Part shown: positions 1-64,000 of the stretch, one piece after another
Position numbering within the stretch: position 1 is the first letter of the stretch
Layout of the letters: every line of letters starts with the position of its first letter
Source: Marispirochaeta sp.
GTDB taxonomy: Bacteria > Spirochaetota > Spirochaetia > JC444 > Marispirochaetaceae
Direction of reading: 5' to 3'
DNA length: 64,000 nucleotides
Assembly (NCBI GenBank): GCA_963676835.2
Contig: CAXXFF010000002.1
Span: forward strand, 1,184,001-1,248,000
Program-made: the position numbers and the translations under genes
The notes under the pieces: model-generated
What the model saw: only the letters and a program-made list of their open reading frames with translations
Database searches by the model: none
What the model was told of the DNA's origin: nothing

Positions 1-6
1 ATAGAC

Positions 7-1131
7 GTGAGTAATTCAGCAGAGGTTATTGTACTCGGCGGCGGTGTAATCGGCTGCGCCATTGCATACAACCTGATTAAAAGAGGGGTTAAGCCCCTGG
101 TTATAGAGAAAGACGAGATTGGTACGGCAGCATCCAGCAGGAACGGAGGCGGTGTCCGCCAGTCTGCCCGGGACCCCCGGGAACTTCCCCTTGCCATGTA
201 TGCGGTTCAGAATATCTGGCCGGGACTTTCCGATGAGCTTGGCAGTGATGTTGAATACTGTCAGGGAGGAAACCTCCGTCTTGGAAAGACTGAAGCGCAT
301 GTGAAATTCCTTGAGAACATGGTGGAAACACAGACAAAAGAGGGACTCGAGCTTGAAATGCTGGATAATGACCAGGTTCGGGAGATTCTTCCCTACGCCT
401 CGGAGTCCATTATCGGCGCAAGCTGGTGTCCCACCGATGGTCACGGCAACCCCATGCTCACCACTCTGGCTTATTATAAAAAGGCTCTGGAGCTTGGTGC
501 GGAGTTTATTGTCGGGGAAACAGCCCTGGAAGTAACCATGAAGAAAGGCCGGGTAACCGGAGTCCGTACTGATCAGGATATCTATGAAGCCCCGGTTGTG
601 GTTAATGCCGCAGGAGTGGGTGCTAGGGACATAGCCCGCAGCGTGGGACTTGATATTCCCATGCAGCCCCGTCTTGTTGAATGTCTGGTAACCGACCAGC
701 AGCCCCATATCTTTGACCAGATGCTCGGGACCGCCGGAGCGGACTTTTACGGGCATCAGAGCAAGCATGGTTCCTTCGTCTTCGGCGGAATGACCGGCTG
801 GGAGCCCTATGAACTGAAAGACCTTAACAGTATCACCACCAGCAACACCGCCCCGTGCTGCTCCCGGGCGATTCTGGACTACTTTCCCTGGATGGAAAGA
901 TCCAATGTTGTACGGGCCTGGTCGGGTTTTCTGGCGGTGGTTGCAGATATGGTGCCGGTAATGGGCAAGGTTCCTGAAGTACCGGGATTTGTATTCGCCT
1001 CCTGTTTCTGCGGCCACGGCTACGGGATTTCCCCTGCAGTGGGCCAGCTGATAGCGGAGCTGATTGTGGACGATGAGCCGGAACTTCCTCTGGATGAGTT
1101 CCGCTTTGACCGGTTCCTGCCGAGAAACTGA
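7..1131 (+). CDS. FAD-dependent oxidoreductase, DAO/sarcosine oxidase beta family
   Basis: N-terminal GGGVIG dinucleotide-binding motif, ASSRNGG, C-terminal GHGYGISPAVG; GTG start at window edge. Confidence 0.9.
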   Translation: MSNSAEVIVLGGGVIGCAIAYNLIKRGVKPLVIEKDEIGTAASSRNGGGVRQSARDPRELPLAMYAVQNIWPGLSDELGSDVEYCQGGNLRLGKTEAHVKFLENMVETQTKEGLELEMLDNDQVREILPYASESIIGASWCPTDGHGNPMLTTLAYYKKALELGAEFIVGETALEVTMKKGRVTGVRTDQDIYEAPVVVNAAGVGARDIARSVGLDIPMQPRLVECLVTDQQPHIFDQMLGTAGADFYGHQSKHGSFVFGGMTGWEPYELKDLNSITTSNTAPCCSRAILDYFPWMERSNVVRAWSGFLAVVADMVPVMGKVPEVPGFVFASCFCGHGYGISPAVGQLIAELIVDDEPELPLDEFRFDRFLPRN

Positions 1132-1145
1132 TACACCGGATTCAT

Positions 1146-1172
1146 TTCCCCGGAAGGATTCCTTCCGGGGAA
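1146..1172 (+). terminator. Stem-loop between oxidoreductase and RidA genes
   Basis: Perfect 12-bp inverted repeat TTCCCCGGAAGG-att-CCTTCCGGGGAA; poor U-tract, so it may be a stability hairpin. Confidence 0.5.
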
Positions 1173-1202
1173 TTAATACTTTAAAGCGAATGGGAGAATT
1201 AA

Positions 1203-1604
1203 ATGGATTATAAGCGGGAAAATTTTTCATCAGGATCACCTCTGGAAGAGAAGCTCGGCTACAGCCGTGTGGTAAAAGCCGGACCTTTTATATTTGTGGG
1301 CGGAACAACTTCCGTTCAGGCCGACGGAACTGTTTACGGTGAAGGAAGCATGTACGAGCAGTGCAAGTTTATCTTCGAGAAGATGATCAAATGTCTTGAA
1401 GATGCCGGTGGAAAAAAGGAAGAGGTTGTTCGGGTAAAGATGTACCTTACCGATATGTCTCTGGCAAAGGAAGCGATTCAGGCTTACTCGGAATTCTTTA
1501 AAGAGATTAAGCCCCTGAATACTGCTGTAGGAATCGACACCCTGTTTCGTCCTGCCCAGCTTGCCGAGATTGAGATGGACGCCATTCAGGGCGCTGTCTG
1601 CTGA
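1203..1604 (+). CDS. RidA/YjgF/UK114 family protein
   Basis: GYSRVVKAG, GGTT, VVRVKMYLTD and EIEMDA motifs. Confidence 0.9.
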   Translation: MDYKRENFSSGSPLEEKLGYSRVVKAGPFIFVGGTTSVQADGTVYGEGSMYEQCKFIFEKMIKCLEDAGGKKEEVVRVKMYLTDMSLAKEAIQAYSEFFKEIKPLNTAVGIDTLFRPAQLAEIEMDAIQGAVC

Positions 1605-1650
1605 AAAATTATAATCCCTTAAGGGGTTGTGTTTAACGGGTAAAAGTTTT

Positions 1651-1682
1651 GGATACGGAACCTTGGTTCCGTATCCATTTTT
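1651..1682. terminator. Bidirectional intrinsic terminator
   Basis: GGATACGGAACC-tt-GGTTCCGTATCC between convergent genes, followed by a T run. Confidence 0.75.
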
Positions 1683-1685
1683 ATA

Positions 1686-2012
1686 TTAATCAGTAACTAC
1701 GTTATACTTTGTTACCTCTATGACTGCCATTCGCCCGGGTCCTGAAGTTGTCTCTGTAAGTATCCCGATAACCTCTATTATCCCTTTGCCTTGCTGTTTA
1801 CGTAACTCCGACGATAGCTCTCCCTGCAGTTTATAAACAGTACCGTTATTGAGAGTAAGAGCGGGAAAGGTAAATGGCTCTGATCCTTTAACACTGAGGG
1901 TGCCTGCAACTGTAATTACATCCCCCGCTGTTGGCTCCAGCTGTTCATGTTGTCCGAATGCAAAAAGCGAAACCGAGAAAAGGAGCAGGCTGAACTGTAA
2001 TAGACCCCGCAT
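1686..2012 (-). CDS. Small exported hypothetical protein (OB-fold-like beta-rich)
   Basis: Signal peptide; start overlaps the stop of the upstream peptidase gene. Confidence 0.7.
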   Translation of the reverse strand: MRGLLQFSLLLFSVSLFAFGQHEQLEPTAGDVITVAGTLSVKGSEPFTFPALTLNNGTVYKLQGELSSELRKQQGKGIIEVIGILTETTSGPGRMAVIEVTKYNVVTD

Positions 2013-3775
2013 TATTTAATAACCATCGTCATGCGTGTTCCTTGAGGAACGTTTACGTTCCATGAATAAGTACCGGTTGATGGTGCGGATCCTGCATAAC
2101 AGTAGATATTGGACTGGGCAAGAGAGTTGTAATATCCAACGTATCCGGAGTCATCGTAGAAATATGGTCCGTCATAGTTGTCACTGGAATAATGATAGTT
2201 ATTGAAATCGATGGAACCCAACTGGTAGGTAATGCTGTTCAAGGCGGATTCTTCCCAGCTTGACCCAATGTTGTAGTGAAGATCTGTTCCGCTTAAGGAG
2301 CTATCATCATCGGAAAGCACTACTGCTACTCCCCACTTTATCAGCAGACTTTCCATGGTTTCTGCTGGACTGCCTGTGTCGGTTATTGCAGAGAGCAATG
2401 CCTGTGAGTCTATACTGGAATTCTGTACCATTGACCGAAACAAATCCGCCCCGCCGAAATTCCTGGCAAGATAAGCTCCGAACGAGTATGCATGGGAATA
2501 GCTGATTAAATCATCAAGAAGCCCCCACTGAGTAAGGGATGCTTCGTTCCAGTAGTTATACAGCGGGAGCCGTCCTGATATGACGCCGGTAGTTCCACCA
2601 TCGGATGGATCATCATAGGCGATGCCCCTCGGGCCGTCAGCGCTTATTTTATTGGCTACAAAATCTTCGGTAACCAGGGAGCACATTTCATTTAGCCAGG
2701 TATCTGTAGGTTCGACATTATTAAGTTCCTGTTTCTGGTAGAAATGAATCATATGCTGGAATTCGTGGGCCAGGGTAGAGATACACTCCTGGGGCCAGTA
2801 GTCGGTAATCTCCCATGTGCTGTCGTCTTTTTCGGCTAATAAAGATGAATCCAGGCTGAAGCGGATACACTCGTCTGAATCTGCGTAGGTTTCGGCAGTG
2901 TAATTATGCAGAGCATAGAAATAGCCTACGATGCGGGATTCGTTTTGGCCGGGTACCCCGTCACCCTCAATGTCGTGGAGAAAAATAACGATGGTATCTG
3001 TTTCACCTATCATAACCGGATTTCCTGTGTTTCCCCACTCTTCTCCGTATATACCGGTTACCCAGTCATAGATATCGTTGTCTAAACCTGCTGTCAGGAA
3101 GGCATTGCAGAGGGCATCCACCATTTCCTGGGTAATGCCCGAGGAGCCCCATTCCTCGTCTTCAACCCACACCTCCAGGGTCTTTGCTCCGAATGTTGTA
3201 TCACTGCTGCCCAACTCTACAAGTCCCCTGAGGGTGGCGGGGACGGCAGTTTCTATCACATCGTCCTGAAGAGTATTTGTATCTCCAATTGCGCTTGCAG
3301 AGATAGTTACCGGATTGGTGTAGATGCTGCTGCTGAAGTTACTAACAGATTTTTTAACTGAGCTCATGAAATCTTTATACTTTTCATCCAGTTTGCTGGA
3401 TCCGCGGAGAGCAATAATTCCATCATTTTCAGTGCTCTTTTTATTCGAGGCAGAGTCTATACTCTGAATACTGCTGTTCAGTGGTGATCCTGAACTTTGA
3501 GATATATATGGCCGTGAACTCAGGTTGTAATCCGAGTAATTGGTAAAGATAAAGTAAATATCGTCTCCGGCTTGGATCGATGAGTTTGTATAGGTATAAG
3601 ATCCGGTATCAGTTAAAGTTTCTACTGTATAGTTGGTTCCAGCAGAAATTGATATGGATGAGTCTGGATCCGGAATATTCAGAGACTCTCCACCGCCTCC
3701 CCCACCGCTTGGACAAGCGCTCAGCAGCAGTAGTACAGTAATAACAGAGAAAAACTGTAAATAAATTTTTTTCAC
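2012..3775 (-). CDS. M30 (hyicolysin-like) zinc metallopeptidase lipoprotein
   Basis: Lipobox LLSAC, TLAHEFQHMIH zinc motif, WLNE third ligand, GYF motif. Confidence 0.85.
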   Translation of the reverse strand: MKKIYLQFFSVITVLLLLSACPSGGGGGGESLNIPDPDSSISISAGTNYTVETLTDTGSYTYTNSSIQAGDDIYFIFTNYSDYNLSSRPYISQSSGSPLNSSIQSIDSASNKKSTENDGIIALRGSSKLDEKYKDFMSSVKKSVSNFSSSIYTNPVTISASAIGDTNTLQDDVIETAVPATLRGLVELGSSDTTFGAKTLEVWVEDEEWGSSGITQEMVDALCNAFLTAGLDNDIYDWVTGIYGEEWGNTGNPVMIGETDTIVIFLHDIEGDGVPGQNESRIVGYFYALHNYTAETYADSDECIRFSLDSSLLAEKDDSTWEITDYWPQECISTLAHEFQHMIHFYQKQELNNVEPTDTWLNEMCSLVTEDFVANKISADGPRGIAYDDPSDGGTTGVISGRLPLYNYWNEASLTQWGLLDDLISYSHAYSFGAYLARNFGGADLFRSMVQNSSIDSQALLSAITDTGSPAETMESLLIKWGVAVVLSDDDSSLSGTDLHYNIGSSWEESALNSITYQLGSIDFNNYHYSSDNYDGPYFYDDSGYVGYYNSLAQSNIYCYAGSAPSTGTYSWNVNVPQGTRMTMVIK

Positions 3776-3911
3776 ATTTTAATCCTTATCAGTTGCTGAT
3801 AACAAATATACCACCCAAATCTCAACCCGTCACCCTCGACATAAACCGGTTCGCTTCTCCTGGAAAAATATGCTACCATACCAGAAACCCCTTCAAAAAA
3901 AAGGATTCACC

Positions 3912-4592
3912 ATGCTGCTTGGAACATTAACAAACGTTGCCGCTGTTGTCGCCGGAAGTCTTCTGGGGCTGCTTATTAACGCCCGCCTGCCGGAGCGTCT
4001 CAGCCGTATTGTCTTTCAGGCTATCGGACTGTTTACTCTTGTTCTGGGCTTCAGCATGGCGCTTAAATCGGACCGCTACCTTATTATTATTTTCAGCCTG
4101 GCTGCAGGGGCAATCAGCGGTGAACTGCTGGACATCGATGCCCGGCTTAACGACTTAAGTGAGCTTTTAAAAAGAAAGTTGAAGATTTCCCACGCTCGTT
4201 TCACCGAAGGGCTGATTACTTCATTTTTTCTCTTCTGCATGGGGTCCATGACCATTCTCGGTGCCTTTGAGGAGGGGCTTGGCGGGGAGCCGACCCTGCT
4301 TATGACCAAGTCTGTTCTCGACGGATTCGGCTCAATCGCTCTGGCGGCATCTCTGGGAATAGGGGTTCTCTTTTCGGTGGTGCCCCTGTTTCTCTTTCAG
4401 GGTGGGCTGACCCTCTTTGCCGCCTGGCTTCACGATTTCTTTACCCCGGAAATGATCAATGCAATGAGCGGTCTTGGAGGCATTCTGCTTGTGGGGCTCG
4501 GGCTCTCAATTCTGGATCTAAAAAAGATAAAGGTGGCCAACATGCTGCCGGCCCTGCTTTTTATTGTAATACTTGCTTATATCTTTCCCTGA
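3912..4592 (+). CDS. DUF554 family membrane protein
   Basis: GTLTNV, FCMGSMTILG, KSVLDG and ANMLPAL motifs; ATG at 3912 preferred. Confidence 0.9.
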   Translation: MLLGTLTNVAAVVAGSLLGLLINARLPERLSRIVFQAIGLFTLVLGFSMALKSDRYLIIIFSLAAGAISGELLDIDARLNDLSELLKRKLKISHARFTEGLITSFFLFCMGSMTILGAFEEGLGGEPTLLMTKSVLDGFGSIALAASLGIGVLFSVVPLFLFQGGLTLFAAWLHDFFTPEMINAMSGLGGILLVGLGLSILDLKKIKVANMLPALLFIVILAYIFP

Positions 4593-4960
4593 TTGACAAT
4601 CTCAATCATCAGGTAGTTTAGAAGATCCTCATCAAGATCCAGGGCGTACTCATTGGCAGTGTCCCGGATACTTTCCCAGGCTTTTTCCGGCAGCTCTCCC
4701 TCGGTGGCACCGTACTCCATATTGAAGAGCTCAATTACCTTGGTGAGCAGAATCACGGCTTCCTGAAAATCCTCACGGTTCTCCATATCAGTTAGATTGA
4801 AAATATCCGCAAGATCCCAGAAAAGATCCTCATCCATATTCTCCGGCAGAGCGGGGAGGGCGGCCAAGAAATCCTGAAAAATCTTCTCGTTTCGTGTTTC
4901 CGGATTTTTTTCATCCTTGAACAGTTTCAGCATGTGCCGGTAAAAACGGTCTGCTTCCAT
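4577..4960 (-). CDS. Acidic hypothetical protein
   Basis: GGAGG SD before ATG; helical acidic composition. Confidence 0.7.
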   Translation of the reverse strand: MEADRFYRHMLKLFKDEKNPETRNEKIFQDFLAALPALPENMDEDLFWDLADIFNLTDMENREDFQEAVILLTKVIELFNMEYGATEGELPEKAWESIRDTANEYALDLDEDLLNYLMIEIVNQGKI

Positions 4961-4984
4961 GGTATCCTCCGGGTATTAAAGGTA

Positions 4985-5956
4985 TCAGACAAAAAAAGGC
5001 ATCTGCCGCAGCAGAATAATCCATACAAACATGGTTCCCGCGCCGATTATATGAGTCAGGGCTACCGACTGGGCCATCAGCTCCGGTGCTGTGTTATAGC
5101 GGTTGGCAAGGCTCACGGAAAATACCCCGACGGGAACTATATTCACCAGCATAAATATGGTCAGAGTTTCAGGCTTGAAACGTCCTGTCTGCCAGAGCAG
5201 CAGGGACAATCCAAGAAGTACACCAGGGACAAGTATCAGCCTTATCAGTGCTATCAGCAGGTTCCATACATCCAGGCGGAGCGCCTTTATTCCTTCTCCT
5301 GCTATCCGGGAGCCGGCTACGATCATGGCTATTGCCACAGTCGATGAACCGGTAAGCTCAATCGAGTTCACAACAAAGCCGGGAAGCGACCTGTTCAGGC
5401 CGGTCAGGACCAGGAATATAGCAATAAGGGTAACGATGATAGTGGGATTTCCAGCGAGGGTTTTAAGGGACTGTCCCAATGACTGTTTATGGTCCCCCCT
5501 GAGTACGGGAACGCAAAAGGTCCAGAGCAGCAGGATTATCCCCAGGTTGTGAACGAACAGCAGCCCCGCTCCCCGTTTGGGCAGGAAAAGAAGGGCAAAG
5601 GGCAGTACCATGAAAACGAAGTTATTCATCATACTCTGAAAAAGAAAGCTTCGTCTCCGTGCGTCACGGTAGCCTGTTAGGCCTGCAGCGGCATAACCGA
5701 TTGCAGCGCCGGTCAGGATGGTGACCATCGCCAGGATCGGCAGCATGAGATTTTCCAGAATATCGGATCGGGTGAGGGTTCCGGTAATTGAAGTGAAAAT
5801 GAGGGCGGGCCAGAAGATATCCACCAGAAGGACACTGAGATATTTCTCTCCGTTATTGTCGATGATGCCCATTTTGCGCACGGCGCCGCCGAGGAACATA
5901 AGCAGAAATAGGGTAAGCAGTTTGTTGATGATAATTGGTGCTATTGAGCCGGTCAT
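4985..5956 (-). CDS. AEC (auxin efflux carrier) family transporter
   Basis: About 10 TM segments; PALIF, NNFVFMVLP and NPTII motifs. Confidence 0.85.
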   Translation of the reverse strand: MTGSIAPIIINKLLTLFLLMFLGGAVRKMGIIDNNGEKYLSVLLVDIFWPALIFTSITGTLTRSDILENLMLPILAMVTILTGAAIGYAAAGLTGYRDARRRSFLFQSMMNNFVFMVLPFALLFLPKRGAGLLFVHNLGIILLLWTFCVPVLRGDHKQSLGQSLKTLAGNPTIIVTLIAIFLVLTGLNRSLPGFVVNSIELTGSSTVAIAMIVAGSRIAGEGIKALRLDVWNLLIALIRLILVPGVLLGLSLLLWQTGRFKPETLTIFMLVNIVPVGVFSVSLANRYNTAPELMAQSVALTHIIGAGTMFVWIILLRQMPFFV

Positions 5957-6004
5957 AAGGGCACAATAGCAGAGCAGTCATTTGCTGGCAATATGACTGC
6001 TCTG

Positions 6005-8137
6005 CTATTTTTCCGGGAAACTGCGGGAAAGTTTCATCACCAGTCCGGGGTTATTTTTCAGGAAAAACCGAATATTCTCCTGCTTTATTCCGTAGAGTGA
6101 AACTTTCGCTCTGTTTACATAGCTGCATGCTTCCGGCTCCTCCCGATGGATAGCAGCCATATCGCCGATAAAGTCACCTTTTGTTAAGGTTCCCAGAACA
6201 GCTCCATCTTTCGTAACCTCAACTTCACCTTCGCGGATAATATAGTTGAAGGTTGCCTGTTCACCTTCCTTCAGAATAGTTCCTGGTTTATTGATCTCCC
6301 TTGGGATAAGAAATGATTCCAGCAGCGTCTTCTGACTGCTGGTGAGGACTCTGAAAAAAGCTGAACTTGAGAGGATATTCCAGGTTTCAGCATCCCTCAC
6401 CTTTGCCAGACGCTTCAGGGTTTTTTCCAGCTCCGTACCCTGAATAAAACTGAGAAAACGTTCGCCCTCTATGGTGTAGAGTTCCACATCGGTTTCAGCA
6501 AAGACATCTGCCGACCGGGGCTGCTTGTTCAGCAGGGCTACTTCGCCGAAATAATCGAAAGCACCGTATATCTTCCGCTGTTCAAGATTCTTGCCGGGGA
6601 CAGAAATGTTTCCTGACTTTATTATGTAGAAGGAGTCTCCCGGGGTTCCTTTCTCTATAATCCGGTCCCCTTTTGCATAGCTTGCTTCCTTGACCATGCT
6701 GATAAATTCCTGGGCTTTGCTTATAGGCATATTCTGGAAAAAATCGAGGTGATGAAGCAGTCCGAGAATGTGATAATACTTCTCCACCTCCGGAGCTTTT
6801 ACCTCCAGGGTCCGGGTATGCTCTATCCCGAATTGACAGAGAGTCAGCGGGGTTTTTTCCGGAAAGTCTTTGCCTGCAATGTGGTAGACCATGGTCCTTT
6901 TTCGCACATCATCCGGAAGAGAATCCAGAAAGCTGATGGGGGTGTGCAGGGGTGCTATTCCCGATTCATGATAAATTAAATCAGCCTCCCAGGGAAAGCT
7001 GGAGAACTCCTGAAACCTCTTTTTGCTTATTCTCTTTTCTGCGTACAGCTGTTTATGTATTTCCGGGTCGGCATTGTGATCGGAAGAGTAGACCAGGGAT
7101 TTTCCCATAAAATCAACTTTGAATCCAACTGTGGGGATGGAGTGCAGGGAGTAACGAAAGGTAAACCGTCCGCTGTGAATATATTCAGGCTCGTCGATAC
7201 GTATAGGCTGGAAATCAAAGAGCTGCCTCAGGAAATCGCCGGTAACCCCCGTAAGAGCGGAATACTTGCGCAGGAAACTCTGGATAATGGTTTCTGTTGT
7301 ATAGACAGTTATTTTTCCCTCTTCAAGAATTTTCTGCAGGGTCCCCGCATCGTGATCCGCATGACAGTGGGTAAGAATTATGCTGTCGATAAGTTTGGGG
7401 TGAACATTGGAATCGATAAGCCATTCGGTGGTGTTTACCGGCGGGTCTATCATAATTCCTTTTCGGTTGAGCCAGAGGATAAAACCGGAGGTGTTTTCCT
7501 TCGGATCAAATCCGTGGCTTGGTCCCAGGCAGGTCATGCCGAAAAGAGGCGGTTTATAGGGTTCCGGCAGTCTCGAGCCGATGTCGTAGGTTGGGTTGTA
7601 ATCTATACAGCAGGGAATTTCGCCGTATTCTGCAGTGCTATCATAAACCCGGAAGGTACTGTGGTCTGTTATCTCTATTTCAATTTCCCGCAGTTTCAGT
7701 CTTCCCTTTTCAAAGAAAATAAAACCCACCAGCTGTCCCAGCTGCATTTTCCCCCTGAAGAAATCCATCTCTTTTTTCAGTTGAAAGATCTCTTCTTCCG
7801 GAACCCAGGGGGCGAAGTCTGCGGAGATGTCCAGATTTTCCGGGCCGAATATTGCTTCTTTAAGGATTGTTGCGAAAGAACTCAGCTGTTCTCTCTGGCA
7901 GAGAATATATGTTTTACGTTTTTTAAGAAAAAAGTTGTAATAAATGGGAAACTCTACTTCAGCAACGCTGATTCCTTTTACCCAGTTGAAGAATTTATCG
8001 GGAAGGACAAAATACTGGGGAACTCCTTCCGGCAGGGACATGGTATCCTTGATGGTTTCCGGAGGAGATCCAAACTGGATATACCCGGCAGGAGTCTCAA
8101 CAACATACCCTCCTCTGGGTAATTCCAAAACACTCAT
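6005..8137 (-). CDS. MBL-fold hydrolase with two C-terminal cNMP-binding domains (putative cyclic-nucleotide-activated phosphodiesterase)
   Basis: THCHADHD (HxHxDH), HSIP, SSD, HE/LHT; cNMP cassette FGEVALLNKQPRSA plus a second degenerate cNMP domain. Confidence 0.85.
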   Translation of the reverse strand: MSVLELPRGGYVVETPAGYIQFGSPPETIKDTMSLPEGVPQYFVLPDKFFNWVKGISVAEVEFPIYYNFFLKKRKTYILCQREQLSSFATILKEAIFGPENLDISADFAPWVPEEEIFQLKKEMDFFRGKMQLGQLVGFIFFEKGRLKLREIEIEITDHSTFRVYDSTAEYGEIPCCIDYNPTYDIGSRLPEPYKPPLFGMTCLGPSHGFDPKENTSGFILWLNRKGIMIDPPVNTTEWLIDSNVHPKLIDSIILTHCHADHDAGTLQKILEEGKITVYTTETIIQSFLRKYSALTGVTGDFLRQLFDFQPIRIDEPEYIHSGRFTFRYSLHSIPTVGFKVDFMGKSLVYSSDHNADPEIHKQLYAEKRISKKRFQEFSSFPWEADLIYHESGIAPLHTPISFLDSLPDDVRKRTMVYHIAGKDFPEKTPLTLCQFGIEHTRTLEVKAPEVEKYYHILGLLHHLDFFQNMPISKAQEFISMVKEASYAKGDRIIEKGTPGDSFYIIKSGNISVPGKNLEQRKIYGAFDYFGEVALLNKQPRSADVFAETDVELYTIEGERFLSFIQGTELEKTLKRLAKVRDAETWNILSSSAFFRVLTSSQKTLLESFLIPREINKPGTILKEGEQATFNYIIREGEVEVTKDGAVLGTLTKGDFIGDMAAIHREEPEACSYVNRAKVSLYGIKQENIRFFLKNNPGLVMKLSRSFPEK

Positions 8138-8237
8138 GGCATCTCCTTTTCTCTTACAGGCAGTTCTAAAAACTTCTTTTTTCCCATATTTTCCCGGACT
8201 ATTGGAAAAATACCATGTTTTTAGAGGTGCTTTTATA

Positions 8238-9140
8238 CTATCGGCTATGCGGGCCGTTCAGATAAGCCGCCAGCAGTTCTGTTTCCGGGTCAAACAGATG
8301 CTGCAGGAAAAGCATCGCTGCACCTTCAGTCAGGTCAGGACTTCCTTCCTTAATTGATACAACTACTGTTTTCCCTTTTGTCCGGCGGCGTATTTCCTCC
8401 GCTGTGATTCTGGCGGTCTCTTCCGGCAGGCCGTAAAGCATAGCCTTATTAATGCTGCCTGCATCAAGTATAAACCCTGCGGCTGAATAAAACTCATTCA
8501 GGGAAACTTCAGGGAAGCTGCCTTCTTTTTCGCTGAGCTTCCAGGGACCATCGCCGTTTATGGAAAGGGATACCTCTATTCTGCCCGGGATGGGTTGTTT
8601 CAGATTAAAAAATGCCAGCCTTTCCTGTGGAGTTTCCTGTGGAGATAGTGCGAAAAGGCAGGCTTCTGGGCCTGCCTTTATGGTGGGAAATTTTTCAAGT
8701 TCTCCGGATTCATTGCTGCATATCCCGCAGCCCGCAAGCAGCTGCTCATTCTTCAGGGCCGAGAGCAGGAGTGCGCTGGTTTCCGGGGAACGGGAATCAG
8801 GGAAGGTTGAACCTTTGCCTTCAATGATGTTTCCTTTCAGACCGTAGAAGCGCAGGCAGGCTGTATTAGTTGTCAGGTCTATGCCTGCAACAGCTGTAAT
8901 CTCTCGATTCAAATAAAGAAAGATCTGTCTACGCCCGCCTCTACTGCTTATATCCCCTTCACCTTGTATTACTACGATCTCTTTTTCTATCAGGAGAGAG
9001 GTGATTTTAGATATAATGCTCTTGTCTAATCCGAGGGTGGTACATATTTGTGTCCGGCTGAGGGGGCCATGCCTGAGCAAAGCCTGCAATATGCGGGAGG
9101 TTGTATGCAGTGTGGCGCCGCTGAAGACATTATTATTCAT
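8238..9140 (-). CDS. ROK-family-like transcriptional regulator (wHTH plus degenerate ROK domain)
   Basis: GPLSRTQI..LGLDKSIISKI..SSRGGRR and AGIDL; C-terminal half shortened and divergent. Confidence 0.7.
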   Translation of the reverse strand: MNNNVFSGATLHTTSRILQALLRHGPLSRTQICTTLGLDKSIISKITSLLIEKEIVVIQGEGDISSRGGRRQIFLYLNREITAVAGIDLTTNTACLRFYGLKGNIIEGKGSTFPDSRSPETSALLLSALKNEQLLAGCGICSNESGELEKFPTIKAGPEACLFALSPQETPQERLAFFNLKQPIPGRIEVSLSINGDGPWKLSEKEGSFPEVSLNEFYSAAGFILDAGSINKAMLYGLPEETARITAEEIRRRTKGKTVVVSIKEGSPDLTEGAAMLFLQHLFDPETELLAAYLNGPHSR

Positions 9141-9248
9141 AGTCTGTTTATTTTATAACATATTTTTCTAATTATTAGCTTTTCACTTTCTTTTTGGTTT
9201 TCATCCTACTATCATAATGAAGGAACTGAAAGTTTCAGGAGTAAAAAT

Positions 9249-11198
9249 ATGAAATTGCGAACCAAGTTCCTTCTGCCTGTTGGAAGTGTTGTGCTTGTTG
9301 GAATTCTTCTTATTTCATTGATTACCGTTACCCTCTCCCGTAATGCCCTTCAGGAAATGGCTGATAATACCGTCAATCAGGTAGCTTCTACACTTGATCG
9401 GACCTTGACCACCTATGCGCAGAGGGTTCTGCATGAGATTGATCTCCTTTCCATGGAAGCGGGGCAGGTTGGCGCCGATGAAATGGAACTCTTTCTTTCC
9501 CGCAGTATAGATAAGCTCGGCTATGGTGAGACTCTATCTCTTGCCGGTATGGATGGGATTATCCGGGCCAGCTCGGATTCTGACGGACGGGGTATGTCAA
9601 TTGCGGATCGCGGTTATTTCCGTCAGTCGTCCAGGGGCGATACCCTTTTGTCAGAGGTTATCGTAAGCCGTTTTTCCGGGGTTCCCGTATTTGTTGCATC
9701 CGCACCGGTTCTAAATGGCGGAACTGTTTCCGGTGTTCTGCTTTTCACCCTGCCGGTAGCATCATTCAGTGATGAACATATTTCTCCTGTTGTTGTCGGT
9801 ACAGAGGGCTATGCCTACATGACCGATTCGAAAGGGCTGGCAATTGCACATCCAGGTAAAGAACAGTTAATGAAGCTCAATGTAGCTCAGTATGACTGGG
9901 GGCAGGAAATACTTGCCAGGAAGTCCGGCCAGATAGGGTATACCTTTCAGGGGATAAAAAAGCAGGTAGCCTTCAGGACCAACGGGGAAACCGGCTGGGT
10001 ACTGGCAGTTACTGCCAATGATGATGATATCTATGCTGCAGTTAAGCGTATTGAGGGGCTGAGTATTATTCTTACTGTTTCAGTTATTGCAGTGGTCCTG
10101 ATTATTCTGCTCCTTGTTGTCCGCTCGGTACTCAAGGGTGTGCAGGAAACAGTGGCTGTTTCTCTGGATGTTGTGGACGGACGACTTGATACAGCCATTT
10201 CCCACAGGCTGCTTCAGGAAGAAGACGAAATCGGTGAGATGAGCCGGGCCCTTCAGGGAATGCTTGATGCCTTCCGGGAAAAGGCCGGGGTAATCGCCGC
10301 CATAGCCGACGGTAATCTTGATCAGAATCCGGGTCTTCTCAGCGAGGATGATACCCTGGGTCATTCACTTATAACCATGGTGAATTCTCTTAATGAGCTG
10401 TTGGGGCAGGTGACTGCATCGGTTCATCAGGTAAAAGCCGGAGCTGCCCAGGTTTCCGCTGCCAGTGTCTCCCTTTCTCAGGGGGTTACGGAACAGGCGG
10501 GAACCATGGAGGAGGTCTCCTCCGCTCTGACAGAAATAAGCAGCCAATTTGAAATGAGTGCTTCGAATGTCGGCGAGGCGCGGAGGCTTGCCTCTGAAAG
10601 CGAAAGAATTGTCTCCGATGGTGCCAGCCTGATGAGTCAGCTGATGGAGAGCATGCAGGGCATAGAAGAGGCCAGTGAGAATACCAGAAAGATTGTAAAG
10701 GTTATTGATGATATGTCCTTTCAGATAAACCTGCTCAGCCTCAATGCAAATGTGGAGGCTGCCAGGGCCGGAAAGTACGGACGGGGATTCAGTGTGGTGG
10801 CAGACGAAGTCCGTAACCTCGCCCTGAAGAGTTCTGATGCGGTGAGCGAGATCACCGGTATGGTAGAGGATGTCCTAAGCAGGATAAAGCAGGGAGTCTC
10901 TCTGACAGAGCGGAGCAGCAGGGAGTTTGATGAAATCAACGCCGGTACAGGCAGGATCGCCTCAGTCCTGGAGGAGCTCAATTCAACCATACAGGAGCAG
11001 GTTGATGCCCTGAAACAGGTGGATGTCTCCATGGAACAGATAGAAGAGGTAACCCAGTCGTCATCTGCTACCGCCGAAGAGAGTGCCGCCGCTGCTGAAG
11101 AGCTGGAGGGCCAGGCAAACATGCTGAATGAGCAGGTCAGCCGCTTTCGATTGAGAAACGGACATGCCCGGCTTGCTCTTCCCTACAGTAGAAATTGA
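9249..11198 (+). CDS. Methyl-accepting chemotaxis protein (dCache-HAMP-MA)
   Basis: Two TMs, DRGYF/GYAY Cache motifs, DEIG HAMP, QINLLSLNANVEAARAGKYGRGFSVVADEVR. Confidence 0.95.
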   Translation: MKLRTKFLLPVGSVVLVGILLISLITVTLSRNALQEMADNTVNQVASTLDRTLTTYAQRVLHEIDLLSMEAGQVGADEMELFLSRSIDKLGYGETLSLAGMDGIIRASSDSDGRGMSIADRGYFRQSSRGDTLLSEVIVSRFSGVPVFVASAPVLNGGTVSGVLLFTLPVASFSDEHISPVVVGTEGYAYMTDSKGLAIAHPGKEQLMKLNVAQYDWGQEILARKSGQIGYTFQGIKKQVAFRTNGETGWVLAVTANDDDIYAAVKRIEGLSIILTVSVIAVVLIILLLVVRSVLKGVQETVAVSLDVVDGRLDTAISHRLLQEEDEIGEMSRALQGMLDAFREKAGVIAAIADGNLDQNPGLLSEDDTLGHSLITMVNSLNELLGQVTASVHQVKAGAAQVSAASVSLSQGVTEQAGTMEEVSSALTEISSQFEMSASNVGEARRLASESERIVSDGASLMSQLMESMQGIEEASENTRKIVKVIDDMSFQINLLSLNANVEAARAGKYGRGFSVVADEVRNLALKSSDAVSEITGMVEDVLSRIKQGVSLTERSSREFDEINAGTGRIASVLEELNSTIQEQVDALKQVDVSMEQIEEVTQSSSATAEESAAAAEELEGQANMLNEQVSRFRLRNGHARLALPYSRN

Positions 11199-11425
11199 TG
11201 GGAAAGTATCTCACCGTTCTGCTTATCGTTCTTGCCGGACTTGCAGTTATCGGACTCGGCGGGTGGTTTTATTATTATATTTTCAGCAGTGCCGGGTTCC
11301 CTGTAATCTTCAGGATACTGCTGGTTCTCGGGATTTCCGGTCTTATGGCAGCCCTTATTTATGCAGGGCTGGAACGGTTCAGAGAGATAGATGAGGAGGA
11401 CGATGATGATCTTGGTAAATACTGA
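11195..11425 (+). CDS. Small 2-TM membrane protein
   Basis: Two hydrophobic helices and an acidic tail; overlaps both neighbours. Confidence 0.7.
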   Translation: MMGKYLTVLLIVLAGLAVIGLGGWFYYYIFSSAGFPVIFRILLVLGISGLMAALIYAGLERFREIDEEDDDDLGKY

Positions 11426-11717
11426 TTATGTCAGCGGTAAGGAGCTCGAAACCCTGGGAATGGTGAAAGGATGCATTATTCAGTCCCGCCATGTGGGAAA
11501 GGATATTCTCAGCGGATTAAAAACCATCGTGGGCGGTGAACTTACGGCCTATACAGATATGATGAACGAGGCCCGGGCAAAGGCGACTAAACGAATGGCC
11601 GAAGAGGCCGAGAAGCTTGGTGCCGATGCCGTGGTGAATATACGCTACTCCTCGGCGGCTGTTATGCAGGGGGCGGCTGAAGTTTTTGCCTGGGGAACAG
11701 CGGTAAAATTCAAATAG
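11406..11717 (+). CDS. YbjQ/UPF0145 family protein
   Basis: GKDILSGLKTIVGGEL..Y, LGADAVVNIRY, GTAVK; GAGGAGG SD. Confidence 0.9.
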   Translation: MILVNTDYVSGKELETLGMVKGCIIQSRHVGKDILSGLKTIVGGELTAYTDMMNEARAKATKRMAEEAEKLGADAVVNIRYSSAAVMQGAAEVFAWGTAVKFK

Positions 11718-11720
11718 ATC

Positions 11721-11729
11721 TGGTATAAT
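11721..11729 (+). promoter_or_regulatory. Extended -10 promoter (TGnTATAAT)
   Basis: TGGTATAAT 8 nt upstream of ATG 11738, no SD. Confidence 0.55.
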
Positions 11730-11737
11730 TTTATACC

Positions 11738-13435
11738 ATGGTAAGGATAAAACAGGTTCTGTTGTTCCTGGCGGGGGCTATGTTTTTTGCCGCCTGCGCA
11801 GGTATGCCGTCGGGGGGGGGCCGGGAAGATGTATCTCTGCTCGTGGTTCTGTCGGAGATCGGCAGCCCTACAGATGCTGTTACGTTAACCGTTCCCGGAG
11901 GAACGGTCAAAGTGAAACCGGGAGAAGATGGTGTCGGGTTTGTAAAACTTGATGCCGGACCTGTTTCATCTGAACATGGCGTGCCCTTTATCATCTCCGG
12001 TAGATCTGTAATCCTCTATCCTGAAGTCTTTGATAAAAATGGTAATACCCGGCCTGTCCAGCCCTCGGATCAGCAGCGGGCAATGAACTCACTTACAGAA
12101 TATGTCGGTTTTGAACGATGGTTCGGCGGGGAGTATGTCAACTTTGGTCCCTACAGGCCGAAGCAGTATTTATCGGGAGAGTATTTTCCCCTGAAGATTG
12201 AATCCTCACCTGCAGGAGCAGCAGTCTCTATCGATGATGTTGTCTGGGGAGAAACTCCCCTCGAACTGGAGCTTACAGCCGGACGGTATCTGATCGAAAT
12301 AAGCGCACAGGATTATCTTCCTTTCCGAAAGATCGTTGCCGTAAATAAGCCTGAGTCATTATCGCCTCAACTGGAGCTTCAGAAGAGTGCCGGGAGTCTA
12401 AAGAAAGACAGCTTTCGTATTATGGTAGCCCCTGTTCGCTTTTTGAGTGGAACCGAAGACCCATATGGAGATGTCATCCAATCTGCCATGGAGCAGAATT
12501 TCAGTGATGACTCCCGCCTGGAGATTCTACGCGATACATCCGGATTCAGCGGGGATGGGGCACGTGACTTTACCCCTGCAGAAGCTGTGGGTGCTGACCT
12601 GCTTGTGTTCAGCAGCTATGCCAGCGACGGAGAGACTTTATATCTTGAAGCGGTTCTCTATGAAACAGCTTCCCGCAGGGTTCATTATGCAGAAACCTAT
12701 ATTTCAGAAGCAGGTTTTGCTGTTTTCGATTCCATCGATGAAATATCCCGCCGTTTTTCAGATGCAGTGGGTAAAACTCTCCCGGAGGCAGGAGAGCCCA
12801 TTGTAAACAGGGAGGAAGAAGTCACTGCAGAGATGCTGGCATATGAACAAGGCCTTTATCAGCAACGAATGGTCGAAAGCAGGATGTCCCGCCGGAATCT
12901 TGTCAGTATAAAAGCAGGAATGGGCGGATTTACCGATGATCTTGATGACGGACTGGGTGGTTCAGTGGGCTACCGTTCAAACAGCCTTTTCAATAACTAC
13001 CGTCTGGACTATCAACGGATTCTTTCTCCCCACATTTCCCTGTCGGTAATGATGCAGTTGTATCTACAGACAATTGAAAGTGACGGGAACGGCGGAAATA
13101 TCAATCCCAATGTTTCCGTTATTGCGGGGCCGGAGTTTACCTTCCGCAGTGAAACTTCGGATGTTTACTTTACACCCGGCCTGCTCCTCGGTTTTGCCCC
13201 GGGATTTACAGCCTACACCACGGTAGATGTGGATTACGCTCCCCAGTTCTATACGGGCTTCGAACTTGATGTGGGGTACAGGCAGTATCTTTTCAATCGG
13301 CGCAGTGACAGGCCGCTCTTCTTCAATACGGGAATGATGTTTGATATTGTGGAATTTGCCTATGGTTCCGGACAGGATTTTCGGATTGTACCGATTCGGG
13401 GAAGTGTTTATCTGGGGGCGGGGGTCTCGTTATGA
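11738..13435 (+). CDS. PEGA-domain lipoprotein with TolB_N-like middle and probable C-terminal beta-barrel
   Basis: FFAAC lipobox; IESSPAGAAVSIDD..GETPL PEGA; amphipathic strands ending YLGAGVSL. Confidence 0.7.
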   Translation: MVRIKQVLLFLAGAMFFAACAGMPSGGGREDVSLLVVLSEIGSPTDAVTLTVPGGTVKVKPGEDGVGFVKLDAGPVSSEHGVPFIISGRSVILYPEVFDKNGNTRPVQPSDQQRAMNSLTEYVGFERWFGGEYVNFGPYRPKQYLSGEYFPLKIESSPAGAAVSIDDVVWGETPLELELTAGRYLIEISAQDYLPFRKIVAVNKPESLSPQLELQKSAGSLKKDSFRIMVAPVRFLSGTEDPYGDVIQSAMEQNFSDDSRLEILRDTSGFSGDGARDFTPAEAVGADLLVFSSYASDGETLYLEAVLYETASRRVHYAETYISEAGFAVFDSIDEISRRFSDAVGKTLPEAGEPIVNREEEVTAEMLAYEQGLYQQRMVESRMSRRNLVSIKAGMGGFTDDLDDGLGGSVGYRSNSLFNNYRLDYQRILSPHISLSVMMQLYLQTIESDGNGGNINPNVSVIAGPEFTFRSETSDVYFTPGLLLGFAPGFTAYTTVDVDYAPQFYTGFELDVGYRQYLFNRRSDRPLFFNTGMMFDIVEFAYGSGQDFRIVPIRGSVYLGAGVSL

Positions 13436-14517
13436 GAATCCGTACTGTGATAACGGCAATTTTTCTTGTCATCTTCTCTTCATTGCTCCATAGTCAGGAA
13501 AACCTCATTCTGCACAGGGTCTATATAGCTCCGGTGACAGTTTCGCCCGGGTTCTCTCCGGACGGGCTGTTTCTTAGCGCACCGGAAACACTATTTAATC
13601 TTATTAACACCCGGCAGCCGCTTATCCGGTCTTCCGAGGAAGAGGCCAATAGTATTATTCGCACGGAGATTCTGCCGGCAGAAAATGTGGAGTCGGCGGT
13701 TGAACTCCGGTTTACGCTGCTGCGTAATGATGAGGCCCTGCATGTTTCTGTCGGAGTATTTCAGGATGGTTTTAATTTTGAAGATTACCGGAACTTTCTT
13801 GAAGAGTGCGTAGGCGATTTTGCTCCTGAACTTGGACGGGTTGAACCGAGGATTGAGCTTATCCGTCTGGAGACTGATGCGGATACCCGCAGACTTCTTG
13901 ACCAGCTTATCTATGCAGATGCACTACAGACACCCTTTGAAGCAACGCTCTGGACAGGTATTTTGTCCAAGAACCCCGACGGGGAAGATGGGAAACCCCT
14001 CTATCTGCATTTTCCACTGCACTATTACGGTGAATTCACCTGGTTTCCAAATCAGGGCCATCATGGACTGACGGCGTCGCTGTTTTTCGAATACTCCGAT
14101 TATACCTACCATGCTGATTCTGTAATAAACACCGACGAACCCGGCCGTTCAGATAACCTCTATCTTCTCCCGGGTATAGGCTATACCTATCGGACCAGCG
14201 GGGAGTTTTCTGCCGGTTTTTACTCCGGCCTGAATGTCGGCGGGCTGCGGATACATGCCAGGGAAGACCTCACCTGGGATGGCGGGCTTTCTCTTCAGGA
14301 AAATGAGAGTGAGTGGGTTCTTATGCATTATCTTGTTATGCGACCCTATGTTGCCTGGGCTCTCAATGAATCCTGGACGCTGAAGACCAGTTTTGCCCTC
14401 TACATATCTTTATTGCAGCTTTTTCCCAACCCGCTGCAGACTGATTATTATCGTGCAGGGGATCCCGGGGCAGAGATTCAGTTTGTGAATCTCGGTGTAA
14501 GTTACCGTTGGAGATAG
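13432..14517 (+). CDS. Exported protein, probable outer-membrane beta-barrel
   Basis: Signal peptide; aromatic alternating strands; C-terminus NLGVSYRWR; ATGA overlap with upstream gene. Confidence 0.65.
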   Translation: MRIRTVITAIFLVIFSSLLHSQENLILHRVYIAPVTVSPGFSPDGLFLSAPETLFNLINTRQPLIRSSEEEANSIIRTEILPAENVESAVELRFTLLRNDEALHVSVGVFQDGFNFEDYRNFLEECVGDFAPELGRVEPRIELIRLETDADTRRLLDQLIYADALQTPFEATLWTGILSKNPDGEDGKPLYLHFPLHYYGEFTWFPNQGHHGLTASLFFEYSDYTYHADSVINTDEPGRSDNLYLLPGIGYTYRTSGEFSAGFYSGLNVGGLRIHAREDLTWDGGLSLQENESEWVLMHYLVMRPYVAWALNESWTLKTSFALYISLLQLFPNPLQTDYYRAGDPGAEIQFVNLGVSYRWR

Positions 14518-14530
14518 GCGAGCATCCGTT

Positions 14531-15715
14531 TCATTCGAAGGGGCTGTAGAAAACTGCGTACACCGGAATCCCGCCGTTGTTGAGCCGAAGTTTCAGTGTA
14601 TCTGCGGGGAGGGATAGCCCGGGATAGAGCTTTCCTGGAATAATAAATGTCCCCGATGTGCCTGTCTCTTTCATTTTACTGATGAGCTTTCTGTACAGAG
14701 AGTTTCCTCCCCTTAACCGTTCGCCGTAGGGCGGGTTGGTCACTATGAGAACTTCTTTCCCGGATTCTGGAAAGCCATGAGGAGAGAAAGCATCTTCGCA
14801 GGTAATTTCAGGGTTTGTATTTGCCCTGCGGCAGTTTTTAACGGAAATTTCCACGGCATCACGGTTTATATCCGAGCCGGAAACGGTAAATAACGGGGCC
14901 GTTTCCTTAAGTTCAACCTGTCGGAGGAGGTACTGAAAAGAGGCTTCCCGGTAGTGCGGCTGGTGCATAAACTGAAACTCACGCCTGCCTCCCGGGGCCC
15001 TTCCCGTGCTGATAAGCCCGGCTTCTGCCGGAATTGTTCCCGATCCGCAGAAAGGATCGTGGATTCTCTGCGGATAATCATCATTTGCTGATCTCTTTTG
15101 CCACTGTTCAATGCTCCAGAGGATAATACCGGCGGCAAGGTTTTCCCGGATGGGGGCTTCTCCTGTCAGAATCCGGTACCCTCTGCGGTGAAGATGCTCT
15201 CCGCTGAGATCAATCTGTATCTCAACCCGGTTATTGCAAATCTCAAGCTTAATGCGCTGTACGAAATCCGTCTCTGCCGGGCTTGCCTCCGGTGCTTCCA
15301 TACTCAAGTCTGTAAACCTCCGGGCTATAGCTTCTGTCAGGGTTTCCACGGCGTTGCCTTCGTGCTGAATCCTGCTTTTTCTAACCGTAGGCTGTACCCG
15401 TAGTGGTGCACCTGGAGACAGGTAGAGCTCCCAGGGCAGGGTGGAAGCTTTGCGGAAAAGTTCTTCCCTGGCTCCGGCGGAAAACTCCGGCAGTGTCAGC
15501 CAGATTCTTGCTACTGTGCGGAGATAGAGATGGGCAGAATAGGCTTCCTCAAGTTTCCCCAAGAATCTTATGCTGCCGGATGAATCGATGACCGATTCTA
15601 TGTTCAAATCAGAAAGTTCCCCTCTGCAGACAGGAACCAGATCTTTCGGTACATCGATGCTGTAGCTATGTTTCTGAGACCAGATATGCCGTTTTATGCG
15701 CTTTTCCAGATTCAC
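14531..15715 (-). CDS. THUMP-domain class I SAM RNA methyltransferase (RlmL/RlmK-like N-terminal type)
   Basis: LHRRGYR, APIRENLAA, DPFCGSGT, NPPYGERL; GTG 15715 overlaps upstream TGA. Confidence 0.9.
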   Translation of the reverse strand: MNLEKRIKRHIWSQKHSYSIDVPKDLVPVCRGELSDLNIESVIDSSGSIRFLGKLEEAYSAHLYLRTVARIWLTLPEFSAGAREELFRKASTLPWELYLSPGAPLRVQPTVRKSRIQHEGNAVETLTEAIARRFTDLSMEAPEASPAETDFVQRIKLEICNNRVEIQIDLSGEHLHRRGYRILTGEAPIRENLAAGIILWSIEQWQKRSANDDYPQRIHDPFCGSGTIPAEAGLISTGRAPGGRREFQFMHQPHYREASFQYLLRQVELKETAPLFTVSGSDINRDAVEISVKNCRRANTNPEITCEDAFSPHGFPESGKEVLIVTNPPYGERLRGGNSLYRKLISKMKETGTSGTFIIPGKLYPGLSLPADTLKLRLNNGGIPVYAVFYSPFE

Positions 15716-17085
15716 TCTTTCTCCTGAAACAGCGGCTGGTAGGCACGGGTAAGATTTCCTCTGATCTTCTTCCATATGTTTTTCCTCATGGGGAGTATTC
15801 TGCTTATCAGCTGGGCCAGGCGTACTGCTGCCAGTAGCAGAGGGTTCCGCTGAGGAAAATCGTAGAAGCCGTTCTGTTTATAGTATTTGTGGTCTGCCTG
15901 AAAAACAAAGCCCAGGGGACCATATATTTCATCCCGGAAGAGTCTTTGCCCGGCGACTCCGAGAAAGTCGTGTTCCCTGAAGTATCCCGCCTCCGCCTGT
16001 TCTATACTGAGGGCTGTCGCAGCTGAAATACTGTTAAGAGTATTTTCCGGATCTTCATCGCTGATCATGCCAATGAGGTTTGTGTAGTGGATCTGCAGCC
16101 AGGCCTCCAGTACCCTGCGGCCGGTATGCATCCCGCTTAAGGGTCCTTCTGTAAGAATAAGAATCTGCTTTCCCCGCAGACTGGGCTGATGGGTTTTGAA
16201 GAAACTGCGGTCCATGACGGTCTTGAAGCCCGAAGAGAGGAAGCGGTCCTTTACCGGGAATGCAAAGATGATAATATCTGATGTGAGCATCCTCCTGTAC
16301 AGCGGGATAAAGTCATCCTTCCCGTCATAGCTGCAGATATTGTCGAAGCCGCAGCGTAGGCAGCCCATGCAGCTACCGTTGATCCTATGTTCCGCCAGGT
16401 CAATGGTTTCAAGGGGGCCGCCGTAGATTTCACGGAAGTGTTCCATCATCACAGGAAGACTGTCTCCCGTCTCTCTGCTATTGGTCAATATAACGGCTCT
16501 TTTCTGTGTTGCCAGCGGTTTCGCGGGGTCCGCCGGGGCAGGTCTTCGGGAATGAGAATCCGTGATTGGAGGGGTATGTCCGGGAAGCGCTCGCTGTTGT
16601 GAAATGGAAGAAAGAAAATGGGAACAGAAGAGGGTGAACTGCTCTCTTTTTTTTGAATCCAGCAGATCCCGCATGGCGGCTGCATGGGAGTAGGTGAAAC
16701 GCATCCCCAGATCGTCGATAATTTCCCGCATATAGCTGTGGGCTGTATCGTCATAGAAGTGTATTGAAGTCGAAATTGTGGCGGCATATTTGCCGCGGAA
16801 AAGTTCTTTCCTGCTGTTTTCAAAAATCAGTTCAATAAACCGTTTATACCCCGCATGTACCAGGAGAATATAGAGCGGGAACGCCCAGAGTACACCGTCA
16901 CATTTCTGTATGCTGTCAAATACCCGGTTTATCTCCTCCGGGTTTTTCTCGAGGGCCTTTATTCTCTGAGCAACGTTGAAGGTCTGGTACTCATGTTCCG
17001 GATGCAGCTGCTTCAGGTAGCGGACATACTGCATGGTTACGCTGTCGTCCCCCTTGGGGCTTCCGTTGAAAATACAGATTTTCAT
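15712..17085 (-). CDS. Tandem flavodoxin-fold NAD(P)H-dependent oxidoreductase / iron-sulfur flavoprotein
   Basis: NGSPK and PLY in the first domain; CMGCLRCGFDNIC Cys cluster in the second. Confidence 0.8.
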   Translation of the reverse strand: MKICIFNGSPKGDDSVTMQYVRYLKQLHPEHEYQTFNVAQRIKALEKNPEEINRVFDSIQKCDGVLWAFPLYILLVHAGYKRFIELIFENSRKELFRGKYAATISTSIHFYDDTAHSYMREIIDDLGMRFTYSHAAAMRDLLDSKKREQFTLFCSHFLSSISQQRALPGHTPPITDSHSRRPAPADPAKPLATQKRAVILTNSRETGDSLPVMMEHFREIYGGPLETIDLAEHRINGSCMGCLRCGFDNICSYDGKDDFIPLYRRMLTSDIIIFAFPVKDRFLSSGFKTVMDRSFFKTHQPSLRGKQILILTEGPLSGMHTGRRVLEAWLQIHYTNLIGMISDEDPENTLNSISAATALSIEQAEAGYFREHDFLGVAGQRLFRDEIYGPLGFVFQADHKYYKQNGFYDFPQRNPLLLAAVRLAQLISRILPMRKNIWKKIRGNLTRAYQPLFQEKE

Positions 17086-17699
17086 TGTTCTGTCTCCTCT
17101 TTGATATTTATGTGTTCCAGAATATGGGGATTATTTTTCCGCATATGTTCAAATGCTATTAATGCTCCTCCGGTTTCGTGGAGCTGCTGTCTCAGAAAAA
17201 TAGTACGCTTTTCTTCCGGCAGGCTTTTCGCCAGACTGTTGAGCCCGTGGGTGAATATCCACATCCGCGAAAGGAGAGTGCGGATCTGATCTTCTGCCAG
17301 GCCCTGAAGATGGGGATCTTTGCGGATATGGTTCAGCATGCGGAGTTTATCGGGTACCAGATTGTCCGGAGCAAGGCTTGTGCATCCTTCCAGGTAGAGA
17401 GCCCGGAACAAACCAGGGAACTCATCTGCAAAGCGCAGGTATCCCAGACCTATTCCCAGGAAGGGTTCCTCTTCACCGGCAAAACGGATAATAGCATCCA
17501 CAGCAAAATCTTCAGCCTGTGAGATGAGTTCACTCATTAATTGTTCCCGGGAGCTGAACACTCTGTAGACCGGTTGGGTCGATGCACCGAGGCCGGCGGC
17601 TATCTTCCTTATTGTTACACCTTCCCTTCCCTCCTGCCTGAGAATGCAAAAGGCTGCTTCCAGAATTTTCTTACGGGTAAAACTTACTTTCGGGGGCAC
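17082..17699 (-). CDS. TetR/AcrR family regulator
   Basis: MPPK start (GTG 17699 after GGAG); HTH VTIRKIAAGLGASTQPVY. Confidence 0.9.
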   Translation of the reverse strand: MPPKVSFTRKKILEAAFCILRQEGREGVTIRKIAAGLGASTQPVYRVFSSREQLMSELISQAEDFAVDAIIRFAGEEEPFLGIGLGYLRFADEFPGLFRALYLEGCTSLAPDNLVPDKLRMLNHIRKDPHLQGLAEDQIRTLLSRMWIFTHGLNSLAKSLPEEKRTIFLRQQLHETGGALIAFEHMRKNNPHILEHINIKEETEQ

Positions 17700-17710
17700 A
17701 ACCAACTCCG

Positions 17711-17732
17711 ATAAATAACAAGTGTTATTTAT
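17711..17732. promoter_or_regulatory. Probable TetR operator
   Basis: Perfect 10-bp inverted repeat ATAAATAACA-ag-TGTTATTTAT just upstream of the tetR SD. Confidence 0.7.
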
Positions 17733-17868
17733 TAATTACACCCTTTCTTCCGGGAATGCAAGGCTTTTTTCAGGATTAACGGAATTCCAACAATTTCCAG
17801 GGTTTTACCCTTACTATAGAATTTGATATACTACTGATATACCAACTTTCTTTAACTGGAGAACTAAC

Positions 17869-19236
17869 ATGCAGAAAGCAGTTGTACCTTTCGGCAGCAA
17901 GCATATTGAGGTAAATCTTCCCGACGATGTTGATATACTCGGCATGGGAACCCCGGTGGCCCTTGATGCCCCGGCAGAGAAAATTCAGGCAGCTCTGGAT
18001 TCACCTATCAACAGCCCCGGCTTTGATGAAATAGTAAAGACTAAAAAGGCCGCCAAGGCTGATGCAACGGCTGTAATCGTCATTTCCGACAACACCCGCC
18101 CTGTTCCCTATACCGGAGAGCAGGGAATCCTCTGGCCTCTGGTGGACCGGCTGATGAAAAACGGAGTTGCCCCGGGCAATATAACGGTACTTGTGGCTAC
18201 CGGAACTCATCGCGGTCTTACCCGTGAAGAGGTTGAGCGGATGATCGACGGCAGGGTTTTTGAAGCCGGCTGTCAGCTGATAAACCATGACTGTAAAGAC
18301 GACGAAAACCTTACCTACCTGGGAACAACCGCCCGGGGAAGTGAAATCTACATTGATAAACTCTATGTGGAGAGCGATATTAAGATCCTCACCGGCCTTG
18401 TTGAGAGCCATTTTATGGCGGGGGCCTCGGGCGGTCGGAAATCCATCTGTCCCGGTCTTATCGGAGAAGAGAGTACCTTTGTTTTTCATGGAGCACCCAT
18501 GATGGCAGACCCCAACAGTACCGACCTGAAACTGGAAGGAAATCCCTGCCACGAAGAGTCCTTTGAGGTGGCGTCCAGTGCCGGAGCAGACTTTATTATC
18601 AATGTAACCCTGGATCACAGCTTCAATGTTACCGGTGTTTTTGCCGGTGCCCTAAAAGAGGCCCATGAAGCAGCCGTAGAGCATTTAAAGAGTTATACTG
18701 CTGTGCCTTATGAAGGCGAGTATGATGTGGTATTTACCCATGCCGGATTTGTAGGTATCAACCACTACCAGGTTGCCAAGGCAGGCTGTGTGGCCGCCCG
18801 GGTCATCAAGGACGGCGGACATGTCCTTATGGTTGCCGACAATGCGGATACTGACCCTGTGGGAAGCCTTGCATACAAGACTGTTCTTCAGCTGCTTACC
18901 CTGAACGGACCCGACGCGGTAGACAAGATTCTGCTTTCTCCGGACTGGAAGTTTATCCCCGAGCAGTGGCAGGTGCAGATGTGGAACCGTCTGTTCAGAA
19001 AAATCCCTCTGGATAACTTCCATTATTACAGTCCCCAGTTTGGCGATGCACAGTATGCGCTCAGCCCCGGTGGAAAACTTGCAGACCTCGCCGGTGTATC
19101 CGGGGAAGGTTCACCGGAAAGTATCCTTCCCGATATGATCGGCAAAAGCATTGAAGCCTTAAAAAAAGCTCATAAAGGCCCCGATCCCTTAAGAATTGCG
19201 TATCTTAAAGACGGACCTTACGGTATTCCTCTGTAG
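17869..19236 (+). CDS. larA: Nickel-pincer-dependent lactate racemase family (LarA homolog)
   Basis: SDNTRP, ATGTH, ESHFMAGASGGRKS and YQVAK motifs; substrate not determinable. Confidence 0.85.
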   Translation: MQKAVVPFGSKHIEVNLPDDVDILGMGTPVALDAPAEKIQAALDSPINSPGFDEIVKTKKAAKADATAVIVISDNTRPVPYTGEQGILWPLVDRLMKNGVAPGNITVLVATGTHRGLTREEVERMIDGRVFEAGCQLINHDCKDDENLTYLGTTARGSEIYIDKLYVESDIKILTGLVESHFMAGASGGRKSICPGLIGEESTFVFHGAPMMADPNSTDLKLEGNPCHEESFEVASSAGADFIINVTLDHSFNVTGVFAGALKEAHEAAVEHLKSYTAVPYEGEYDVVFTHAGFVGINHYQVAKAGCVAARVIKDGGHVLMVADNADTDPVGSLAYKTVLQLLTLNGPDAVDKILLSPDWKFIPEQWQVQMWNRLFRKIPLDNFHYYSPQFGDAQYALSPGGKLADLAGVSGEGSPESILPDMIGKSIEALKKAHKGPDPLRIAYLKDGPYGIPL

Positions 19237-19263
19237 GGCTATTTCCTTTTTGAAGGAGGCGCT

Positions 19264-19626
19264 ATGAAGATCGAGATTTCTGTCGGCGGTTATGAGTTGG
19301 AAGGTGAGCTTTTTGATACAGAGCTCGGGCGCGAGATTGCAGAGATGCTTCCCCTTGAGGGGTATGCATCGGCATGGGGCGATGAACTCTATTTTTCCAT
19401 GGATATTTCCTACGATCCACTGGAAGGTACCGCAGATATGGAAATAGGCGATCTTGCATACTGGCCTCCGGGAAATGCTTTCTGTATTTTCTACGGACCC
19501 ACCCCCGCAAGTACCGGTTCCAAGCCCCGGATGGCCTCTGAAGGCGAGGTTTTCGGGCGGATTACCGATGATGCCACCATTCTGGAAGGCAGCGGGGGAG
19601 GGAAGGTCGAGGTCCGGGCTATATAG
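19264..19626 (+). CDS. Cyclophilin-like fold protein (TM1367/DUF369 type)
   Basis: WGDELYF and GDLAYWPPGNAFCIFYGPTP. Confidence 0.9.
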   Translation: MKIEISVGGYELEGELFDTELGREIAEMLPLEGYASAWGDELYFSMDISYDPLEGTADMEIGDLAYWPPGNAFCIFYGPTPASTGSKPRMASEGEVFGRITDDATILEGSGGGKVEVRAI

Positions 19627-20296
19627 CCGGGACCTCTTCCACCAGACTGGTGGTTACTTCCGGCGCTCCGGGGCCGCCCATGGGTCCTTCATAGCGGAGA
19701 AAGCGGCCGTCACTGATTCGGTACCAGAGTTCCGCCTTCCACATGAAAGCAGGTACATTCTTTACGGTCAGCCGTACCCGGACTGTCTCTTCAGATCTCC
19801 CGTTTATAAGTAAGGTTTCCTCTTCCTGCCGGGTCAGTACCCAGTTTGAAAGCTCCATGGTGTCAGGGCGGAGCATAACAAAAGCTTCTTTTTTCGCCCC
19901 CGAGAGGACAAAGCAGCTGTATTGATGGTTCATGGTCTGATACCATTTCTGTCCCGGTTCCAGCTCAACCCTCGTGTCGATCCGGTTTTCTCCGATGTTT
20001 CCTTCAACATGGATCACCTGCCCGCTTCGTCTGGCAGTCAGGCTGCTGTTTTCCTTCAAGTCCTGCAGCTGCCATTCCCTGGTATTCATCCGACTGTCGC
20101 AGACAAGGCGGGTAACTCTGCTTTCAGTTTCAAGGGAAAGAACAGTTTGAGATTGCCCCTGTTCAATGGACCAGATTATATTCTCCGTTTCTTCCGCTCC
20201 TTTCACGGAATACTCCAGGCGGGTCTCGGCAGAAACAGTGCCGAGCAAGACGCATAAGATGCTTGCTGTAATCAACATTATAACGACTCTTTTCAT
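19619..20296 (-). CDS. Exported beta-rich hypothetical protein
   Basis: Signal peptide MKRVVIML.. after AGGAG SD. Confidence 0.7.
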   Translation of the reverse strand: MKRVVIMLITASILCVLLGTVSAETRLEYSVKGAEETENIIWSIEQGQSQTVLSLETESRVTRLVCDSRMNTREWQLQDLKENSSLTARRSGQVIHVEGNIGENRIDTRVELEPGQKWYQTMNHQYSCFVLSGAKKEAFVMLRPDTMELSNWVLTRQEEETLLINGRSEETVRVRLTVKNVPAFMWKAELWYRISDGRFLRYEGPMGGPGAPEVTTSLVEEVPAI

Positions 20297-20384
20297 ATCC
20301 AACTCCTGTCTCTTTAACTGATGATATGCATGGAACTGTTACCGGATAATTAATAAAAATGATTTTTACAGTATACTTATCCGT

Positions 20385-20954
20385 ATGCAGGCAAAAACAG
20401 CCCTTCGGCGGAAAATGAAGCAGGTGCTTAAGGATCTTTCCGAAAACGAAAGACATATACAGGAGTCTGAGGTTCTGGAAATGGTCGCAGCCGGTACAGA
20501 ATGGGCTTTTTCTGAATGGATCTTCGGCTACCTGTCTATGAATGGTGAGTTTAATCTGGACGCTCTCTTGGACAGGGCTGTCAACGAAGGGAAAAAGATC
20601 GCCCTTCCCCGGGTAGATGGCAGTGAATTGAGATTTATTCAGGTACAGGATATGCATACCGCCTGGGAGATTCACCCCTACGGTATGAGAGAGCCCCGGG
20701 ATGAGGGTTTATATGTCGATCCGGCACTTTGTGCGGAAGATGGTCTTCTAATGCTTGTTCCCGGCCTCTGCTTTGACCTCGAGGGCTATCGCCTTGGGTA
20801 TGGTGGCGGTTTTTATGATCGCCTGTTGTCCGGGCTCCGCCCCTATAGTCGGGTAAAGAGCGCTGCCTGTTTTTTCCGGCAGCAACTGGTGGATGCAGTT
20901 CCACGGGAAGCTCACGACCGCCGGCTGGACAGGCTGTTCTTTACGGCAAAATAA
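20385..20954 (+). CDS. 5-formyltetrahydrofolate cyclo-ligase
   Basis: KTALR, VPGLCFD..GYRLGYGGGFYDR, HD. Confidence 0.95.
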   Translation: MQAKTALRRKMKQVLKDLSENERHIQESEVLEMVAAGTEWAFSEWIFGYLSMNGEFNLDALLDRAVNEGKKIALPRVDGSELRFIQVQDMHTAWEIHPYGMREPRDEGLYVDPALCAEDGLLMLVPGLCFDLEGYRLGYGGGFYDRLLSGLRPYSRVKSAACFFRQQLVDAVPREAHDRRLDRLFFTAK

Positions 20955-20990
20955 AAGCCGCTCAACCCGTTATCCAGGGAGCGGCCTTGT
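20955..20990. terminator. Probable terminator between convergent genes
   Basis: GCCGCTC...GAGCGGC stem with A-rich left and T-rich right flanks. Confidence 0.5.
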
Positions 20991-21100
20991 TTCTTTTGCT
21001 GTTTCTTGACGAAAGTCAATATACTGTTAAATGTATATGAGAAATTTAATATTGTCAACTATAATACGAGAAAATAGAGATTTTATCGTAAATGGAATAA

Positions 21101-23206
21101 TCAGCTTGTTTCCCTGACTGATTCTGTAGATTCTGAAAGAAGCAGCACCATGGAATGAGCCCTCACGGGGTATGTATTCTGATTATCAAGTTCCGCTGCA
21201 CTTCCCATCTCGATAATATCCGGAACAGCAGCGGTATCAATCTTTCTCTGCCATATTTTACCCGATGGAGGTTCGGGAATGGTAAAAACCGTATCCTCTG
21301 CTTCGGCATTAAACATCAGAAAGAAATCGTTATCGTCCCTGTCTGCCTTAATTTCCGCCTTGCTTCCGTCAATTAATACAGATAGAAGATTGTCCCTGCA
21401 TGACCAGTCGAAGGGACGGCACTTTTCATTCAGCCAGGTAATGTCCGGAAGACCGTTAAGGCTGATATCCTGCCCGGAGAAGAACTCTGAACGCTTAAAG
21501 GCCGGATGTCTGCGGCGGAACTTAATCAGCTCCGTACAAAAGCGGTAGATATCACCGTGTGTTTTCGTCAGATTCCAGTCGAACCAGGATATCTCGTTAT
21601 CCTGACAATAGGCGTTGTTATTTCCCCGCTGGCTGCGACGGAATTCATCACCCCCCAGAAGCATCGGTGTTCCAGTGGATAAGAGCAGTGATGCCAGCAG
21701 GTTTTTAACCTGACGGTTTCGCACTTTTTCCACTTCAGGGTTATCGCTTAATCCCTCGGCTCCGCAGTTGAAAGAGAGGTTGGAGTCATTCCCGTCCCGG
21801 TTCTCTTCCCCATTCATGAGATTGTTCTTGCGTGTGTAGCTGACCATGTCATTAAGGGTAAAGCCGTCATGGGAGGTGATAAAGTTGATACTGTGGAAGG
21901 GTTTACGCCCGTCGGAGAGGTACAGGTCGGAACTGCCGGAAAAACGCATGGCAAGAGAGGCTGTTTTTCCCGGCACGTTCCCCCAGAACTCACGGAGATC
22001 ATCTCTGTAGCGGTCATTCCATTCTGCCCAGCGGCCGCCGGGAAAACTTCCCACCTGATAGGCTCCGGCAGCATCCCAGGCTTCTGCTATTACCTTGGTG
22101 TCTCTGAGTATGGGATCTTCCGCAATCCGTTCTATGATCGGGGGATTTTCCAGCAGTCGTCCGGTCTGGTCCCGTCCGAGGATTGAACCGAGGTCGAAGC
22201 GGAAACCGTCAACGTGCATCTCCATTACCCAATAGTGAAGACAGTCAAGAATAAGGGTTCGGAGAATAGGGTGGTTGCAGTTCATGGTATTGCCGCATCC
22301 GGAGAAGTTCTTGTATCCCCTGCGGGATTCGTCCAGAATGTAGTAAATACTGTTGTCCAGTCCCCGGAAGCTGAAGGTCGGACCTTCTTCGTTTCCTTCC
22401 GCAGTGTGATTAAAAACTATATCCAGGATAACTTCGATTCCTGCAGCATGAAGTTCCCTGACCATCTCTTTGAACTCATTAACCTGGGCGCCCCGGCTGC
22501 TGTCGTGGGCGAAGACTGCTGCGGGGGAGAAGAAATTTACCGTGCTGTATCCCCAGTAGTTCCGCAGTTCTTCCCCGGTTTCCGGATTGGTTCTGGAAAA
22601 CTCATAGGGGTTAAACTCCTGCACCGGAAGAAACTCAAGGCTGGTTATGCCCAGCTCCTTGAAGTAGGGAATCTTTTCTATTACCCCCCGGTAGGTGCCC
22701 GGAGCTTCAACCGATGCGGAACTATCTTTTGTCAGGCCAGCCAGATGAGTTTCATAAATTATACAGTCCCGCAGGGGGTAGTTAAGAGGTGTGTCACCCT
22801 TCCAGTCAAAGTCATCGTTAACAACCACGCATTTCGGCATTTTGTCGGGATCCCAGCCAGTCCATGGGCCCTGGGAGCTGAGAGCTTTTGCGTAGGGATC
22901 GATGATGCGGGTATCCGAAGAAAAACGGTGTCCTTTCTCAGGATCAAAAGGGCCGTCAACCTGGTAGAGATAAAGCTGTCCTTCTGCTATGCCGGGTATA
23001 TGGATATGCCATATATCACCGGTGCGGTTCTGGCTTCTGTCCAGGGTGTATCGTGCTGAAGGAGCCTTGTCTTCAGGCTGATCAAATAGCAGCAGTGTTA
23101 CGGCATCGGCATGGCGGGAGAACAGATTAAACTGGGTCCCGCAGTTTGTAATATTTGCTCCCAGGGGAAGCGGATGTCCTGCCTCGGAACAGAGTGGGTG
23201 CTGCAT
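21101..23206 (-). CDS. glgX: Glycogen debranching enzyme (GH13)
   Basis: NYWGY, DIVFNHTAEG, VDGFRFDL, AEAWD, NFITSHDGFTL, NNAYCQDN. Confidence 0.95.
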   Translation of the reverse strand: MQHPLCSEAGHPLPLGANITNCGTQFNLFSRHADAVTLLLFDQPEDKAPSARYTLDRSQNRTGDIWHIHIPGIAEGQLYLYQVDGPFDPEKGHRFSSDTRIIDPYAKALSSQGPWTGWDPDKMPKCVVVNDDFDWKGDTPLNYPLRDCIIYETHLAGLTKDSSASVEAPGTYRGVIEKIPYFKELGITSLEFLPVQEFNPYEFSRTNPETGEELRNYWGYSTVNFFSPAAVFAHDSSRGAQVNEFKEMVRELHAAGIEVILDIVFNHTAEGNEEGPTFSFRGLDNSIYYILDESRRGYKNFSGCGNTMNCNHPILRTLILDCLHYWVMEMHVDGFRFDLGSILGRDQTGRLLENPPIIERIAEDPILRDTKVIAEAWDAAGAYQVGSFPGGRWAEWNDRYRDDLREFWGNVPGKTASLAMRFSGSSDLYLSDGRKPFHSINFITSHDGFTLNDMVSYTRKNNLMNGEENRDGNDSNLSFNCGAEGLSDNPEVEKVRNRQVKNLLASLLLSTGTPMLLGGDEFRRSQRGNNNAYCQDNEISWFDWNLTKTHGDIYRFCTELIKFRRRHPAFKRSEFFSGQDISLNGLPDITWLNEKCRPFDWSCRDNLLSVLIDGSKAEIKADRDDNDFFLMFNAEAEDTVFTIPEPPSGKIWQRKIDTAAVPDIIEMGSAAELDNQNTYPVRAHSMVLLLSESTESVRETS

Positions 23207-23358
23207 AAATGTTCATTACCTCGATACACAGTATACACCTTTATATAAGGAAAAATGGAGAAAATTGTTTCTGTGTTATTGCCTACACCATAGCTTAAGT
23301 ATACATTTCCGACAAGAAGTCTCAGGTTAAAAATATGTCAGTGTTTATCAACAACGGT

Positions 23359-23388
23359 TTGACAATACCGCTTCTCCGGTTTTACCAT
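23359..23388 (+). promoter_or_regulatory. Sigma70-type promoter for luxR-type gene
   Basis: TTGACA-18nt-TACCAT, ending 5 nt before ATG 23394. Confidence 0.5.
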
Positions 23389-23393
23389 TGCAT

Positions 23394-24098
23394 ATGGCAA
23401 CCGCACATCTGCTTGATCTGGATCGAAAACGACTGATCAAGCATCACCAGATTTACATCCTCGGCAGTATAACCATTCAAAATCAATTAATGCGGGATCT
23501 GTTTCAGTATGAAATGCAGCTGTATCCGGGACTCAGTCCGGATATCAAGGCTTTTCCAGTCTCCTCCAATCTTAATGGAGGGCGCAGAATCCTCATGATT
23601 GACTGCCTTGAGCGTGATACCGATGCCTTTCTGTCCAGCCGGGAACTTTCTGACTGGATCCTTCCCAGGTTTCAGCTCGTCGCCTTCTATAATCTGAATC
23701 CGCGTTGGGGCCGTGAAAGGGAGAGTATCAACCTGGGGGTAAAAGGGTTTTTTTACCGTACCGATACTGTAGAGGTTCTGGCTGAAGGCATTTTTACCCT
23801 GTACACCGAAGGACTCTGGATTCCCCGGGGAGGTCTTTTTGAACCTCTGGAGGATGAAGAGGATGAGGATTCACTCCCGGTTGATGGTGGTATGGATATA
23901 TCTGATTTCTTTCTCACCAGGCGGGAGATTCAAATTCTCAAGAATCTTGGCGCCGGCCTGCGAAACCGGAATATTGCAGAAAACCTGGGAATCGAAGAAG
24001 CCACGGTAAAAACTCATATCTACAACGTCTACCGGAAAATCGGAGTCAAAAGGCGGGCAGAGGCTGTTTTATGGGCTGTGAAACATCTGCATATATAA
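23394..24098 (+). CDS. LuxR-family regulator with degenerate receiver-like N-terminus (CsgD/VpsT-like)
   Basis: LTRREIQIL..G.RNRNIAENLGIEEATVKTHIYNVYRKIGV; GVKGFFY. Confidence 0.85.
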   Translation: MATAHLLDLDRKRLIKHHQIYILGSITIQNQLMRDLFQYEMQLYPGLSPDIKAFPVSSNLNGGRRILMIDCLERDTDAFLSSRELSDWILPRFQLVAFYNLNPRWGRERESINLGVKGFFYRTDTVEVLAEGIFTLYTEGLWIPRGGLFEPLEDEEDEDSLPVDGGMDISDFFLTRREIQILKNLGAGLRNRNIAENLGIEEATVKTHIYNVYRKIGVKRRAEAVLWAVKHLHI

Positions 24099-24534
24099 AA
24101 GGCCGTAAAATTTATGGAAAATTTAATAGCTCCAATAACGCTAAAAGATATTTATAGTGGCTTTAATGTATGAAAAAATATACATAATTACGCATAAAGT
24201 TGTAGAAAAAAAAGTAATAATTCAGCAAAAAGTCGTATATGTGTATCAATAGAAACATGGTATTTTTTGACCGTACAGAAATAGTACATCTGTTCATTGA
24301 CAAGTTAATCCAGCGGACAGGCTTTTACAGGCAGGTTTACAGCTGGTTTGTGTGAATTTTAGTAACACAGTGCTATTATTTAAAATAGCAGACAAATTAA
24401 GGTGAAATTATAAAATTAATATAAATAAGAGCATGTAATATTAAAAGTGTCATAAAAGTGTGGAATTGAATAAGTACTGTGAATTATCAAGTGTTTAGAA
24501 ATGATAAGTATTTTTGAGTAATAAAAGAGTAAAT

Positions 24535-24570
24535 AAAAAAGAATAAAGAATTAAAGAATAAAGAAATAAG
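24535..24570 (+). repeat. Imperfect AAAGAAT tandem repeat in A-rich tract
   Basis: aaagaataaagaattaaagaataaagaaataag. Confidence 0.6.
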
Positions 24571-24690
24571 TTAAATAAAGAAGAAAAAGTTTTTAGATAA
24601 CAAAAAGATCTAAGAAAAAAAATGAAGAAAAAAAGGTGTATTGAGAAAATTTCTGTAAAGTAAAAAGGTAAAAAATGCTGTTTCTTGTTG

Positions 24691-24724
24691 AAAGGCTCCC
24701 CTGTTGCAGGGGGGTCTTTTTTTT
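24691..24724 (+). terminator. Strong intrinsic terminator, + orientation
   Basis: AAAGGCTCCCCTG-ttg-CAGGGGGGTC followed by 8 T. Confidence 0.85.
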
Positions 24725-24753
24725 ATCCTTTTGGATAATGTTATTGGTGTTGG

Positions 24754-25566
24754 TTAGCTTGAAGCAGTTTTACGGAAGTTGCTGGGGCTCATTCCAACAG
24801 TTTTGCGGAACTGTTTGTTGAAATACTGAGGATCGCCCATACCTATTTCATCCCCGATGCTGCTCACCGGGAGGTTTGTTCTTGAGAGAAGTTCTTTTGC
24901 CTGTTCTATACGCCGCTGGTGCATATACTGGTTGATGGTGACACCGAAGCGCTGACGGAACAAGGTAGATAAATAGGTTTGGCTTACGCCCGCCTCTTCG
25001 GCTATCTGGGGAATTGATACCTTGTCTCCCAGTGAGGATTCCAGTCTTTCCAGCATCCCGTGGAGGACAATATCAGATTTATGCATTTCCCCCCTGGTCA
25101 TCCGTGCCATACGCATAAGAAATGAGTAGAACCGGGCGGAGGCGATCTGCTTATTCAACATTTTTTCTTCGGGATCCGAGGCTGGAGCATTGAAGCCGGC
25201 GGCTATCCGTCCGCATTCTTGGAGAATGGGATGATGCAGCCCTTTCATGGATGCAAGGAAAGGCAGTTCAAAACTGCCTGCGCCATTCACCTCGGGCAAA
25301 AGAAATCTGAAAGCCCACTGATGCCCCTTGGAACTTCCTCTGAAGCGTATATCCGGTTGTGCCGGCAGACAGGTAATATCCCCCGGGGAAACTTCATATT
25401 CACAGGAATTCAATAACAGTTCTCCAGAGTCGATATGGACATATAGACAGTATAGATTTTCAGGGCCACGGGGCAAGGAGGTTTCCATGGTATCCACCGG
25501 CTGAAACCCGGCATATACAATTTCCGGAAGACCTTTATAGGGAACTCTTATGTTTTTAATACACAT
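24754..25566 (-). CDS. AraC family regulator
   Basis: IAEEAGVSQTYLSTLF and DPQYFNKQFRKTVGMSPSNFR. Confidence 0.95.
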   Translation of the reverse strand: MCIKNIRVPYKGLPEIVYAGFQPVDTMETSLPRGPENLYCLYVHIDSGELLLNSCEYEVSPGDITCLPAQPDIRFRGSSKGHQWAFRFLLPEVNGAGSFELPFLASMKGLHHPILQECGRIAAGFNAPASDPEEKMLNKQIASARFYSFLMRMARMTRGEMHKSDIVLHGMLERLESSLGDKVSIPQIAEEAGVSQTYLSTLFRQRFGVTINQYMHQRRIEQAKELLSRTNLPVSSIGDEIGMGDPQYFNKQFRKTVGMSPSNFRKTASS

Positions 25567-25618
25567 ACATTTTCTTACCTTGTTTATATATTCAATGTAT
25601 CAAATCCGGGTAAAATTG

Positions 25619-26839
25619 TCAGCAAAATTTTGGAAAGAACCCTTTTTTCTGCAGGTTCCTGCGGAAAATCTCCAGGTTTTCCCGACGAACCAGGATTTTC
25701 ATCCCTTCTACCTTTAGAAAAAGATTCTCAAATTCCGGGCTTCCTGTGAGTATCCCAGTCAGAGTCTGGTCTTCCGGCAGGTCAATCAAAGCCCATTCCG
25801 AATCAACCGGCAGCTGCAGTACCCTGTATCTCAGCCGGGTAAAGAATTCTTCCCAGGAAGGCGGTAGTCCATCAATGGCGGCTGCCTTGAGATCGTCGAT
25901 AAGCTGCTCAAGTTCCTCATGGGACCCGCACAGGGTGGCAATTTTACCAGCGGAGATATGAAACTGGCCCGGTGCTATCTCATCGCCGCATTTTTCCAGA
26001 AGACTCCTGCACCGGGGCGAATCACGCTTCAGCAGGGCAAACAATCCCTCATCGGAGAATCCTGCACAGCCTGTTGACTTCCATTGCGGTGCGTTCCGGC
26101 TTATACCAAATACATATTTTCCCCAGGGAGTCAGCCGGATATGGCTGATCCCCTCCCATGGACTGAAATTTTCAAGCCAGGGGTGGTATCTGACTTCCGC
26201 CAGCCCGAGTACGATTACTGCTGCAAGATAATTTACAATCAGGGGCTCTATACAGGCCTGCCTCTGCAGTAGAGGGCTTTCCAGGTAGCGCTGTTCATCC
26301 CGGGTCCCGCTGTCGCCTAAAAAGTTACGGTATTCACCACGGGTTTCATAGTAGATGTAATCTGCGCTGTAGTCCGGATCCAGGCAGCCTGCCACCTCTG
26401 GAAGCCGGGAGCCTTCCATTATGAGCTCCTCTGTACTGAGCCACTTCTCTCCCTGCTGCTGTTGAAGGAAAAGATAGAGGTCGGCCATGGCTGCGGTAAA
26501 ATCGGGTATTTTTACCTTGCTGTGTTGTCCATGCTGTCTGAAATAAAGGTGAGGAAGCAGCAGTTCCCTGTTTTTTCCGCTGTTTCCGGCAAGAAACTCA
26601 TGAATTTCTTCTGCTGCATCTTCAGCACTGATTCTTGTTTCGGATGCCTTTTTGTGTTCTGAAAACAGATGTAGATAGATCTGCCCGGGCCAGTTCTGCC
26701 AGACAGGGTCGTCGGGGAAATCTTCCGGGAGCTGTACCTCCGGGAGACTGCCGTGGGCTGCGGTTTCTGCATATTCGATGAAGAGGTTTTCGTTGTTGAG
26801 GATTCCGCTTTTCCCTTCGGAGGCCTGTTTTTTCAGCAT
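25619..26839 (-). CDS. SNF2-associated hypothetical protein (helicase-associated-domain-like C-terminus)
   Basis: Co-oriented 10 nt downstream of SNF2 gene; LGL..RLTPWG wHTH-like segment. Confidence 0.6.
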   Translation of the reverse strand: MLKKQASEGKSGILNNENLFIEYAETAAHGSLPEVQLPEDFPDDPVWQNWPGQIYLHLFSEHKKASETRISAEDAAEEIHEFLAGNSGKNRELLLPHLYFRQHGQHSKVKIPDFTAAMADLYLFLQQQQGEKWLSTEELIMEGSRLPEVAGCLDPDYSADYIYYETRGEYRNFLGDSGTRDEQRYLESPLLQRQACIEPLIVNYLAAVIVLGLAEVRYHPWLENFSPWEGISHIRLTPWGKYVFGISRNAPQWKSTGCAGFSDEGLFALLKRDSPRCRSLLEKCGDEIAPGQFHISAGKIATLCGSHEELEQLIDDLKAAAIDGLPPSWEEFFTRLRYRVLQLPVDSEWALIDLPEDQTLTGILTGSPEFENLFLKVEGMKILVRRENLEIFRRNLQKKGFFPKFC

Positions 26840-26849
26840 TTGAACAAGT

Positions 26850-29636
26850 TTATCCTAGAATAAAATCGAGGTCATCCCGGGTCAGGCTTTTGAGGGGGCC
26901 CGAGTCGGCATGAATTACCGACTGGAACAGTTCCCGTTTTTTCTGCTGCAGCTCCAGTATCCGCTCCTCAATGCTGTCTCTGGCGATCAGCCTGTAGGCG
27001 AATACCGTGTTTTTCTGGCCTATCCTGTGACAGCGGTCGATGGCCTGATTTTCCGCTGCCACATTCCACCACGGATCAAGGAGGTACACATAATGGGCAA
27101 CGGTGAGGTTGAGTCCTACACCACCGGCCTTGAGGGTCATGAGCAGGACCTTTTTACTACGGTCCTGCTGAAACTGCTGTACTACCGCCTTGCGGTCGGC
27201 GGTGGACCCGGTGAGAAACAGGTATTCCACCTGCATTTCATCAAGATCAGAGGCCAGTGAGTCCAGGGTCTGGAGGTAGTTGGAAAATACAACAGCCTTG
27301 TGATGGTTTGCGAAAACATCACTGAGGCTTTCTGTCATAAGGCTGCGTTTGGGGCTGCGGATAATTCCCGAACTGCGGCTCTCCGGAGCGCTGGCAATCT
27401 GACGCAGTTCGGAAATTGCCTGGAGAATGTAAATCTGGGATTCCGCAAGACCGTCCCGCTCCACCTTTTCCTGTACGCTGCGGAAATAATATTCCCGCCG
27501 TGATTCATACAGGCTGCGCTGGTCATCGTCCATCTCCACCATTAAAACCTGTTCAACCTTTTCCGGCAGATCTTTAGCCACCTCGTTTTTCAGCCTTCTC
27601 AGAAGAAAGGGACGGATTTTTCTGCGCAGATCTTCTGCTGTAATCTGGCAGGAGTCTCTCTGTATTGGATTGGCGTAGTTTTTCTGGAATTCTTTTATTG
27701 TTCCGAACATCCCCGGGTTGAGAAAACGGAAAAGGGAGTAGAGTTCCATCAGGTTGTTTTCCAGTGGGGTCCCGCTGATGGCGAGCTTATACTCACCGTT
27801 CAAAAGCAGAACTGCCCGGCTGATCCGGGAGGTAAGATTCTTGATATTCTGGGCTTCATCGAGAATGAGATAGCGGAATGAACGCTTTCTCAATTGCTGA
27901 ATTTCATTGCGCACTATGGTGTAGGTGGTGAGGATAATGTCAGCTTCCCCGGCTTTCGACCAGTCCCTGCCGGCGCCGTAGTAGGCATAGACCGACAGGC
28001 CGGGGCAGAATTTCTCCAGTTCCGCCTCCCAGTTGAATATCAGTGATTTGGGAAGGACTATCAGAGAGGGCATTCCCGGGTTTGAATGAACAGCAGAGAG
28101 CAGTGATATGGTCTGAACTGTTTTCCCCAGGCCCATATCATCCGCAAGACAGCCGCCCAGTCCGGTTTTGTAAAGATAGTAGAGCCAGCGGTATCCCTGG
28201 TCCTGATAGTCTCTGAGAGTGCCGGTGATAAGCGGCACCGGTGCCGGCCGTTTTTCCAGTGATTCAAATCCGCGAAAGACTCTTTCAGGTTCTACTGCGC
28301 CCGGGCCGTTCAGGGGTTCATCTATCAGGTCCTGAATCAGGGGCAGGTCAAAGAACGAGAGGGTTACTTCATCACCATTAATGGTTTTGAGTATCCGTTT
28401 CAGCCGGTTGAGAAACTTCCCGTCCAGTATAGCCTTGCTGCCGTCATTCAGCTGAATAAAGCCCCGGTCGTCGTGTATCTCTATAAGTTCATCCGGAGAA
28501 AAGCTCTCATCTCCGAGGTTTACCCGGCACTCCCCTCTCAAGAGGTCGGTACCGCCGCTTATACGCATTGATACCCTGGGTTGGGGAGTTAGGATCTTGA
28601 AGCGGGCGAGATTCCCGGTTCCATAGAGCAGCACCTGTTTTCCCAGAGCCGGGAGATCCATCTCGATAAATGCTTCTGCAAGTCTGGGCCCCATGCTGAT
28701 CCTGGACCCGTCCACAAAGAAGCCGTCGGAGCCGTTCAGAGACTTCTGTCTGCGTTGAATCCGTCGACGCAGCCGTGAAATATAGGGACCAGGGTCCGGA
28801 AGGGTAACCGTTTTGAGACGAATAGTTTCTGCGGTGTGGTCTATTTCGGCAGCTATTCCCGCATCGTAGCTGGTAAAAAAATCGGGAGGGTATCCGGGGT
28901 AGGTGAGTACTGCCTGAATATGCAGAAAGCCTTCCCTGTCCATTTCGTGGAAAATGATTCCCTCCTGGAGTTCTGCCTCTGCATCGTCTACTACTTCGTA
29001 GCTGCAGAAATCGAGGGGCATCCCCGGGAAGTGGGTATGGGCCAGGGATATGTACCGGGGGAGTTCATCTGCAGTGAGAATGGTGCATAAATGGCGGAGA
29101 CTGCGATAGCCCGGACCAGGGGATGCTCCGCGGTAAAGGAACTTTCCGTCAAGAATGAAATTTTCTGCAATGCCCCTGGGGTTGCGTAGAACTGTTCCGC
29201 CGCCGGAAACAAGCTGCCCTCTGTAGGGATTTTCTCCGCTGATGGAGATCCCCACGGTTTCGTCGATTACTTCGACAGGAGACCCGTCGGGCAGTTCCAG
29301 GCATTCTGTGGCAGCTGCGAGGCTGAGGATATACGGGTAACGGCTCAGAGGTATGCCTCCGGCTTTTTCCTTCTCTTCCCAGCCCAGCTGCATCTGCCGT
29401 GCGTCACCGATTTCCGTCAGAGCTGCAAGCAGGTCTCTCCATGGTCCCGAGTAGCTGCGGGGAGAAGGGAGCGGATCCGGCCTGGTGCCGTCATCACTTT
29501 CTACGTACAGAATTGCATCGCCGCCAAGGGCATCCAGCACGCAGCGCAGGCTTCCTTTAAGCGCAGATGAGGAAGAGGCGGTAGAGCCGGCGGAGGCAGT
29601 TGTTTTCAGGCGGAATGCTTCAAATAGGTCGCTCAT
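26850..29636 (-). CDS. SNF2-family (SF2) ATPase/helicase
   Basis: LRDYQ, LADDMGLGKT, LDEAQNIKN, SGTPLEN, LKAGGVGLNL, QAIDRCHRIGQ. Confidence 0.95.
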   Translation of the reverse strand: MSDLFEAFRLKTTASAGSTASSSSALKGSLRCVLDALGGDAILYVESDDGTRPDPLPSPRSYSGPWRDLLAALTEIGDARQMQLGWEEKEKAGGIPLSRYPYILSLAAATECLELPDGSPVEVIDETVGISISGENPYRGQLVSGGGTVLRNPRGIAENFILDGKFLYRGASPGPGYRSLRHLCTILTADELPRYISLAHTHFPGMPLDFCSYEVVDDAEAELQEGIIFHEMDREGFLHIQAVLTYPGYPPDFFTSYDAGIAAEIDHTAETIRLKTVTLPDPGPYISRLRRRIQRRQKSLNGSDGFFVDGSRISMGPRLAEAFIEMDLPALGKQVLLYGTGNLARFKILTPQPRVSMRISGGTDLLRGECRVNLGDESFSPDELIEIHDDRGFIQLNDGSKAILDGKFLNRLKRILKTINGDEVTLSFFDLPLIQDLIDEPLNGPGAVEPERVFRGFESLEKRPAPVPLITGTLRDYQDQGYRWLYYLYKTGLGGCLADDMGLGKTVQTISLLSAVHSNPGMPSLIVLPKSLIFNWEAELEKFCPGLSVYAYYGAGRDWSKAGEADIILTTYTIVRNEIQQLRKRSFRYLILDEAQNIKNLTSRISRAVLLLNGEYKLAISGTPLENNLMELYSLFRFLNPGMFGTIKEFQKNYANPIQRDSCQITAEDLRRKIRPFLLRRLKNEVAKDLPEKVEQVLMVEMDDDQRSLYESRREYYFRSVQEKVERDGLAESQIYILQAISELRQIASAPESRSSGIIRSPKRSLMTESLSDVFANHHKAVVFSNYLQTLDSLASDLDEMQVEYLFLTGSTADRKAVVQQFQQDRSKKVLLMTLKAGGVGLNLTVAHYVYLLDPWWNVAAENQAIDRCHRIGQKNTVFAYRLIARDSIEERILELQQKKRELFQSVIHADSGPLKSLTRDDLDFILG

Positions 29637-29730
29637 TTCAGGACTGGTATCCTATCATGCCCCGGGGCGGCTGGAAAAGCACGATGCTGCAGAACTTTTC
29701 CCGGTACCTTCATCGTGTTGCCGTAACCGC

Positions 29731-29758
29731 TTGACAGAGAATAGGGGCAGTATATACT
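29731..29758 (+). promoter_or_regulatory. Sigma70-type promoter
   Basis: TTGACA-16nt-TATACT, 6 nt before ATG 29765, no SD. Confidence 0.6.
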
Positions 29759-29764
29759 CACCTC

Positions 29765-31645
29765 ATGGATTCGTGGTACTTCGAAGAGCTTACATCAACA
29801 AGTGTTTCATCCCTGTTTATTCGTCTTATGCGTGACTATAAACGCTGTCTCAATAATGAAATGACCGGCTGCAAAGGTTATACAGACAGTTCTCTGCCGG
29901 TAATGCTTTCCCTCTGGGGCCTGGGGGGATATCTCTCCCAGCCCGGGAGAAGTGACGTTATTGAAGACGACGGCGAGATGTTGCCCTTGTCCCGCTGGTT
30001 TGTGAGTGCCCTGGAAAACGGGGTGAATCCCACCTATCCGGGCCGCTGGAGCGGAACGGACAGTAAAAGTGCCAGGCATGATCCGCTTGTTACCGCAGGA
30101 GTGGCCTTTTCCGCCTGTATCTGCAGAGCCCTGCTGTTCCGCAGGCTTTCCTCTACCTCGATTCAGGATTTTCAGCAGTGGCTGGAAAATGAGTCCCGGG
30201 GTTCGGCTCGTAAAAAAAGCTACCAGAGTCTTGGAATCGCCCTGAGTCACGCATCTAGAAAGTCCATGGGTTTTGATTATGATGAAAGCATAATCAATAC
30301 AGCCTTCGAAACCATGGAGCGCTGTTTTACCGATAACGGTGGCTTCCGGGATCCCGGTAAGGATTCCCGCCGCTTTGATGACTCAATGAGCTACGGCTAT
30401 ATTACTTTTCTCTCCCTTCTTTTGTATCTCCAGGGTGGGAAAAGCAGCCAGTACTATGAGCTCTGGGCCCCCCGGCTGAGAAAGATTCTGCGGGATTATG
30501 TATATCTTTACAGTCCCGACGGCTCTACCCCCATGTACGGTGATGTTTCCGCAGGCAGCCTTGCCCGGCTTGCAGGACCGGTGGCAGGGTATCTTGCGGG
30601 AGTCTGGCCGGTGAAACCGGGAATCCTCCGGCGTATGATACGGCTTCACCTCAATTACCTTATGTCCCGGGGAATCCTCGATACAAAAAACGGCAGAATA
30701 GTTCCCGGAACAGGAGATCCTGCCTCGGGGCGTCACCTGCAGTCCATGCAGACTCTGGGGCTGCTTATGCTGATTCCCCAGGATGATCCATTCTGGAATG
30801 CCCGGGAAGAATCTCTTCCCATCGAGCGGGGAGACTTTGTTCATTACATTCCCTATGCGGGCTGGCTTATCCACGGAGCAAAACAGGACGGGAATATTCA
30901 ACTCATAAACGGCGGGTCGGCAATTCACAGCAGAGAGGTTGCGGATGTAACCGCCTACGGCAAGTTTGCCTACTCCGGACGCATCGGCTACGTGGCAGAT
31001 GCAGATCTCTCGCCTCTGGTTTACTGCTGTGATAACACCCTGTCCGCCAGCAGTGATAAAAAGGCCTGGAGTCATCGCAGCGCTCTCTCTGCTTCAAAGC
31101 TGATTGGAGACAGGGTTCTGCTTTCAACCTATACCTTGCCGGTGGAACATGCAAAAGGGCATTCCGGACCTCTCAAGGTTGATACGGTAATTATTCCTCT
31201 GAGAACCGGGGCGCAGATTCGGATTCACCGGGTTAAAAACAGAAGTCTGGGAAGCAAGGCAGTTCATCTGCGAGAAGGAGGCTATGCTCTGGGGGTAATG
31301 CCCGGAAGCGATGCCAGAACATCCGCAACAGGACAGATTGCCCGGGCGGAGAATGAAAACGGCTTTTCCCTGGTACGCATTCTTGCGGGTTACAGTTTTG
31401 CCGCTATATCTCAGGGATACGAAGGCCGCCGTAAAGGGCATACCGATGCTCCGGCCTTTCTGCTTCCCAGGGTGGAGACTCTGCTCAAATCCGGGGATGT
31501 GGCCTATCTGGCCGTCTACCTCCATGCCGGAGTCAATATAAATATTCTTGAATCCGGTGATTCCATCGAGTTCAGTCGCAAAGGGGATCAGATCTCCCTG
31601 AACGCAAAGGGAAAGTCATTTTTCGAATATGATTTTCAGTCCTGA
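29765..31645 (+). CDS. DUF2264-family protein (divergent)
   Basis: LLIP.DDPFW.A.E..P and YGKFAYS motifs typical of DUF2264. Confidence 0.65.
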   Translation: MDSWYFEELTSTSVSSLFIRLMRDYKRCLNNEMTGCKGYTDSSLPVMLSLWGLGGYLSQPGRSDVIEDDGEMLPLSRWFVSALENGVNPTYPGRWSGTDSKSARHDPLVTAGVAFSACICRALLFRRLSSTSIQDFQQWLENESRGSARKKSYQSLGIALSHASRKSMGFDYDESIINTAFETMERCFTDNGGFRDPGKDSRRFDDSMSYGYITFLSLLLYLQGGKSSQYYELWAPRLRKILRDYVYLYSPDGSTPMYGDVSAGSLARLAGPVAGYLAGVWPVKPGILRRMIRLHLNYLMSRGILDTKNGRIVPGTGDPASGRHLQSMQTLGLLMLIPQDDPFWNAREESLPIERGDFVHYIPYAGWLIHGAKQDGNIQLINGGSAIHSREVADVTAYGKFAYSGRIGYVADADLSPLVYCCDNTLSASSDKKAWSHRSALSASKLIGDRVLLSTYTLPVEHAKGHSGPLKVDTVIIPLRTGAQIRIHRVKNRSLGSKAVHLREGGYALGVMPGSDARTSATGQIARAENENGFSLVRILAGYSFAAISQGYEGRRKGHTDAPAFLLPRVETLLKSGDVAYLAVYLHAGVNINILESGDSIEFSRKGDQISLNAKGKSFFEYDFQS

Positions 31646-31709
31646 TAGCCCTGAGGGATTAATATTAGTACCTTTGTCATATTAAATCGTGCCCACCGGG
31701 AGATCATTT

Positions 31710-32237
31710 ATGGCAAATGTTGAGCATGCGGTTGTTGGAGGGGGCTGCTTCTGGTGCCTGGAAGCGGTATTCAAGCGGACAGAGGGTATTCAACTGGTTG
31801 TCTCCGGTTATGCCGGAGGGAAAACAGTCAATCCCACCTATGAAGAGGTGTGCAGAGGCACCAGTGAACATGCCGAGGTGATTGAACTCACCTTTGATCC
31901 AGACATTATCAGCTACCGGAAAATCCTGAGAATATTTTTCAAATCCCACGATCCAACCACCCTAAACCGCCAGGGCGCGGATGTTGGAACCCAGTACCGT
32001 TCGATTATTCTGTATAACAGTGAAGAGCAGCGTATCCAGGCAGAGGATGAGATTAACCTGGCAGGAGAACTGTATGAGGATCCGGTGGTAACGGAGCTCA
32101 CGGAACTGGAATCTTTTTATCCCGCTGAAGCCTATCACCAGAACTATTACGAACTGAATACCTCCGCAGGCTACTGCAGGGCTGTAATCCGTCCCAAGCT
32201 TGCAAAGCTGGGGCTGGAACTGGAATCGGTTTTATAA
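31710..32237 (+). CDS. msrA: Peptide-methionine (S)-S-oxide reductase
   Basis: GGGCFWC, GYAGG, NPTYEEVC, HDPTTLNRQGADVGTQYRS. Confidence 0.97.
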   Translation: MANVEHAVVGGGCFWCLEAVFKRTEGIQLVVSGYAGGKTVNPTYEEVCRGTSEHAEVIELTFDPDIISYRKILRIFFKSHDPTTLNRQGADVGTQYRSIILYNSEEQRIQAEDEINLAGELYEDPVVTELTELESFYPAEAYHQNYYELNTSAGYCRAVIRPKLAKLGLELESVL

Positions 32238-32305
32238 AAACTTTCCTTGACCATTCCCCTCTGGCCCCGGTAGCATGTTAGAAAACAGTTAGCACCGGAG
32301 GGTTT

Positions 32306-32839
32306 ATGGATCCAGACAGCATACCCAAAGAGCTTCTGCCTCTTTTCGGCAGAAGAAGTATACGGCGTTTTACCGAAAAGCCGGTAAGAAAAGAGGATAT
32401 TCAGCTTCTGCTTGAGGCTGCCATGGCGGCTCCGTCTGCGGTGGCCCGGGATCCGTGGCGTTTTGTAATAATTCGTGAAAAAGGAACCCTTACCCTGATG
32501 AGTGAGGGCCTTCCCAACGGTAAGCTTCTTGCTTCTGCACAACTTGGAATTGTTGTATGCGGCGATATTGAATCTGCCCATAACAACCTTGAAGGCTATA
32601 TGGTTCAGGATTGCACCGCTGCCCTGGAGAATATGCTCATTGCCGCCCATGTTCTGGGACTTGGGGCCTGCTGGCTCGGAGTATACCCCCGGCCGGAGCG
32701 TCAGGAGTGGATTACCGGTATTCTTGAGCTGCCCGAACCGATCATTCCCCTCTCTATTGCAGCCATAGGATACCCCGATGAAACCAAGCCTCCCCGTACC
32801 CGTTTCAATGAATCGTATGTGCATCATGAGTTGTGGTAA
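32306..32839 (+). CDS. Nitroreductase family protein
   Basis: RRSIRRF, AAPSA, PWRF, LGLGACW. Confidence 0.93.
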   Translation: MDPDSIPKELLPLFGRRSIRRFTEKPVRKEDIQLLLEAAMAAPSAVARDPWRFVIIREKGTLTLMSEGLPNGKLLASAQLGIVVCGDIESAHNNLEGYMVQDCTAALENMLIAAHVLGLGACWLGVYPRPERQEWITGILELPEPIIPLSIAAIGYPDETKPPRTRFNESYVHHELW

Positions 32840-32934
32840 ATCCCATATATGAGACAACATACCCTATATGGGACACTTGGCAAATGGTTAAATTTCTGTT
32901 TATAGTTAAATATTGACTCATTACTAAGGAGGGT

Positions 32935-34032
32935 ATGATGATTAAAATACGACCTGCAAATGAATGTAAATATGCGTGTCTTTCCCTGGGAGAGATTATG
33001 CTGCGTCTCGATCCGGGCGACGGACGTGTAAGGACTGCCCGTTCTTTCCAGGCATGGGAAGGCGGCGGAGAGTATAACGTAACCAGAGGCTTGAGAAAAT
33101 GTTTCAATCTGCCTACAGCGGTAGTTACCGCCTTTGCGGACAACGAAGTGGGGCACCTGGTTGAGGATTTTATCCTTCAGGGCGGTGTGGCTACGGAATA
33201 TGTAAAGTGGGTTTCCTACGATGGTATCGGACGGTCCGTTCGTAACGGTATCAACTTTACCGAAAAAGGCTACGGTATCCGGGCTGCACTTGGTACTTCC
33301 GACCGGGGAAACACTGCTGCCAGCCAGCTGAAGGCCGGCGACATCGACTGGGAACAGATCTTTGGAAAAGACGGTGTTCAGTGGTTTCACACCGGAGGAA
33401 TCTACGCGGCTCTCTCCGAGACAACCCCGGATGTTGTTATCGAGGCTCTGAAGACTGCCAAGAAATACGGAACTATTACTTCGTACGACCTGAACTTCCG
33501 TCCTTCTCTCTGGAAGGGAATCGGCGGCAAGGAAAAAGCCCAGGAAGTAAACCGGGAAATTGCAAAGTATGTTGATGTAATGATCGGTAATGAAGAGGAT
33601 TTTACCGCCAGTCTCGGTTTTGAGGTTGAAGGCGCCGATGAAGATCTTACTGTACTGCCTATTGAAGGCTACAAGAAGATGATTGAGACTGCCATCAAGA
33701 CCTATCCCAACTTCCAGGCTGTGGCAACTACCCTGCGGACCGTACACTCCGCCAGTGTCAATGACTGGGGTGCCCTCTGCTGGCACGAAGGTACTGTTCA
33801 TGAAGCTACTCACCGGGAAAAACTCGAGATTTATGACCGTGTCGGCGGTGGCGACAGCTTTGCTTCCGGTCTAATCTACGGGTTCCTGAAGCACAATGAT
33901 GCTGCCCAGGCGGTAGAGTACGGTGCCGCCCATGGCGCACTTGCTATGACCACCCCCGGGGATACCTCCATGGCAACCCTCAGCGAGGTGGAACGTCTGG
34001 TAGGCGGAGGCGGAGCCCGGGTTATCCGGTAA
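32935..34032 (+). CDS. kdgK: PfkB sugar kinase, 2-keto-3-deoxygluconate kinase-like
   Basis: LGEIMLRL, GGGEYNV, YDLNFRPSLW, DRVGGGDSF. Confidence 0.85.
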   Translation: MMIKIRPANECKYACLSLGEIMLRLDPGDGRVRTARSFQAWEGGGEYNVTRGLRKCFNLPTAVVTAFADNEVGHLVEDFILQGGVATEYVKWVSYDGIGRSVRNGINFTEKGYGIRAALGTSDRGNTAASQLKAGDIDWEQIFGKDGVQWFHTGGIYAALSETTPDVVIEALKTAKKYGTITSYDLNFRPSLWKGIGGKEKAQEVNREIAKYVDVMIGNEEDFTASLGFEVEGADEDLTVLPIEGYKKMIETAIKTYPNFQAVATTLRTVHSASVNDWGALCWHEGTVHEATHREKLEIYDRVGGGDSFASGLIYGFLKHNDAAQAVEYGAAHGALAMTTPGDTSMATLSEVERLVGGGGARVIR

Positions 34033-34052
34033 TCCGATTTTATGCCTGTATG

Positions 34053-34082
34053 AAAACGCCGCGGTCCGCCGCGGCGTTTTTT
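34053..34082 (+). terminator. Intrinsic terminator
   Basis: AAAACGCCGCGG-tccg-CCGCGGCGTTTTTT. Confidence 0.85.
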
Positions 34083-34133
34083 ATTGATGTCAGGCCCGGC
34101 TTTTACTATTTTGGTCATCAGGAGGTTTGCTTT

Positions 34134-34355
34134 ATGGCAGACAAGAACGACAAAGTTACCGAAAATACCCAGGGTGCCTGGTATGTGGATAACAAATGTA
34201 TCAGCTGCGGACTGTGTCTTGGAGAGGCTCCGGAGGTCTTCAAGTTTAACGATGATGATAAGGCATATGTTTTCCAGCAGCCTGATGCGGATGATGCCGC
34301 TGCAGTCGCTGCAATGGAAAGCTGCCCTGCAGATGCTATAGGAAACGACGGATAA
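34134..34355 (+). CDS. Monocluster ferredoxin
   Basis: CISCGLC...CP; AGGAGG SD before ATG 34134. Confidence 0.92.
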   Translation: MADKNDKVTENTQGAWYVDNKCISCGLCLGEAPEVFKFNDDDKAYVFQQPDADDAAAVAAMESCPADAIGNDG

Positions 34356-34370
34356 GGGCCGTGGCGGCGG

Positions 34371-34919
34371 CTATAGCCGCTGCTGTTCCTCGGCTCTGGC
34401 AAGAATAAACAGAAAATCACTCAGACGGTTCAGGTAATTCTGCACTCCGGATAGATGTATGGAACCGTCGCGGCGAATGCAGCGAACCACTGCCCGCTCA
34501 GCCCTGCGGCAGACACTTCTGCCTATGTCTATTTGAGATGAGAGTTCAGTTTTTCCTGGGAGAATAAACTCCGCTTCGATGCGGGTTTTCTTAAGCAGGC
34601 TGTATTCGATCTTCTCAATATGCTCAATATCTTCCGGGGTCAGTTTTGAAATAGTATGAAACTGTTCAGATGCCCGGGGTGTTGCAATCTCCCCTCCGGC
34701 GGTGATCAGGTTTTTCTGAATAACTTCAATATCGGCTATGGTATTTCCGGAAGCTCTCTTTCTGAGCCCGGTTTTGATCAGCCCCAGCCATGATGAGAGT
34801 TCGTCTATATCGCCCAGGGCATCGAAGATGTGTTCGTCTTTTCCCCGGCGTTCCCCGTTATACAGACAGCTGTCGCCTCTGTCGCCGGCCCGGGTGGTTA
34901 CCTGTTCAAATTCAAGCAT
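34371..34919 (-). CDS. Cob(I)alamin adenosyltransferase, PduO type
   Basis: TTRAGDRG, GDIDELSS, FILPG, RSVCRRAER, YLNRLSDFLF. Confidence 0.93.
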   Translation of the reverse strand: MLEFEQVTTRAGDRGDSCLYNGERRGKDEHIFDALGDIDELSSWLGLIKTGLRKRASGNTIADIEVIQKNLITAGGEIATPRASEQFHTISKLTPEDIEHIEKIEYSLLKKTRIEAEFILPGKTELSSQIDIGRSVCRRAERAVVRCIRRDGSIHLSGVQNYLNRLSDFLFILARAEEQQRL

Positions 34920-34977
34920 ATGCCATTACTATACCGTTTTTTTCCCTTTCCGGGCCAGTGTTCCGGCTGCCGGCGGG

Positions 34978-36951
34978 CTACTCCCGGGCAAGGAGAAATC
35001 CGTCCATCTCCTCATCTCTTTTAACCAGAAAATCCTCCAGTGCGGAATCGGGCATCTTGGCAAAATCGCCGAAGGTACTGGAGGTATTTATATCGATATC
35101 AAATCCGCCGGAAACATAGGTGGTTGGGTAGAAGGCCAGCCTCTTTTCCGCGTGAATGCCCTTTTTCATAAAGGTCTGTACCCCTTTACGGATGAGCCGC
35201 AGTTTGGTAAGAGCGTCCTCTCTGCTGCGGATGGACCATACCCCGAAGTGGATGGGCTTTTCTTCCACGTTCAGGTCTCCCAGGAACTCTCCTCTCAACA
35301 GCTTGTCCCGCTCTTTTTTCAGGTAGGGTACAAAATCCAGATGCTCTGCCAGTTTGCGGTCGGTGGCAAAGAAATTACCCGTTTCCGGGTCGGTTGTGAA
35401 TATTATAACGTTGCGGTAGGCCTGGCCGTAGCTGCGGAAGAGGGAGGCCCAGAAGTTATCCGGGTTGACCGCTTCTTCCAGAATCTGGCTGCGCCGGTAG
35501 ATCTCCCGGCTTATATCAATAAGCCAGTTTCTGTACTGAATAACATCGCACTTGAGAGATCCTATCTCCTGTTTCAGTTCGGCTTCGGTTTTAACTCCCT
35601 GGAGGTAGCCGAGGATTGTACGGTAGATATCGCGGATATTATGGTAGCGGCTGAACTGGGTAATAAGATCGAACATGAATATCTCAATCTTGCGGATCTG
35701 CCATATATAGGCCACAACCTCCCGGCGGGGGGTGTCCGGCAGGACTGTTGCCACTTCCCAGAGATCTTTGAACTCATTGTAGCGCCGGTTCATCTGGACA
35801 TACCAGGCGGTAACGGTTTCCCGGTTCATATGGAAACGGATACTCCAGGAAGTCCCCTGACCGAGGATGCTCGAAACCTCAATGTTTTCAGCACCGAAGG
35901 TTGCATATATCTGCTGTGTTCCGATGCCTTCACCCGTACGTTTGCCCTTGGTTGTTTTCCCTACAAAGCGGGGAAAACCCTGTTCGTCCTTCTCCAAAAG
36001 TTCCAGGGGGATTCCCATGCCGTTGTCGGCAATGGTCAGGTTGAGAAACTCACCGGTTTCCCGCAGGGAGATATCGATAATCCCTTTACGGTCAGCCTCT
36101 TCAATGGCATCCAGGGCATTGGATACAATGTTGACCAGGGCCCTGCCGATATCGATGTAATAGCCCTGTATGGTGGGGGCTCCGGTATCAAGATCCAGCC
36201 TCAGTTCGCAGCGGATATCAGAGCTCTGAACATAGGGCACAATCCGTTCAAATATCAGGGCCAGCAGATCAACATTATGTACGATCTTCATGTTGTCCCT
36301 GAAGGCATTGAGAATATTGATCAGGGTTGTCGATTCCCTGTTTATATTTTCAACTATTTTGCCGCTGTTCTCCGAGCCAAGGGCTTCCACCATGGAAGAG
36401 ATAAGCCGGGTCACCTTGCGGGCGTCATGACGTGTTTTACTTATCTCTTCCGGCGCCAGGTCCCGGTGCTGTCTGAGCCCTTCTATCTGTTCCAGAACAA
36501 CCGGCCCGGCTGCTATAAGCCGGTGGTAAACGAGTTTGCGGTAGGCGATGGATGTTTCCATCTGAAAACCGTACTTCTGGAAAAACTCAATGGTATCGAT
36601 CTGTTTTTCCCAGATATGAATATGGATGGCAGATGAATCGGGGATATCTTCAGCAAGCTGCTCGATAAAGCTTGACCCGATACCCCGTCCTCTTCCGAAG
36701 GGGCTGGTTACAATCTTGTATATAAGAAAATCCGTTTCGGCAGGATCGGAGTAGACCAGCATATAGCCGAGTATCTCGCCTTCTTCCACCCATACATAGC
36801 TGTGCTCATAGTCTTTCCGTACCGCAGGGTTATGCACAAAGGGGGAGGGGATTACAAAGGTATCGATGTTAAGGAGGGGATTGCGCATTACCCGTTCTTC
36901 AATGTCGGGGTTCATATTGAGAATAAACTGATACCTCTCAATCTGCTGCAT
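34978..36951 (-). CDS. Cytoplasmic GNAT-histidine kinase fusion with uncharacterised C-terminal domain
   Basis: GNAT motif A RGRGIG; H-box RHDARK; N box NIVSNALDA; G1 DNGMGI; G2 GEGIG. Confidence 0.8.
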   Translation of the reverse strand: MQQIERYQFILNMNPDIEERVMRNPLLNIDTFVIPSPFVHNPAVRKDYEHSYVWVEEGEILGYMLVYSDPAETDFLIYKIVTSPFGRGRGIGSSFIEQLAEDIPDSSAIHIHIWEKQIDTIEFFQKYGFQMETSIAYRKLVYHRLIAAGPVVLEQIEGLRQHRDLAPEEISKTRHDARKVTRLISSMVEALGSENSGKIVENINRESTTLINILNAFRDNMKIVHNVDLLALIFERIVPYVQSSDIRCELRLDLDTGAPTIQGYYIDIGRALVNIVSNALDAIEEADRKGIIDISLRETGEFLNLTIADNGMGIPLELLEKDEQGFPRFVGKTTKGKRTGEGIGTQQIYATFGAENIEVSSILGQGTSWSIRFHMNRETVTAWYVQMNRRYNEFKDLWEVATVLPDTPRREVVAYIWQIRKIEIFMFDLITQFSRYHNIRDIYRTILGYLQGVKTEAELKQEIGSLKCDVIQYRNWLIDISREIYRRSQILEEAVNPDNFWASLFRSYGQAYRNVIIFTTDPETGNFFATDRKLAEHLDFVPYLKKERDKLLRGEFLGDLNVEEKPIHFGVWSIRSREDALTKLRLIRKGVQTFMKKGIHAEKRLAFYPTTYVSGGFDIDINTSSTFGDFAKMPDSALEDFLVKRDEEMDGFLLARE

Positions 36952-36966
36952 ATACTATCCTTAAGG

Positions 36967-37713
36967 TTATGCCTGGTCACCAACGGGGATGTCTTTTTCC
37001 ACAACCTCGGATATGGTGCTTTTCCGCTTTTTTCTGAAGCGCCGGTGATACTCTTCTTCCACTTCATCCGCCCTGTTGGCGGTTCTGCGTACCCAGTCCA
37101 GACGGAGTTCGGTGAGTTCGCTTTCGGTCAGCTGCCATGGGAGATCGGATTCCCGCAGCCGTTGGGTCAGTTCGTAGAGAATTACCGCCACTGAAACGGA
37201 TATGTTGAAGCTTTCTGCGAATCCCGCCATGGGGATGGTCAGAAACTCATCGGCAGCCTCTTTTACCAGGGGGCTGACTCCGTCCCGTTCGTTTCCGAAA
37301 ATAAATGCGGCTTTGCCTTTGGCAAGATCAAATTCCGGCAGGCTCACCGCCTTCGGTCCCGGAGGCACTGTGGCAATAATGCGGTAGCCGCTGTTTTTCA
37401 GCTCCTGCAGCGCTTCGGCAGTGTTGTTTTCCTTTTCCTTGTGGCGGTGAATAGTCAGCCAGCGGGTTGTTCCCAGGGCAACATGCCTGTTTATGGTGGG
37501 GAGTTTATTGTTGTTTTCCAGAAAATGAACATCCTGAATGCCGAAACACTCACAGCTTCGAAGCAGGGCACTGGCATTCTGGCTGTAATAGAGGTTCTCT
37601 GCTGCCAGGGTAATATATTTCGTCCGCTGTGCGGATACTTCCAGGATTTTTTCCAGCCTGTCGTCGGTAACATGGCGGGACATTAATTCAAAAAGTTGTG
37701 AATCGTCTAACAT
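36967..37713 (-). CDS. TrmH/SpoU family RNA methyltransferase (tRNA Gm18-type)
   Basis: NASALLRSCECFG, FGNERDG, IPMAGFAESFNISV. Confidence 0.9.
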   Translation of the reverse strand: MLDDSQLFELMSRHVTDDRLEKILEVSAQRTKYITLAAENLYYSQNASALLRSCECFGIQDVHFLENNNKLPTINRHVALGTTRWLTIHRHKEKENNTAEALQELKNSGYRIIATVPPGPKAVSLPEFDLAKGKAAFIFGNERDGVSPLVKEAADEFLTIPMAGFAESFNISVSVAVILYELTQRLRESDLPWQLTESELTELRLDWVRRTANRADEVEEEYHRRFRKKRKSTISEVVEKDIPVGDQA

Positions 37714-37758
37714 GAGGAGACTACTTTTACATAAATGCAGGGAAAAGTTAAGCAATTA

Positions 37759-37795
37759 CCCCGAAGCAGGAGAAATAATTACACCCGCTTCGGGG
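37759..37795 (-). terminator. Hairpin downstream of RRM gene
   Basis: CCCCGAAGC...GCTTCGGGG inverted repeat. Confidence 0.45.
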
Positions 37796-37845
37796 AATCA
37801 CTTTATGGCTCAGTGAAAACAATTGAGTTTTCAGTTGGGCCCTGA

Positions 37846-38112
37846 TTAGAAACGGGGAGCCCGTTCTTTTTCGATTGCTTCGCGTACTTTAAGCTGGCGT
37901 CCGTCCAGATCAGCACCATCCAGTGCTGTCAGTACTGCAGATGCTTCCTCGGCTGAACCCATTTCGACAAAGGCAAAGCCCTTGGAGCGGCGGGTTTCCC
38001 GGTCGGTGATGATACGAACCGAGGTAACGGTACCGTACTGGCTGAATAATTCACGAATGCTGTCTTCGTCGGAACGGTAATTGATATTTCCGACGTAAAG
38101 TTTACTGGACAT
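37846..38112 (-). CDS. RRM RNA-binding protein
   Basis: RNP2 LYVGNI and RNP1 KGFAFVEM. Confidence 0.95.
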   Translation of the reverse strand: MSSKLYVGNINYRSDEDSIRELFSQYGTVTSVRIITDRETRRSKGFAFVEMGSAEEASAVLTALDGADLDGRQLKVREAIEKERAPRF

Positions 38113-38254
38113 CTATAGGCCCTCATGGAATGATGAAAATAGGCATCTACCCAAAGGATAGTCGTCATGAGACGTACGCCGAAAAAAAGATTAGAGTATT
38201 GGGTATAAACTGTCAATTTCTTTTTTTAAAATCAGGACATATCCGGGCGGGTTT

Positions 38255-39022
38255 ATGGTGAATATTGAGTATCTTGCAGGGCTGAAAGACAGAAATCTTA
38301 TGAATGAGGGAATCTGTGTCGGAGAGGGCCGATTTGTAGTGGAACGGATGCTTGCACAGGGGCTGGAACCGCTGGCAGTGCTGTCCGTTCCGGGGATGGC
38401 CGACGGACTTGAAGATACCGCAGGAAGCTCTCTCCCCTTAAAAATTGTATCACAGCCGGAGATCGGCGGTATTGCGGGTTTTCCCTTTCACCGGGGGCTC
38501 ATTGCAGCCTTTCGCCGTCCCGAATTCCTTCCGGTGGCAAGCTTTACATTTCCCGCAACGGGCCTGATCCTTGTTCTGGATGCTATTACGGACCCGGTGA
38601 ACCTTGGGGGTATTCTGAGAAGTGCAGCGGCCTTCGGTGCTGCGGCAGCAGTTTTGGGACCCCGCTGCGGTGATCCTTTTTCCCGGCGGGCCATACGGGC
38701 CTCCATGGCGGCCTGCTTTACCGTGCCTCTTATTGACGGGGCAGAGCCGGCAGCGGTTGCTGCTGCTCTCGGGTCGGCCGGGTCGCTTATAACCGGTGCT
38801 GATCTTTGCGAAGGAGCTGTTCCCCTGCCTGAAATGCAGGCAGCTCCCCTGCAGACCCTTATTCTGGGTAATGAGGGGCATGGTATACGGCCTGAGTGGC
38901 GGAGATGCTGTTCCGGATATGTCTCTATTCCCATTCTCGATACGGTGGACTCTCTCAATGTGGGCGTAGCGGCAGGGATTCTCCTCTGTCATCTTGCTGA
39001 TTTACACGGCCCTGTGGTATAA
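38255..39022 (+). CDS. TrmH/SpoU family RNA methyltransferase
   Basis: DPVNLGGILRSAAAFG, GNEGHG, DSLNVGVA. Confidence 0.9.
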   Translation: MVNIEYLAGLKDRNLMNEGICVGEGRFVVERMLAQGLEPLAVLSVPGMADGLEDTAGSSLPLKIVSQPEIGGIAGFPFHRGLIAAFRRPEFLPVASFTFPATGLILVLDAITDPVNLGGILRSAAAFGAAAAVLGPRCGDPFSRRAIRASMAACFTVPLIDGAEPAAVAAALGSAGSLITGADLCEGAVPLPEMQAAPLQTLILGNEGHGIRPEWRRCCSGYVSIPILDTVDSLNVGVAAGILLCHLADLHGPVV

Positions 39023-39033
39023 AATTTCACAGA

Positions 39034-39720
39034 ATGTCGTTTTTACCCTTTGTTATGGCGGTTTTACCCTCTCTTTTTCTGCTGGCCTACTTTGTTCATC
39101 TGGATAAAGCCCGGCCTGAGCCGCGGGGAGAGATCTTAAGGGCATTCTTTCTCGGGGTTTTCTCAACCCTGCCTGCGATTATTCTTGAGTTTACTGCGGA
39201 GATCTTTCTCCGTCCCTGGATAATCAGCCCCCTGGTTTATGCCATGGCGGAAGCCTTTCTTGTGGCAGCCCTCTGTGAGGAGGGTACCAAGCTTTTCATT
39301 GTCCGCTCTTTTATCTATAAGCGTGCCGATTTTGATGAAGTCATGGATGGTATTGTCTATACCGTAGCTGCGGGATTGGGATTCGCCTGTATGGAAAACC
39401 TGCTGTATGTAGCCTCCGGCGGTATGACGGTAGCCCTGGTCCGGGCCTTTACGGCAGTTCCGCTGCATACCATCTGCTCCGTTCTGCTGGGATACTCCAT
39501 CGGTATGGCCCGTTTTGTGCCAACCGCTTCAGAGGAGCAGAGCCTGATGTTCCGGGGCCTCGCTGCAGCAGTTCTTATGCATGGTGTGTACGATTTCTTC
39601 CTTTTTGCCGCACCGGTCCTTGGCGGGCTCTCAGCATTCATGGTGTTTCCACTTCTTTTTGCCGGAATCTTTATGGTGCGCAGACGGGTACGCAGAGCTC
39701 TGGCCTTCGACGTCAGATGA
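39034..39720 (+). CDS. PrsW family intramembrane protease
   Basis: EEGTK, GFACMEN, PLH, HGVYDF. Confidence 0.9.
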   Translation: MSFLPFVMAVLPSLFLLAYFVHLDKARPEPRGEILRAFFLGVFSTLPAIILEFTAEIFLRPWIISPLVYAMAEAFLVAALCEEGTKLFIVRSFIYKRADFDEVMDGIVYTVAAGLGFACMENLLYVASGGMTVALVRAFTAVPLHTICSVLLGYSIGMARFVPTASEEQSLMFRGLAAAVLMHGVYDFFLFAAPVLGGLSAFMVFPLLFAGIFMVRRRVRRALAFDVR

Positions 39721-39827
39721 TTTTTTTCTAAAAATGTAAGGGCTTTCCTTGACGGGGTAATGGTTTCTGCGGTTATTATTATCCATAAGAGTACAGACTG
39801 TATTCTTTCTGAAAAAAGGAGAAAACA

Positions 39828-40280
39828 ATGATTCAGGATCGTATTGCCAACGGAAAGCTCTATTCATGCATCGGAAAAAATTTCGCTGAGGCTTTTGCCT
39901 GGCTTGAGACGGTAAAACCGGAAGATCTGACAGTGGGCCGGGTTGATATCAAGGGGGATGAAATCTTCGCTCTTGTTCAGCAGTATACCACCAAAGAGCT
40001 TTCCCAGGGCTTCCTTGAAACTCATAACAACTATGCTGATATTCAGGTTGTTCTTAAGGGCAAAGAAAGAATGGGCTACTGCTATAAAGAGGGTATGACC
40101 GTTACCCAGCCCTATTCTGCGGAAAAAGATGTGGAGAAGTATGAAATGAAAGAGTGTACCCATCTTCTGGTACCTGCTGGAAACTTTGCTGTTTTCTTCC
40201 CCGAAGATGTACACGGACCTCAGCTTGCCTATGACAAGCCCGAAGAAGTGCTGAAGATTGTTCTGAAGGTCAAGCTGTAA
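39828..40280 (+). CDS. YhcH/YjgK/YiaL family protein
   Basis: ETHNNYADIQ..G.E and FFPEDVH.P. Confidence 0.92.
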   Translation: MIQDRIANGKLYSCIGKNFAEAFAWLETVKPEDLTVGRVDIKGDEIFALVQQYTTKELSQGFLETHNNYADIQVVLKGKERMGYCYKEGMTVTQPYSAEKDVEKYEMKECTHLLVPAGNFAVFFPEDVHGPQLAYDKPEEVLKIVLKVKL

Positions 40281-40373
40281 AGCAAACCGGGGACATTTCG
40301 GGATTTCCTTCAGTTCCTGTGATATCTTGCACTATCGAAAAATGCTGTTATAGTTAAGAAAAGGGAGTGCAGG

Positions 40374-40901
40374 ATGACACAAAGTACGGAAATTGCCGAA
40401 TATCTGGAAGAACTGCAGCAGCTGCTTTTTTTCCGCCCTCTCAGTGCAGACGAGATACAAGACTTTGTAGGCAAGGGTGAAATCCTTGCCTGCGAATTTG
40501 ATGACCGCATAGTCAAGGAGGGAGAGTTTGATCCCTCCTTTTATGTTGTTATCCGCGGTTCTGTTAATGTGATGGTGAAACAGAAAAGCGAAGAGGTTTT
40601 TATCTGTGCCATCGGTGCCGGTGATGTGTTCGGCGAAGCTTCAATATTTTCCAAAGTAAAAAGAACCGCAGCGGTAATTGCTGCGGAGGAAACGGTCCTT
40701 CTGCGGATTCAGCGCCCCAGTATGATGAGCTTTATCAAGGAAAATCCCCGCGGCGGGAACAAGGTTCTCATGCTTATTATTTTCAGCCTGCTCCGCAAGC
40801 TCCGTGGTACGAATCAGGAGCTTGCCTTTGAGCGCAGGCTGGATATCAACCAGGACGATGTTGATGCCCTGGTTGATCAGTTAACAGGAAACGGCGGCTG
40901 A
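40374..40901 (+). CDS. Stand-alone cyclic nucleotide-binding domain protein
   Basis: GDVFGEASIFSKVKRTA; no HTH. Confidence 0.85.
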   Translation: MTQSTEIAEYLEELQQLLFFRPLSADEIQDFVGKGEILACEFDDRIVKEGEFDPSFYVVIRGSVNVMVKQKSEEVFICAIGAGDVFGEASIFSKVKRTAAVIAAEETVLLRIQRPSMMSFIKENPRGGNKVLMLIIFSLLRKLRGTNQELAFERRLDINQDDVDALVDQLTGNGG

Positions 40902-40904
40902 TTC

Positions 40905-42776
40905 TCAGCCTGCAGCCGCTGCCTCATTCACTATTCTTATAACTTCTTCTCCGCTTATCTGTTCTTCAGCCATGAGCCGTTCTGCCACCTGGTCCAGGGC
41001 TCCCTGGAATTTTTTCAGCAGATTGTTGGTTGCATCATAGGCTGACATAAGCAGATTGCGGATCTCTTTGTCCACTTCCCGCATGGTTGCTTCGCTGAAC
41101 TCCCTGCCCTGGGAAATCTGTTCTCCCAGAAAGACATTGGTGTGGTCCTGATTGGCAGTAAGCAGCTGCAGAGTCTCTCCCATACCCCATTCGGTAACCA
41201 TCCGGCGTGCCAGCTTTGATGCCTCTTTCAGATCGTTGGCGGCTCCCGATGTCTCTTTGCCGAAAATCAGCATTTCAGCTGAACGTCCGCCCAGAAGTAC
41301 CTTGATACGGTCCGACAGGTAGCCCTTGTCGTAGATGTACTTCTCATCCTTGGGCATCTGTACTGTTACCCCCATGGCGTAGTCCCTGGGGATTACTGTC
41401 ACCTTCAGTACCGGATCGGTATTGGGCAGTGCCGCTGCAGTTACCGCATGACCTGCTTCATGGTAGGCAATTACCTTCTTTTCTTCATCGGTAACGCTCA
41501 GATTCCGGCGTTCGAGACCCATCATAACCTTGTCCCGGGCTTCTTCGATCAGGGCCATGCTTACGGTCTTTTCCCTGCGCCGTGCGGCAAGAATTGCAGC
41601 TTCGTTCAGCAGGTTTTCAAGCTCGGCTCCGGAAAATCCGGGGGTTCCCTGGGCAATCTTGTCCAGATCGATATCCCCCTCAAGGGGTTTGCTTTTTGCG
41701 TGTATTTTCAGAATCTGGGTTCTGTCTTTGGTGGACGGCAGACCGATTGTAATACGCCGGTCGAACCGTCCCGGCCGGAGCAGGGCAGGATCAAGAATGT
41801 CCGGACGGTTGGTTGCGGCAAGAACAATGGTTGAATCGTTCTTTTCAAAGCCGTCCAGCTCGGAGAGCATCTGGTTCAGGGTCTGTTCCCGTTCATCGTG
41901 TCCGCCGCCAAGGCCTGCGCCTCTGTGTCGTCCCACGGAGTCAAGCTCGTCGATGAAGATAATGGAAGGTGAATTCTTCTTGGCATCTGCAAAGAGGCTG
42001 CGTACCCGTGATGCACCTACTCCCACAAACATCTCCATAAAGTCGGAACCGGAAATGTGATAGAAGGGTACATCCGCCTCGCCTGCAATGGCCCGGGCTA
42101 TAAGGGTTTTTCCTGTACCGGGAGGGCCGACAAGAAGAATTCCCCGGGGGATCTTGGCTCCCATGGCAGCATAACGCTCCGGTGATTTCAGGTAGTCTAC
42201 AACCTCCTGAATCTCCTCCTTGGCGCTTTCCAGCCCGGCGACATCGTCAAAACGGACAGACTGTTTTGATTTCTCATACAGCTTCGCCTTGTTTTGGCCT
42301 ACATTGAAGATGTTTCTTCCCTGACTGTTCATTCCTCTGAACATGCGCATGCCGATCCATACCAGCAGAACAATAGGAAGCAGGTTAATCAGGATTGAAA
42401 GAAATGAGAATTCCTGAGGGGGTTCGGTATTTACGTTTACATTGTTGCTTTCCAGCAGGGACATAAGCTCTTCATCGCCAAAGGAAGGGTAGTAGGTGGT
42501 GAAAGCACCGATATTGCCCATACCCTCAATGGTCTGCCCTTTTATGGTTACCTGGGTAACGGCGCCCTCCTGAACCATGGTGCGGAATCGGCTGTAGCTG
42601 ATCTGATTGTCAGCCCCGCCGCGCCCGAAGATGCTTATAACGCTGGGGATCAGCAGGAGAAGGAGTATTCCTGCAATAAAAGGATTAAATCTGAATTTAC
42701 CGTTGCCAAAAGGGAAGGGAAAATTGCCGTTATTCTCCTTATCCTTCCCGTTGCGGTCATTTTCTGGTGTTTGCAT
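40905..42776 (-). CDS. ftsH: ATP-dependent zinc metalloprotease FtsH
   Basis: Two TMs, [33 protein letters not shown] 42776 preferred. Confidence 0.96.
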
Positions 42777-42910
42777 ATTGGGTACAAAGGTAGCCTTAGA
42801 ATACGCCGTAGTCAACCATAGAATCCCCCTGCCCAACCTTGAGATTAGCTGGGAAAAAGGGGTAGTATGGATAAATCTTCCCTGTTTCTGGTTTAAGAGG
42901 TTGTAACATA

Positions 42911-43681
42911 ATGGGAATACTCGAATTTGACAGTGTAAGTCTGGAGCTTGACGGCAACCGGATTCTGAATAATCTAACCCTCGATTTCTGGGAGGGCCAT
43001 GTTCATGCTGTTGTAGGCCCCAACGGCGCAGGCAAATCGACCCTTGCCATGACGGTTATGGGGCTCTCCGGCTATGAACACTTTACCGGTGATATCCGCT
43101 TTAACGGCCGGTCCTTAAAGGGGATGACCGTGGATGAGCGGGCCCGCCAGGGGATTACCCTTGCATGGCAGGAGCCTGCGCGCTTTGAGGGAATAAGTGT
43201 GGGCGCATATATCGGTGCGGGAAAGCCCGGGGCGACTTCGGCCGAAATAGATGAAGCCCTGAATCTGGTCGGCTTATCGCCTCTCCGATACCGTCCCCGA
43301 AAAGTTGATAAGACCCTTTCCGGCGGAGAGCGTAAGCGTATTGAACTTGCCTCCATTGCACTTATGAAGCCGAAAATTGTGCTTATGGACGAGCCTGACT
43401 CCGGTGTCGATATTGAAGCGGTCAATTTCATATTCAAGGTAATTGAACAGCTTAAAGCCGGGGGAACCACAATCATTCTTATTACCCACAGTCCGGAAGT
43501 GCTGAAGCATGCGGACCACGGCTTTCTGCTGTGTCATGGACAGATGATGGATAAGGGTAATACCCAAGAGATGCTGGCCTATTTCAGCGGCAAGTGTATT
43601 CCCTGTAACCATAAAAATGCACCCGAACTGACAGAGCTTTTTCCCGCTGATATTTCTGCTGACACTAAAGGATCTTTATAA
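42911..43681 (+). CDS. SufC-like ABC ATPase (SmsC type)
   Basis: GPNGAGKST, LSGGERKR, DEPDSG, C-terminal CIPC. Confidence 0.85.
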   Translation: MGILEFDSVSLELDGNRILNNLTLDFWEGHVHAVVGPNGAGKSTLAMTVMGLSGYEHFTGDIRFNGRSLKGMTVDERARQGITLAWQEPARFEGISVGAYIGAGKPGATSAEIDEALNLVGLSPLRYRPRKVDKTLSGGERKRIELASIALMKPKIVLMDEPDSGVDIEAVNFIFKVIEQLKAGGTTIILITHSPEVLKHADHGFLLCHGQMMDKGNTQEMLAYFSGKCIPCNHKNAPELTELFPADISADTKGSL

Positions 43682-44610
43682 TGAGTACCAATCCCGCTGT
43701 AGATAAACTGTTAGCATCTATAAATTCCCATAAAAAGGTTCTGGAAGGAGCTGCCCATCTGGAACTGGACGGTAATAAAATCGTTGGATCCGGAACGGTA
43801 AACGGTTTTCATATGGAAAGCGATACCGACGGCGATGGACTGATTCTGCGGATCCGGGTTGAACGGGGAATCAGGCTTGCCAAACCGGTGCATCTCTGCT
43901 TCGGCATGCTTCCGGAAGAGGGAGTTCAGAAGATTGACATGCAGGTGGATGTGGAGGATGAAGCGGCAGTCTCTTTTACCGCCCACTGTACCTTTCCCAA
44001 TGCGGTGGATGTGCAGCATCTGATGAATGCCCGGCTGAATGTTGGGGTTAACGCGAAATACTCATATTTCGAGCGCCATGTGCATGCCGAGTCGGGTGGG
44101 ATCCACACCGTGCCAAAAGCGCTGATCACCCTTGCGGAAGGGGCTCAGTTTAAAACCGAATTTGAGCTGTTAAAAGGCCGGGTGGGGATTATGGATATAG
44201 ACTACTCAGCCATAGCCCAGGCAAAGAGCATGCTGGATATGACCACCCGGGTCTACGGCCGCGGGGACGATAAAATCAAGATCCGGGAGGCCGCCACCCT
44301 GGAAGGAGAAGGCGCCACCGGGGTGCTGGTAAGCCATCTGGCGGTTCGGGGAGATTCCGAGGCAGAGATCTACAGCGATCTTACCGCTAATGCTGCTCAC
44401 TGCCGCGGCCATGTTGACTGCAAGGAGATCGTTCAGGACCGGGGTAAAGCCCGGGCTATCCCTATTGTTGCGGTGAATCATCCCCTGGCGCATATAACCC
44501 ATGAAGCGGCCATCGGTTCGGTGGACTCAAAACAGCTTCAGACCCTGATGGCCCGGGGACTTGATGAAGAGGCGGCGACTGATCTGATTATTCAGGGGCT
44601 GTTGAGCTGA
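43681..44610 (+). CDS. SufB/SufD-like scaffold (SmsB type)
   Basis: PVHLCFG, HVDCKEIV, THEAAIGSVD..QL.TLMARG. Confidence 0.85.
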   Translation: MSTNPAVDKLLASINSHKKVLEGAAHLELDGNKIVGSGTVNGFHMESDTDGDGLILRIRVERGIRLAKPVHLCFGMLPEEGVQKIDMQVDVEDEAAVSFTAHCTFPNAVDVQHLMNARLNVGVNAKYSYFERHVHAESGGIHTVPKALITLAEGAQFKTEFELLKGRVGIMDIDYSAIAQAKSMLDMTTRVYGRGDDKIKIREAATLEGEGATGVLVSHLAVRGDSEAEIYSDLTANAAHCRGHVDCKEIVQDRGKARAIPIVAVNHPLAHITHEAAIGSVDSKQLQTLMARGLDEEAATDLIIQGLLS

Positions 44611-44761
44611 TTTTGCAGGCATTGATCCCGAAAAAAGATTTGCTGTTCTATAGCGGTTATTTTTTATCCTATGTGTCTATGTGAGTCCAGTCGTATGGGC
44701 TATATTGCCAGTGGTCGTCCATAATTGCTTATAGGGCTTGAATATGGTATCATTAGCCGTG

Positions 44762-44941
44762 ATGACCAAGTCTGTGACTGTTAAAAAACTCCACGAAAAA
44801 TCAAAGCACAGGGATCGTGATTTCTGGTTGTCAAAAGATCCAGTAGAGCGGTTAAATGCCGTCGAATTCCTCAGGAAGCAGTTTTATGCTGAATATCCCG
44901 AAAGACTTCAGAGAGTTTATACAATTACTAAACTCAAATAA
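44762..44941 (+). CDS. Small partner of nucleotidyltransferase (putative antitoxin)
   Basis: DRDFW.SKDPVERL.AVE.LR pattern; overlaps next gene. Confidence 0.6.
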   Translation: MTKSVTVKKLHEKSKHRDRDFWLSKDPVERLNAVEFLRKQFYAEYPERLQRVYTITKLK

Positions 44942-45329
44942 TGTCCGATATCTTGTTGTCGGCGGATATGCTGTCGCTTATTACGGCTATCCGCGATATA
45001 CCGGCGACATAGATTTCTTTCTTGAATGTACTGAAGATAACGCCTCAGCTGTAATCCGGTGTCTTGAAGAATTCGGTTTGCAATCACTTGGAATAAGCAG
45101 AAAAGATCTTTTATCGCCCAATCAGGTAATACAGATAGGATATCCGCCGTTAAGGATCGATCTGCTAACAGCCGTCGATGGGGTATTATTTGAAAATGCA
45201 TGGGATAATCGCGTAATTGTAGATCTCGAGGATCTTAAAGTAAATTTTATTGGCAAAGATGATTTGAATACGAATAAAAGAAGTACCGGAAGGCTTAAAG
45301 ATCAGGCGGATGCGGAAGAGTTGATGTAG
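44886..45329 (+). CDS. Minimal nucleotidyltransferase (DUF6036-like)
   Basis: VGGYAV..YG.PRYTGDIDF and NK..GRLKD..D. Confidence 0.85.
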   Translation: MLNIPKDFREFIQLLNSNNVRYLVVGGYAVAYYGYPRYTGDIDFFLECTEDNASAVIRCLEEFGLQSLGISRKDLLSPNQVIQIGYPPLRIDLLTAVDGVLFENAWDNRVIVDLEDLKVNFIGKDDLNTNKRSTGRLKDQADAEELM

Positions 45330-45401
45330 ACTGGCCTCGGATTCTGTTCCGGCTGTGATAGAAACATTGCCGGAGCTTTCACGGGAGTGTATATTTTTCC
45401 C

Positions 45402-46544
45402 ATGAAAGGTAAGCGGACGCGCATTACCATACTTCCGTTTGTCTTGGGGTTCTTGTTTTCCTCATGCGGCAGCGGTGCTGGTTCTCATGTGGATACAAGC
45501 TGGGCTGACACTAAAGCCGGAGCGGCAGTATCGCTGACTTTGACCGATGAGTGGGAAACGCCGGAATCTGTCTCCATTGCCACCTCAGGTTGGGAAGACG
45601 GCATAAATGTAAGCCGCGATGGTCTGAATCTTTACGCTACGTACATACCTGCGGATTTTCTCTCCTTTACGCTGTCCGGCGATTTTGTTGACCAGCTTCC
45701 CCTCTATCAGCGGGGGCCGACGTATGCCATGGACTTTGACGGCAGTAGTATCGGTGTGGACTATACTTGGCTTCACAGTGATATTATCTATGCCCACCGC
45801 TCATCCACGGCTGAAGACTTCGGCTCCTGGCAATTGTCCAGTATGGCCCGGGCCGTTTTCAGCGAAGGGGCTGTTACTCTTGTGCAGGATGGTTCCGGTG
45901 ATATCGATATTATGGCTTTTACCAGTAATGAGGATTCTGATACAGATGATTTGGTGGACGAATTGAATAATTTCAGGACTATTTCAGATACCTCTGCTGA
46001 CCCTGTTTCGTCCGGGGTTAATGATCCTTATTTAACACCAGTTGATACCAGTCTCACACCGCCATTAGTTAATTCCAGATATACCGAGGACAATCCCCAT
46101 CTGGAGCGGCTGGACGCAAGCACCCTTGTTCTTTTTTTTGACAGCCCCGATCGCCCCGGAGGAACGGGAGACATTGATATCTGGTATTCTACCAGCAGCG
46201 ACAATGGCGCAAACTGGACAACCCCGTTGCCGGTTACCTCAATCAATACCGTATCAAAAGAGCATCAGCCTCATCTGTTCCACGACGGCAGCAGCTGGTG
46301 GCTCTACTATTCCGCCTATCACAGCGACGGGAAGCTGGCTATATTCCGGGCACAGCAGCAGACGGCAAGCTGGGATGACTGGGGCTCTCCTGAACTGGTT
46401 ATCTCTGCCGGTAACACCGGCGGGGTGGGGGAACCAACATTAACAGATGATGGTGACCTCTTTTTTGTGGTGATTCTGGATAATTCTGAGGGATCATCCT
46501 ATGACCGCTATGATGGAGACCCCTGGATGGCAATCCACAAATAA
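45402..46544 (+). CDS. Lipoprotein with beta-propeller (PD40/BNR-like) repeats
   Basis: FLFSSC lipobox; SPDRPGGTGDIDIWYS and SSDNGANW Asp-box; TTGCCG-17-TATATT promoter upstream. Confidence 0.7.
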   Translation: MKGKRTRITILPFVLGFLFSSCGSGAGSHVDTSWADTKAGAAVSLTLTDEWETPESVSIATSGWEDGINVSRDGLNLYATYIPADFLSFTLSGDFVDQLPLYQRGPTYAMDFDGSSIGVDYTWLHSDIIYAHRSSTAEDFGSWQLSSMARAVFSEGAVTLVQDGSGDIDIMAFTSNEDSDTDDLVDELNNFRTISDTSADPVSSGVNDPYLTPVDTSLTPPLVNSRYTEDNPHLERLDASTLVLFFDSPDRPGGTGDIDIWYSTSSDNGANWTTPLPVTSINTVSKEHQPHLFHDGSSWWLYYSAYHSDGKLAIFRAQQQTASWDDWGSPELVISAGNTGGVGEPTLTDDGDLFFVVILDNSEGSSYDRYDGDPWMAIHK

Positions 46545-46770
46545 TATATTGGTATTTTTCCCGTATATCCTTTCTGGTCGCATACTTGTTCCCCGGGGGT
46601 ATGCGCAGAAATTTGCCGGATGAACAAGATTATTACGTAATTGTAAAGATTACATGCGCTGGTCAATTATCTTTTTTCCGGATAACGAATTAATAATACC
46701 TTCAATCTGTTCAATCCCGTTCGGGTGTGATAGCTTTATTGCTGTTACCCCAGGTACCCGGAGTCTGCAT

Positions 46771-49641
46771 ATGAACTCAAAAACCTTGTCTCTTTTCATT
46801 CTTATGGCGTGTACCGCCTTTTCTGCCTTTTCTGATACTTCCGATCCTCTTCTACGGCTGAATACGGAGATGCATACAGCGCCTATCAGGGCTATCGACA
46901 CAGATGCTGAATACCGCTTTGTTCTCACCGCAGGAGACGATAGAGTTGCACGCCTGTGGGATGCTGCTTCCGGCCGTCTTCTGAAGATTCTACGACCTTT
47001 TATTGGAGAAGGTAATGATGGACGGCTTTATTCCTGCGCCTTGTCTCCCGATGGGACTGAGGCTGTCGTGGGAGGATGGACCGGCCCTAGCGGGGATAAA
47101 TCCCTCTATTTTTTCAATACCGCTTCGGGTTCTCTAACCCATAGAATTGACGGCTTTAAAGATGTCATCAACTGTCTGAAATACTCTGATAACGGACGCT
47201 ATCTGGCTGCTGGTTTGGGTGGATCTAATGGCGTTTCTGTTATCTCTTTGCGGAACCACTCTGTTTACAAGCAGCTGGATGGATACAGCGCTCAGGTAAA
47301 GGGGTTATCGTTTTTCAGTGATGGGCGTCTGGCAGTTGTCTCCTATGATGGAGGAGTTCGTCTATACGACCGGCAGTTCGGGCTGGTGAAAAAGGTTCAG
47401 CTTGATAAAGAAAGCAGCCCCCGGGGTGTTGCGGTTTCTCCGGATGACAGCCGGATTGCCATTGCCTACTATAACAGCAGCAAGGTGGAAGTATACGACG
47501 GCATGAGTCTGAGACTTCTTTACACTGCAGACAGTGATGGAATAGATGAAAATGACGGCATGGTTAATGTTGCCTGGTCTTCTGACGGGCGCTATCTCTA
47601 TGCTGGCGGGCGCTACTCCAAATCCTTCGACGGAAAATGGTGGAGGGTTGTGCGCCGATGGGATAATCAGGGCCGTGGCATCTATGAAGATTTTCCCGGC
47701 AGCGGAAACACCATATGGGGACTGGTTTCCCTGAATAATGGGAACCTGCTGGTTGCAGGACACCGGCCCGACTGGGCACGTATAAATAACGCCGGCGAAC
47801 AGAGCCTTTACCGGGAGGGCATGATCCTCTCATTCCGACCGAAAAGCTTTGACAAGGATATGCTGTTAAACCCGGATGCCAGTAAAGTTACCTTTAAGCC
47901 AATGTCTGTCGATCCCATGACATTTTCCATTTCCGAACTCAGTCTGACGGAAGGCAGCTTTGAGGGGAATGCTTTCCGCTCCCAGGTGGGCGGAATAACG
48001 GTGACGGACTGGGATAACGGTGAAAATCCCCGCATAAACGGAACCCTTGTAGAAGGTTTCTCAAAATCTGAATTATGCCGAAGTGTCTCGGTTTCCCCCG
48101 ATGGAGATACGGTGATTCTCGGAACAGGCTGGTACTTGAGGGCCTATAATGCGGAAGCAGAATTGCTCTGGAAGATTCCTTCACCCGGTGAAAACTGGGC
48201 GGTAAACTGCTCTGCCGATGGAAAAACCGTGGTTGTTGGCCTTGGTGACGGGACTCTCCGCTGGTACAGACTTTCCGACGGCAAAGAGCTCTTAAATCTC
48301 TTTGTTCATTCTGACTGCAAACGCTGGGTCCTCTGGACACCCTCGGGTTACTATGCCTGTTCTCCTTCCGGAGAGGACCTGATCGGATGGCATATAAACC
48401 ATGGCCGGGACAGATCTGCTGATTTCTTCAGTGCATCCCGTTTTTCAGAGCGTTTCTACCGTCCGGATGTTGTTGCCCTTATGCTGGAAACTCTTGATGA
48501 GGACCAGGCCATAACCAGGGCTAACCGCCAGCGGAATATCCGGACAACCAACGCGAGCATTGCATCCATACTTCCTCCGGTTCTTGCTATACTTTCTCCC
48601 TCCGAAGGAGCAACTCACAGTTCTTCAACTATTCAGCTGCGCTATTCCGTACGAACTCCAAATAATGATCCTGTTCAGGAGGTGAGGGCAATGGTGAACG
48701 GCCGCCCGGTGGAAACTTCCCGGGGATTGAAGCTTGTCGCCTCCGGTTCCAGCGGAACTGAACAGTCTATAAATATTTCTCTTATGCCGGGAGAAAACTA
48801 CATCTCCCTCATGGCAAAGAATTCAACCTCATGGAGTGATCCTGCCACTGTTATGGTGAAGTACCAGGAACGGCAGCAATCATTTGTGGCAAAGCCGAAA
48901 CTCTATATTCTGGCAGTGGGGGTTTCGGATTACGCCAATCCTGATTACCGTCTTAATTATGCCGCCAAGGATGCCCGGGATTTTGCTGCAACCATGAAGG
49001 CCCAGGAGGGAGGGATTTATGAGGATGTTGAAATAAGGCTCCTCACCGACAAGGATGCAACCCAGGATAACGTTTTTGACGGTCTGGACTGGATACGGGG
49101 CCAGGCTACGGCTCGGGATGTTGCCATGATTTTTGTGGCGGGCCACGGGATTAATGATAACTCAGGCCGCCTCTATTACCTGACTCACGAGGCGGATGTG
49201 GACCGGCTGCGCCGGACCAGTGTTGCCGCCGATGAGTTTACCCAGACTATTCAATCCATTCCCGGCAAGGTTCTCTACTTTATGGACACCTGCCACTCCG
49301 GCGGGGTGAACATAGCCTCCCGCAGAGGGATCAATAGTGTAGATATGACGGGAATTATCAACGAGCTCTCTTCCGCCGAGAGCGGAGCGGTGGTTTTTGC
49401 CTCCTCTTCCGGAAAGCAGTACTCCCTGGAGGACGCAAGCTGGGGTAACGGTGCCTTTACCAAGGCCCTTATCGAGGGGCTCAAGGGTGGTGCGGACTAC
49501 ACCGGAAGCGGTAAAATAACTATCAATATGCTGGATCTGTATATTTCCGAACGGGTAAAGGAACTTACCCGGGGGCAGCAGACGCCGACCACTGCCAAAC
49601 CTGACACAGTGCCGGATTATCCGGTGGCGGTTAACGAATAG
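46771..49641 (+). CDS. Exported WD40 beta-propeller + Ig-like + caspase-like (C14) protease
   Basis: Signal peptide from ATG 46771; WD repeats; LAVGVSDY..L.YAAKDA; catalytic AGHG and DTCHSG. Confidence 0.9.
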   Translation: MNSKTLSLFILMACTAFSAFSDTSDPLLRLNTEMHTAPIRAIDTDAEYRFVLTAGDDRVARLWDAASGRLLKILRPFIGEGNDGRLYSCALSPDGTEAVVGGWTGPSGDKSLYFFNTASGSLTHRIDGFKDVINCLKYSDNGRYLAAGLGGSNGVSVISLRNHSVYKQLDGYSAQVKGLSFFSDGRLAVVSYDGGVRLYDRQFGLVKKVQLDKESSPRGVAVSPDDSRIAIAYYNSSKVEVYDGMSLRLLYTADSDGIDENDGMVNVAWSSDGRYLYAGGRYSKSFDGKWWRVVRRWDNQGRGIYEDFPGSGNTIWGLVSLNNGNLLVAGHRPDWARINNAGEQSLYREGMILSFRPKSFDKDMLLNPDASKVTFKPMSVDPMTFSISELSLTEGSFEGNAFRSQVGGITVTDWDNGENPRINGTLVEGFSKSELCRSVSVSPDGDTVILGTGWYLRAYNAEAELLWKIPSPGENWAVNCSADGKTVVVGLGDGTLRWYRLSDGKELLNLFVHSDCKRWVLWTPSGYYACSPSGEDLIGWHINHGRDRSADFFSASRFSERFYRPDVVALMLETLDEDQAITRANRQRNIRTTNASIASILPPVLAILSPSEGATHSSSTIQLRYSVRTPNNDPVQEVRAMVNGRPVETSRGLKLVASGSSGTEQSINISLMPGENYISLMAKNSTSWSDPATVMVKYQERQQSFVAKPKLYILAVGVSDYANPDYRLNYAAKDARDFAATMKAQEGGIYEDVEIRLLTDKDATQDNVFDGLDWIRGQATARDVAMIFVAGHGINDNSGRLYYLTHEADVDRLRRTSVAADEFTQTIQSIPGKVLYFMDTCHSGGVNIASRRGINSVDMTGIINELSSAESGAVVFASSSGKQYSLEDASWGNGAFTKALIEGLKGGADYTGSGKITINMLDLYISERVKELTRGQQTPTTAKPDTVPDYPVAVNE

Positions 49642-49675
49642 ATTTTAGAGGATTTTTTGTTTAGAAGGTGATGAC

Positions 49676-51211
49676 ATGCGAATTAAAAGTATTAGTGTAA
49701 GTATTCTTGTTCTGTTTGTTTCAGTACAGCTCTTTTCCCTGCCCCGCTGGGCGCGGGAATACGGGGCGGTAACCCCCTACAATACGGAGGAAAACGTTAC
49801 CGGATTCGGAACCTCCGAGTACGGTGATGACATCCCCATGGAGGCGGCAAAGCTCCGGGCCGCAGACGACCTGATCCGCAAGGTGAAGGTGGAGATAAAG
49901 AGTAATATAACCCTCACTGCCAATGATACTTCCGGCCGCGGATCTTCCGGGATGGATCTGGTGACCACCAGTACCAGTGTACTTCAGCTGGAAGGTATCG
50001 AATACGAGACGGAACGGGACGGCAGCACCTGGTATGCCCTTGCCCATATAAGCAGGGATTCCATTGCCCGCACATACAAGCAGAAGGCGAAGGAGACTGT
50101 AACGGATCTTGAGGCAGGTCTTTCCCAGTGTGATTCCGCTTTTAACGCCGGAAAAAACAGCGACGCCTATGACCTGGCAGTCAATCTTCTGCCCTTGTTT
50201 GACCGGCTTAAGGATGAAGCGGGCATCTACCGCTTTGCAGCGGCCGCATCCCTGCCTGCAGAAGTTTACGGACGCCGTATCAGCAACGACGGCAAGGCAG
50301 CCTATGAACTGGCACAGCTGAAAAGCCGCATCCGGGACCTTTCCGGTTCCGATGCCGCTGATCCGGCAGATGCCGTGCGGCGGATTGCCGCCATGTTCGC
50401 CGAACAGGGAATTTCGGCCTCGGACTTTACCGTCGCTCCTTTCCTCTTTCAGAATACCGACTTTTCCAGCCAGTTCGGCCAGTACATGGGCCAGCGCCTG
50501 CGGAGCGAACTGCTGAAGCGGCTGCCGCCGGTACGGGGCAAAGCTGCAGTTGCTGTACAGGGCCGCTACCTGGTGCGGGAGGGCAAGGTAGAGCTTTCTG
50601 TCTCCGCCCGCAGTGTGGACGGAAGCTCAAGCGGATCCGCCTGGGCGGAGTTTCCCGAAGTCAAACTGCCGGGAGATCTGTCGGTGGAACCCGGCAACTA
50701 CGCGGAAGCCATTCAGGACATGCTGCAGCTTGCCGACGGGGCCCTTGTTGACGGCGGCTTGAGTATCGAGGCCTGGACGAACCGCGGACGGGATGCGGAG
50801 AGCCTGGTTTTCGGCGACGGGGAGGAGCTTGAGCTCTATTTCCGGGTGAATCAGCCTGCCTTTATTCAGATTACCTATGCTCTTGCTACTGGAGAAAAGG
50901 TGCTGCTGGATGAGAGCTACTATATCGGCGATGACAAGGTAAACCGGGTGGTTAAATACCCTTATGCCTTTGAGGTATGTGCTCCCTATGGAGTTGAACG
51001 GATGATTATAAGTGCCTTCAGCAAGGAACCGCCGAAACCGAATGTAATAATCCGGCTTATTGACGGTGAGGAGTACGAGGTTTTTACCAGTGCAGCTGCT
51101 GCTGTCATGCAGACCCGGGGAGTTCACCGTGTCAGGGAAAAGGATGACGACGGCATGAAGACCGGAGAAATGATCCTGACCATGACCACCGTGCCGAAGC
51201 TGGCCGATTAA
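49676..51211 (+). CDS. Exported LPP20-like + DUF4384-like protein
   Basis: Signal peptide; P.W..GFG..A...A...L LPP20 pattern; C-terminal GEELELYFRVNQPAF...PYGVE. Confidence 0.65.
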   Translation: MRIKSISVSILVLFVSVQLFSLPRWAREYGAVTPYNTEENVTGFGTSEYGDDIPMEAAKLRAADDLIRKVKVEIKSNITLTANDTSGRGSSGMDLVTTSTSVLQLEGIEYETERDGSTWYALAHISRDSIARTYKQKAKETVTDLEAGLSQCDSAFNAGKNSDAYDLAVNLLPLFDRLKDEAGIYRFAAAASLPAEVYGRRISNDGKAAYELAQLKSRIRDLSGSDAADPADAVRRIAAMFAEQGISASDFTVAPFLFQNTDFSSQFGQYMGQRLRSELLKRLPPVRGKAAVAVQGRYLVREGKVELSVSARSVDGSSSGSAWAEFPEVKLPGDLSVEPGNYAEAIQDMLQLADGALVDGGLSIEAWTNRGRDAESLVFGDGEELELYFRVNQPAFIQITYALATGEKVLLDESYYIGDDKVNRVVKYPYAFEVCAPYGVERMIISAFSKEPPKPNVIIRLIDGEEYEVFTSAAAAVMQTRGVHRVREKDDDGMKTGEMILTMTTVPKLAD

Positions 51212-51233
51212 TAAAGGTTCCGGATAGTTTCTC

Positions 51234-52505
51234 ATGTTCAAGCTGGATGGTCTTGGAAACATACGCAAGGTCCGTTGGACCGGTCTGCGTCCGGGGGTGG
51301 TGATCCTTTCGGGGGTCTCCATCAACGATCATCCCATCCCCGAGCTGACGGGCTTTCCGGTGCTTACCGAATCTTTAATTTCTGATCTCTCCTCCCGTTA
51401 CCAGTTTCTTGCCGGCCGGGAGGTTGTTGTTGCCGAGGCGGTCTATAACTATTCACCCTTTGAGTTTGCCGATCAGCTCCGGCATTCAGAAAAACAGAGA
51501 AACAGCTTCAACCGTCTGCGCCGGGATTTTGAAGAGACGAAAAAGATGGTCCTTCTCAATATGGGCCTGGACCTTCAGACGGATGTTCCCGTAATCGGGT
51601 CTGACCATGTTGACCGGGAGTACATGGTGAAGGATACCTACAACTCCTTTTCCTATCTTTATGGGCTTGGAGAGGACCTGGATGCGATTCCCTCCTTTTT
51701 TCACCGCATGGACTTGAGCCTTTCCCTGGCCGACCTGGTTACCAACCGGCTGCAGGAGAAATTCAATGTCCCCGATGACAGCGAGGTGGTGCTGCATCTG
51801 GTGGTTGATTTTTCAAGAAGCATGGACTCCATGGGCAAGCTCGATCTGGTGGTACAGACGGTTAATGCTTTTTACAGCTTTTACTCTGAGCTTCTTGCCA
51901 ATACCACCATAAAACTCTACACCTTTTCCGATGAGTGCCGGCCGGCCCGGTATCCGCTGCAGGAGGCAGGAGTCCGCCGGGGAAACACCGCCTACGGCTC
52001 TTTTATGAAAAAGGTTCTGCACCTTAAGGAAAAGGAAAAACGCAACAAGATAATCCTCTTTACCGACGGAGTGCCCACGGACCGCAGTGAAGCACTGAAG
52101 ATGGCGGAGCTGATAAAGAAGAACTGCCTGGACTATACCCAGATCATCTTCGACATTAAAGAGGAGAGGCGCACCGAGGTTGTCTATGCTGACGGTATGG
52201 TTGTGGACGCCGTTGACAATATGGTGGAAGAGCTGTCGGCGGGTATGTCGGAACGGGTCCTCTCCGACGAGGATCTGGACGCAAAAATGAAAGGGATCTT
52301 TGATGACTTTACCGAAGTAGCTGAAAGCTGCGGCGGTAATCAGATCATCCTTAAAATAAATGAACTGCTCAATCTGGTAACGGTGGAATGTTATGACCGC
52401 TATCTCGGTCTGTTAAGCCTCGCCACGAGAGCAGAAACTGTCCAGGTTGAAGAGACCCGGACTGATAAGCCGCAGGTAAAAAAATGGAGCCCCCCGCGGG
52501 TGTAA
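51234..52505 (+). CDS. Cytoplasmic VWA-domain protein
   Basis: MIDAS VVDFSRSM, T, LFTDG; no signal peptide. Confidence 0.75.
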   Translation: MFKLDGLGNIRKVRWTGLRPGVVILSGVSINDHPIPELTGFPVLTESLISDLSSRYQFLAGREVVVAEAVYNYSPFEFADQLRHSEKQRNSFNRLRRDFEETKKMVLLNMGLDLQTDVPVIGSDHVDREYMVKDTYNSFSYLYGLGEDLDAIPSFFHRMDLSLSLADLVTNRLQEKFNVPDDSEVVLHLVVDFSRSMDSMGKLDLVVQTVNAFYSFYSELLANTTIKLYTFSDECRPARYPLQEAGVRRGNTAYGSFMKKVLHLKEKEKRNKIILFTDGVPTDRSEALKMAELIKKNCLDYTQIIFDIKEERRTEVVYADGMVVDAVDNMVEELSAGMSERVLSDEDLDAKMKGIFDDFTEVAESCGGNQIILKINELLNLVTVECYDRYLGLLSLATRAETVQVEETRTDKPQVKKWSPPRV

Positions 52506-52526
52506 AAAAACAGCAGGAGAAAAAAC

Positions 52527-53735
52527 ATGAATAAGCTGTTCACCATTGTGTTGTCCTTCGTAATATTCTTTTCTTTATCCTTAAGCATGTCCGCCCAGGA
52601 CTGTGTCAGCTTTGTGGAGGTTCAGGAGAAGACGCAGTTTGTGCTGGTTGTAGACCGCAGCGGCAGTATGGCCGGCGATCCCCTTCGGGATGCGAAGCAG
52701 GCGGTAATAAACTTTATTAACAGTATGCAGCCCGGAGATTCGGCGGCCCTGATTACCTTTGAAGATCAGGTGCATGTGAATCATAACTTTTCCTCCGACC
52801 GGGCAAGCCTGGTGCAGGCTGTACGGAATATTGAGACCGGCGGCAGGACCCGTTTTTACGATGCCGTGGCAGCTGCCGCCCGTATGCTGAAAGGGAAAAG
52901 CGGCCGTACGGCGATTCTTTTTCTTACCGATGGTAACGACAACGAAAGCAGTTTTTCCCTGAATAATATACGGCAGATGAATATCGGTGAACAGAATGTC
53001 GTTTACGGCATTGGGCTGGGGAATATCGACCATAATGGCATAAGCGCCCTGAGTACCGCCACCGGCGGACAGTACCGGGCAGCCCGGGGATCGGGTGAAC
53101 TCAGTTCTTTGTATGCTGACCTGCAGAAACTCTATTACACCGAATATCGGGATACCCGGAACAGCAGCGGAGGGTACACGGTTACCTCTCTTCCCGGCGG
53201 GAAAAGTGTCTACTTTGACGGAACCCTGGCCGGTACAACACCGCTGAATATGGACGGGATCAGTCCCGGCGAACATGTGGTGCAGGTGGAGTTTGAAAAC
53301 GGCCTGTGGGAATGCCGCAGTCAGTTAAAAGCGGGAACCAAGGGTTATATTACCGCCCGGTCTGCCGACCTTCCTGGTATTTTTTACATTGAATCATCTC
53401 CCCGGGGTGCGGCGGTTTTCATTGACGATACCTACGTGGGGCTCACTTCCATGATACCTTCACCTGTGGTGAATGGTTCCCGGGATCTTTCCGGACAGCT
53501 TCAGGTTAAGGATCTTCCCGAAGGTAAGCATACGGTAAAAATTATAGCCGCCCCGGATCTTGAACTCTCCGCAGCCCAGGAGATGGTGTTTGATTTCGAA
53601 ATGCGCAAGGCAAGCCGTTATGTGATTGTTAACGTGCTGGGAGGAAAGGCCCTGTTTGCCAACGGGGAACGGAAGCAGCGAAATATTGGCGATATGATTG
53701 AGAATGCCTTCAGCGACCCTATGTTTAATGACTAG
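52527..53735 (+). CDS. Exported VWA + 2x PEGA protein
   Basis: Signal peptide; VVDRSGSM, GRTRFYDA, FLTDG; VTSLPGG..GTTPL and IESSPRGAAVFIDD. Confidence 0.85.
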   Translation: MNKLFTIVLSFVIFFSLSLSMSAQDCVSFVEVQEKTQFVLVVDRSGSMAGDPLRDAKQAVINFINSMQPGDSAALITFEDQVHVNHNFSSDRASLVQAVRNIETGGRTRFYDAVAAAARMLKGKSGRTAILFLTDGNDNESSFSLNNIRQMNIGEQNVVYGIGLGNIDHNGISALSTATGGQYRAARGSGELSSLYADLQKLYYTEYRDTRNSSGGYTVTSLPGGKSVYFDGTLAGTTPLNMDGISPGEHVVQVEFENGLWECRSQLKAGTKGYITARSADLPGIFYIESSPRGAAVFIDDTYVGLTSMIPSPVVNGSRDLSGQLQVKDLPEGKHTVKIIAAPDLELSAAQEMVFDFEMRKASRYVIVNVLGGKALFANGERKQRNIGDMIENAFSDPMFND

Positions 53736-53781
53736 TCCAAAAATTAGCTTAATGACTGATCGGATTGGAAGAGGTAATGTC

Positions 53782-55461
53782 ATGACACGAATAAAGATAG
53801 TCGTACTGCTGCTGATGCTTGTTCCGGCAGCACTTACCGCCCAGCAGGCCCAGGGGCTGGACCCGGTCCCCGGGGCACTGAATATCTCCCTGCCCCAGGC
53901 GAATCCCCGGGGCATTGTCTCCGCAGCCGGAGCTGCTCCCGGAGACGGTGAGACTGCACAGGCCCTGCCTGCAAAGGTTGACCTGCAGCAGTTTCTGCCG
54001 CCGGTGAAAAACCAGGGGCAGATCGGCAGTTGCGCCGCCTGGGCCAGCGTCTATTACGCCAAGACAATACAGGAGAACCAGGAGCGCCGCTGGGGTGCGG
54101 ATAATGCGGACCACCAGTACAGCCCTCTTTTTACCTACAACCAGATTACCAAAGGGGTAAATGAGGGCACCGCTATTCAGGATCATATGGTGCTGATGGA
54201 AAAGCTCGGGGCTGCCCCGTTCAGCAGTTTTCCCTACGCGGATAACCTCAATGTCCAGCCCGATGCTAAGGTACTGAAGGCGGCGGAAAAGTATCCGGCT
54301 TCGTCTCACAAGAACCTGGATACCTACGATTACACAACAAAAACCTGGTCGGTAAAGCTTGAGTCCGTTAAAGCTACCCTTGCCGAGGGGCTGCCTGTTG
54401 TGGGGGGATTTCAGGTCTATGAAAACCTGCACAGCTACCGGGGCGGTATTTACAACAAGGTAGCCGGGGCTGCTTCCGGCGGTCATGCGATGTGCATTAT
54501 CGGCTATGACGATTCTAAAAATGCTTTGCACCTGGTTAATTCCTGGGGAACATCCTGGGGAGACCAGGGCTTTCTCTGGATGGACTACGATCTGTTTGAA
54601 GAGCTCTGCACCTACGGCTGCGTGGTTATGTATGACACGGTTATTCCCGTACCTGATAGCATTCAGGCTCCGGTGAATCTTGAAGGCAGCAGGGGGGTAT
54701 ATAAAAACCGCATAGAGCTCTCCTGGACTGCCGTGGATGGGGCGGAACTCTATATCGTCTACCGGGTGGATAACGCCGAGGGAGTTCTGAAAGAGGTCGG
54801 CCGGACCGATGAACCCGCCTGGATCGAAGAGAATCTTCCCCCCGGGGTGACCTATGTCTATGCCGTAAAGGCTGCGAAGAAAAAGGGCTCCGGTCTGCTT
54901 GAGAGCGATTTCAGTGAGATAGCCGAAGGATGGACAGTGGAAGAGAAGTTTCCTCCGGGAATCCCCTCTAATCTTACCTTCGGATTTTTTATGGGAAACC
55001 CCGTTCTGGTTTGGCTGCCCGTGGAAGAGGCTGAAGGCTACAACGTCTACCGCTGGTCCGATGCTGAAGAGGCCTTTATGCTGTTAGGCAGTTCAAAGGA
55101 TTCGGCCTTTATGGATTCCGGGTATAAAAATCTTAATGAAGCAGGAATTATCTACTATATCGTGCAGGCCTATAACGCCAACGGCGAGGGCTACCCCACG
55201 GAGAGCCTTGCGGTGCTGAAGGAGATAGCCGAAGAGAAGCCCGAGGAAGAGATTATCGAAACCGATACCCTGAAGGATGATATTCCCGCAGAAAAGAAAG
55301 AGGCCTTCGACGGTGATTTCTACCGCACCGATTACTTTGATTACGAGTACACCGTGAAACAGTTCCGGGAATACTACGAGAAGGAGATGCAGGCCTTCCG
55401 GGATTTTCAGAAGAACGAAGCGGACAGCTTTGAGGCCTGGAAGCGGCAGCACAGCCGGTAG
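53782..55461 (+). CDS. Exported papain-like (C1A) cysteine protease with FN3 repeats
   Basis: Signal peptide; LPAKVDL mature start; NQGQIGSCAAW, GHAM, VNSWG catalytic motifs; two FN3-like repeats. Confidence 0.92.
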   Translation: MTRIKIVVLLLMLVPAALTAQQAQGLDPVPGALNISLPQANPRGIVSAAGAAPGDGETAQALPAKVDLQQFLPPVKNQGQIGSCAAWASVYYAKTIQENQERRWGADNADHQYSPLFTYNQITKGVNEGTAIQDHMVLMEKLGAAPFSSFPYADNLNVQPDAKVLKAAEKYPASSHKNLDTYDYTTKTWSVKLESVKATLAEGLPVVGGFQVYENLHSYRGGIYNKVAGAASGGHAMCIIGYDDSKNALHLVNSWGTSWGDQGFLWMDYDLFEELCTYGCVVMYDTVIPVPDSIQAPVNLEGSRGVYKNRIELSWTAVDGAELYIVYRVDNAEGVLKEVGRTDEPAWIEENLPPGVTYVYAVKAAKKKGSGLLESDFSEIAEGWTVEEKFPPGIPSNLTFGFFMGNPVLVWLPVEEAEGYNVYRWSDAEEAFMLLGSSKDSAFMDSGYKNLNEAGIIYYIVQAYNANGEGYPTESLAVLKEIAEEKPEEEIIETDTLKDDIPAEKKEAFDGDFYRTDYFDYEYTVKQFREYYEKEMQAFRDFQKNEADSFEAWKRQHSR

Positions 55462-55506
55462 TAAAAAACGTTTAATAGAATCAGCTGAAAACTAACGGAG
55501 TACATC

Positions 55507-56178
55507 ATGAAAAAACTGATTACAATTTTACTGACATTCACCACTCTCATATCCCTGTCTGCTCTCCCTGAGCAGGCAGATATACCTGACTGGTATCTTA
55601 ATCCCCCGGAACCCGAAAATAAAATCGTCGGACTTGGCGCGCATAAAGCGGATAACCCCGGCTCCTCGGTTATTCTCTCCCTGGTTCACAGCCTTGGGCA
55701 GATATCAACTATTGCTGCGGCAAAATATGAGAATGCAGAAACCACCTACGATAATGAAGAAGGGCTTCCGGATGTCAAGTTTGAAGAGGCTGTTCTCAAA
55801 GGTAAGGCTATGGTCAGTATAGGGACGTGCATTATACATGCGGTTTACACTGATTATCTCCAGACTACAAGCAATGAGGAAGGTGAACAGACTATCTCTT
55901 TTGCAGAGTTAATTGAGAAAGTCCTTCTGCCCTATAAAGGAGGATATGTCTGCCTGACCAGTACGGTGCAGGACAGTGCGGTGGATGATGATGCAGATCA
56001 TAAACAGCACAGTAATATTGAGCCCGATTTTTCTCCCCGGGATTTTTACTATCAGCTTATGGCCATTCTCGAAGAGGCCGGCTGTGAGATTGAGAAGTAT
56101 TTTGCCGAGGATGGTACGGTGTATACCAAGGCTGTAATAAGCTGGGATGCGGTGAAGGCTCTGGCAGAAGAGAGTTGA
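55507..56178 (+). CDS. Exported LPP20-like protein
   Basis: Signal peptide; PDWYLNPP...VGLG; C-terminal DGTVY. Confidence 0.6.
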   Translation: MKKLITILLTFTTLISLSALPEQADIPDWYLNPPEPENKIVGLGAHKADNPGSSVILSLVHSLGQISTIAAAKYENAETTYDNEEGLPDVKFEEAVLKGKAMVSIGTCIIHAVYTDYLQTTSNEEGEQTISFAELIEKVLLPYKGGYVCLTSTVQDSAVDDDADHKQHSNIEPDFSPRDFYYQLMAILEEAGCEIEKYFAEDGTVYTKAVISWDAVKALAEES

Positions 56179-56287
56179 GGAATTATCGAATAGTCTATGC
56201 TCTGAGTGTAAAAAGTAAAAGTGTGAATACAGTTAATGGCTTAACAACTCGAACACTAAAAAAGTTGTAAAACTGGTGAGGATTTAA

Positions 56288-59200
56288 ATGAGAAAAATAA
56301 CACTATCTGTACTTATGTTCCTGGTCACAACTTTATTTTTTAGTTGCGCTTCTACAACCTCATTGTTGCGAATTGATTTAAACGGTCCCGATATGGAGTT
56401 TGTATCGGAGAAAGAGAATTCTCCTGAAATTTCAACAGAAGTAAACAGCTATTTTGAGGGAAAAAGCGTCTATAGTTTTAACAACCAGTACAGAGCTGTC
56501 TGGAAAAATGAATATTGCTTTATAGAGAACTTCGATACAGGTGAAAAATCCCGAATTTTTACTGTAGGTAGAGGCGTGACAGATATTGTCTTTGCCCCGG
56601 ATAACCATAGCTGTGCAGTCCTTTGTTATGGGGGAGATTTACTTGTCGTAGATATAGAAAGTCTTAAGATTATATCGGAATTAGAAGTTGATACTGAAAC
56701 ATTTAGCCCTGAAAAAGTTGTTTACTCAAACAATGGTAATGTTCTCTGTTTAAGGTACACTAATACGTTCTCTTTCTGGAATACAGAGACCGGGGAGTAT
56801 TTAAGTACCATACAGCTTAAGAGCGGACCTTATACTTGTGCTATAGATGATATTTCCATGGAAATTCTGGTAACAAAGCCGTATACCAAAGCTGGTTCTC
56901 ACCGTTTTGACGTATATAGTATTCTGACAGGTGCTTCTGTCAGAACATTTAATATAAATCTCGGTCGTATTTATCCATATGTGGAAAGCTCTATTGTTTT
57001 CTCCGGTGATGGCAAAAAAATAATCAGAACAGGTTCTACTACAGACGGATTTAAACAACGCACACGGGCACTGACGTGCTACGACGCCAATAACGGAGAA
57101 AAGATATGGGAACATGGAGGATCCGAAGAGGCTCCATTGAATATTGATGTTGTCCCGGACTCTTTTCCGAGTGAGTTTAAACTGCAATGTAGTGGCAAAG
57201 AAACTGTTTCTGTAGTTTCATCTTCTTCATATTTTTATAAGCTGTCCGGCAATGACAGTGCTGTTCCGGGAGAAGAGCAGACTCGTCTTTGGGAGATATC
57301 TATTGCAGATGGTTCTATAATTGACTCTTTTCCCGTCAACAGCCCGGGTTCAAAAAGTTCAAACAGAGAAATAGTGTCCGACCAGAACAAAATAATTGAT
57401 GCATCAAATGCGGGAAGAATGTTTTCGAGCGAACCGGGCACACTCAAGTTTTCTCAGAATGGGGTTTATTATACCTGGGATATTGAAAAAGGCAGTTTGA
57501 AGTCTGTTCTTGATTCGAAAGACCTTGCAGATGGAGTTACCTGTTATGGTGTAAACAGTATCCTGAGCCTGGGTGTTATCGGCGTAGCGAATCAGGCATA
57601 TCAGTATGAACTCTGGAATTTTGATCTTGCCAAGAGGATTGCCGCAATAAACCTTGAAGACTATGCCGATGCCGGGTTTTGTGATCCTGAACATATAACC
57701 AGTGTACACGTAAGCCCTACGGGAAAGTCTATTCTGTTCTTTATCAAAAACTATAAAGACCCTGACTATGTTTTAGTATGGGACATAAACAGACAGCAGA
57801 AAGCAGTTTTTCTCCAGGGAGAAAACTGGCATCACGTCGGATATCGAAGTGAAGAAATTATCGGATGTTATGACTCATATTCTGACAGTGCTCCTGAATA
57901 TTTTAATCTTGTATCAGGCCAAAAATCCGCAGCCTTTAATTTAAAGAAAAGTAATGAAACAATTCATGTGAAGAATGAAGGCGATCGTTTAGTATTTTAC
58001 TATTTCAATGATAAACATGATGAGGCAGAAATTGATTCTTTTTCTATACAGCCTTTGAGAAAATTAATGGGAGAAAGACCTTTCAGTATTCTTGATTACC
58101 ATCCTGAGAATCATGCTGTCAGTGTTATTCAGGATAAGACTCTTGCAATGTACAGTTTATCTGAGCAGGCACTTATCTGGAAAAAAGAGATTCCTGGTTT
58201 GCTGAAAGATGATCATCTGTCGGTGTATTACTTAAAAACCGAGTCCGGACTGGCAAGAGTCGATCTCAGTACAGGTCATATTTATGACTCTTCTGATCTC
58301 GGCACTATGCATGAATATATTATCAAGGGTACACCAATTGGTATTAAGCTATGGGAAAACAAGTATGCAAGTTGGGAAATACCTGAGAATGAACTGATAA
58401 AAATTGTTACCACCACCAACGGCGAGTGGTTTGTCATTACCCCCGACGGCCGCTTCGATTGCTCTGCCGGTGGAAAAGATTTTATCAAATTCTACAAAGG
58501 TGAAGAAGAATACGCATCGGATCAGCTCTGGGATTCTCTGTATACTCCCGGGATTCTGGCACTTGCTGTCTCAGGAGAATTAAAACCCCGGGAAGAAGAG
58601 TCAATCATCTCCACTCTGGAACAGGCTCCTGAAGTAACTATCATTTCCCCGGAATCAAAAACGACGGAGGCGAACCAGGCTGTTGTAAAGGTACAGGTTG
58701 AAGACAGCGGCAACGGTATCGGCGATGTCTATTTATATGTAAACGGAAAAACCTACAACCGCTCCACCCGGGGGCTGAAGATTGCACGCACCGGGAGCAC
58801 CTACGAGTTTTCCATACAGCTGATTCCCGGAGAAAACAGAATAAAGGCGGTTGCAGAAAACGGCAACGGAACCATTGAAGGCTGGAGTGATGAGGTTGTT
58901 ATTACCTGTACTCCTCCCGAGCAGATACTGCCTTCACTGCATATACTCTCCATCGGTGTAAGCGATTATCAGGACCAGGGAATCCGATTGAATGCTCCCG
59001 ATGATGACTCCCGAATGATAGCGAAAGTGTTTTCCGATCTTGGTGAAAATCTATATGGGGATGTTACACAGACGGTTCTGGTAGACCGGGATGCAAGGCT
59101 GAACGGGATACGGGCAGGCTTTAAATCAATGCTGGAAACTGCAAACCCCGAGGATACGGTAATAGTATTCTTCGCCGGTCACGGATTTACCGAAAATCAA

Positions 59201-59689
59201 CGCTTTTATTACCTGCCCCAGGATGCAGATATAACTGACCTCCCTGGTACGGCCTTATCAATTGATGAAATAAGCCGGCTGACCCAGGAGATCAGTGCTT
59301 CCAAAATAGTTCTTCTCTTCGACACCTGTCAGAGCGGGGATGCCGCCATTACTCTTAGTCAGATTGCCATGTCCCGCGGTTTTGATGAACGAAAAGCCAT
59401 TGCCGATCTGGCAAAGCAGAGCGGTATTATGGTATTTGCCGCTACGAGCCCCGGCATGAATGCCTATGAGATTTCCGAACTGGGGAACGGCGTTTTTACC
59501 TACAGCATTATCAAGGCTATTAAAGAAAAGAAGGATGCAATTTCCCGGGATTCCTATGTGACAATAAACAAGCTCATGTCCGAGGTTGATTTTCTTACCC
59601 GGGAAATCAGTTACGAGTACCTGGGATTCTCCCAGAATCCGATCCGGTATAACTTCGGCCAGGATTTCAGTATTGGTAGATTGAAGTAA
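56288..59689 (+). CDS. Lipoprotein: divergent beta-propeller + Ig-like + caspase-like (C14) protease
   Basis: FFSC lipobox; degenerate WD repeats; TPDGRFD linker; LSIGVSDY; catalytic AGHG and DTCQSG. Confidence 0.88.
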   Translation: MRKITLSVLMFLVTTLFFSCASTTSLLRIDLNGPDMEFVSEKENSPEISTEVNSYFEGKSVYSFNNQYRAVWKNEYCFIENFDTGEKSRIFTVGRGVTDIVFAPDNHSCAVLCYGGDLLVVDIESLKIISELEVDTETFSPEKVVYSNNGNVLCLRYTNTFSFWNTETGEYLSTIQLKSGPYTCAIDDISMEILVTKPYTKAGSHRFDVYSILTGASVRTFNINLGRIYPYVESSIVFSGDGKKIIRTGSTTDGFKQRTRALTCYDANNGEKIWEHGGSEEAPLNIDVVPDSFPSEFKLQCSGKETVSVVSSSSYFYKLSGNDSAVPGEEQTRLWEISIADGSIIDSFPVNSPGSKSSNREIVSDQNKIIDASNAGRMFSSEPGTLKFSQNGVYYTWDIEKGSLKSVLDSKDLADGVTCYGVNSILSLGVIGVANQAYQYELWNFDLAKRIAAINLEDYADAGFCDPEHITSVHVSPTGKSILFFIKNYKDPDYVLVWDINRQQKAVFLQGENWHHVGYRSEEIIGCYDSYSDSAPEYFNLVSGQKSAAFNLKKSNETIHVKNEGDRLVFYYFNDKHDEAEIDSFSIQPLRKLMGERPFSILDYHPENHAVSVIQDKTLAMYSLSEQALIWKKEIPGLLKDDHLSVYYLKTESGLARVDLSTGHIYDSSDLGTMHEYIIKGTPIGIKLWENKYASWEIPENELIKIVTTTNGEWFVITPDGRFDCSAGGKDFIKFYKGEEEYASDQLWDSLYTPGILALAVSGELKPREEESIISTLEQAPEVTIISPESKTTEANQAVVKVQVEDSGNGIGDVYLYVNGKTYNRSTRGLKIARTGSTYEFSIQLIPGENRIKAVAENGNGTIEGWSDEVVITCTPPEQILPSLHILSIGVSDYQDQGIRLNAPDDDSRMIAKVFSDLGENLYGDVTQTVLVDRDARLNGIRAGFKSMLETANPEDTVIVFFAGHGFTENQRFYYLPQDADITDLPGTALSIDEISRLTQEISASKIVLLFDTCQSGDAAITLSQIAMSRGFDERKAIADLAKQSGIMVFAATSPGMNAYEISELGNGVFTYSIIKAIKEKKDAISRDSYVTINKLMSEVDFLTREISYEYLGFSQNPIRYNFGQDFSIGRLK

Positions 59690-59725
59690 TCTTATCTGGG
59701 TGAAGCGAAGAGAGAAGATAAAAAC

Positions 59726-62035
59726 ATGTCTGAAACTAATGAACAAAACCACTACGAACTGTTATGCCGGGAAGCGGAAAATCCCGGCTTTACCGACCGG
59801 CCCTTTGAAGATTTGATAAACTTTTATGTTTCCCTTTCGAACTACGTTAAAAGAAACGGCCTTCTTGCCATGGAGGAGATTGTAGAAAAGCTTCCGATGG
59901 ATTATGCCCAGGGCTTTCTCTGGGAGGTGGTTTCCGGAGTAGATCCGGGGATCATGTTCGGCCGGGGTATGGAAAAGGCAAGGGCAGGCTCCGATGGCGA
60001 GCTCTCTCTGAAAATTGCCTTTCATCTCTTTGCCGCCCTGCTGCTCCAGAACGGAGTGGGCGGCGGGAGCCTGAACGAAAGGCTGCAGGCTTTCTGCAGT
60101 CAAATTACCCCGCCGGTCTCTGAAGCGGATTTTAAGAAAATCGAAGACTACATACGGGCGCAGCACGGGACTCTTATGATCCCCGTGGAGCATACCGCTG
60201 CGGAGCTTCTTCGCGGACATACCAAGGAGTACGACCGGGCCCGGGAACTTCTCTCTTCCGTGGAAAAAGAGAAGCTTGGCAGCGACAGCCTCTACAACCT
60301 CGCCCTGATCAATTATCTTGATAACGATGACTGGAGCATTGCCATCGGGCTGGAATATGCCATTGCCGCAGCAGAGAAGGGGCACCGGCAGGCGGTCTAT
60401 ACCGCGGGACATCAGCTTCTGACCGGGGTTCCGGGGTTCTCGGAAAATATGAACGGCCTGGTAACTCCCGCCGATGAGAAGACCGCGATTATGGGCTACA
60501 CCCCCTATCCCCGTGATGTGGTAACAGAAAAGGATATTCCCCGGGGAATTGAACTGCTCGAAAAGGCCGCCGGGCAGGGCAGTGTTAATGCCTGCATGAC
60601 CCTGGCAGAACATTATGGGGCTGCTGGTAATGCTGCACAGACATTTGCCTGGCTCCAGAAGGGCGTGGACAACGGGTCCGAGAAGGCCGCGGAGATTATG
60701 GGCGACTCCTTCAGCGGCCGTCCGCTCCGGCATCCTTTTACCTGTCTTGTGATGGACCCGGGCAGCCTTACGGATGACAACTACAAAGGGGCAATCGGCT
60801 TTTATTACAAGGCCTACAGAAACCTTCCCGATCTTATCCCGAGAATACTGGAAACGATTTTTCTCCACCTTAACCCCGGTGCATATCCGAAGCTCCTTTC
60901 CGAACTCTACAAGTATCTCAATGATCCCTTCGACTTCGATACTGCCCTGGTGCGGTTTTTCAATGATGAGGAGCATGAGAAGATTGCGGCGGAGGATATC
61001 CTCGGGGTGGCATACTTTGGAGGTATCGTTCGGCCGGATCTGGAAAAGGCCTTTTTCTATCTGAACCGGGCCTACTCCGAAGGCCGGAAAACCGGGTACA
61101 CCGTCTACCTGCTTGCACTCTTGTACCTGAAAAAGGATGAAGGCTTTACAAGCTACGATCCCGTAAAAGCACATTCCCTCTTTATGGAGGCGGCGGACCT
61201 TGGCCATCTCCCTTCCGCGCAGCAGGCAGGATTCAGCTGTTTCTCCGGAATGCGGGCATATCTGCCGGCAAAGTTCGCGGAAGATCCGGGGGCGGCTGAA
61301 TCGGAAGCGATGTTTGCATCCCCGGTGACTGATGCGGAACTCAACCTGAAGGATCTGGAGAAGGCGGAAAAATATCTGAAACAGGCTGCAGATAAAGGGC
61401 ATCTCTTTTCCTGCCTGCGTCTGGCGGACCTTTATGCTTCGCAGAACAACCCGGCAGAGGACAATGTCTACCGCAGGAAGGCCTCCTGGTTCGGGGACAG
61501 CAATTCATCCCTTGCGGTTTCTCTGGATTACGCCCGTAGGGGCTTTGCGGAACATTATAACGACATTGTTCTCTACTGCACCATTGCCGCCCTGCAGCAG
61601 GATTCCGGCGCCTATTACAGCTTTGTTTCCATGCTGGAAGAGGAAGAGACGGTGACCCTAGCCGATGCTGATCTCAACAGGTTTCTCGAAATGAGTGCCG
61701 GGATAAAATGCAAGTACTGCGCTCTTATGCTGGGCCTGCGGCTCTATGCAGGCGTCGGGTGTGAGCCGGATGAGTCCGCTGCCATGGAGTATCTTGTCCG
61801 GGCTGAAGATTTCTCGGCATATGAAAATCGAAACGGATATTTCAACCAGCTGGAGATCGACAGCCTAAGGGCCCTGGCGGAGATATACGGAAATCCGCAA
61901 TCATCCTTTTATGATGCGGCAAAGCCGGAACCCCTCCGGCAGAAGGCTGATTCAATGGAAGCGGAAATGAAGCAGTCTCAGGCCTTTATTGATGATCTGC
62001 TTATGCCCCGGCCGAATACGGACAGTGAAGATTAA
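59726..62035 (+). CDS. Sel1-like repeat protein with N-terminal MotA-cytoplasmic-like segment
   Basis: Repeats AAEKGH, KAAGQG, AADLGH, AADKGH; N-terminal KRNGLLAMEE...VVSGVDP; no signal peptide or TM. Confidence 0.75.
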   Translation: MSETNEQNHYELLCREAENPGFTDRPFEDLINFYVSLSNYVKRNGLLAMEEIVEKLPMDYAQGFLWEVVSGVDPGIMFGRGMEKARAGSDGELSLKIAFHLFAALLLQNGVGGGSLNERLQAFCSQITPPVSEADFKKIEDYIRAQHGTLMIPVEHTAAELLRGHTKEYDRARELLSSVEKEKLGSDSLYNLALINYLDNDDWSIAIGLEYAIAAAEKGHRQAVYTAGHQLLTGVPGFSENMNGLVTPADEKTAIMGYTPYPRDVVTEKDIPRGIELLEKAAGQGSVNACMTLAEHYGAAGNAAQTFAWLQKGVDNGSEKAAEIMGDSFSGRPLRHPFTCLVMDPGSLTDDNYKGAIGFYYKAYRNLPDLIPRILETIFLHLNPGAYPKLLSELYKYLNDPFDFDTALVRFFNDEEHEKIAAEDILGVAYFGGIVRPDLEKAFFYLNRAYSEGRKTGYTVYLLALLYLKKDEGFTSYDPVKAHSLFMEAADLGHLPSAQQAGFSCFSGMRAYLPAKFAEDPGAAESEAMFASPVTDAELNLKDLEKAEKYLKQAADKGHLFSCLRLADLYASQNNPAEDNVYRRKASWFGDSNSSLAVSLDYARRGFAEHYNDIVLYCTIAALQQDSGAYYSFVSMLEEEETVTLADADLNRFLEMSAGIKCKYCALMLGLRLYAGVGCEPDESAAMEYLVRAEDFSAYENRNGYFNQLEIDSLRALAEIYGNPQSSFYDAAKPEPLRQKADSMEAEMKQSQAFIDDLLMPRPNTDSED

Positions 62036-62045
62036 GGAATAAGAT

Positions 62046-63803
62046 ATGAAACGAACATTTTTTGCAGCACTGTTTTTAACTATTCTAATGGCCGTAACGG
62101 CTTTTGCACAGAACAAGACGGCCCTGCTGATCGCTAACGGGGACTATCAAAACTTCTCCTCCCTGGCAAACCCGGTGCCCGAGGCCCGGCAGCTCAGAAG
62201 CGCTCTGCAGCGTCTTGGATTTCAGGTAACCCTCCTGACGGATGCTGATAAAGAGGAGATGATTATCGGCCTGCGGAACTTTCAGCGTTCCGTTAAAAGC
62301 CGGGGCGGTGTCGCCTTTTTTCACTACGGCGGCCATGCGGTGCAGGTGGGGGGTAAGAACTACCTTATTCCTGCAAATGCAGATATTCCCGATGAGGATT
62401 ACGTAAGCCTCCGCGCCATGGATGCGGAGGAGATTATGGTCAGCCTTGAGCATTCCGGAAGCGACAGCAATATCGTTATTCTCGACTCCTGCCGCAACAA
62501 TCCGCTGCCAGCAGGTTCGGGCAGAAGCGCGTCCCGCGGTCTGGCGGTTGTCGGGAAAGAGCCGCCCAATACGGTGATCGTGTACTCTGCAAAATCGGGA
62601 CAGGTTGCCCGGGACGGTGTATTTACCCCGGCTCTTACCAGGGCTCTCACCTCTCCGGGATTAAGCATTCAGGAGATCCTGATGCAGACCCGCCAGAAGG
62701 TGTATGAACAGACCAAGGGTGCCCAGATTCCCGGTGAGTACAACCAGCTTTTTGAACCGGTATACCTCGCCGGCCGCGGTAGTTCAGGCGGCGGAAACAA
62801 TATAAGCTTCGGCGCGGTAACTGTGGAACCCGGTTCGCTCACCATAAATGTAGTTGAAGCGGGCACCCTGGAAATCAACGGACAGTCCGTGCAGATACCC
62901 TCCGGAGGCAGCATTCCGGTGAATGGACTTGATCCGGGGAGTTACATTCTTTCTATGCAGTATGGAAATGGACTTCGGGAAACTAAGACTGTTGAGGTTG
63001 AGAGCGGGATCAGTAAGAGTATTGCCTTCAGTTATGTGGTTAGAACGTCTACGGTTAGCCGCATGTCTTTAGACGATAGCTTTGTGCTGGTAAAAGCTGG
63101 AAGTTTCACCATGGGGTCACCATCCAATGAACCTGACAGGAAGGATAATGAAGCACAACATCAGGTAACCCTGACCCGGGATTTTTACATTAGTAAATAC
63201 GAAGTAACTCAGGGATTGTGGAAAGAGGTAATGGGAAATAATCCTTCCGAAGTAAGTACAGGTATCGATGTTAATTATCCAGTTAATGAAATCAGCTGGA
63301 TTGAAGCGGTGGATTTTTGCAATAAACTCAGTCGCCGACAAGGCCTCAATCCCGTTTATAGTGGTTCGGGAGATAGTATCCGCTGTGACTTCAATGCCAA
63401 CGGCTACCGGCTGCCCACGGAAGCAGAGTGGGAGTTCGCGGCGCGTGGTGCTCAGTCGTTAGAGAGCTATCAGATTTATGCGGGCTCGAATAGTTTGGGT
63501 AATGTTGGCTGGTTTTACAACAACAGTGGCGGTAAAAACCATGCGGTAGGGCAGAAGTCACTTAATCCCCTGGGGCTTTATGATATGAGTGGGAATGTAT
63601 TTGAATGGTGCTGGGACTGGTATGGCAATTACAGTGGAACGGTAATAAATCCAACGGGAGACGAATCAGGATCTTACCGAGTAACTCGTGGGGGCAGCTG
63701 GCTTCAACGCGATAGGTTCAACCGTTCGGCTTTTCGAGACTTTCGTAGTCCCTATGCGAGTGCTGATGATGTTGGCTTTCGCCTTGTTCGCACTGCAAAT
63801 TAG
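62046..63803 (+). CDS. Exported caspase-like (C14) + PEGA-like + FGE-sulfatase (CLec-fold) protein
   Basis: ALLIANGDY, L.NP, YGGHA, LDSCRNNP; FTMGS, YRLPTEAEWEFAARG, GLYDMSGNVFEW, RGGSW, GFRLV. Confidence 0.92.
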   Translation: MKRTFFAALFLTILMAVTAFAQNKTALLIANGDYQNFSSLANPVPEARQLRSALQRLGFQVTLLTDADKEEMIIGLRNFQRSVKSRGGVAFFHYGGHAVQVGGKNYLIPANADIPDEDYVSLRAMDAEEIMVSLEHSGSDSNIVILDSCRNNPLPAGSGRSASRGLAVVGKEPPNTVIVYSAKSGQVARDGVFTPALTRALTSPGLSIQEILMQTRQKVYEQTKGAQIPGEYNQLFEPVYLAGRGSSGGGNNISFGAVTVEPGSLTINVVEAGTLEINGQSVQIPSGGSIPVNGLDPGSYILSMQYGNGLRETKTVEVESGISKSIAFSYVVRTSTVSRMSLDDSFVLVKAGSFTMGSPSNEPDRKDNEAQHQVTLTRDFYISKYEVTQGLWKEVMGNNPSEVSTGIDVNYPVNEISWIEAVDFCNKLSRRQGLNPVYSGSGDSIRCDFNANGYRLPTEAEWEFAARGAQSLESYQIYAGSNSLGNVGWFYNNSGGKNHAVGQKSLNPLGLYDMSGNVFEWCWDWYGNYSGTVINPTGDESGSYRVTRGGSWLQRDRFNRSAFRDFRSPYASADDVGFRLVRTAN

Positions 63804-63826
63804 TAACCGGATTAAAGGAATAAGCC

Positions 63827-64000
63827 ATGAAAAAATCAATAACCATTTTCCTAATGCTTCTAAGCCTCCTTTCCCTCACCGCCGAAAACCGCTACGCCCT
63901 GATTATCGGTAACAGCGAATACGCTGATTTCGGCAGTCTTCAGGAGCAGCCGGTAAACGATGCGGCTGACATCTCCGCCTCTTTAAAGCAGCTTGGCTTC
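63827..64000 (+). CDS. Exported caspase-like (C14) protein, 5' part only (cut by window end)
   Basis: Hand translation MKKSITIFLMLLSLLSLTAENRYALIIGNSEYADFGSLQEQPVNDAADISASLKQLGF; AAGGA SD; not in ORF track. Confidence 0.85.
   Translation, partial: MKKSITIFLMLLSLLSLTAENRYALIIGNSEYADFGSLQEQPVNDAADISASLKQLGF

Follow-up and report, generated by a model that had tools for sequence, protein, structure and literature searches.

MALT1 cleaves after S/P-R (PMC10756297, PMC3304489), has Asp365, Asp462 and Glu500 as the acids of its S1 pocket, and needs no linker cleavage for activity (PMC4357240). The type II metacaspase AtMC4 is described as self-inhibited by a linker whose Lys225 obstructs S1 until cleavage at this residue activates the enzyme. 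For the Haliangium SAVED-CHAT/PCaspase/PCi system (type III-B CRISPR), the accessible text reports a C14 protease activated by cleavage and a co-encoded inhibitor, PCi, that is itself cleaved, and the available text on MaOC1, a Microcystis orthocaspase, reports an Arg-specific C14 enzyme with autocatalysis at Arg219 (PMC7475262) and an antitoxin substrate in which mapping of the cut sites failed (PMC7935541). DUF4384 (PF14326) is often fused to protease domains, and the accessible parts of the DUF4384 literature yielded no function or motif. Signal-peptide-bearing caspase-like proteases are frequent in spirochaetes as well as in other bacteria, and neither their substrates nor their cut sites were found named in the literature searched. 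An R-G motif in caspases and DUF4384 proteins was likewise not found in full-text searches, a scope that covers few subscription journals and does not establish absence.

The window analysed here, a stretch of 64,000 nucleotides of a 4.43 Mb Marispirochaeta genome, contains, from position 46771 to beyond its end at 64000, a run of ten same-strand genes (A-J, all on the + strand) separated by gaps of 10-109 bp, in which, judged by eye, all genes except C and H have signal-peptide-like N-termini. Four of them, A, G, I and J, encode C14 proteases, each with a signal peptide by eye and a PF00656 match above cut-off. Gene A (46771..49641) comprises a signal peptide, WD40 propellers, an Ig-like domain and the protease (His831/Cys880, numbered on the open reading frame from 46654); gene G (56288..59689), by eye a probable lipoprotein, combines propellers, an Ig-like domain and the protease (His965/Cys1014); gene I (62046..63803) carries a signal peptide, a MALT1-like C14 domain (His97, Cys149) and an FGE-sulfatase domain; and gene J (63827..64000) is the start of the fourth protease, which runs past the window end. 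Gene B (49676..51211) consists of a signal peptide, an LPP20-like region, a three-helix bundle, an LpoB-like region and a DUF4384-like beta-sandwich. The remaining genes encode a vWA protein with neither tag nor apparent signal peptide (C, 51234..52505), a vWA-PEGA protein (D, 52527..53735), a papain-family protease with FN3-like repeats (E, 53782..55461), a secreted, tagless homologue of the C-terminal half of caspase J (F, 55507..56178; 35% over 217 aa, E 1e-40) and a Sel1-repeat protein without apparent signal peptide (H, 59726..62035), which has RG matches of its own, among them a pattern match at R273. Pfam assigned WD40-Ig-C14 to A and G, a weak LPP20 plus DUF4384 to B, vWA to C, vWA-PEGA to D, papain-FN3 to E, Sel1 to H and C14-FGE to I. 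Searches with Pfam, NCBIfam and PADLOC detected no CRISPR, SAVED, sigma factor or kinase domains among the run's genes, and no SAVED-CHAT, cyclase or Cas genes in the run, the only model of this kind to match being a generic caspase model.

The closest solved sequence relative of I is MALT1 (E 1.7e-9), and A has fold matches to 3bij and, among the top ones, to MALT1; a sequence search of solved structures with the Ig-caspase part of A returned nothing significant. The S1 acids of A (Asp773, Asp878 and Glu926) are invariant in 63/63 aligned sequences, and in I, where the third acid could not be firmly placed, Glu46 (D/E in 24/25) and Asp147 (25/25) align with the S1 aspartates of MALT1. By sequence, A, G, I and J are C14 peptidases of the caspase type, and by alignment the S1 pockets of A and I are acidic and suited to Arg/Lys; the conserved acids lead us to expect a basic P1 residue.

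The original prediction for this run held that a recurring Arg-Gly-hydrophobic motif marks cleavage sites in the proteases and in their neighbours. All eight peptides that it named are present in frame on the + strand, each located by the codon preceding its Arg. Relative to the number expected from the 3,774-gene call of the genome, the pattern [STP]RG[LIVF] is enriched in the run (5,958 aa; 10 observed vs 1.12 expected, p 3e-7, for a pattern that was derived post hoc from these very sites, several of them mutually homologous), and 0/1000 shuffles reached 10 matches. With the broader [STPR]RG[LIVF], the run ranks first among all ten-gene windows of the genome (12 matches vs 6 in the best unrelated window); plain RG showed no enrichment (29 vs 21, p 0.06). 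Because the pattern was post hoc and the sites partly homologous, conservation was tested site by site. Some of the 10 matches are unconserved, R257 of A being F/Y/H in most of 61 homologues and R332 of the papain-family protein E being Lys in 16/22, and six of the eight named sites proved to be kept, the exceptions being those of D and of the papain propeptide. A ninth site, RSVSRGLTVV, lies in the linker of J beyond the window end. A TRGM near the C-terminus of a protein that reads as membrane transporter-like (C2:1151518) was rejected as a chance match.

Five of the kept sites belong to the proteases, in two structural settings. In the linker between the p20 and p10 parts, where the motif had been placed, the distance from the catalytic Cys to the Arg is +11 in A (ASRRGINS, Arg891; 49315..49338), +16 in G (AMSRGFDE, Arg1030; 59366..59389) and +15 in I (SASRGLAV, Arg164; 62526..62549). 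Among 63 single-domain homologues of A, R890 is kept in 57/63, R891 in 61/63 and G892 in 46/63, giving a conserved RR[GA] in which the hydrophobic residue after Gly is not conserved, and in a hand-picked subfamily set of I the linker retains R in 24/25, G in 25/25 and L in 25/25. In unselected loci (45 caspase genes), RG occurs in 23/41 parseable linkers and RG-hydrophobic in 19/41; in this genome, 8/9 C14 proteins found by profile search carry linker RG, the ninth not having been parsed. The second setting is a loop between two strands of the Ig-like domain, just ahead of the protease, in A (ETSRGLKLV, Arg690; 48712..48738) and in G (RSTRGLKIA, Arg828; 58760..58786), and pairwise alignment showed the two to be homologous. 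Across 163 homologous Ig-C14 segments (from 119 homologues of A, among the best 120 of 2,260 matches listed), Arg690 is kept in 153/163 and Gly691 in 120/163, with a hydrophobic residue following in most, at a median column identity of 39%. The Ig-loop Arg also occurs in plasmid-borne Bacteroidota and Alphaproteobacteria homologues, and the second protease domains of tandem proteins have kept the Ig tag and lost the linker tag. AlphaFold2 models placed the three sites modelled, the two of A and that of B, in low-confidence coil; in A, both Arg690 and the linker had pLDDT<50 (model residues 105-107, 111-114 and 297-310), values that come from shallow alignments and are weak evidence of disorder.

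The sixth kept site lies in protein B, outside the proteases (MQTRGVHR, Arg481; 51107..51130), near the C-terminus, and its family consensus is TRGLKK. Arg481-Gly482 is invariant in 29/29 orthologues at 31-84% identity. Of 504 cluster representatives the best 150 were compared: the Arg is present in 149/150 (the lone miss being a truncated sequence) and R-G-[LFIMV] in 146/150; no other column of the domain is as well conserved as Arg481, which is followed by a loop of variable length, conservation around the tag being strongest on the prime side (G-hydrophobic-K/R). In the model, Arg481 sits at a helix end and precedes a loop with pLDDT<50 (model residues 459-470) and then the last strand of the beta-sandwich. 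Although B scores only 17.7 and 21.6 bits against PF14326, under the 27-bit Pfam gathering score, a B-derived profile retrieves proteins that pass PF14326, and the top ESM Atlas matches (0.92) had DUF4384 shares of 19-68%; by these comparisons the domain is a distant member of DUF4384. The PF14326 Pfam model (81 positions) ends ahead of the tag loop. A motif-blind profile collected 31 DUF4384-like domains, many of them B orthologues, of which 28 have R-G-hydrophobic, 2 RAL and 1 KGL. Foldseek gave only weak matches for B. In VIA-align, B matched Lpp20 (Z 10.6), LpoB (Z 8.7) and, with Z up to 9.8, macroglobulin-type sandwiches; such matches speak to fold and not to function. The closest named relative of B is in Marispirochaeta sp. 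(79%).

Such conservation bears on an explanation of the motif by chance, a structural turn or a word at the DNA level. In its favour, CCCGGG underlies several of the sites and is found 23 times in the run (12.8 expected), the pattern was chosen post hoc, and some matches are structural. Against this, all six Arg codons are in use at the B site across 19 orthologues, and the motif recurs at low-confidence loops in three unrelated folds, control motifs remaining flat (below). The codon usage at B, together with synonymous differences at a locus discussed below (L163), rules out the DNA-word version; for the six conserved sites chance or a DNA word is largely excluded, and we regard this explanation of the motif as extremely improbable.

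The two remaining sites did not hold. GSRDLS in gene D (53475-53492), named as a variant, has Arg in 0/3 orthologues: the 81% orthologue reads GSLDLS, and the distant loci L167 and L168 have a hydrophobic residue there; a search of 400 genomes with full-length D, at a cut-off of 1e-30, detected no relative. The papain propeptide site of E, ANPRGIVS (53899-53922), has Arg in 7/22 orthologues (R 7, K 7, H 3, A 3, N 1, W 1) around invariant Pro and Gly, so that it is possibly cut without the Arg being required. A metagenome scan for this papain site yielded 3 loci, too few to relate the Arg to caspase neighbours.

An independent test of the neighbourhood drew on 43 loci chosen for their caspases, of which 40 lie in other spirochaete genomes and 3 elsewhere in this genome, with crude calls of open reading frames and signal peptides; L066 was left out because it contains a B orthologue. 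The pattern [STP]RG[LIVF] matched 12 times in 59 secreted same-run neighbours vs once in 93 secreted unlinked genes, and four control motifs (the K, E, Q and RA versions) were flat. The excess came from 9 DUF4384 neighbour proteins, with 9 matches vs 0.43 expected (four of the nine being one family), and the other 50 secreted neighbours had none (3 vs 2.7 expected). The motif therefore appears as a tag linking protease and partner and not as a general address.

This result splits the broader part of the original prediction, in which R|G was an address carried by every partner (vWA-PEGA, papain and others) from which the wiring of the cascade could be read. The tag is enriched, conserved, placed in low-confidence loops where modelled, common to the proteases and B, and found at the linker position at which related enzymes undergo processing, and to this extent the prediction is supported; besides the run enrichment and the 12 neighbour matches, a general address could also claim the papain site, basic in 14/22 orthologues, and the papain-DUF4384 fusions, in which TR[DGS] is frequent near the propeptide junction. 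However, with the whole excess in DUF4384 proteins, the D site unconserved and the pattern carried by 231/3,774 proteins of the genome, reading the cascade from sequence is not supported, and we consider a general address very unlikely.

Co-occurrence also bears on who reads the tag. A C14 gene is present in 9/9 sampled genomes that carry the B C-terminal domain vs 178/400 overall (kinship uncorrected; two further matches spanning only the N-terminal part of B are excluded), and in 5/5 further B genomes (kinship uncorrected). At the level of loci, a C14 gene lies in the flank of 7/15 B loci, and 8/15 keep B away from any caspase gene. In another phylum, a C14 gene was present within the retrieved stretch at 16/18 PF14326 loci; tags there vary, and some DUF4384 proteins are without one; a plasmid search with a DUF4384 query found no match, and a viral contig search gave one weak locus. 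The reader might instead be a different Arg-cutting protease, such as papain E or a trypsin-like enzyme, or a protein that binds the loop or its cut end: papain and trypsin-like genes are found in such loci, and conservation strongest on the prime side is what a ligand would show. We think this improbable, as the alignment of the gene E papain was matched (E<=1e-60) in 2/9 B-carrying genomes, in all of which C14 is found, and the caspases carry the tag in their own linker.

Conservation, predicted loop position, acidic S1 residues and co-occurrence together suggest that the motif is most likely, if with moderate confidence, the site at which these exported C14 enzymes cut (R|G), and from them we infer cleavage, activation and the pairing of enzyme to site. 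The run would then encode an exported network of Arg-specific C14 proteases (paracaspase/metacaspase-like) in which [T/S]-R-G-hydrophobic serves for both recognition and cutting and has been retained in three loops of unrelated structure. Cleavage of the first, the linker that follows the catalytic Cys, would probably activate the zymogen; the Ig-domain loop just ahead of the protease in the WD40-Ig-caspases may be a built-in copy of the site; and the third copy would be the loop in the DUF4384 beta-sandwich of the partner B. Since the strands on either side of the Ig site, and likewise those on either side of the DUF4384 site, belong to a single sandwich, a cut there would nick the domain and release none, presumably exposing a new Gly-hydrophobic N-terminus. 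B would then best be seen as a dedicated substrate, or as a cleavable bait through which protease activity is reported or damped. Against the cut site count the presence of RG in only 23/41 unselected linkers, MALT1, which works without a linker cut, and the 8/15 B loci remote from any caspase gene. Inhibitors of the p35 type are cleavable and have an exposed reactive loop. A complex prediction for caspase I with the B C-terminal domain scored 0.00 and counts neither way.

The same conservation and loop data would also fit a motif that stays uncut, either as a pseudo-substrate whose Arg restrains the protease from within S1 or an exosite, or as a docking motif that recruits B. The two sites outside the linker each lie within a folded sandwich, so cutting them would free nothing, and there are precedents in the available descriptions of Lys225 of AtMC4 before its cleavage, of PCi as an inhibitor of PCaspase and of MALT1, which is active uncut. 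Yet the Arg is followed by Gly, and a small P1' residue of this kind is favoured by clan CD proteases for cutting; no non-cleavable swap such as Pro at P1' occurs among the best 150 of 504 representatives of the B family; and both PCi and the AtMC4 linker, as far as the accessible text goes, do get cleaved. We therefore hold an uncleaved motif to be unlikely, if the most credible of the alternatives, and retain the cut site as the preferred reading.

If protease and partner share a cut site, their tags might also match locus by locus. At one locus (L163), the sequence is TRNLVVED in the Ig loop of the protease and TRNLVIED in the papain-DUF4384 protein next to it, 7/8 residues being shared, a match equalled in 1/300 shuffles in a whole-protein 8-mer test and encoded with synonymous differences in 6/7 of the shared codons. 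Matches found by eye between protease and partner at three further loci (KGL/KGL at L105, RGL/RGL at L162, SRD[IL] in both at L161) were unremarkable in the same test, so that L163 alone of four pairs was supported, and at L158 and L164 the tags of protease and partner differ. A locus-specific code is thus suggested and no more than suggested, because a permutation test for matching of tags within each of 15 loci was not significant (p 0.09), and two of the four control centres did better than the tag. Tentatively, and with considerable doubt, one may go further and imagine exported caspases and DUF4384 partners that use a locus-specific peptide code (RGL, RNL, RDI, KGL), the nick-exposed Gly-hydrophobic N-terminus remaining tethered as a ligand that would, for example, complete the active site of another caspase in trans; if true, this would amount to a relay of proteases in the periplasm, with matched tags as its insulation.

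For the cut-site reading, the analysis predicts a specific P1 residue for each enzyme as well as a cognate substrate or inhibitor, and it offers a first lead to the function of DUF4384. It also marks how far motifs can be read, since the tag singles out one partner family and not an entire cascade.

Among the described systems, MALT1 has an acidic S1 pocket, cleaves after S/P-R, and is both the closest solved relative of I and a top fold match of A; Gly follows the Arg in many of its substrates. The MALT1-type combination of a small P2 and Arg at P1 recurs in the B family (Thr in 92/150 and His in 23/150 at P2, with Ala/Val/Ser/Ile at P4, among the best 150 of 504) and in the I family (Ser in 16/25); it is absent from the Ig loop of A, where P2 is variable. 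MALT1 differs in being cytosolic, in being activated without a linker cut and in favouring Leu at P4, whereas the run proteins are exported, vary at P4 and are conserved on the P1'-P2' side; the Leu or other hydrophobic P4 does not recur, A having in its Ig loop a Glu that is variable in homologues. AtMC4 has a large, folded linker, in contrast to the ~20 residues of the run linkers, and, unlike AtMC4, the run has further copies of its site, one in an Ig loop and another in a distinct protein. The PCaspase cascade is cytoplasmic whereas the run is exported, and the accessible PCaspase text gives no common cut motif, just as the available MaOC1 text describes no DUF4384 partner. As a substrate or bait, B would be comparable to PCi, and the modelled geometry of its loop is compatible with a cleavable inhibitor. 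By analogy, the linker activation proposed here would parallel that at Lys225 of AtMC4, at Arg219 of MaOC1 and in PCaspase.

Upstream of the ten-gene run, the window carries a gene for a small DUF6036-like nucleotidyltransferase (44856-45329), whose family match falls below the cut-off. Within the run, the region encoding the propeller of G, the propeller-Ig-C14 protease (window 56000-60000), has a G+C content of 0.40-0.46, below the 0.50-0.55 found in the rest of the run, and the corresponding Marispirochaeta run (L002) has no F, G or H. Because of this low propeller G+C and the absence of G from L002, gene G was possibly inserted into the run later. The Marispirochaeta copy of caspase gene A (L002:7533-9962) is split into pieces by the gene call.

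The secreted protein F (55507-56178) had no credible family match, with none in Pfam and one weak match in NCBIfam. At 35% identity to the C-terminal half of caspase J (gene from 63827), it represents a stand-alone copy of that half.

Relatives of the papain-FN3 protease encoded by gene E occur in 73 of the 75 genomes of family f20 and are far more widespread than the DUF4384-like partner B. In papain-DUF4384 fusions (P0160, P0166, P0178, P0185, P0186, L065, L070 and L162), the mature domain is frequently preceded directly by TR[D/S] or SRE, which may serve as the activation site in a different papain family.

A second WD40-Ig-caspase subfamily (L139, L136, L147, L148, L089 and L102) carries a conserved Ig loop, P[LI][FY]G..G[KR], in place of the RG tag. 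Elsewhere in the genome under study, the linker of a large caspase (G000:C3:491874-495899) holds two tandem tags, SRGI and SRGL, ten residues apart.

Finally, a recurrent operon (L149-L157) combines a WD40-caspase, a small DUF4384 protein, with GGNIRG or AGNVRG in most cases, and a CHASE2-adenylate-cyclase, which may provide a signalling output for the caspase-DUF4384 system.

Follow-up and report, generated by a model that had tools for sequence, protein, structure and literature searches.

What several caspase-like proteases encoded side by side in one bacterium would cut, and whether their neighbours belong to the same system, is the question raised by the end of the window (the whole stretch of 64,000 nucleotides analysed here). 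The original prediction placed ten co-directional genes with short gaps there and read them as a protease cascade acting outside the cytoplasm. Ten + strand open reading frames do lie at 46771–65185, with intergenic gaps of 10–109 bp. The cluster also runs past the window end, as had been noted: completed from the genome, its last gene, J, stops just beyond, at window-equivalent position 65185, and a convergent transglutaminase-like gene bounds the run downstream of J. The features discussed below are the following.

A, 46771–49641, + strand: signal peptide, WD40 propellers, Ig domain with a TSR651GL loop, C14 domain (H792, D839, C841; linker SRR852GI)
Arg852-Gly853 of A, 49324..49329, + strand: candidate self-cleavage site, 11 residues past the catalytic Cys
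B, 49676–51211, + strand: signal peptide, Lpp20-like domain, three-helix bundle, LpoB-like domain, DUF4384 beta-sandwich; one copy; put forward as a dedicated substrate or as a switch
Arg481-Gly482 of B, 51116..51121, + strand: near-invariant; opens the low-confidence loop that precedes the last beta-strand; candidate cut site
C, 51234–52505, + strand: VWA domain with MIDAS motif; lacks a signal peptide and is likely cytoplasmic; those homologues that have a name are spirochaetal; loose linkage to B, E and C14 genes
D, 52527–53735, + strand: signal peptide, VWA and PEGA domains; orthologue present in the same-genus copy
E, 53782–55461, + strand: signal peptide, extension of about 40 residues, papain-family C1A protease (C84, H235, N253), fn3 domains
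F, 55507–56178, + strand: LPP20-like protein, predicted to be exported; 35% identity to the C-terminal domain of J; missing in the same-genus copy
G, 56288–59689, + strand: lipoprotein (Cys20), divergent propeller, Ig domain with an STR828GL loop, C14 domain (H965, C1014; linker MSR1030GF); GC 0.42
H, 59726–62035, + strand: Sel1-repeat protein without signal peptide; missing in the same-genus copy; probably a passenger
I, 62046–63803, + strand: signal peptide, C14 domain (H97, C149; linker ASR164GL), FGE/C-lectin-fold domain
J, 63827–65185 (63827..64000 inside the window), + strand: signal peptide, C14 domain (H97, C149; linker VSR162GL), F-like domain

Four of the eight C14 matches in the 4.4-Mb genome lie within 18 kb, a clustering far above chance, and a fifth C14 gene, the C14-FGE gene K, is located 2.5 kb beyond the end of the run. 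Promoter and terminator scans of the locus revealed no excess (18 compared to 20.9 and 25 compared to 21.1 in shuffles, respectively). PADLOC and NCBIfam searches with the cluster proteins returned weak generic caspase models only and called no defence system. A search of sequencing runs listed no RNA holder, a result that has no bearing on whether the genes are expressed.

The four C14 proteases are intact and predicted to be exported

All four proteases exceed the Pfam cut-off of 21.4 bits for C14 (PF00656; A 58.5, G 57.5, I 107.2 and J 120.3) and retain the His-Cys dyad, both residues of which are invariant across 22/22 aligned C14 domains. The catalytic motifs originally quoted for the three complete enzymes are present, and J, once completed, is also intact (AGHG/DACRDFP). 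Each complete enzyme bears a different binding module, as foreseen, with Pfam detecting WD40 and Ig domains in A, a weak propeller and an Ig domain in G, and FGE in I. The C14 domains of I and K are 72% identical, indicating recent paralogues. The FGE/CLec domains of I and K were considered as targets of a diversity-generating retroelement, a candidate that we rejected because no second copy (template repeat) of the 3′ ends of three C14-FGE genes was found in the genome. Its two reverse transcriptases (432 and 487 aa, with YADD) are presumably of the group II intron type.

Signal peptides were called by visual inspection and with a hydropathy rule, which 21% of all ORFs in the genome satisfy. 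On this basis eight of the ten proteins, including all four C14s as first proposed, are predicted to be exported through a signal or lipoprotein peptide. The exceptions are the VWA protein C and the Sel1 protein H. C satisfies the crude rule, yet a conserved beta-strand forms the N-terminus across its family, and H has no hydrophobic segment at its N-terminus; both therefore look cytoplasmic, and the claim of an exported cluster is narrowed to the other eight. No transmembrane segment is predicted beyond the signal peptide in the four C14s or in B.

The closest solved relative of these C14s is MALT1 (E 2e-9), in which Asp365, Asp462 and Glu500 confer Arg specificity (PMC4357240). The positions of Asp365 and Asp462 align with Asp or Glu in A, G, I and J, while that of Glu500 could be matched by motif only (Glu in A and G, Asp in I, Asn in J). 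Based on these residues, we predict that the C14s of the cluster cut after Arg. Among 40 distinct C14 linkers, 34 contain an Arg-Gly pair 4–28 residues past the catalytic Cys, compared to 8.6% of random 25-residue windows, and the linker Arg of the four C14s in the run is 11–16 residues past Cys. Nine of 12 long propeller-C14s also have RGL in their Ig loop. According to the portions available of the respective reports, MaOC1 self-activates via a cut after Arg219 (PMC7475262), and the linker Lys225 of AtMC4, a type II metacaspase, is a basic residue past the catalytic Cys that fills the active site and is also the site of self-cleavage (bioRxiv 2020.03.09.983940). AtMC4 differs in being a cytoplasmic, Ca2+-activated plant enzyme with a long linker domain, whereas the linkers of the cluster C14s are short.

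Gene B carries a near-invariant Arg-Gly motif in a predicted loop

The 511-aa product of B was initially described, together with F, as LPP20-like. For B, this agrees with a Pfam LPP20 match under the cut-off (E 1e-3) and with a fold match to Lpp20 (Z 9.3), HP1454 being the sole convincing Foldseek match; F has no Pfam match and shares 25–31% identity with proteins matching LPP20. Against PF14326 (DUF4384), B scores 17.7 for a cut-off of 27, a short relative scores 74, and the Atlas clusters nearest to B (0.95–0.96) contain PF14326 in 25–55% of their members. The B-domain family comprises 944 clusters or representatives from several phyla. B had no match in plasmids and viral contigs.

R481-G482 of B is invariant in 17/17 alignment rows and in 31/31 further C-terminal domains from genomes. 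Among the best 150 of the 944 family representatives, ranked with a profile that itself includes the motif, Arg occurs in 150/150 and Gly in 148/150, Arg being the most conserved column. The residues past the pair vary in sequence and length. In the structure model the motif sits at the end of a helix (473–480), within a stretch of pLDDT <50 (474–491) and ahead of a strand (496–506). The Arg-Gly motif is thus common to three unrelated folds, the C14 linker, the Ig loop and the DUF4384 loop. The occurrences of [STAN]RG[LIVF] across the cluster were not weighed as evidence, since the pattern was derived from these very proteins.

The linker pair also occurs in C14s of genomes without full-length B (L007, L008, L009 and L015). 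It is general to these proteases, hence its match to the motif of B does not show co-evolution, and the Arg of B varies too little for covariation with the linker Arg to show. In L101, the C14 adjoining B has KGL in place of RGL and B keeps RGL.

B is linked to C14 genes across genomes

Of 35 genomes, 15 have a C14 gene within the B locus as fetched, compared to 0.65 expected; without the two same-genus genomes, the count is 13/33 (0.58 expected). As these genomes are related to one another, p-values overstate the linkage. The B–C14 pair also occurs in a cultured spirochaete, Alkalispirochaeta alkalica DSM 8900 (L037). C14s are present in 34/35 B-bearing genomes, compared to 16/27 relatives without full-length B. 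No C14 was found in the fetched B locus of the other 20/35 genomes, several of which are represented by short contigs, and four Chlorobi-class genomes have their C14s on contigs other than that of B. We conclude that the core of the cluster is C14 plus gene B.

The rest of the run is less constant. In the same-genus genome G002, F, G and H are absent and four C14 genes are disrupted, whereas B, C, D, E, J (86% identical) and the flanking genes remain intact. Comparison with this copy revealed conserved C14 catalytic domains and divergent binding modules. Further insertions lie just upstream of the cluster, and three of five other same-genus genomes lack any C14. The ten-gene set is not a fixed unit, and its C14 array is fast-changing.

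C, D, E and F are probably loosely attached accessories

The papain-like protease announced for E is intact: Q78, C84, H235 and N253 are invariant in 29/29 homologues (Pfam, 69 bits). E was also described as a zymogen, which is putative: its extension is conserved and has no Pfam prodomain. Activation of E at Arg43 as a family trait was ruled out, a candidate Arg being present in only 8/29. C and D are the expected two VWA proteins and bear MIDAS motifs. An Arg-Gly pair in C (23/50) was discarded as a cut site; its place at the Thr loop of the MIDAS was taken to mean a structural role. No Pfam family matched the N-terminal parts of C and H, and an Atlas search with C returned generic VWA clusters only.

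Co-occurrence of the members in other genomes, the survey originally proposed for the idea of one system, gave a mixed answer. B and C14 genes are linked as described above, and B, C and E share genomes above chance (overlaps of 8, 9 and 4 compared to 1.6, 1.1 and 0.8 expected), lying side by side in L093, from another family, and as E–B and B–C neighbours in L106 and L029, respectively. However, C14s are rare around C and E elsewhere, with one nearby at 2/11 and 1/9 loci, respectively. E, C, D and F may be seen as loosely attached accessories, the substrate status of each being conjectural.

One target for several sensors, and the alternatives

Because the near-invariant Arg-Gly loop of B matches the motif at the predicted self-cutting site of the C14s, B is likely their dedicated target. 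We tentatively propose, at close to an even chance, that the locus encodes a fast-changing array of exported, Arg-specific C14s with swappable modules that activate themselves at the linker and share one dedicated target, B, nicked at Arg481-Gly482. The C14s and B would reach the periplasm or surface, and the linker Arg would keep the C14 active site filled for as long as no ligand, bound by the propeller, FGE or LPP20 module, brings enzyme molecules together or opens them up. A cut at the linker, along with one in the Ig loop of A and G, would then yield the active protease. Nicking of B would produce a tail of 30 residues that has a new GL-basic N-terminus and includes the last sandwich strand, thereby altering the state of B, such that many sensors converge on one switch. 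Our guess at a role, from the turnover of C14 modules, is envelope surveillance in biological conflict. The sensing-and-proteolysis system of the original prediction is retained in this form, based on intact C14s with export signals, their variable modules and the linkage of B to C14 genes.

The candidate site in B is 30 residues from the C-terminus, and a nick there would release no whole domain; since B also lacks a membrane segment or known effector fold, a role as inhibitor fits its anatomy equally well. B would then be a keeper whose Arg481 serves as bait, trapping or holding exported C14s, so that one gene shields the envelope from self-activating enzymes. This is consistent with a single B per genome for a median of three C14 matches, with a loop predicted to be flexible and basic past Arg, and with the last domain, which by fold best matches macroglobulin domains of complement C5, C3, C4 and alpha-2-macroglobulin (Z 8.1–9.3, rmsd 1.7–2.7, about 95 residues). 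However, other beta-sandwiches equal these matches (RbmA 8.5, GbpA 8.4), which therefore indicate a common fold only, and B lacks the full thioester-protein architecture with bait region, its last domain alone resembling one macroglobulin domain. Moreover, 16 of the 27 relatives devoid of full-length B have C14s, and the three other domains of B keep a constant length across phyla, beyond the needs of a decoy. We regard an inhibitor as unlikely. Slightly less probable in our view is an uncut Arg-Gly, a docking or structural element bound in an acidic groove or paired with one of the conserved Glu residues of B, making B and the C14s partners in an envelope complex. Cleavage is indeed only predicted, and the domain with the motif also holds conserved Glu441 and Glu498, but recurrence in loops of unrelated folds, the low-confidence model region and the fit to the Arg preference of the pocket argue for a cut site. 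We find it quite improbable that B is a protease-triggered envelope effector, nicked in its loop by any of several exported caspases that each respond to a different ligand. In that case the loosened last strand of the macroglobulin-like sandwich would swap into a neighbour, and B would form a ring-, filament- or coat-like assembly. Such a system, spread over the 944 clusters, would parallel gasdermin or complement activation outside the cytoplasm, and in some lineages the papain and VWA proteins would act after B.

Two readings that concern the whole run appear highly unlikely. One is the full cascade, in which the C14s would cross-activate and then activate the papain, with VWA and LPP20 proteins also being processed, as in complement or clotting. 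The linker motif common to all four C14s makes cross-activation plausible, B, C and E tend to share genomes, and Arg or Lys precedes a conserved Gly of the E extension in 15/29 homologues. Yet the other 14/29 have His, Asn, Ala, Trp, Pro or Ser there, no motif comparable to the exposed Arg-Gly was found in C, D, F or H, and two of these, C and H, are without a signal peptide; together with the loss of F, G and H from the same-genus copy and the scarcity of C14s near C and E elsewhere, these observations speak against a fixed ten-gene cascade. The other, given similarly little credence, is an insertion hotspot in which genes for exported proteins and paralogous C14s have accumulated, the protease family being nearly their only functional connection. 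The same-genus genomes devoid of C14, the low GC of F (0.46) and G, the insertions upstream and the I–K paralogy would suit it, but local accumulation can yield neither the linkage of B and C14 at unrelated loci nor the invariant Arg.

Relation to known caspase systems

The cluster C14s resemble MALT1 and MaOC1 (C14B) in caspase fold, His-Cys dyad and, at two of the three S1 positions in all four, acidic residues, and differ from them by their export signals, by lying four in one run and by the separate protein with the same Arg-Gly motif. Csx29 and Csx30 of type III-E CRISPR systems also pair a caspase-fold protease with a dedicated co-encoded substrate, and the part available of bioRxiv 2022.08.17.504292 describes DUF4384 as the C-terminal domain of some Csx30 proteins. 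In contrast, Csx29 is a CHAT and not a C14 protease, is cytoplasmic, RNA-triggered and sigma-factor-tied, whereas B has a signal peptide and no CRISPR or sigma gene was found among the ten genes. In bacterial gasdermins, a dedicated protease trims a short C-terminal peptide from its neighbour (bioRxiv 2021.06.07.447441, in part), reminiscent of the candidate site in B. However, B is predicted to be exported, searches by Pfam, PADLOC and fold did not match it to a gasdermin, no other cluster protein matched the gasdermin models of Pfam or PADLOC, and the folds found for B and C are other folds.

The premise that the best-studied caspase-family systems are cytoplasmic proved incomplete. The available part of a 2012 catalogue (PMC3501461) lists C14s with predicted signal peptides, C14-WD40 and C14-FGE fusions, and operons of up to three C14s. 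The periplasmic caspase-fold CHAT domain of DdvA from the DdvA-DdvS pair of Myxococcus xanthus has been solved, and sensing and self-cleavage in defence are proposed for it in the portion available of PMC11506125. As described there, DdvA is a transmembrane anti-sigma factor with TPR-CHAT, unlike the cluster C14s and B. The architecture of CHAT, sigma and anti-sigma substrate is not found here, the proteases being C14s, with no sigma match and no post-signal transmembrane segment in B.

Literature searches, in which subscription literature was thinly covered so that an earlier account is possible, yielded no previous description of this system. LPP20 and DUF4384 are absent from the supplements of PMC3501461 (3 files) and PMC8195603 (all but file 13), and the literature found on exported bacterial C14s, some of it available only in part, names no natural substrate. 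At this locus Arg481-Gly482 of B is a single, defined candidate bond, each of the proteases has a predicted site of self-cleavage that matches it, and conservation across the large partner family peaks at that Arg. If the preferred reading of B as the shared target is true, bacteria would have a many-sensor, one-target caspase pathway beyond the cytoplasm, and DUF4384 would acquire a function, that of a substrate or bait domain for caspases.

Organization of the caspase-like protease cluster

The window was placed at G000:C2:1184001–1248000, on contig C2 of the source genome (G000). The predicted run of ten co-directional genes with short gaps was borne out, and the His-Cys dyad is intact in all four of its caspase-like (C14) proteases, A, G, I and J.

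Genes of the cluster and its downstream flank (window numbering, extended past 64000 as window-equivalent; A–J assigned by domain searches unless stated)
46771–65185, + strand: ten-gene run A–J, gaps of 10–109 bp
A, + strand: WD40-Ig-C14
B, + strand: LPP20-like, helical, LpoB-like and DUF4384 protein
C, + strand: VWA
D, + strand: VWA-PEGA
E, + strand: papain-fn3
F, + strand: LPP20-like (homology searches)
G, + strand: propeller-Ig-C14 lipoprotein
H, + strand: Sel1
I, + strand: C14-FGE
J, + strand: C14 with an F-like domain (domain and homology searches)
Window-equivalent 65182-66234 (L001:3182-4234), minus strand: exported transglutaminase-like gene, convergent with J, ending the run
Window-equivalent 67726-69273 (L001:5726-7273), 2.5 kb past the cluster end: K, C14-FGE

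The transglutaminase-like gene overlaps the stop codon of J by 4 bp and is retained in the same-genus genome G002. K and I are 72% identical across their protease domains and 61% across their FGE domains, and they have a common motif in the linker, the segment following the catalytic Cys. Export is predicted for most of the products: inspection by eye and a crude hydropathy rule gave signal or lipoprotein peptides in eight cluster proteins, whereas neither revealed a signal peptide in H, and C begins with a conserved β-strand. The N-terminus of H (59726-60145) has no Pfam match and may resemble the cytoplasmic part of MotA. B is single-copy in G000, and its closest named homologue (79%) is from Marispirochaeta sp. 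Directly upstream of A lie genes for a nucleotidyltransferase-like protein (GC 0.41) and a BNR-repeat lipoprotein (44856-46544), neither of which is found at that spot in G002. A small protein with tandem 22-residue repeats (~66 bp, from a self-match) is encoded on the minus strand at window-equivalent 67026-67580.

Pfam searches returned eight C14 matches in G000, five of them in the cluster region. A local profile found another on contig C3, bringing the genome to at least nine C14 domains; it belongs to a 1360-aa propeller-Ig-C14-FGE protein (L109:6817-10896) whose long linker contains two Arg-Gly motifs. G000 also encodes two reverse transcriptases, both YADD (C2:1836903-1838198, 432 aa; C3:257837-259297, 487 aa), which are probably group II introns; one is located within a chemotaxis gene cluster.

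Turnover of the proteases within the genus

The ten genes do not form a fixed unit. Five other genomes of the genus contain C14 matches numbering zero in three, one in another and seven in G002, where the order A-B-C-D-E-I-J is conserved and F, G and H are absent. GC content is low in F (0.46) and G (0.42). Four C14 genes of G002 are damaged: A by two stops plus a frameshift, I by a split, K by one stop and an unlinked one by shortening. No such damage is seen in B, C, D, E, J or the flanking genes. Since these lesions (L003, L004 and L006) are limited to four C14 genes with intact neighbours, they suggest real decay rather than assembly error. Between G000 and G002 the catalytic domains are similar, whereas A's propeller and I's FGE domain have diverged or been swapped, a pattern that, judged from the sequences, is that of recognition modules turning over on a conserved protease. 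At other loci the same C14 type is fused to PEGA, Lcl_C or Flg_new modules.

A strong tie between B and C14 proteases

We surveyed the co-occurrence of B, C and E in a single sample of 401 genomes from the class. B was counted in 30 (43 matched, of which 13 with short partial matches were dropped), C in 21 and E in 15 (close orthologues with matches of at least 575 bits, out of 38). Same-genome overlaps were 8 for B–C, 9 for B–E and 4 for C–E against 1.6, 1.1 and 0.8 expected, an excess inflated by kinship. In L093, from a different family, all three genes adjoin one another, as do B and C in L029 and E and B in L106; an LPP20 lipoprotein gene stands next to E in L113 and L115. Few C or E loci contain a C14 gene (2 of 11 and 1 of 9 fetched loci, respectively, as well as 2 of the 14 C loci from metagenomes).

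Among the genes surveyed, the strong tie is between B and C14. Of 35 genomes, 15 have a C14 gene inside the stretch fetched around B (1.5–21.5 kb) against 0.65 expected, or 13 of 33 when the two same-genus genomes are excluded. Any C14 occurs in 34 of the 35 B-bearing genomes (median of three matches) versus 16 of 27 relatives lacking full-length B. Four Chlorobi-class genomes carry B and their C14 genes on separate contigs. In another family, C, a short TRGL-bearing CsgG-DUF4384 relative of B and consecutive C14-FGE genes lie on one strand of L121:9369-15822, with three C14 genes in all; by its sequence, this arrangement is another putative form of the B–C14 pair. Some genomes are rich in C14 matches: there are 22 in the 4.3 Mb of G538, which has only one B, 13 in G574 and 11 each in G551 and G588.

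An Arg-Gly motif common to the proteases and B

The closest solved relative of the C14 domain of I is MALT1, whose Arg specificity is set by Asp365, Asp462 and Glu500 according to the accessible text of PMC4357240. The first two positions align with Asp/Glu in A, G, I and J, and the Glu500 position is matched by motif only, with Asn in J. An Arg-Gly lies 11–16 residues past the catalytic Cys in A, G, I, J and K, and 4–28 residues past it in 34 of 40 distinct C14 linkers from the loci collected, versus 8.6% by chance. Nine of 12 long C14 proteins, A and G among them, also have Arg-Gly in one Ig-domain loop.

B carries the same dipeptide as Arg481-Gly482, invariant in 17 of 17 alignment rows and in 31 of 31 genome-derived domains (one near-duplicate was omitted from alignment A4). 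A B-domain profile search returned 944 clusters (50% identity). Of the 150 that ranked highest, all have the Arg and 148 the Gly, making this the most conserved column, although the ranking profile itself contained the motif. In these 150, the motif is followed by a hydrophobic residue, then a basic run and a variable-length loop. The nearest Atlas clusters are mostly from Bacteroidota, with one from Myxococcota. In the AlphaFold2 model of B (pLDDT 73, 17 sequences), Arg481 ends a short helix in a stretch with pLDDT below 50 and precedes the last strand. At fold level only, B matches an Lpp20-like domain (Z 9.3), a three-helix bundle and an LpoB-like domain (Z 8.5); its last domain is a sandwich like the macroglobulin domains of C5, C3 or alpha-2-macroglobulin (Z 8.1–9.3), with which other sandwiches tie.

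Possible roles of B

We tentatively favour, at somewhat short of an even chance, a reading in which B would be the shared substrate or switch of the cluster C14 proteases. These would be exported and inhibited by their own linker Arg; a ligand on the fused module would trigger the protease, which would cleave itself at that Arg and nick B at Arg481. Parallels are found in the portions of the literature available: MaOC1, which prefers Arg-Arg substrates, activates itself by a cut after Arg219 (PMC7475262, PMC8283722, PMC5756287), and AtMC4 keeps linker Lys225 in its pocket until cleavage there (bioRxiv 2020.03.09.983940). Against B as a substrate, linker Arg-Gly also occurs in C14 proteins of genomes without full-length B, and the motif match with B is thus no demonstration of co-evolution. 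Moreover, one B-adjacent C14 has KGL in place of RGL, and a nick at Arg481 would release no domain. B might instead be a bait inhibitor of the C14 proteases, which we consider unlikely, and it is less likely still that Arg-Gly is a docking or structural motif that is left uncut.

The original prediction went further, to a full exported caspase and papain cascade. Its observation was confirmed, and the B–C14 tie with the shared Arg-Gly motif speaks for part of its interpretation, while the fixed unit did not hold. Nor did papain activation as a family trait, the candidate position in E being Arg in only 8 of 29 homologues and Lys in 7. We regard the full cascade as improbable, and rate just as low a mere accumulation of genes, against which the B–C14 linkage can be set.

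Relation to known systems

By membership tests the locus falls outside the Csx29, DdvA, DGR and complement families, and searches of the cluster proteins found no gasdermin. Gingipain-processed pili undergo strand exchange. Literature searches found no description of the B family or of the shared Arg-Gly motif. Within the accessible text of the sources, C14-WD40 and C14-FGE proteins, signal-peptide C14 proteins and operons of up to three C14 genes are catalogued (PMC3501461), C14-DUF4384 fusions are counted (PMC8283722), and DUF4384 appears solely within fusions in PMC6426788. Likewise, some Csx30 substrates end in DUF4384, which is often protease-fused (bioRxiv 2022.08.17.504292), DdvA is a caspase-fold sensor in the periplasm (PMC11506125), FGE domains are proposed invader sensors of intracellular systems (PMC8195603), and gasdermins are trimmed of a C-terminal peptide by a caspase-like protease dedicated to them (bioRxiv 2021.06.07.447441). 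By analogy, the locus may resemble a caspase with its dedicated substrate in its working. The question of what exported bacterial caspases cut is narrowed to one testable candidate bond, Arg481-Gly482 of B.
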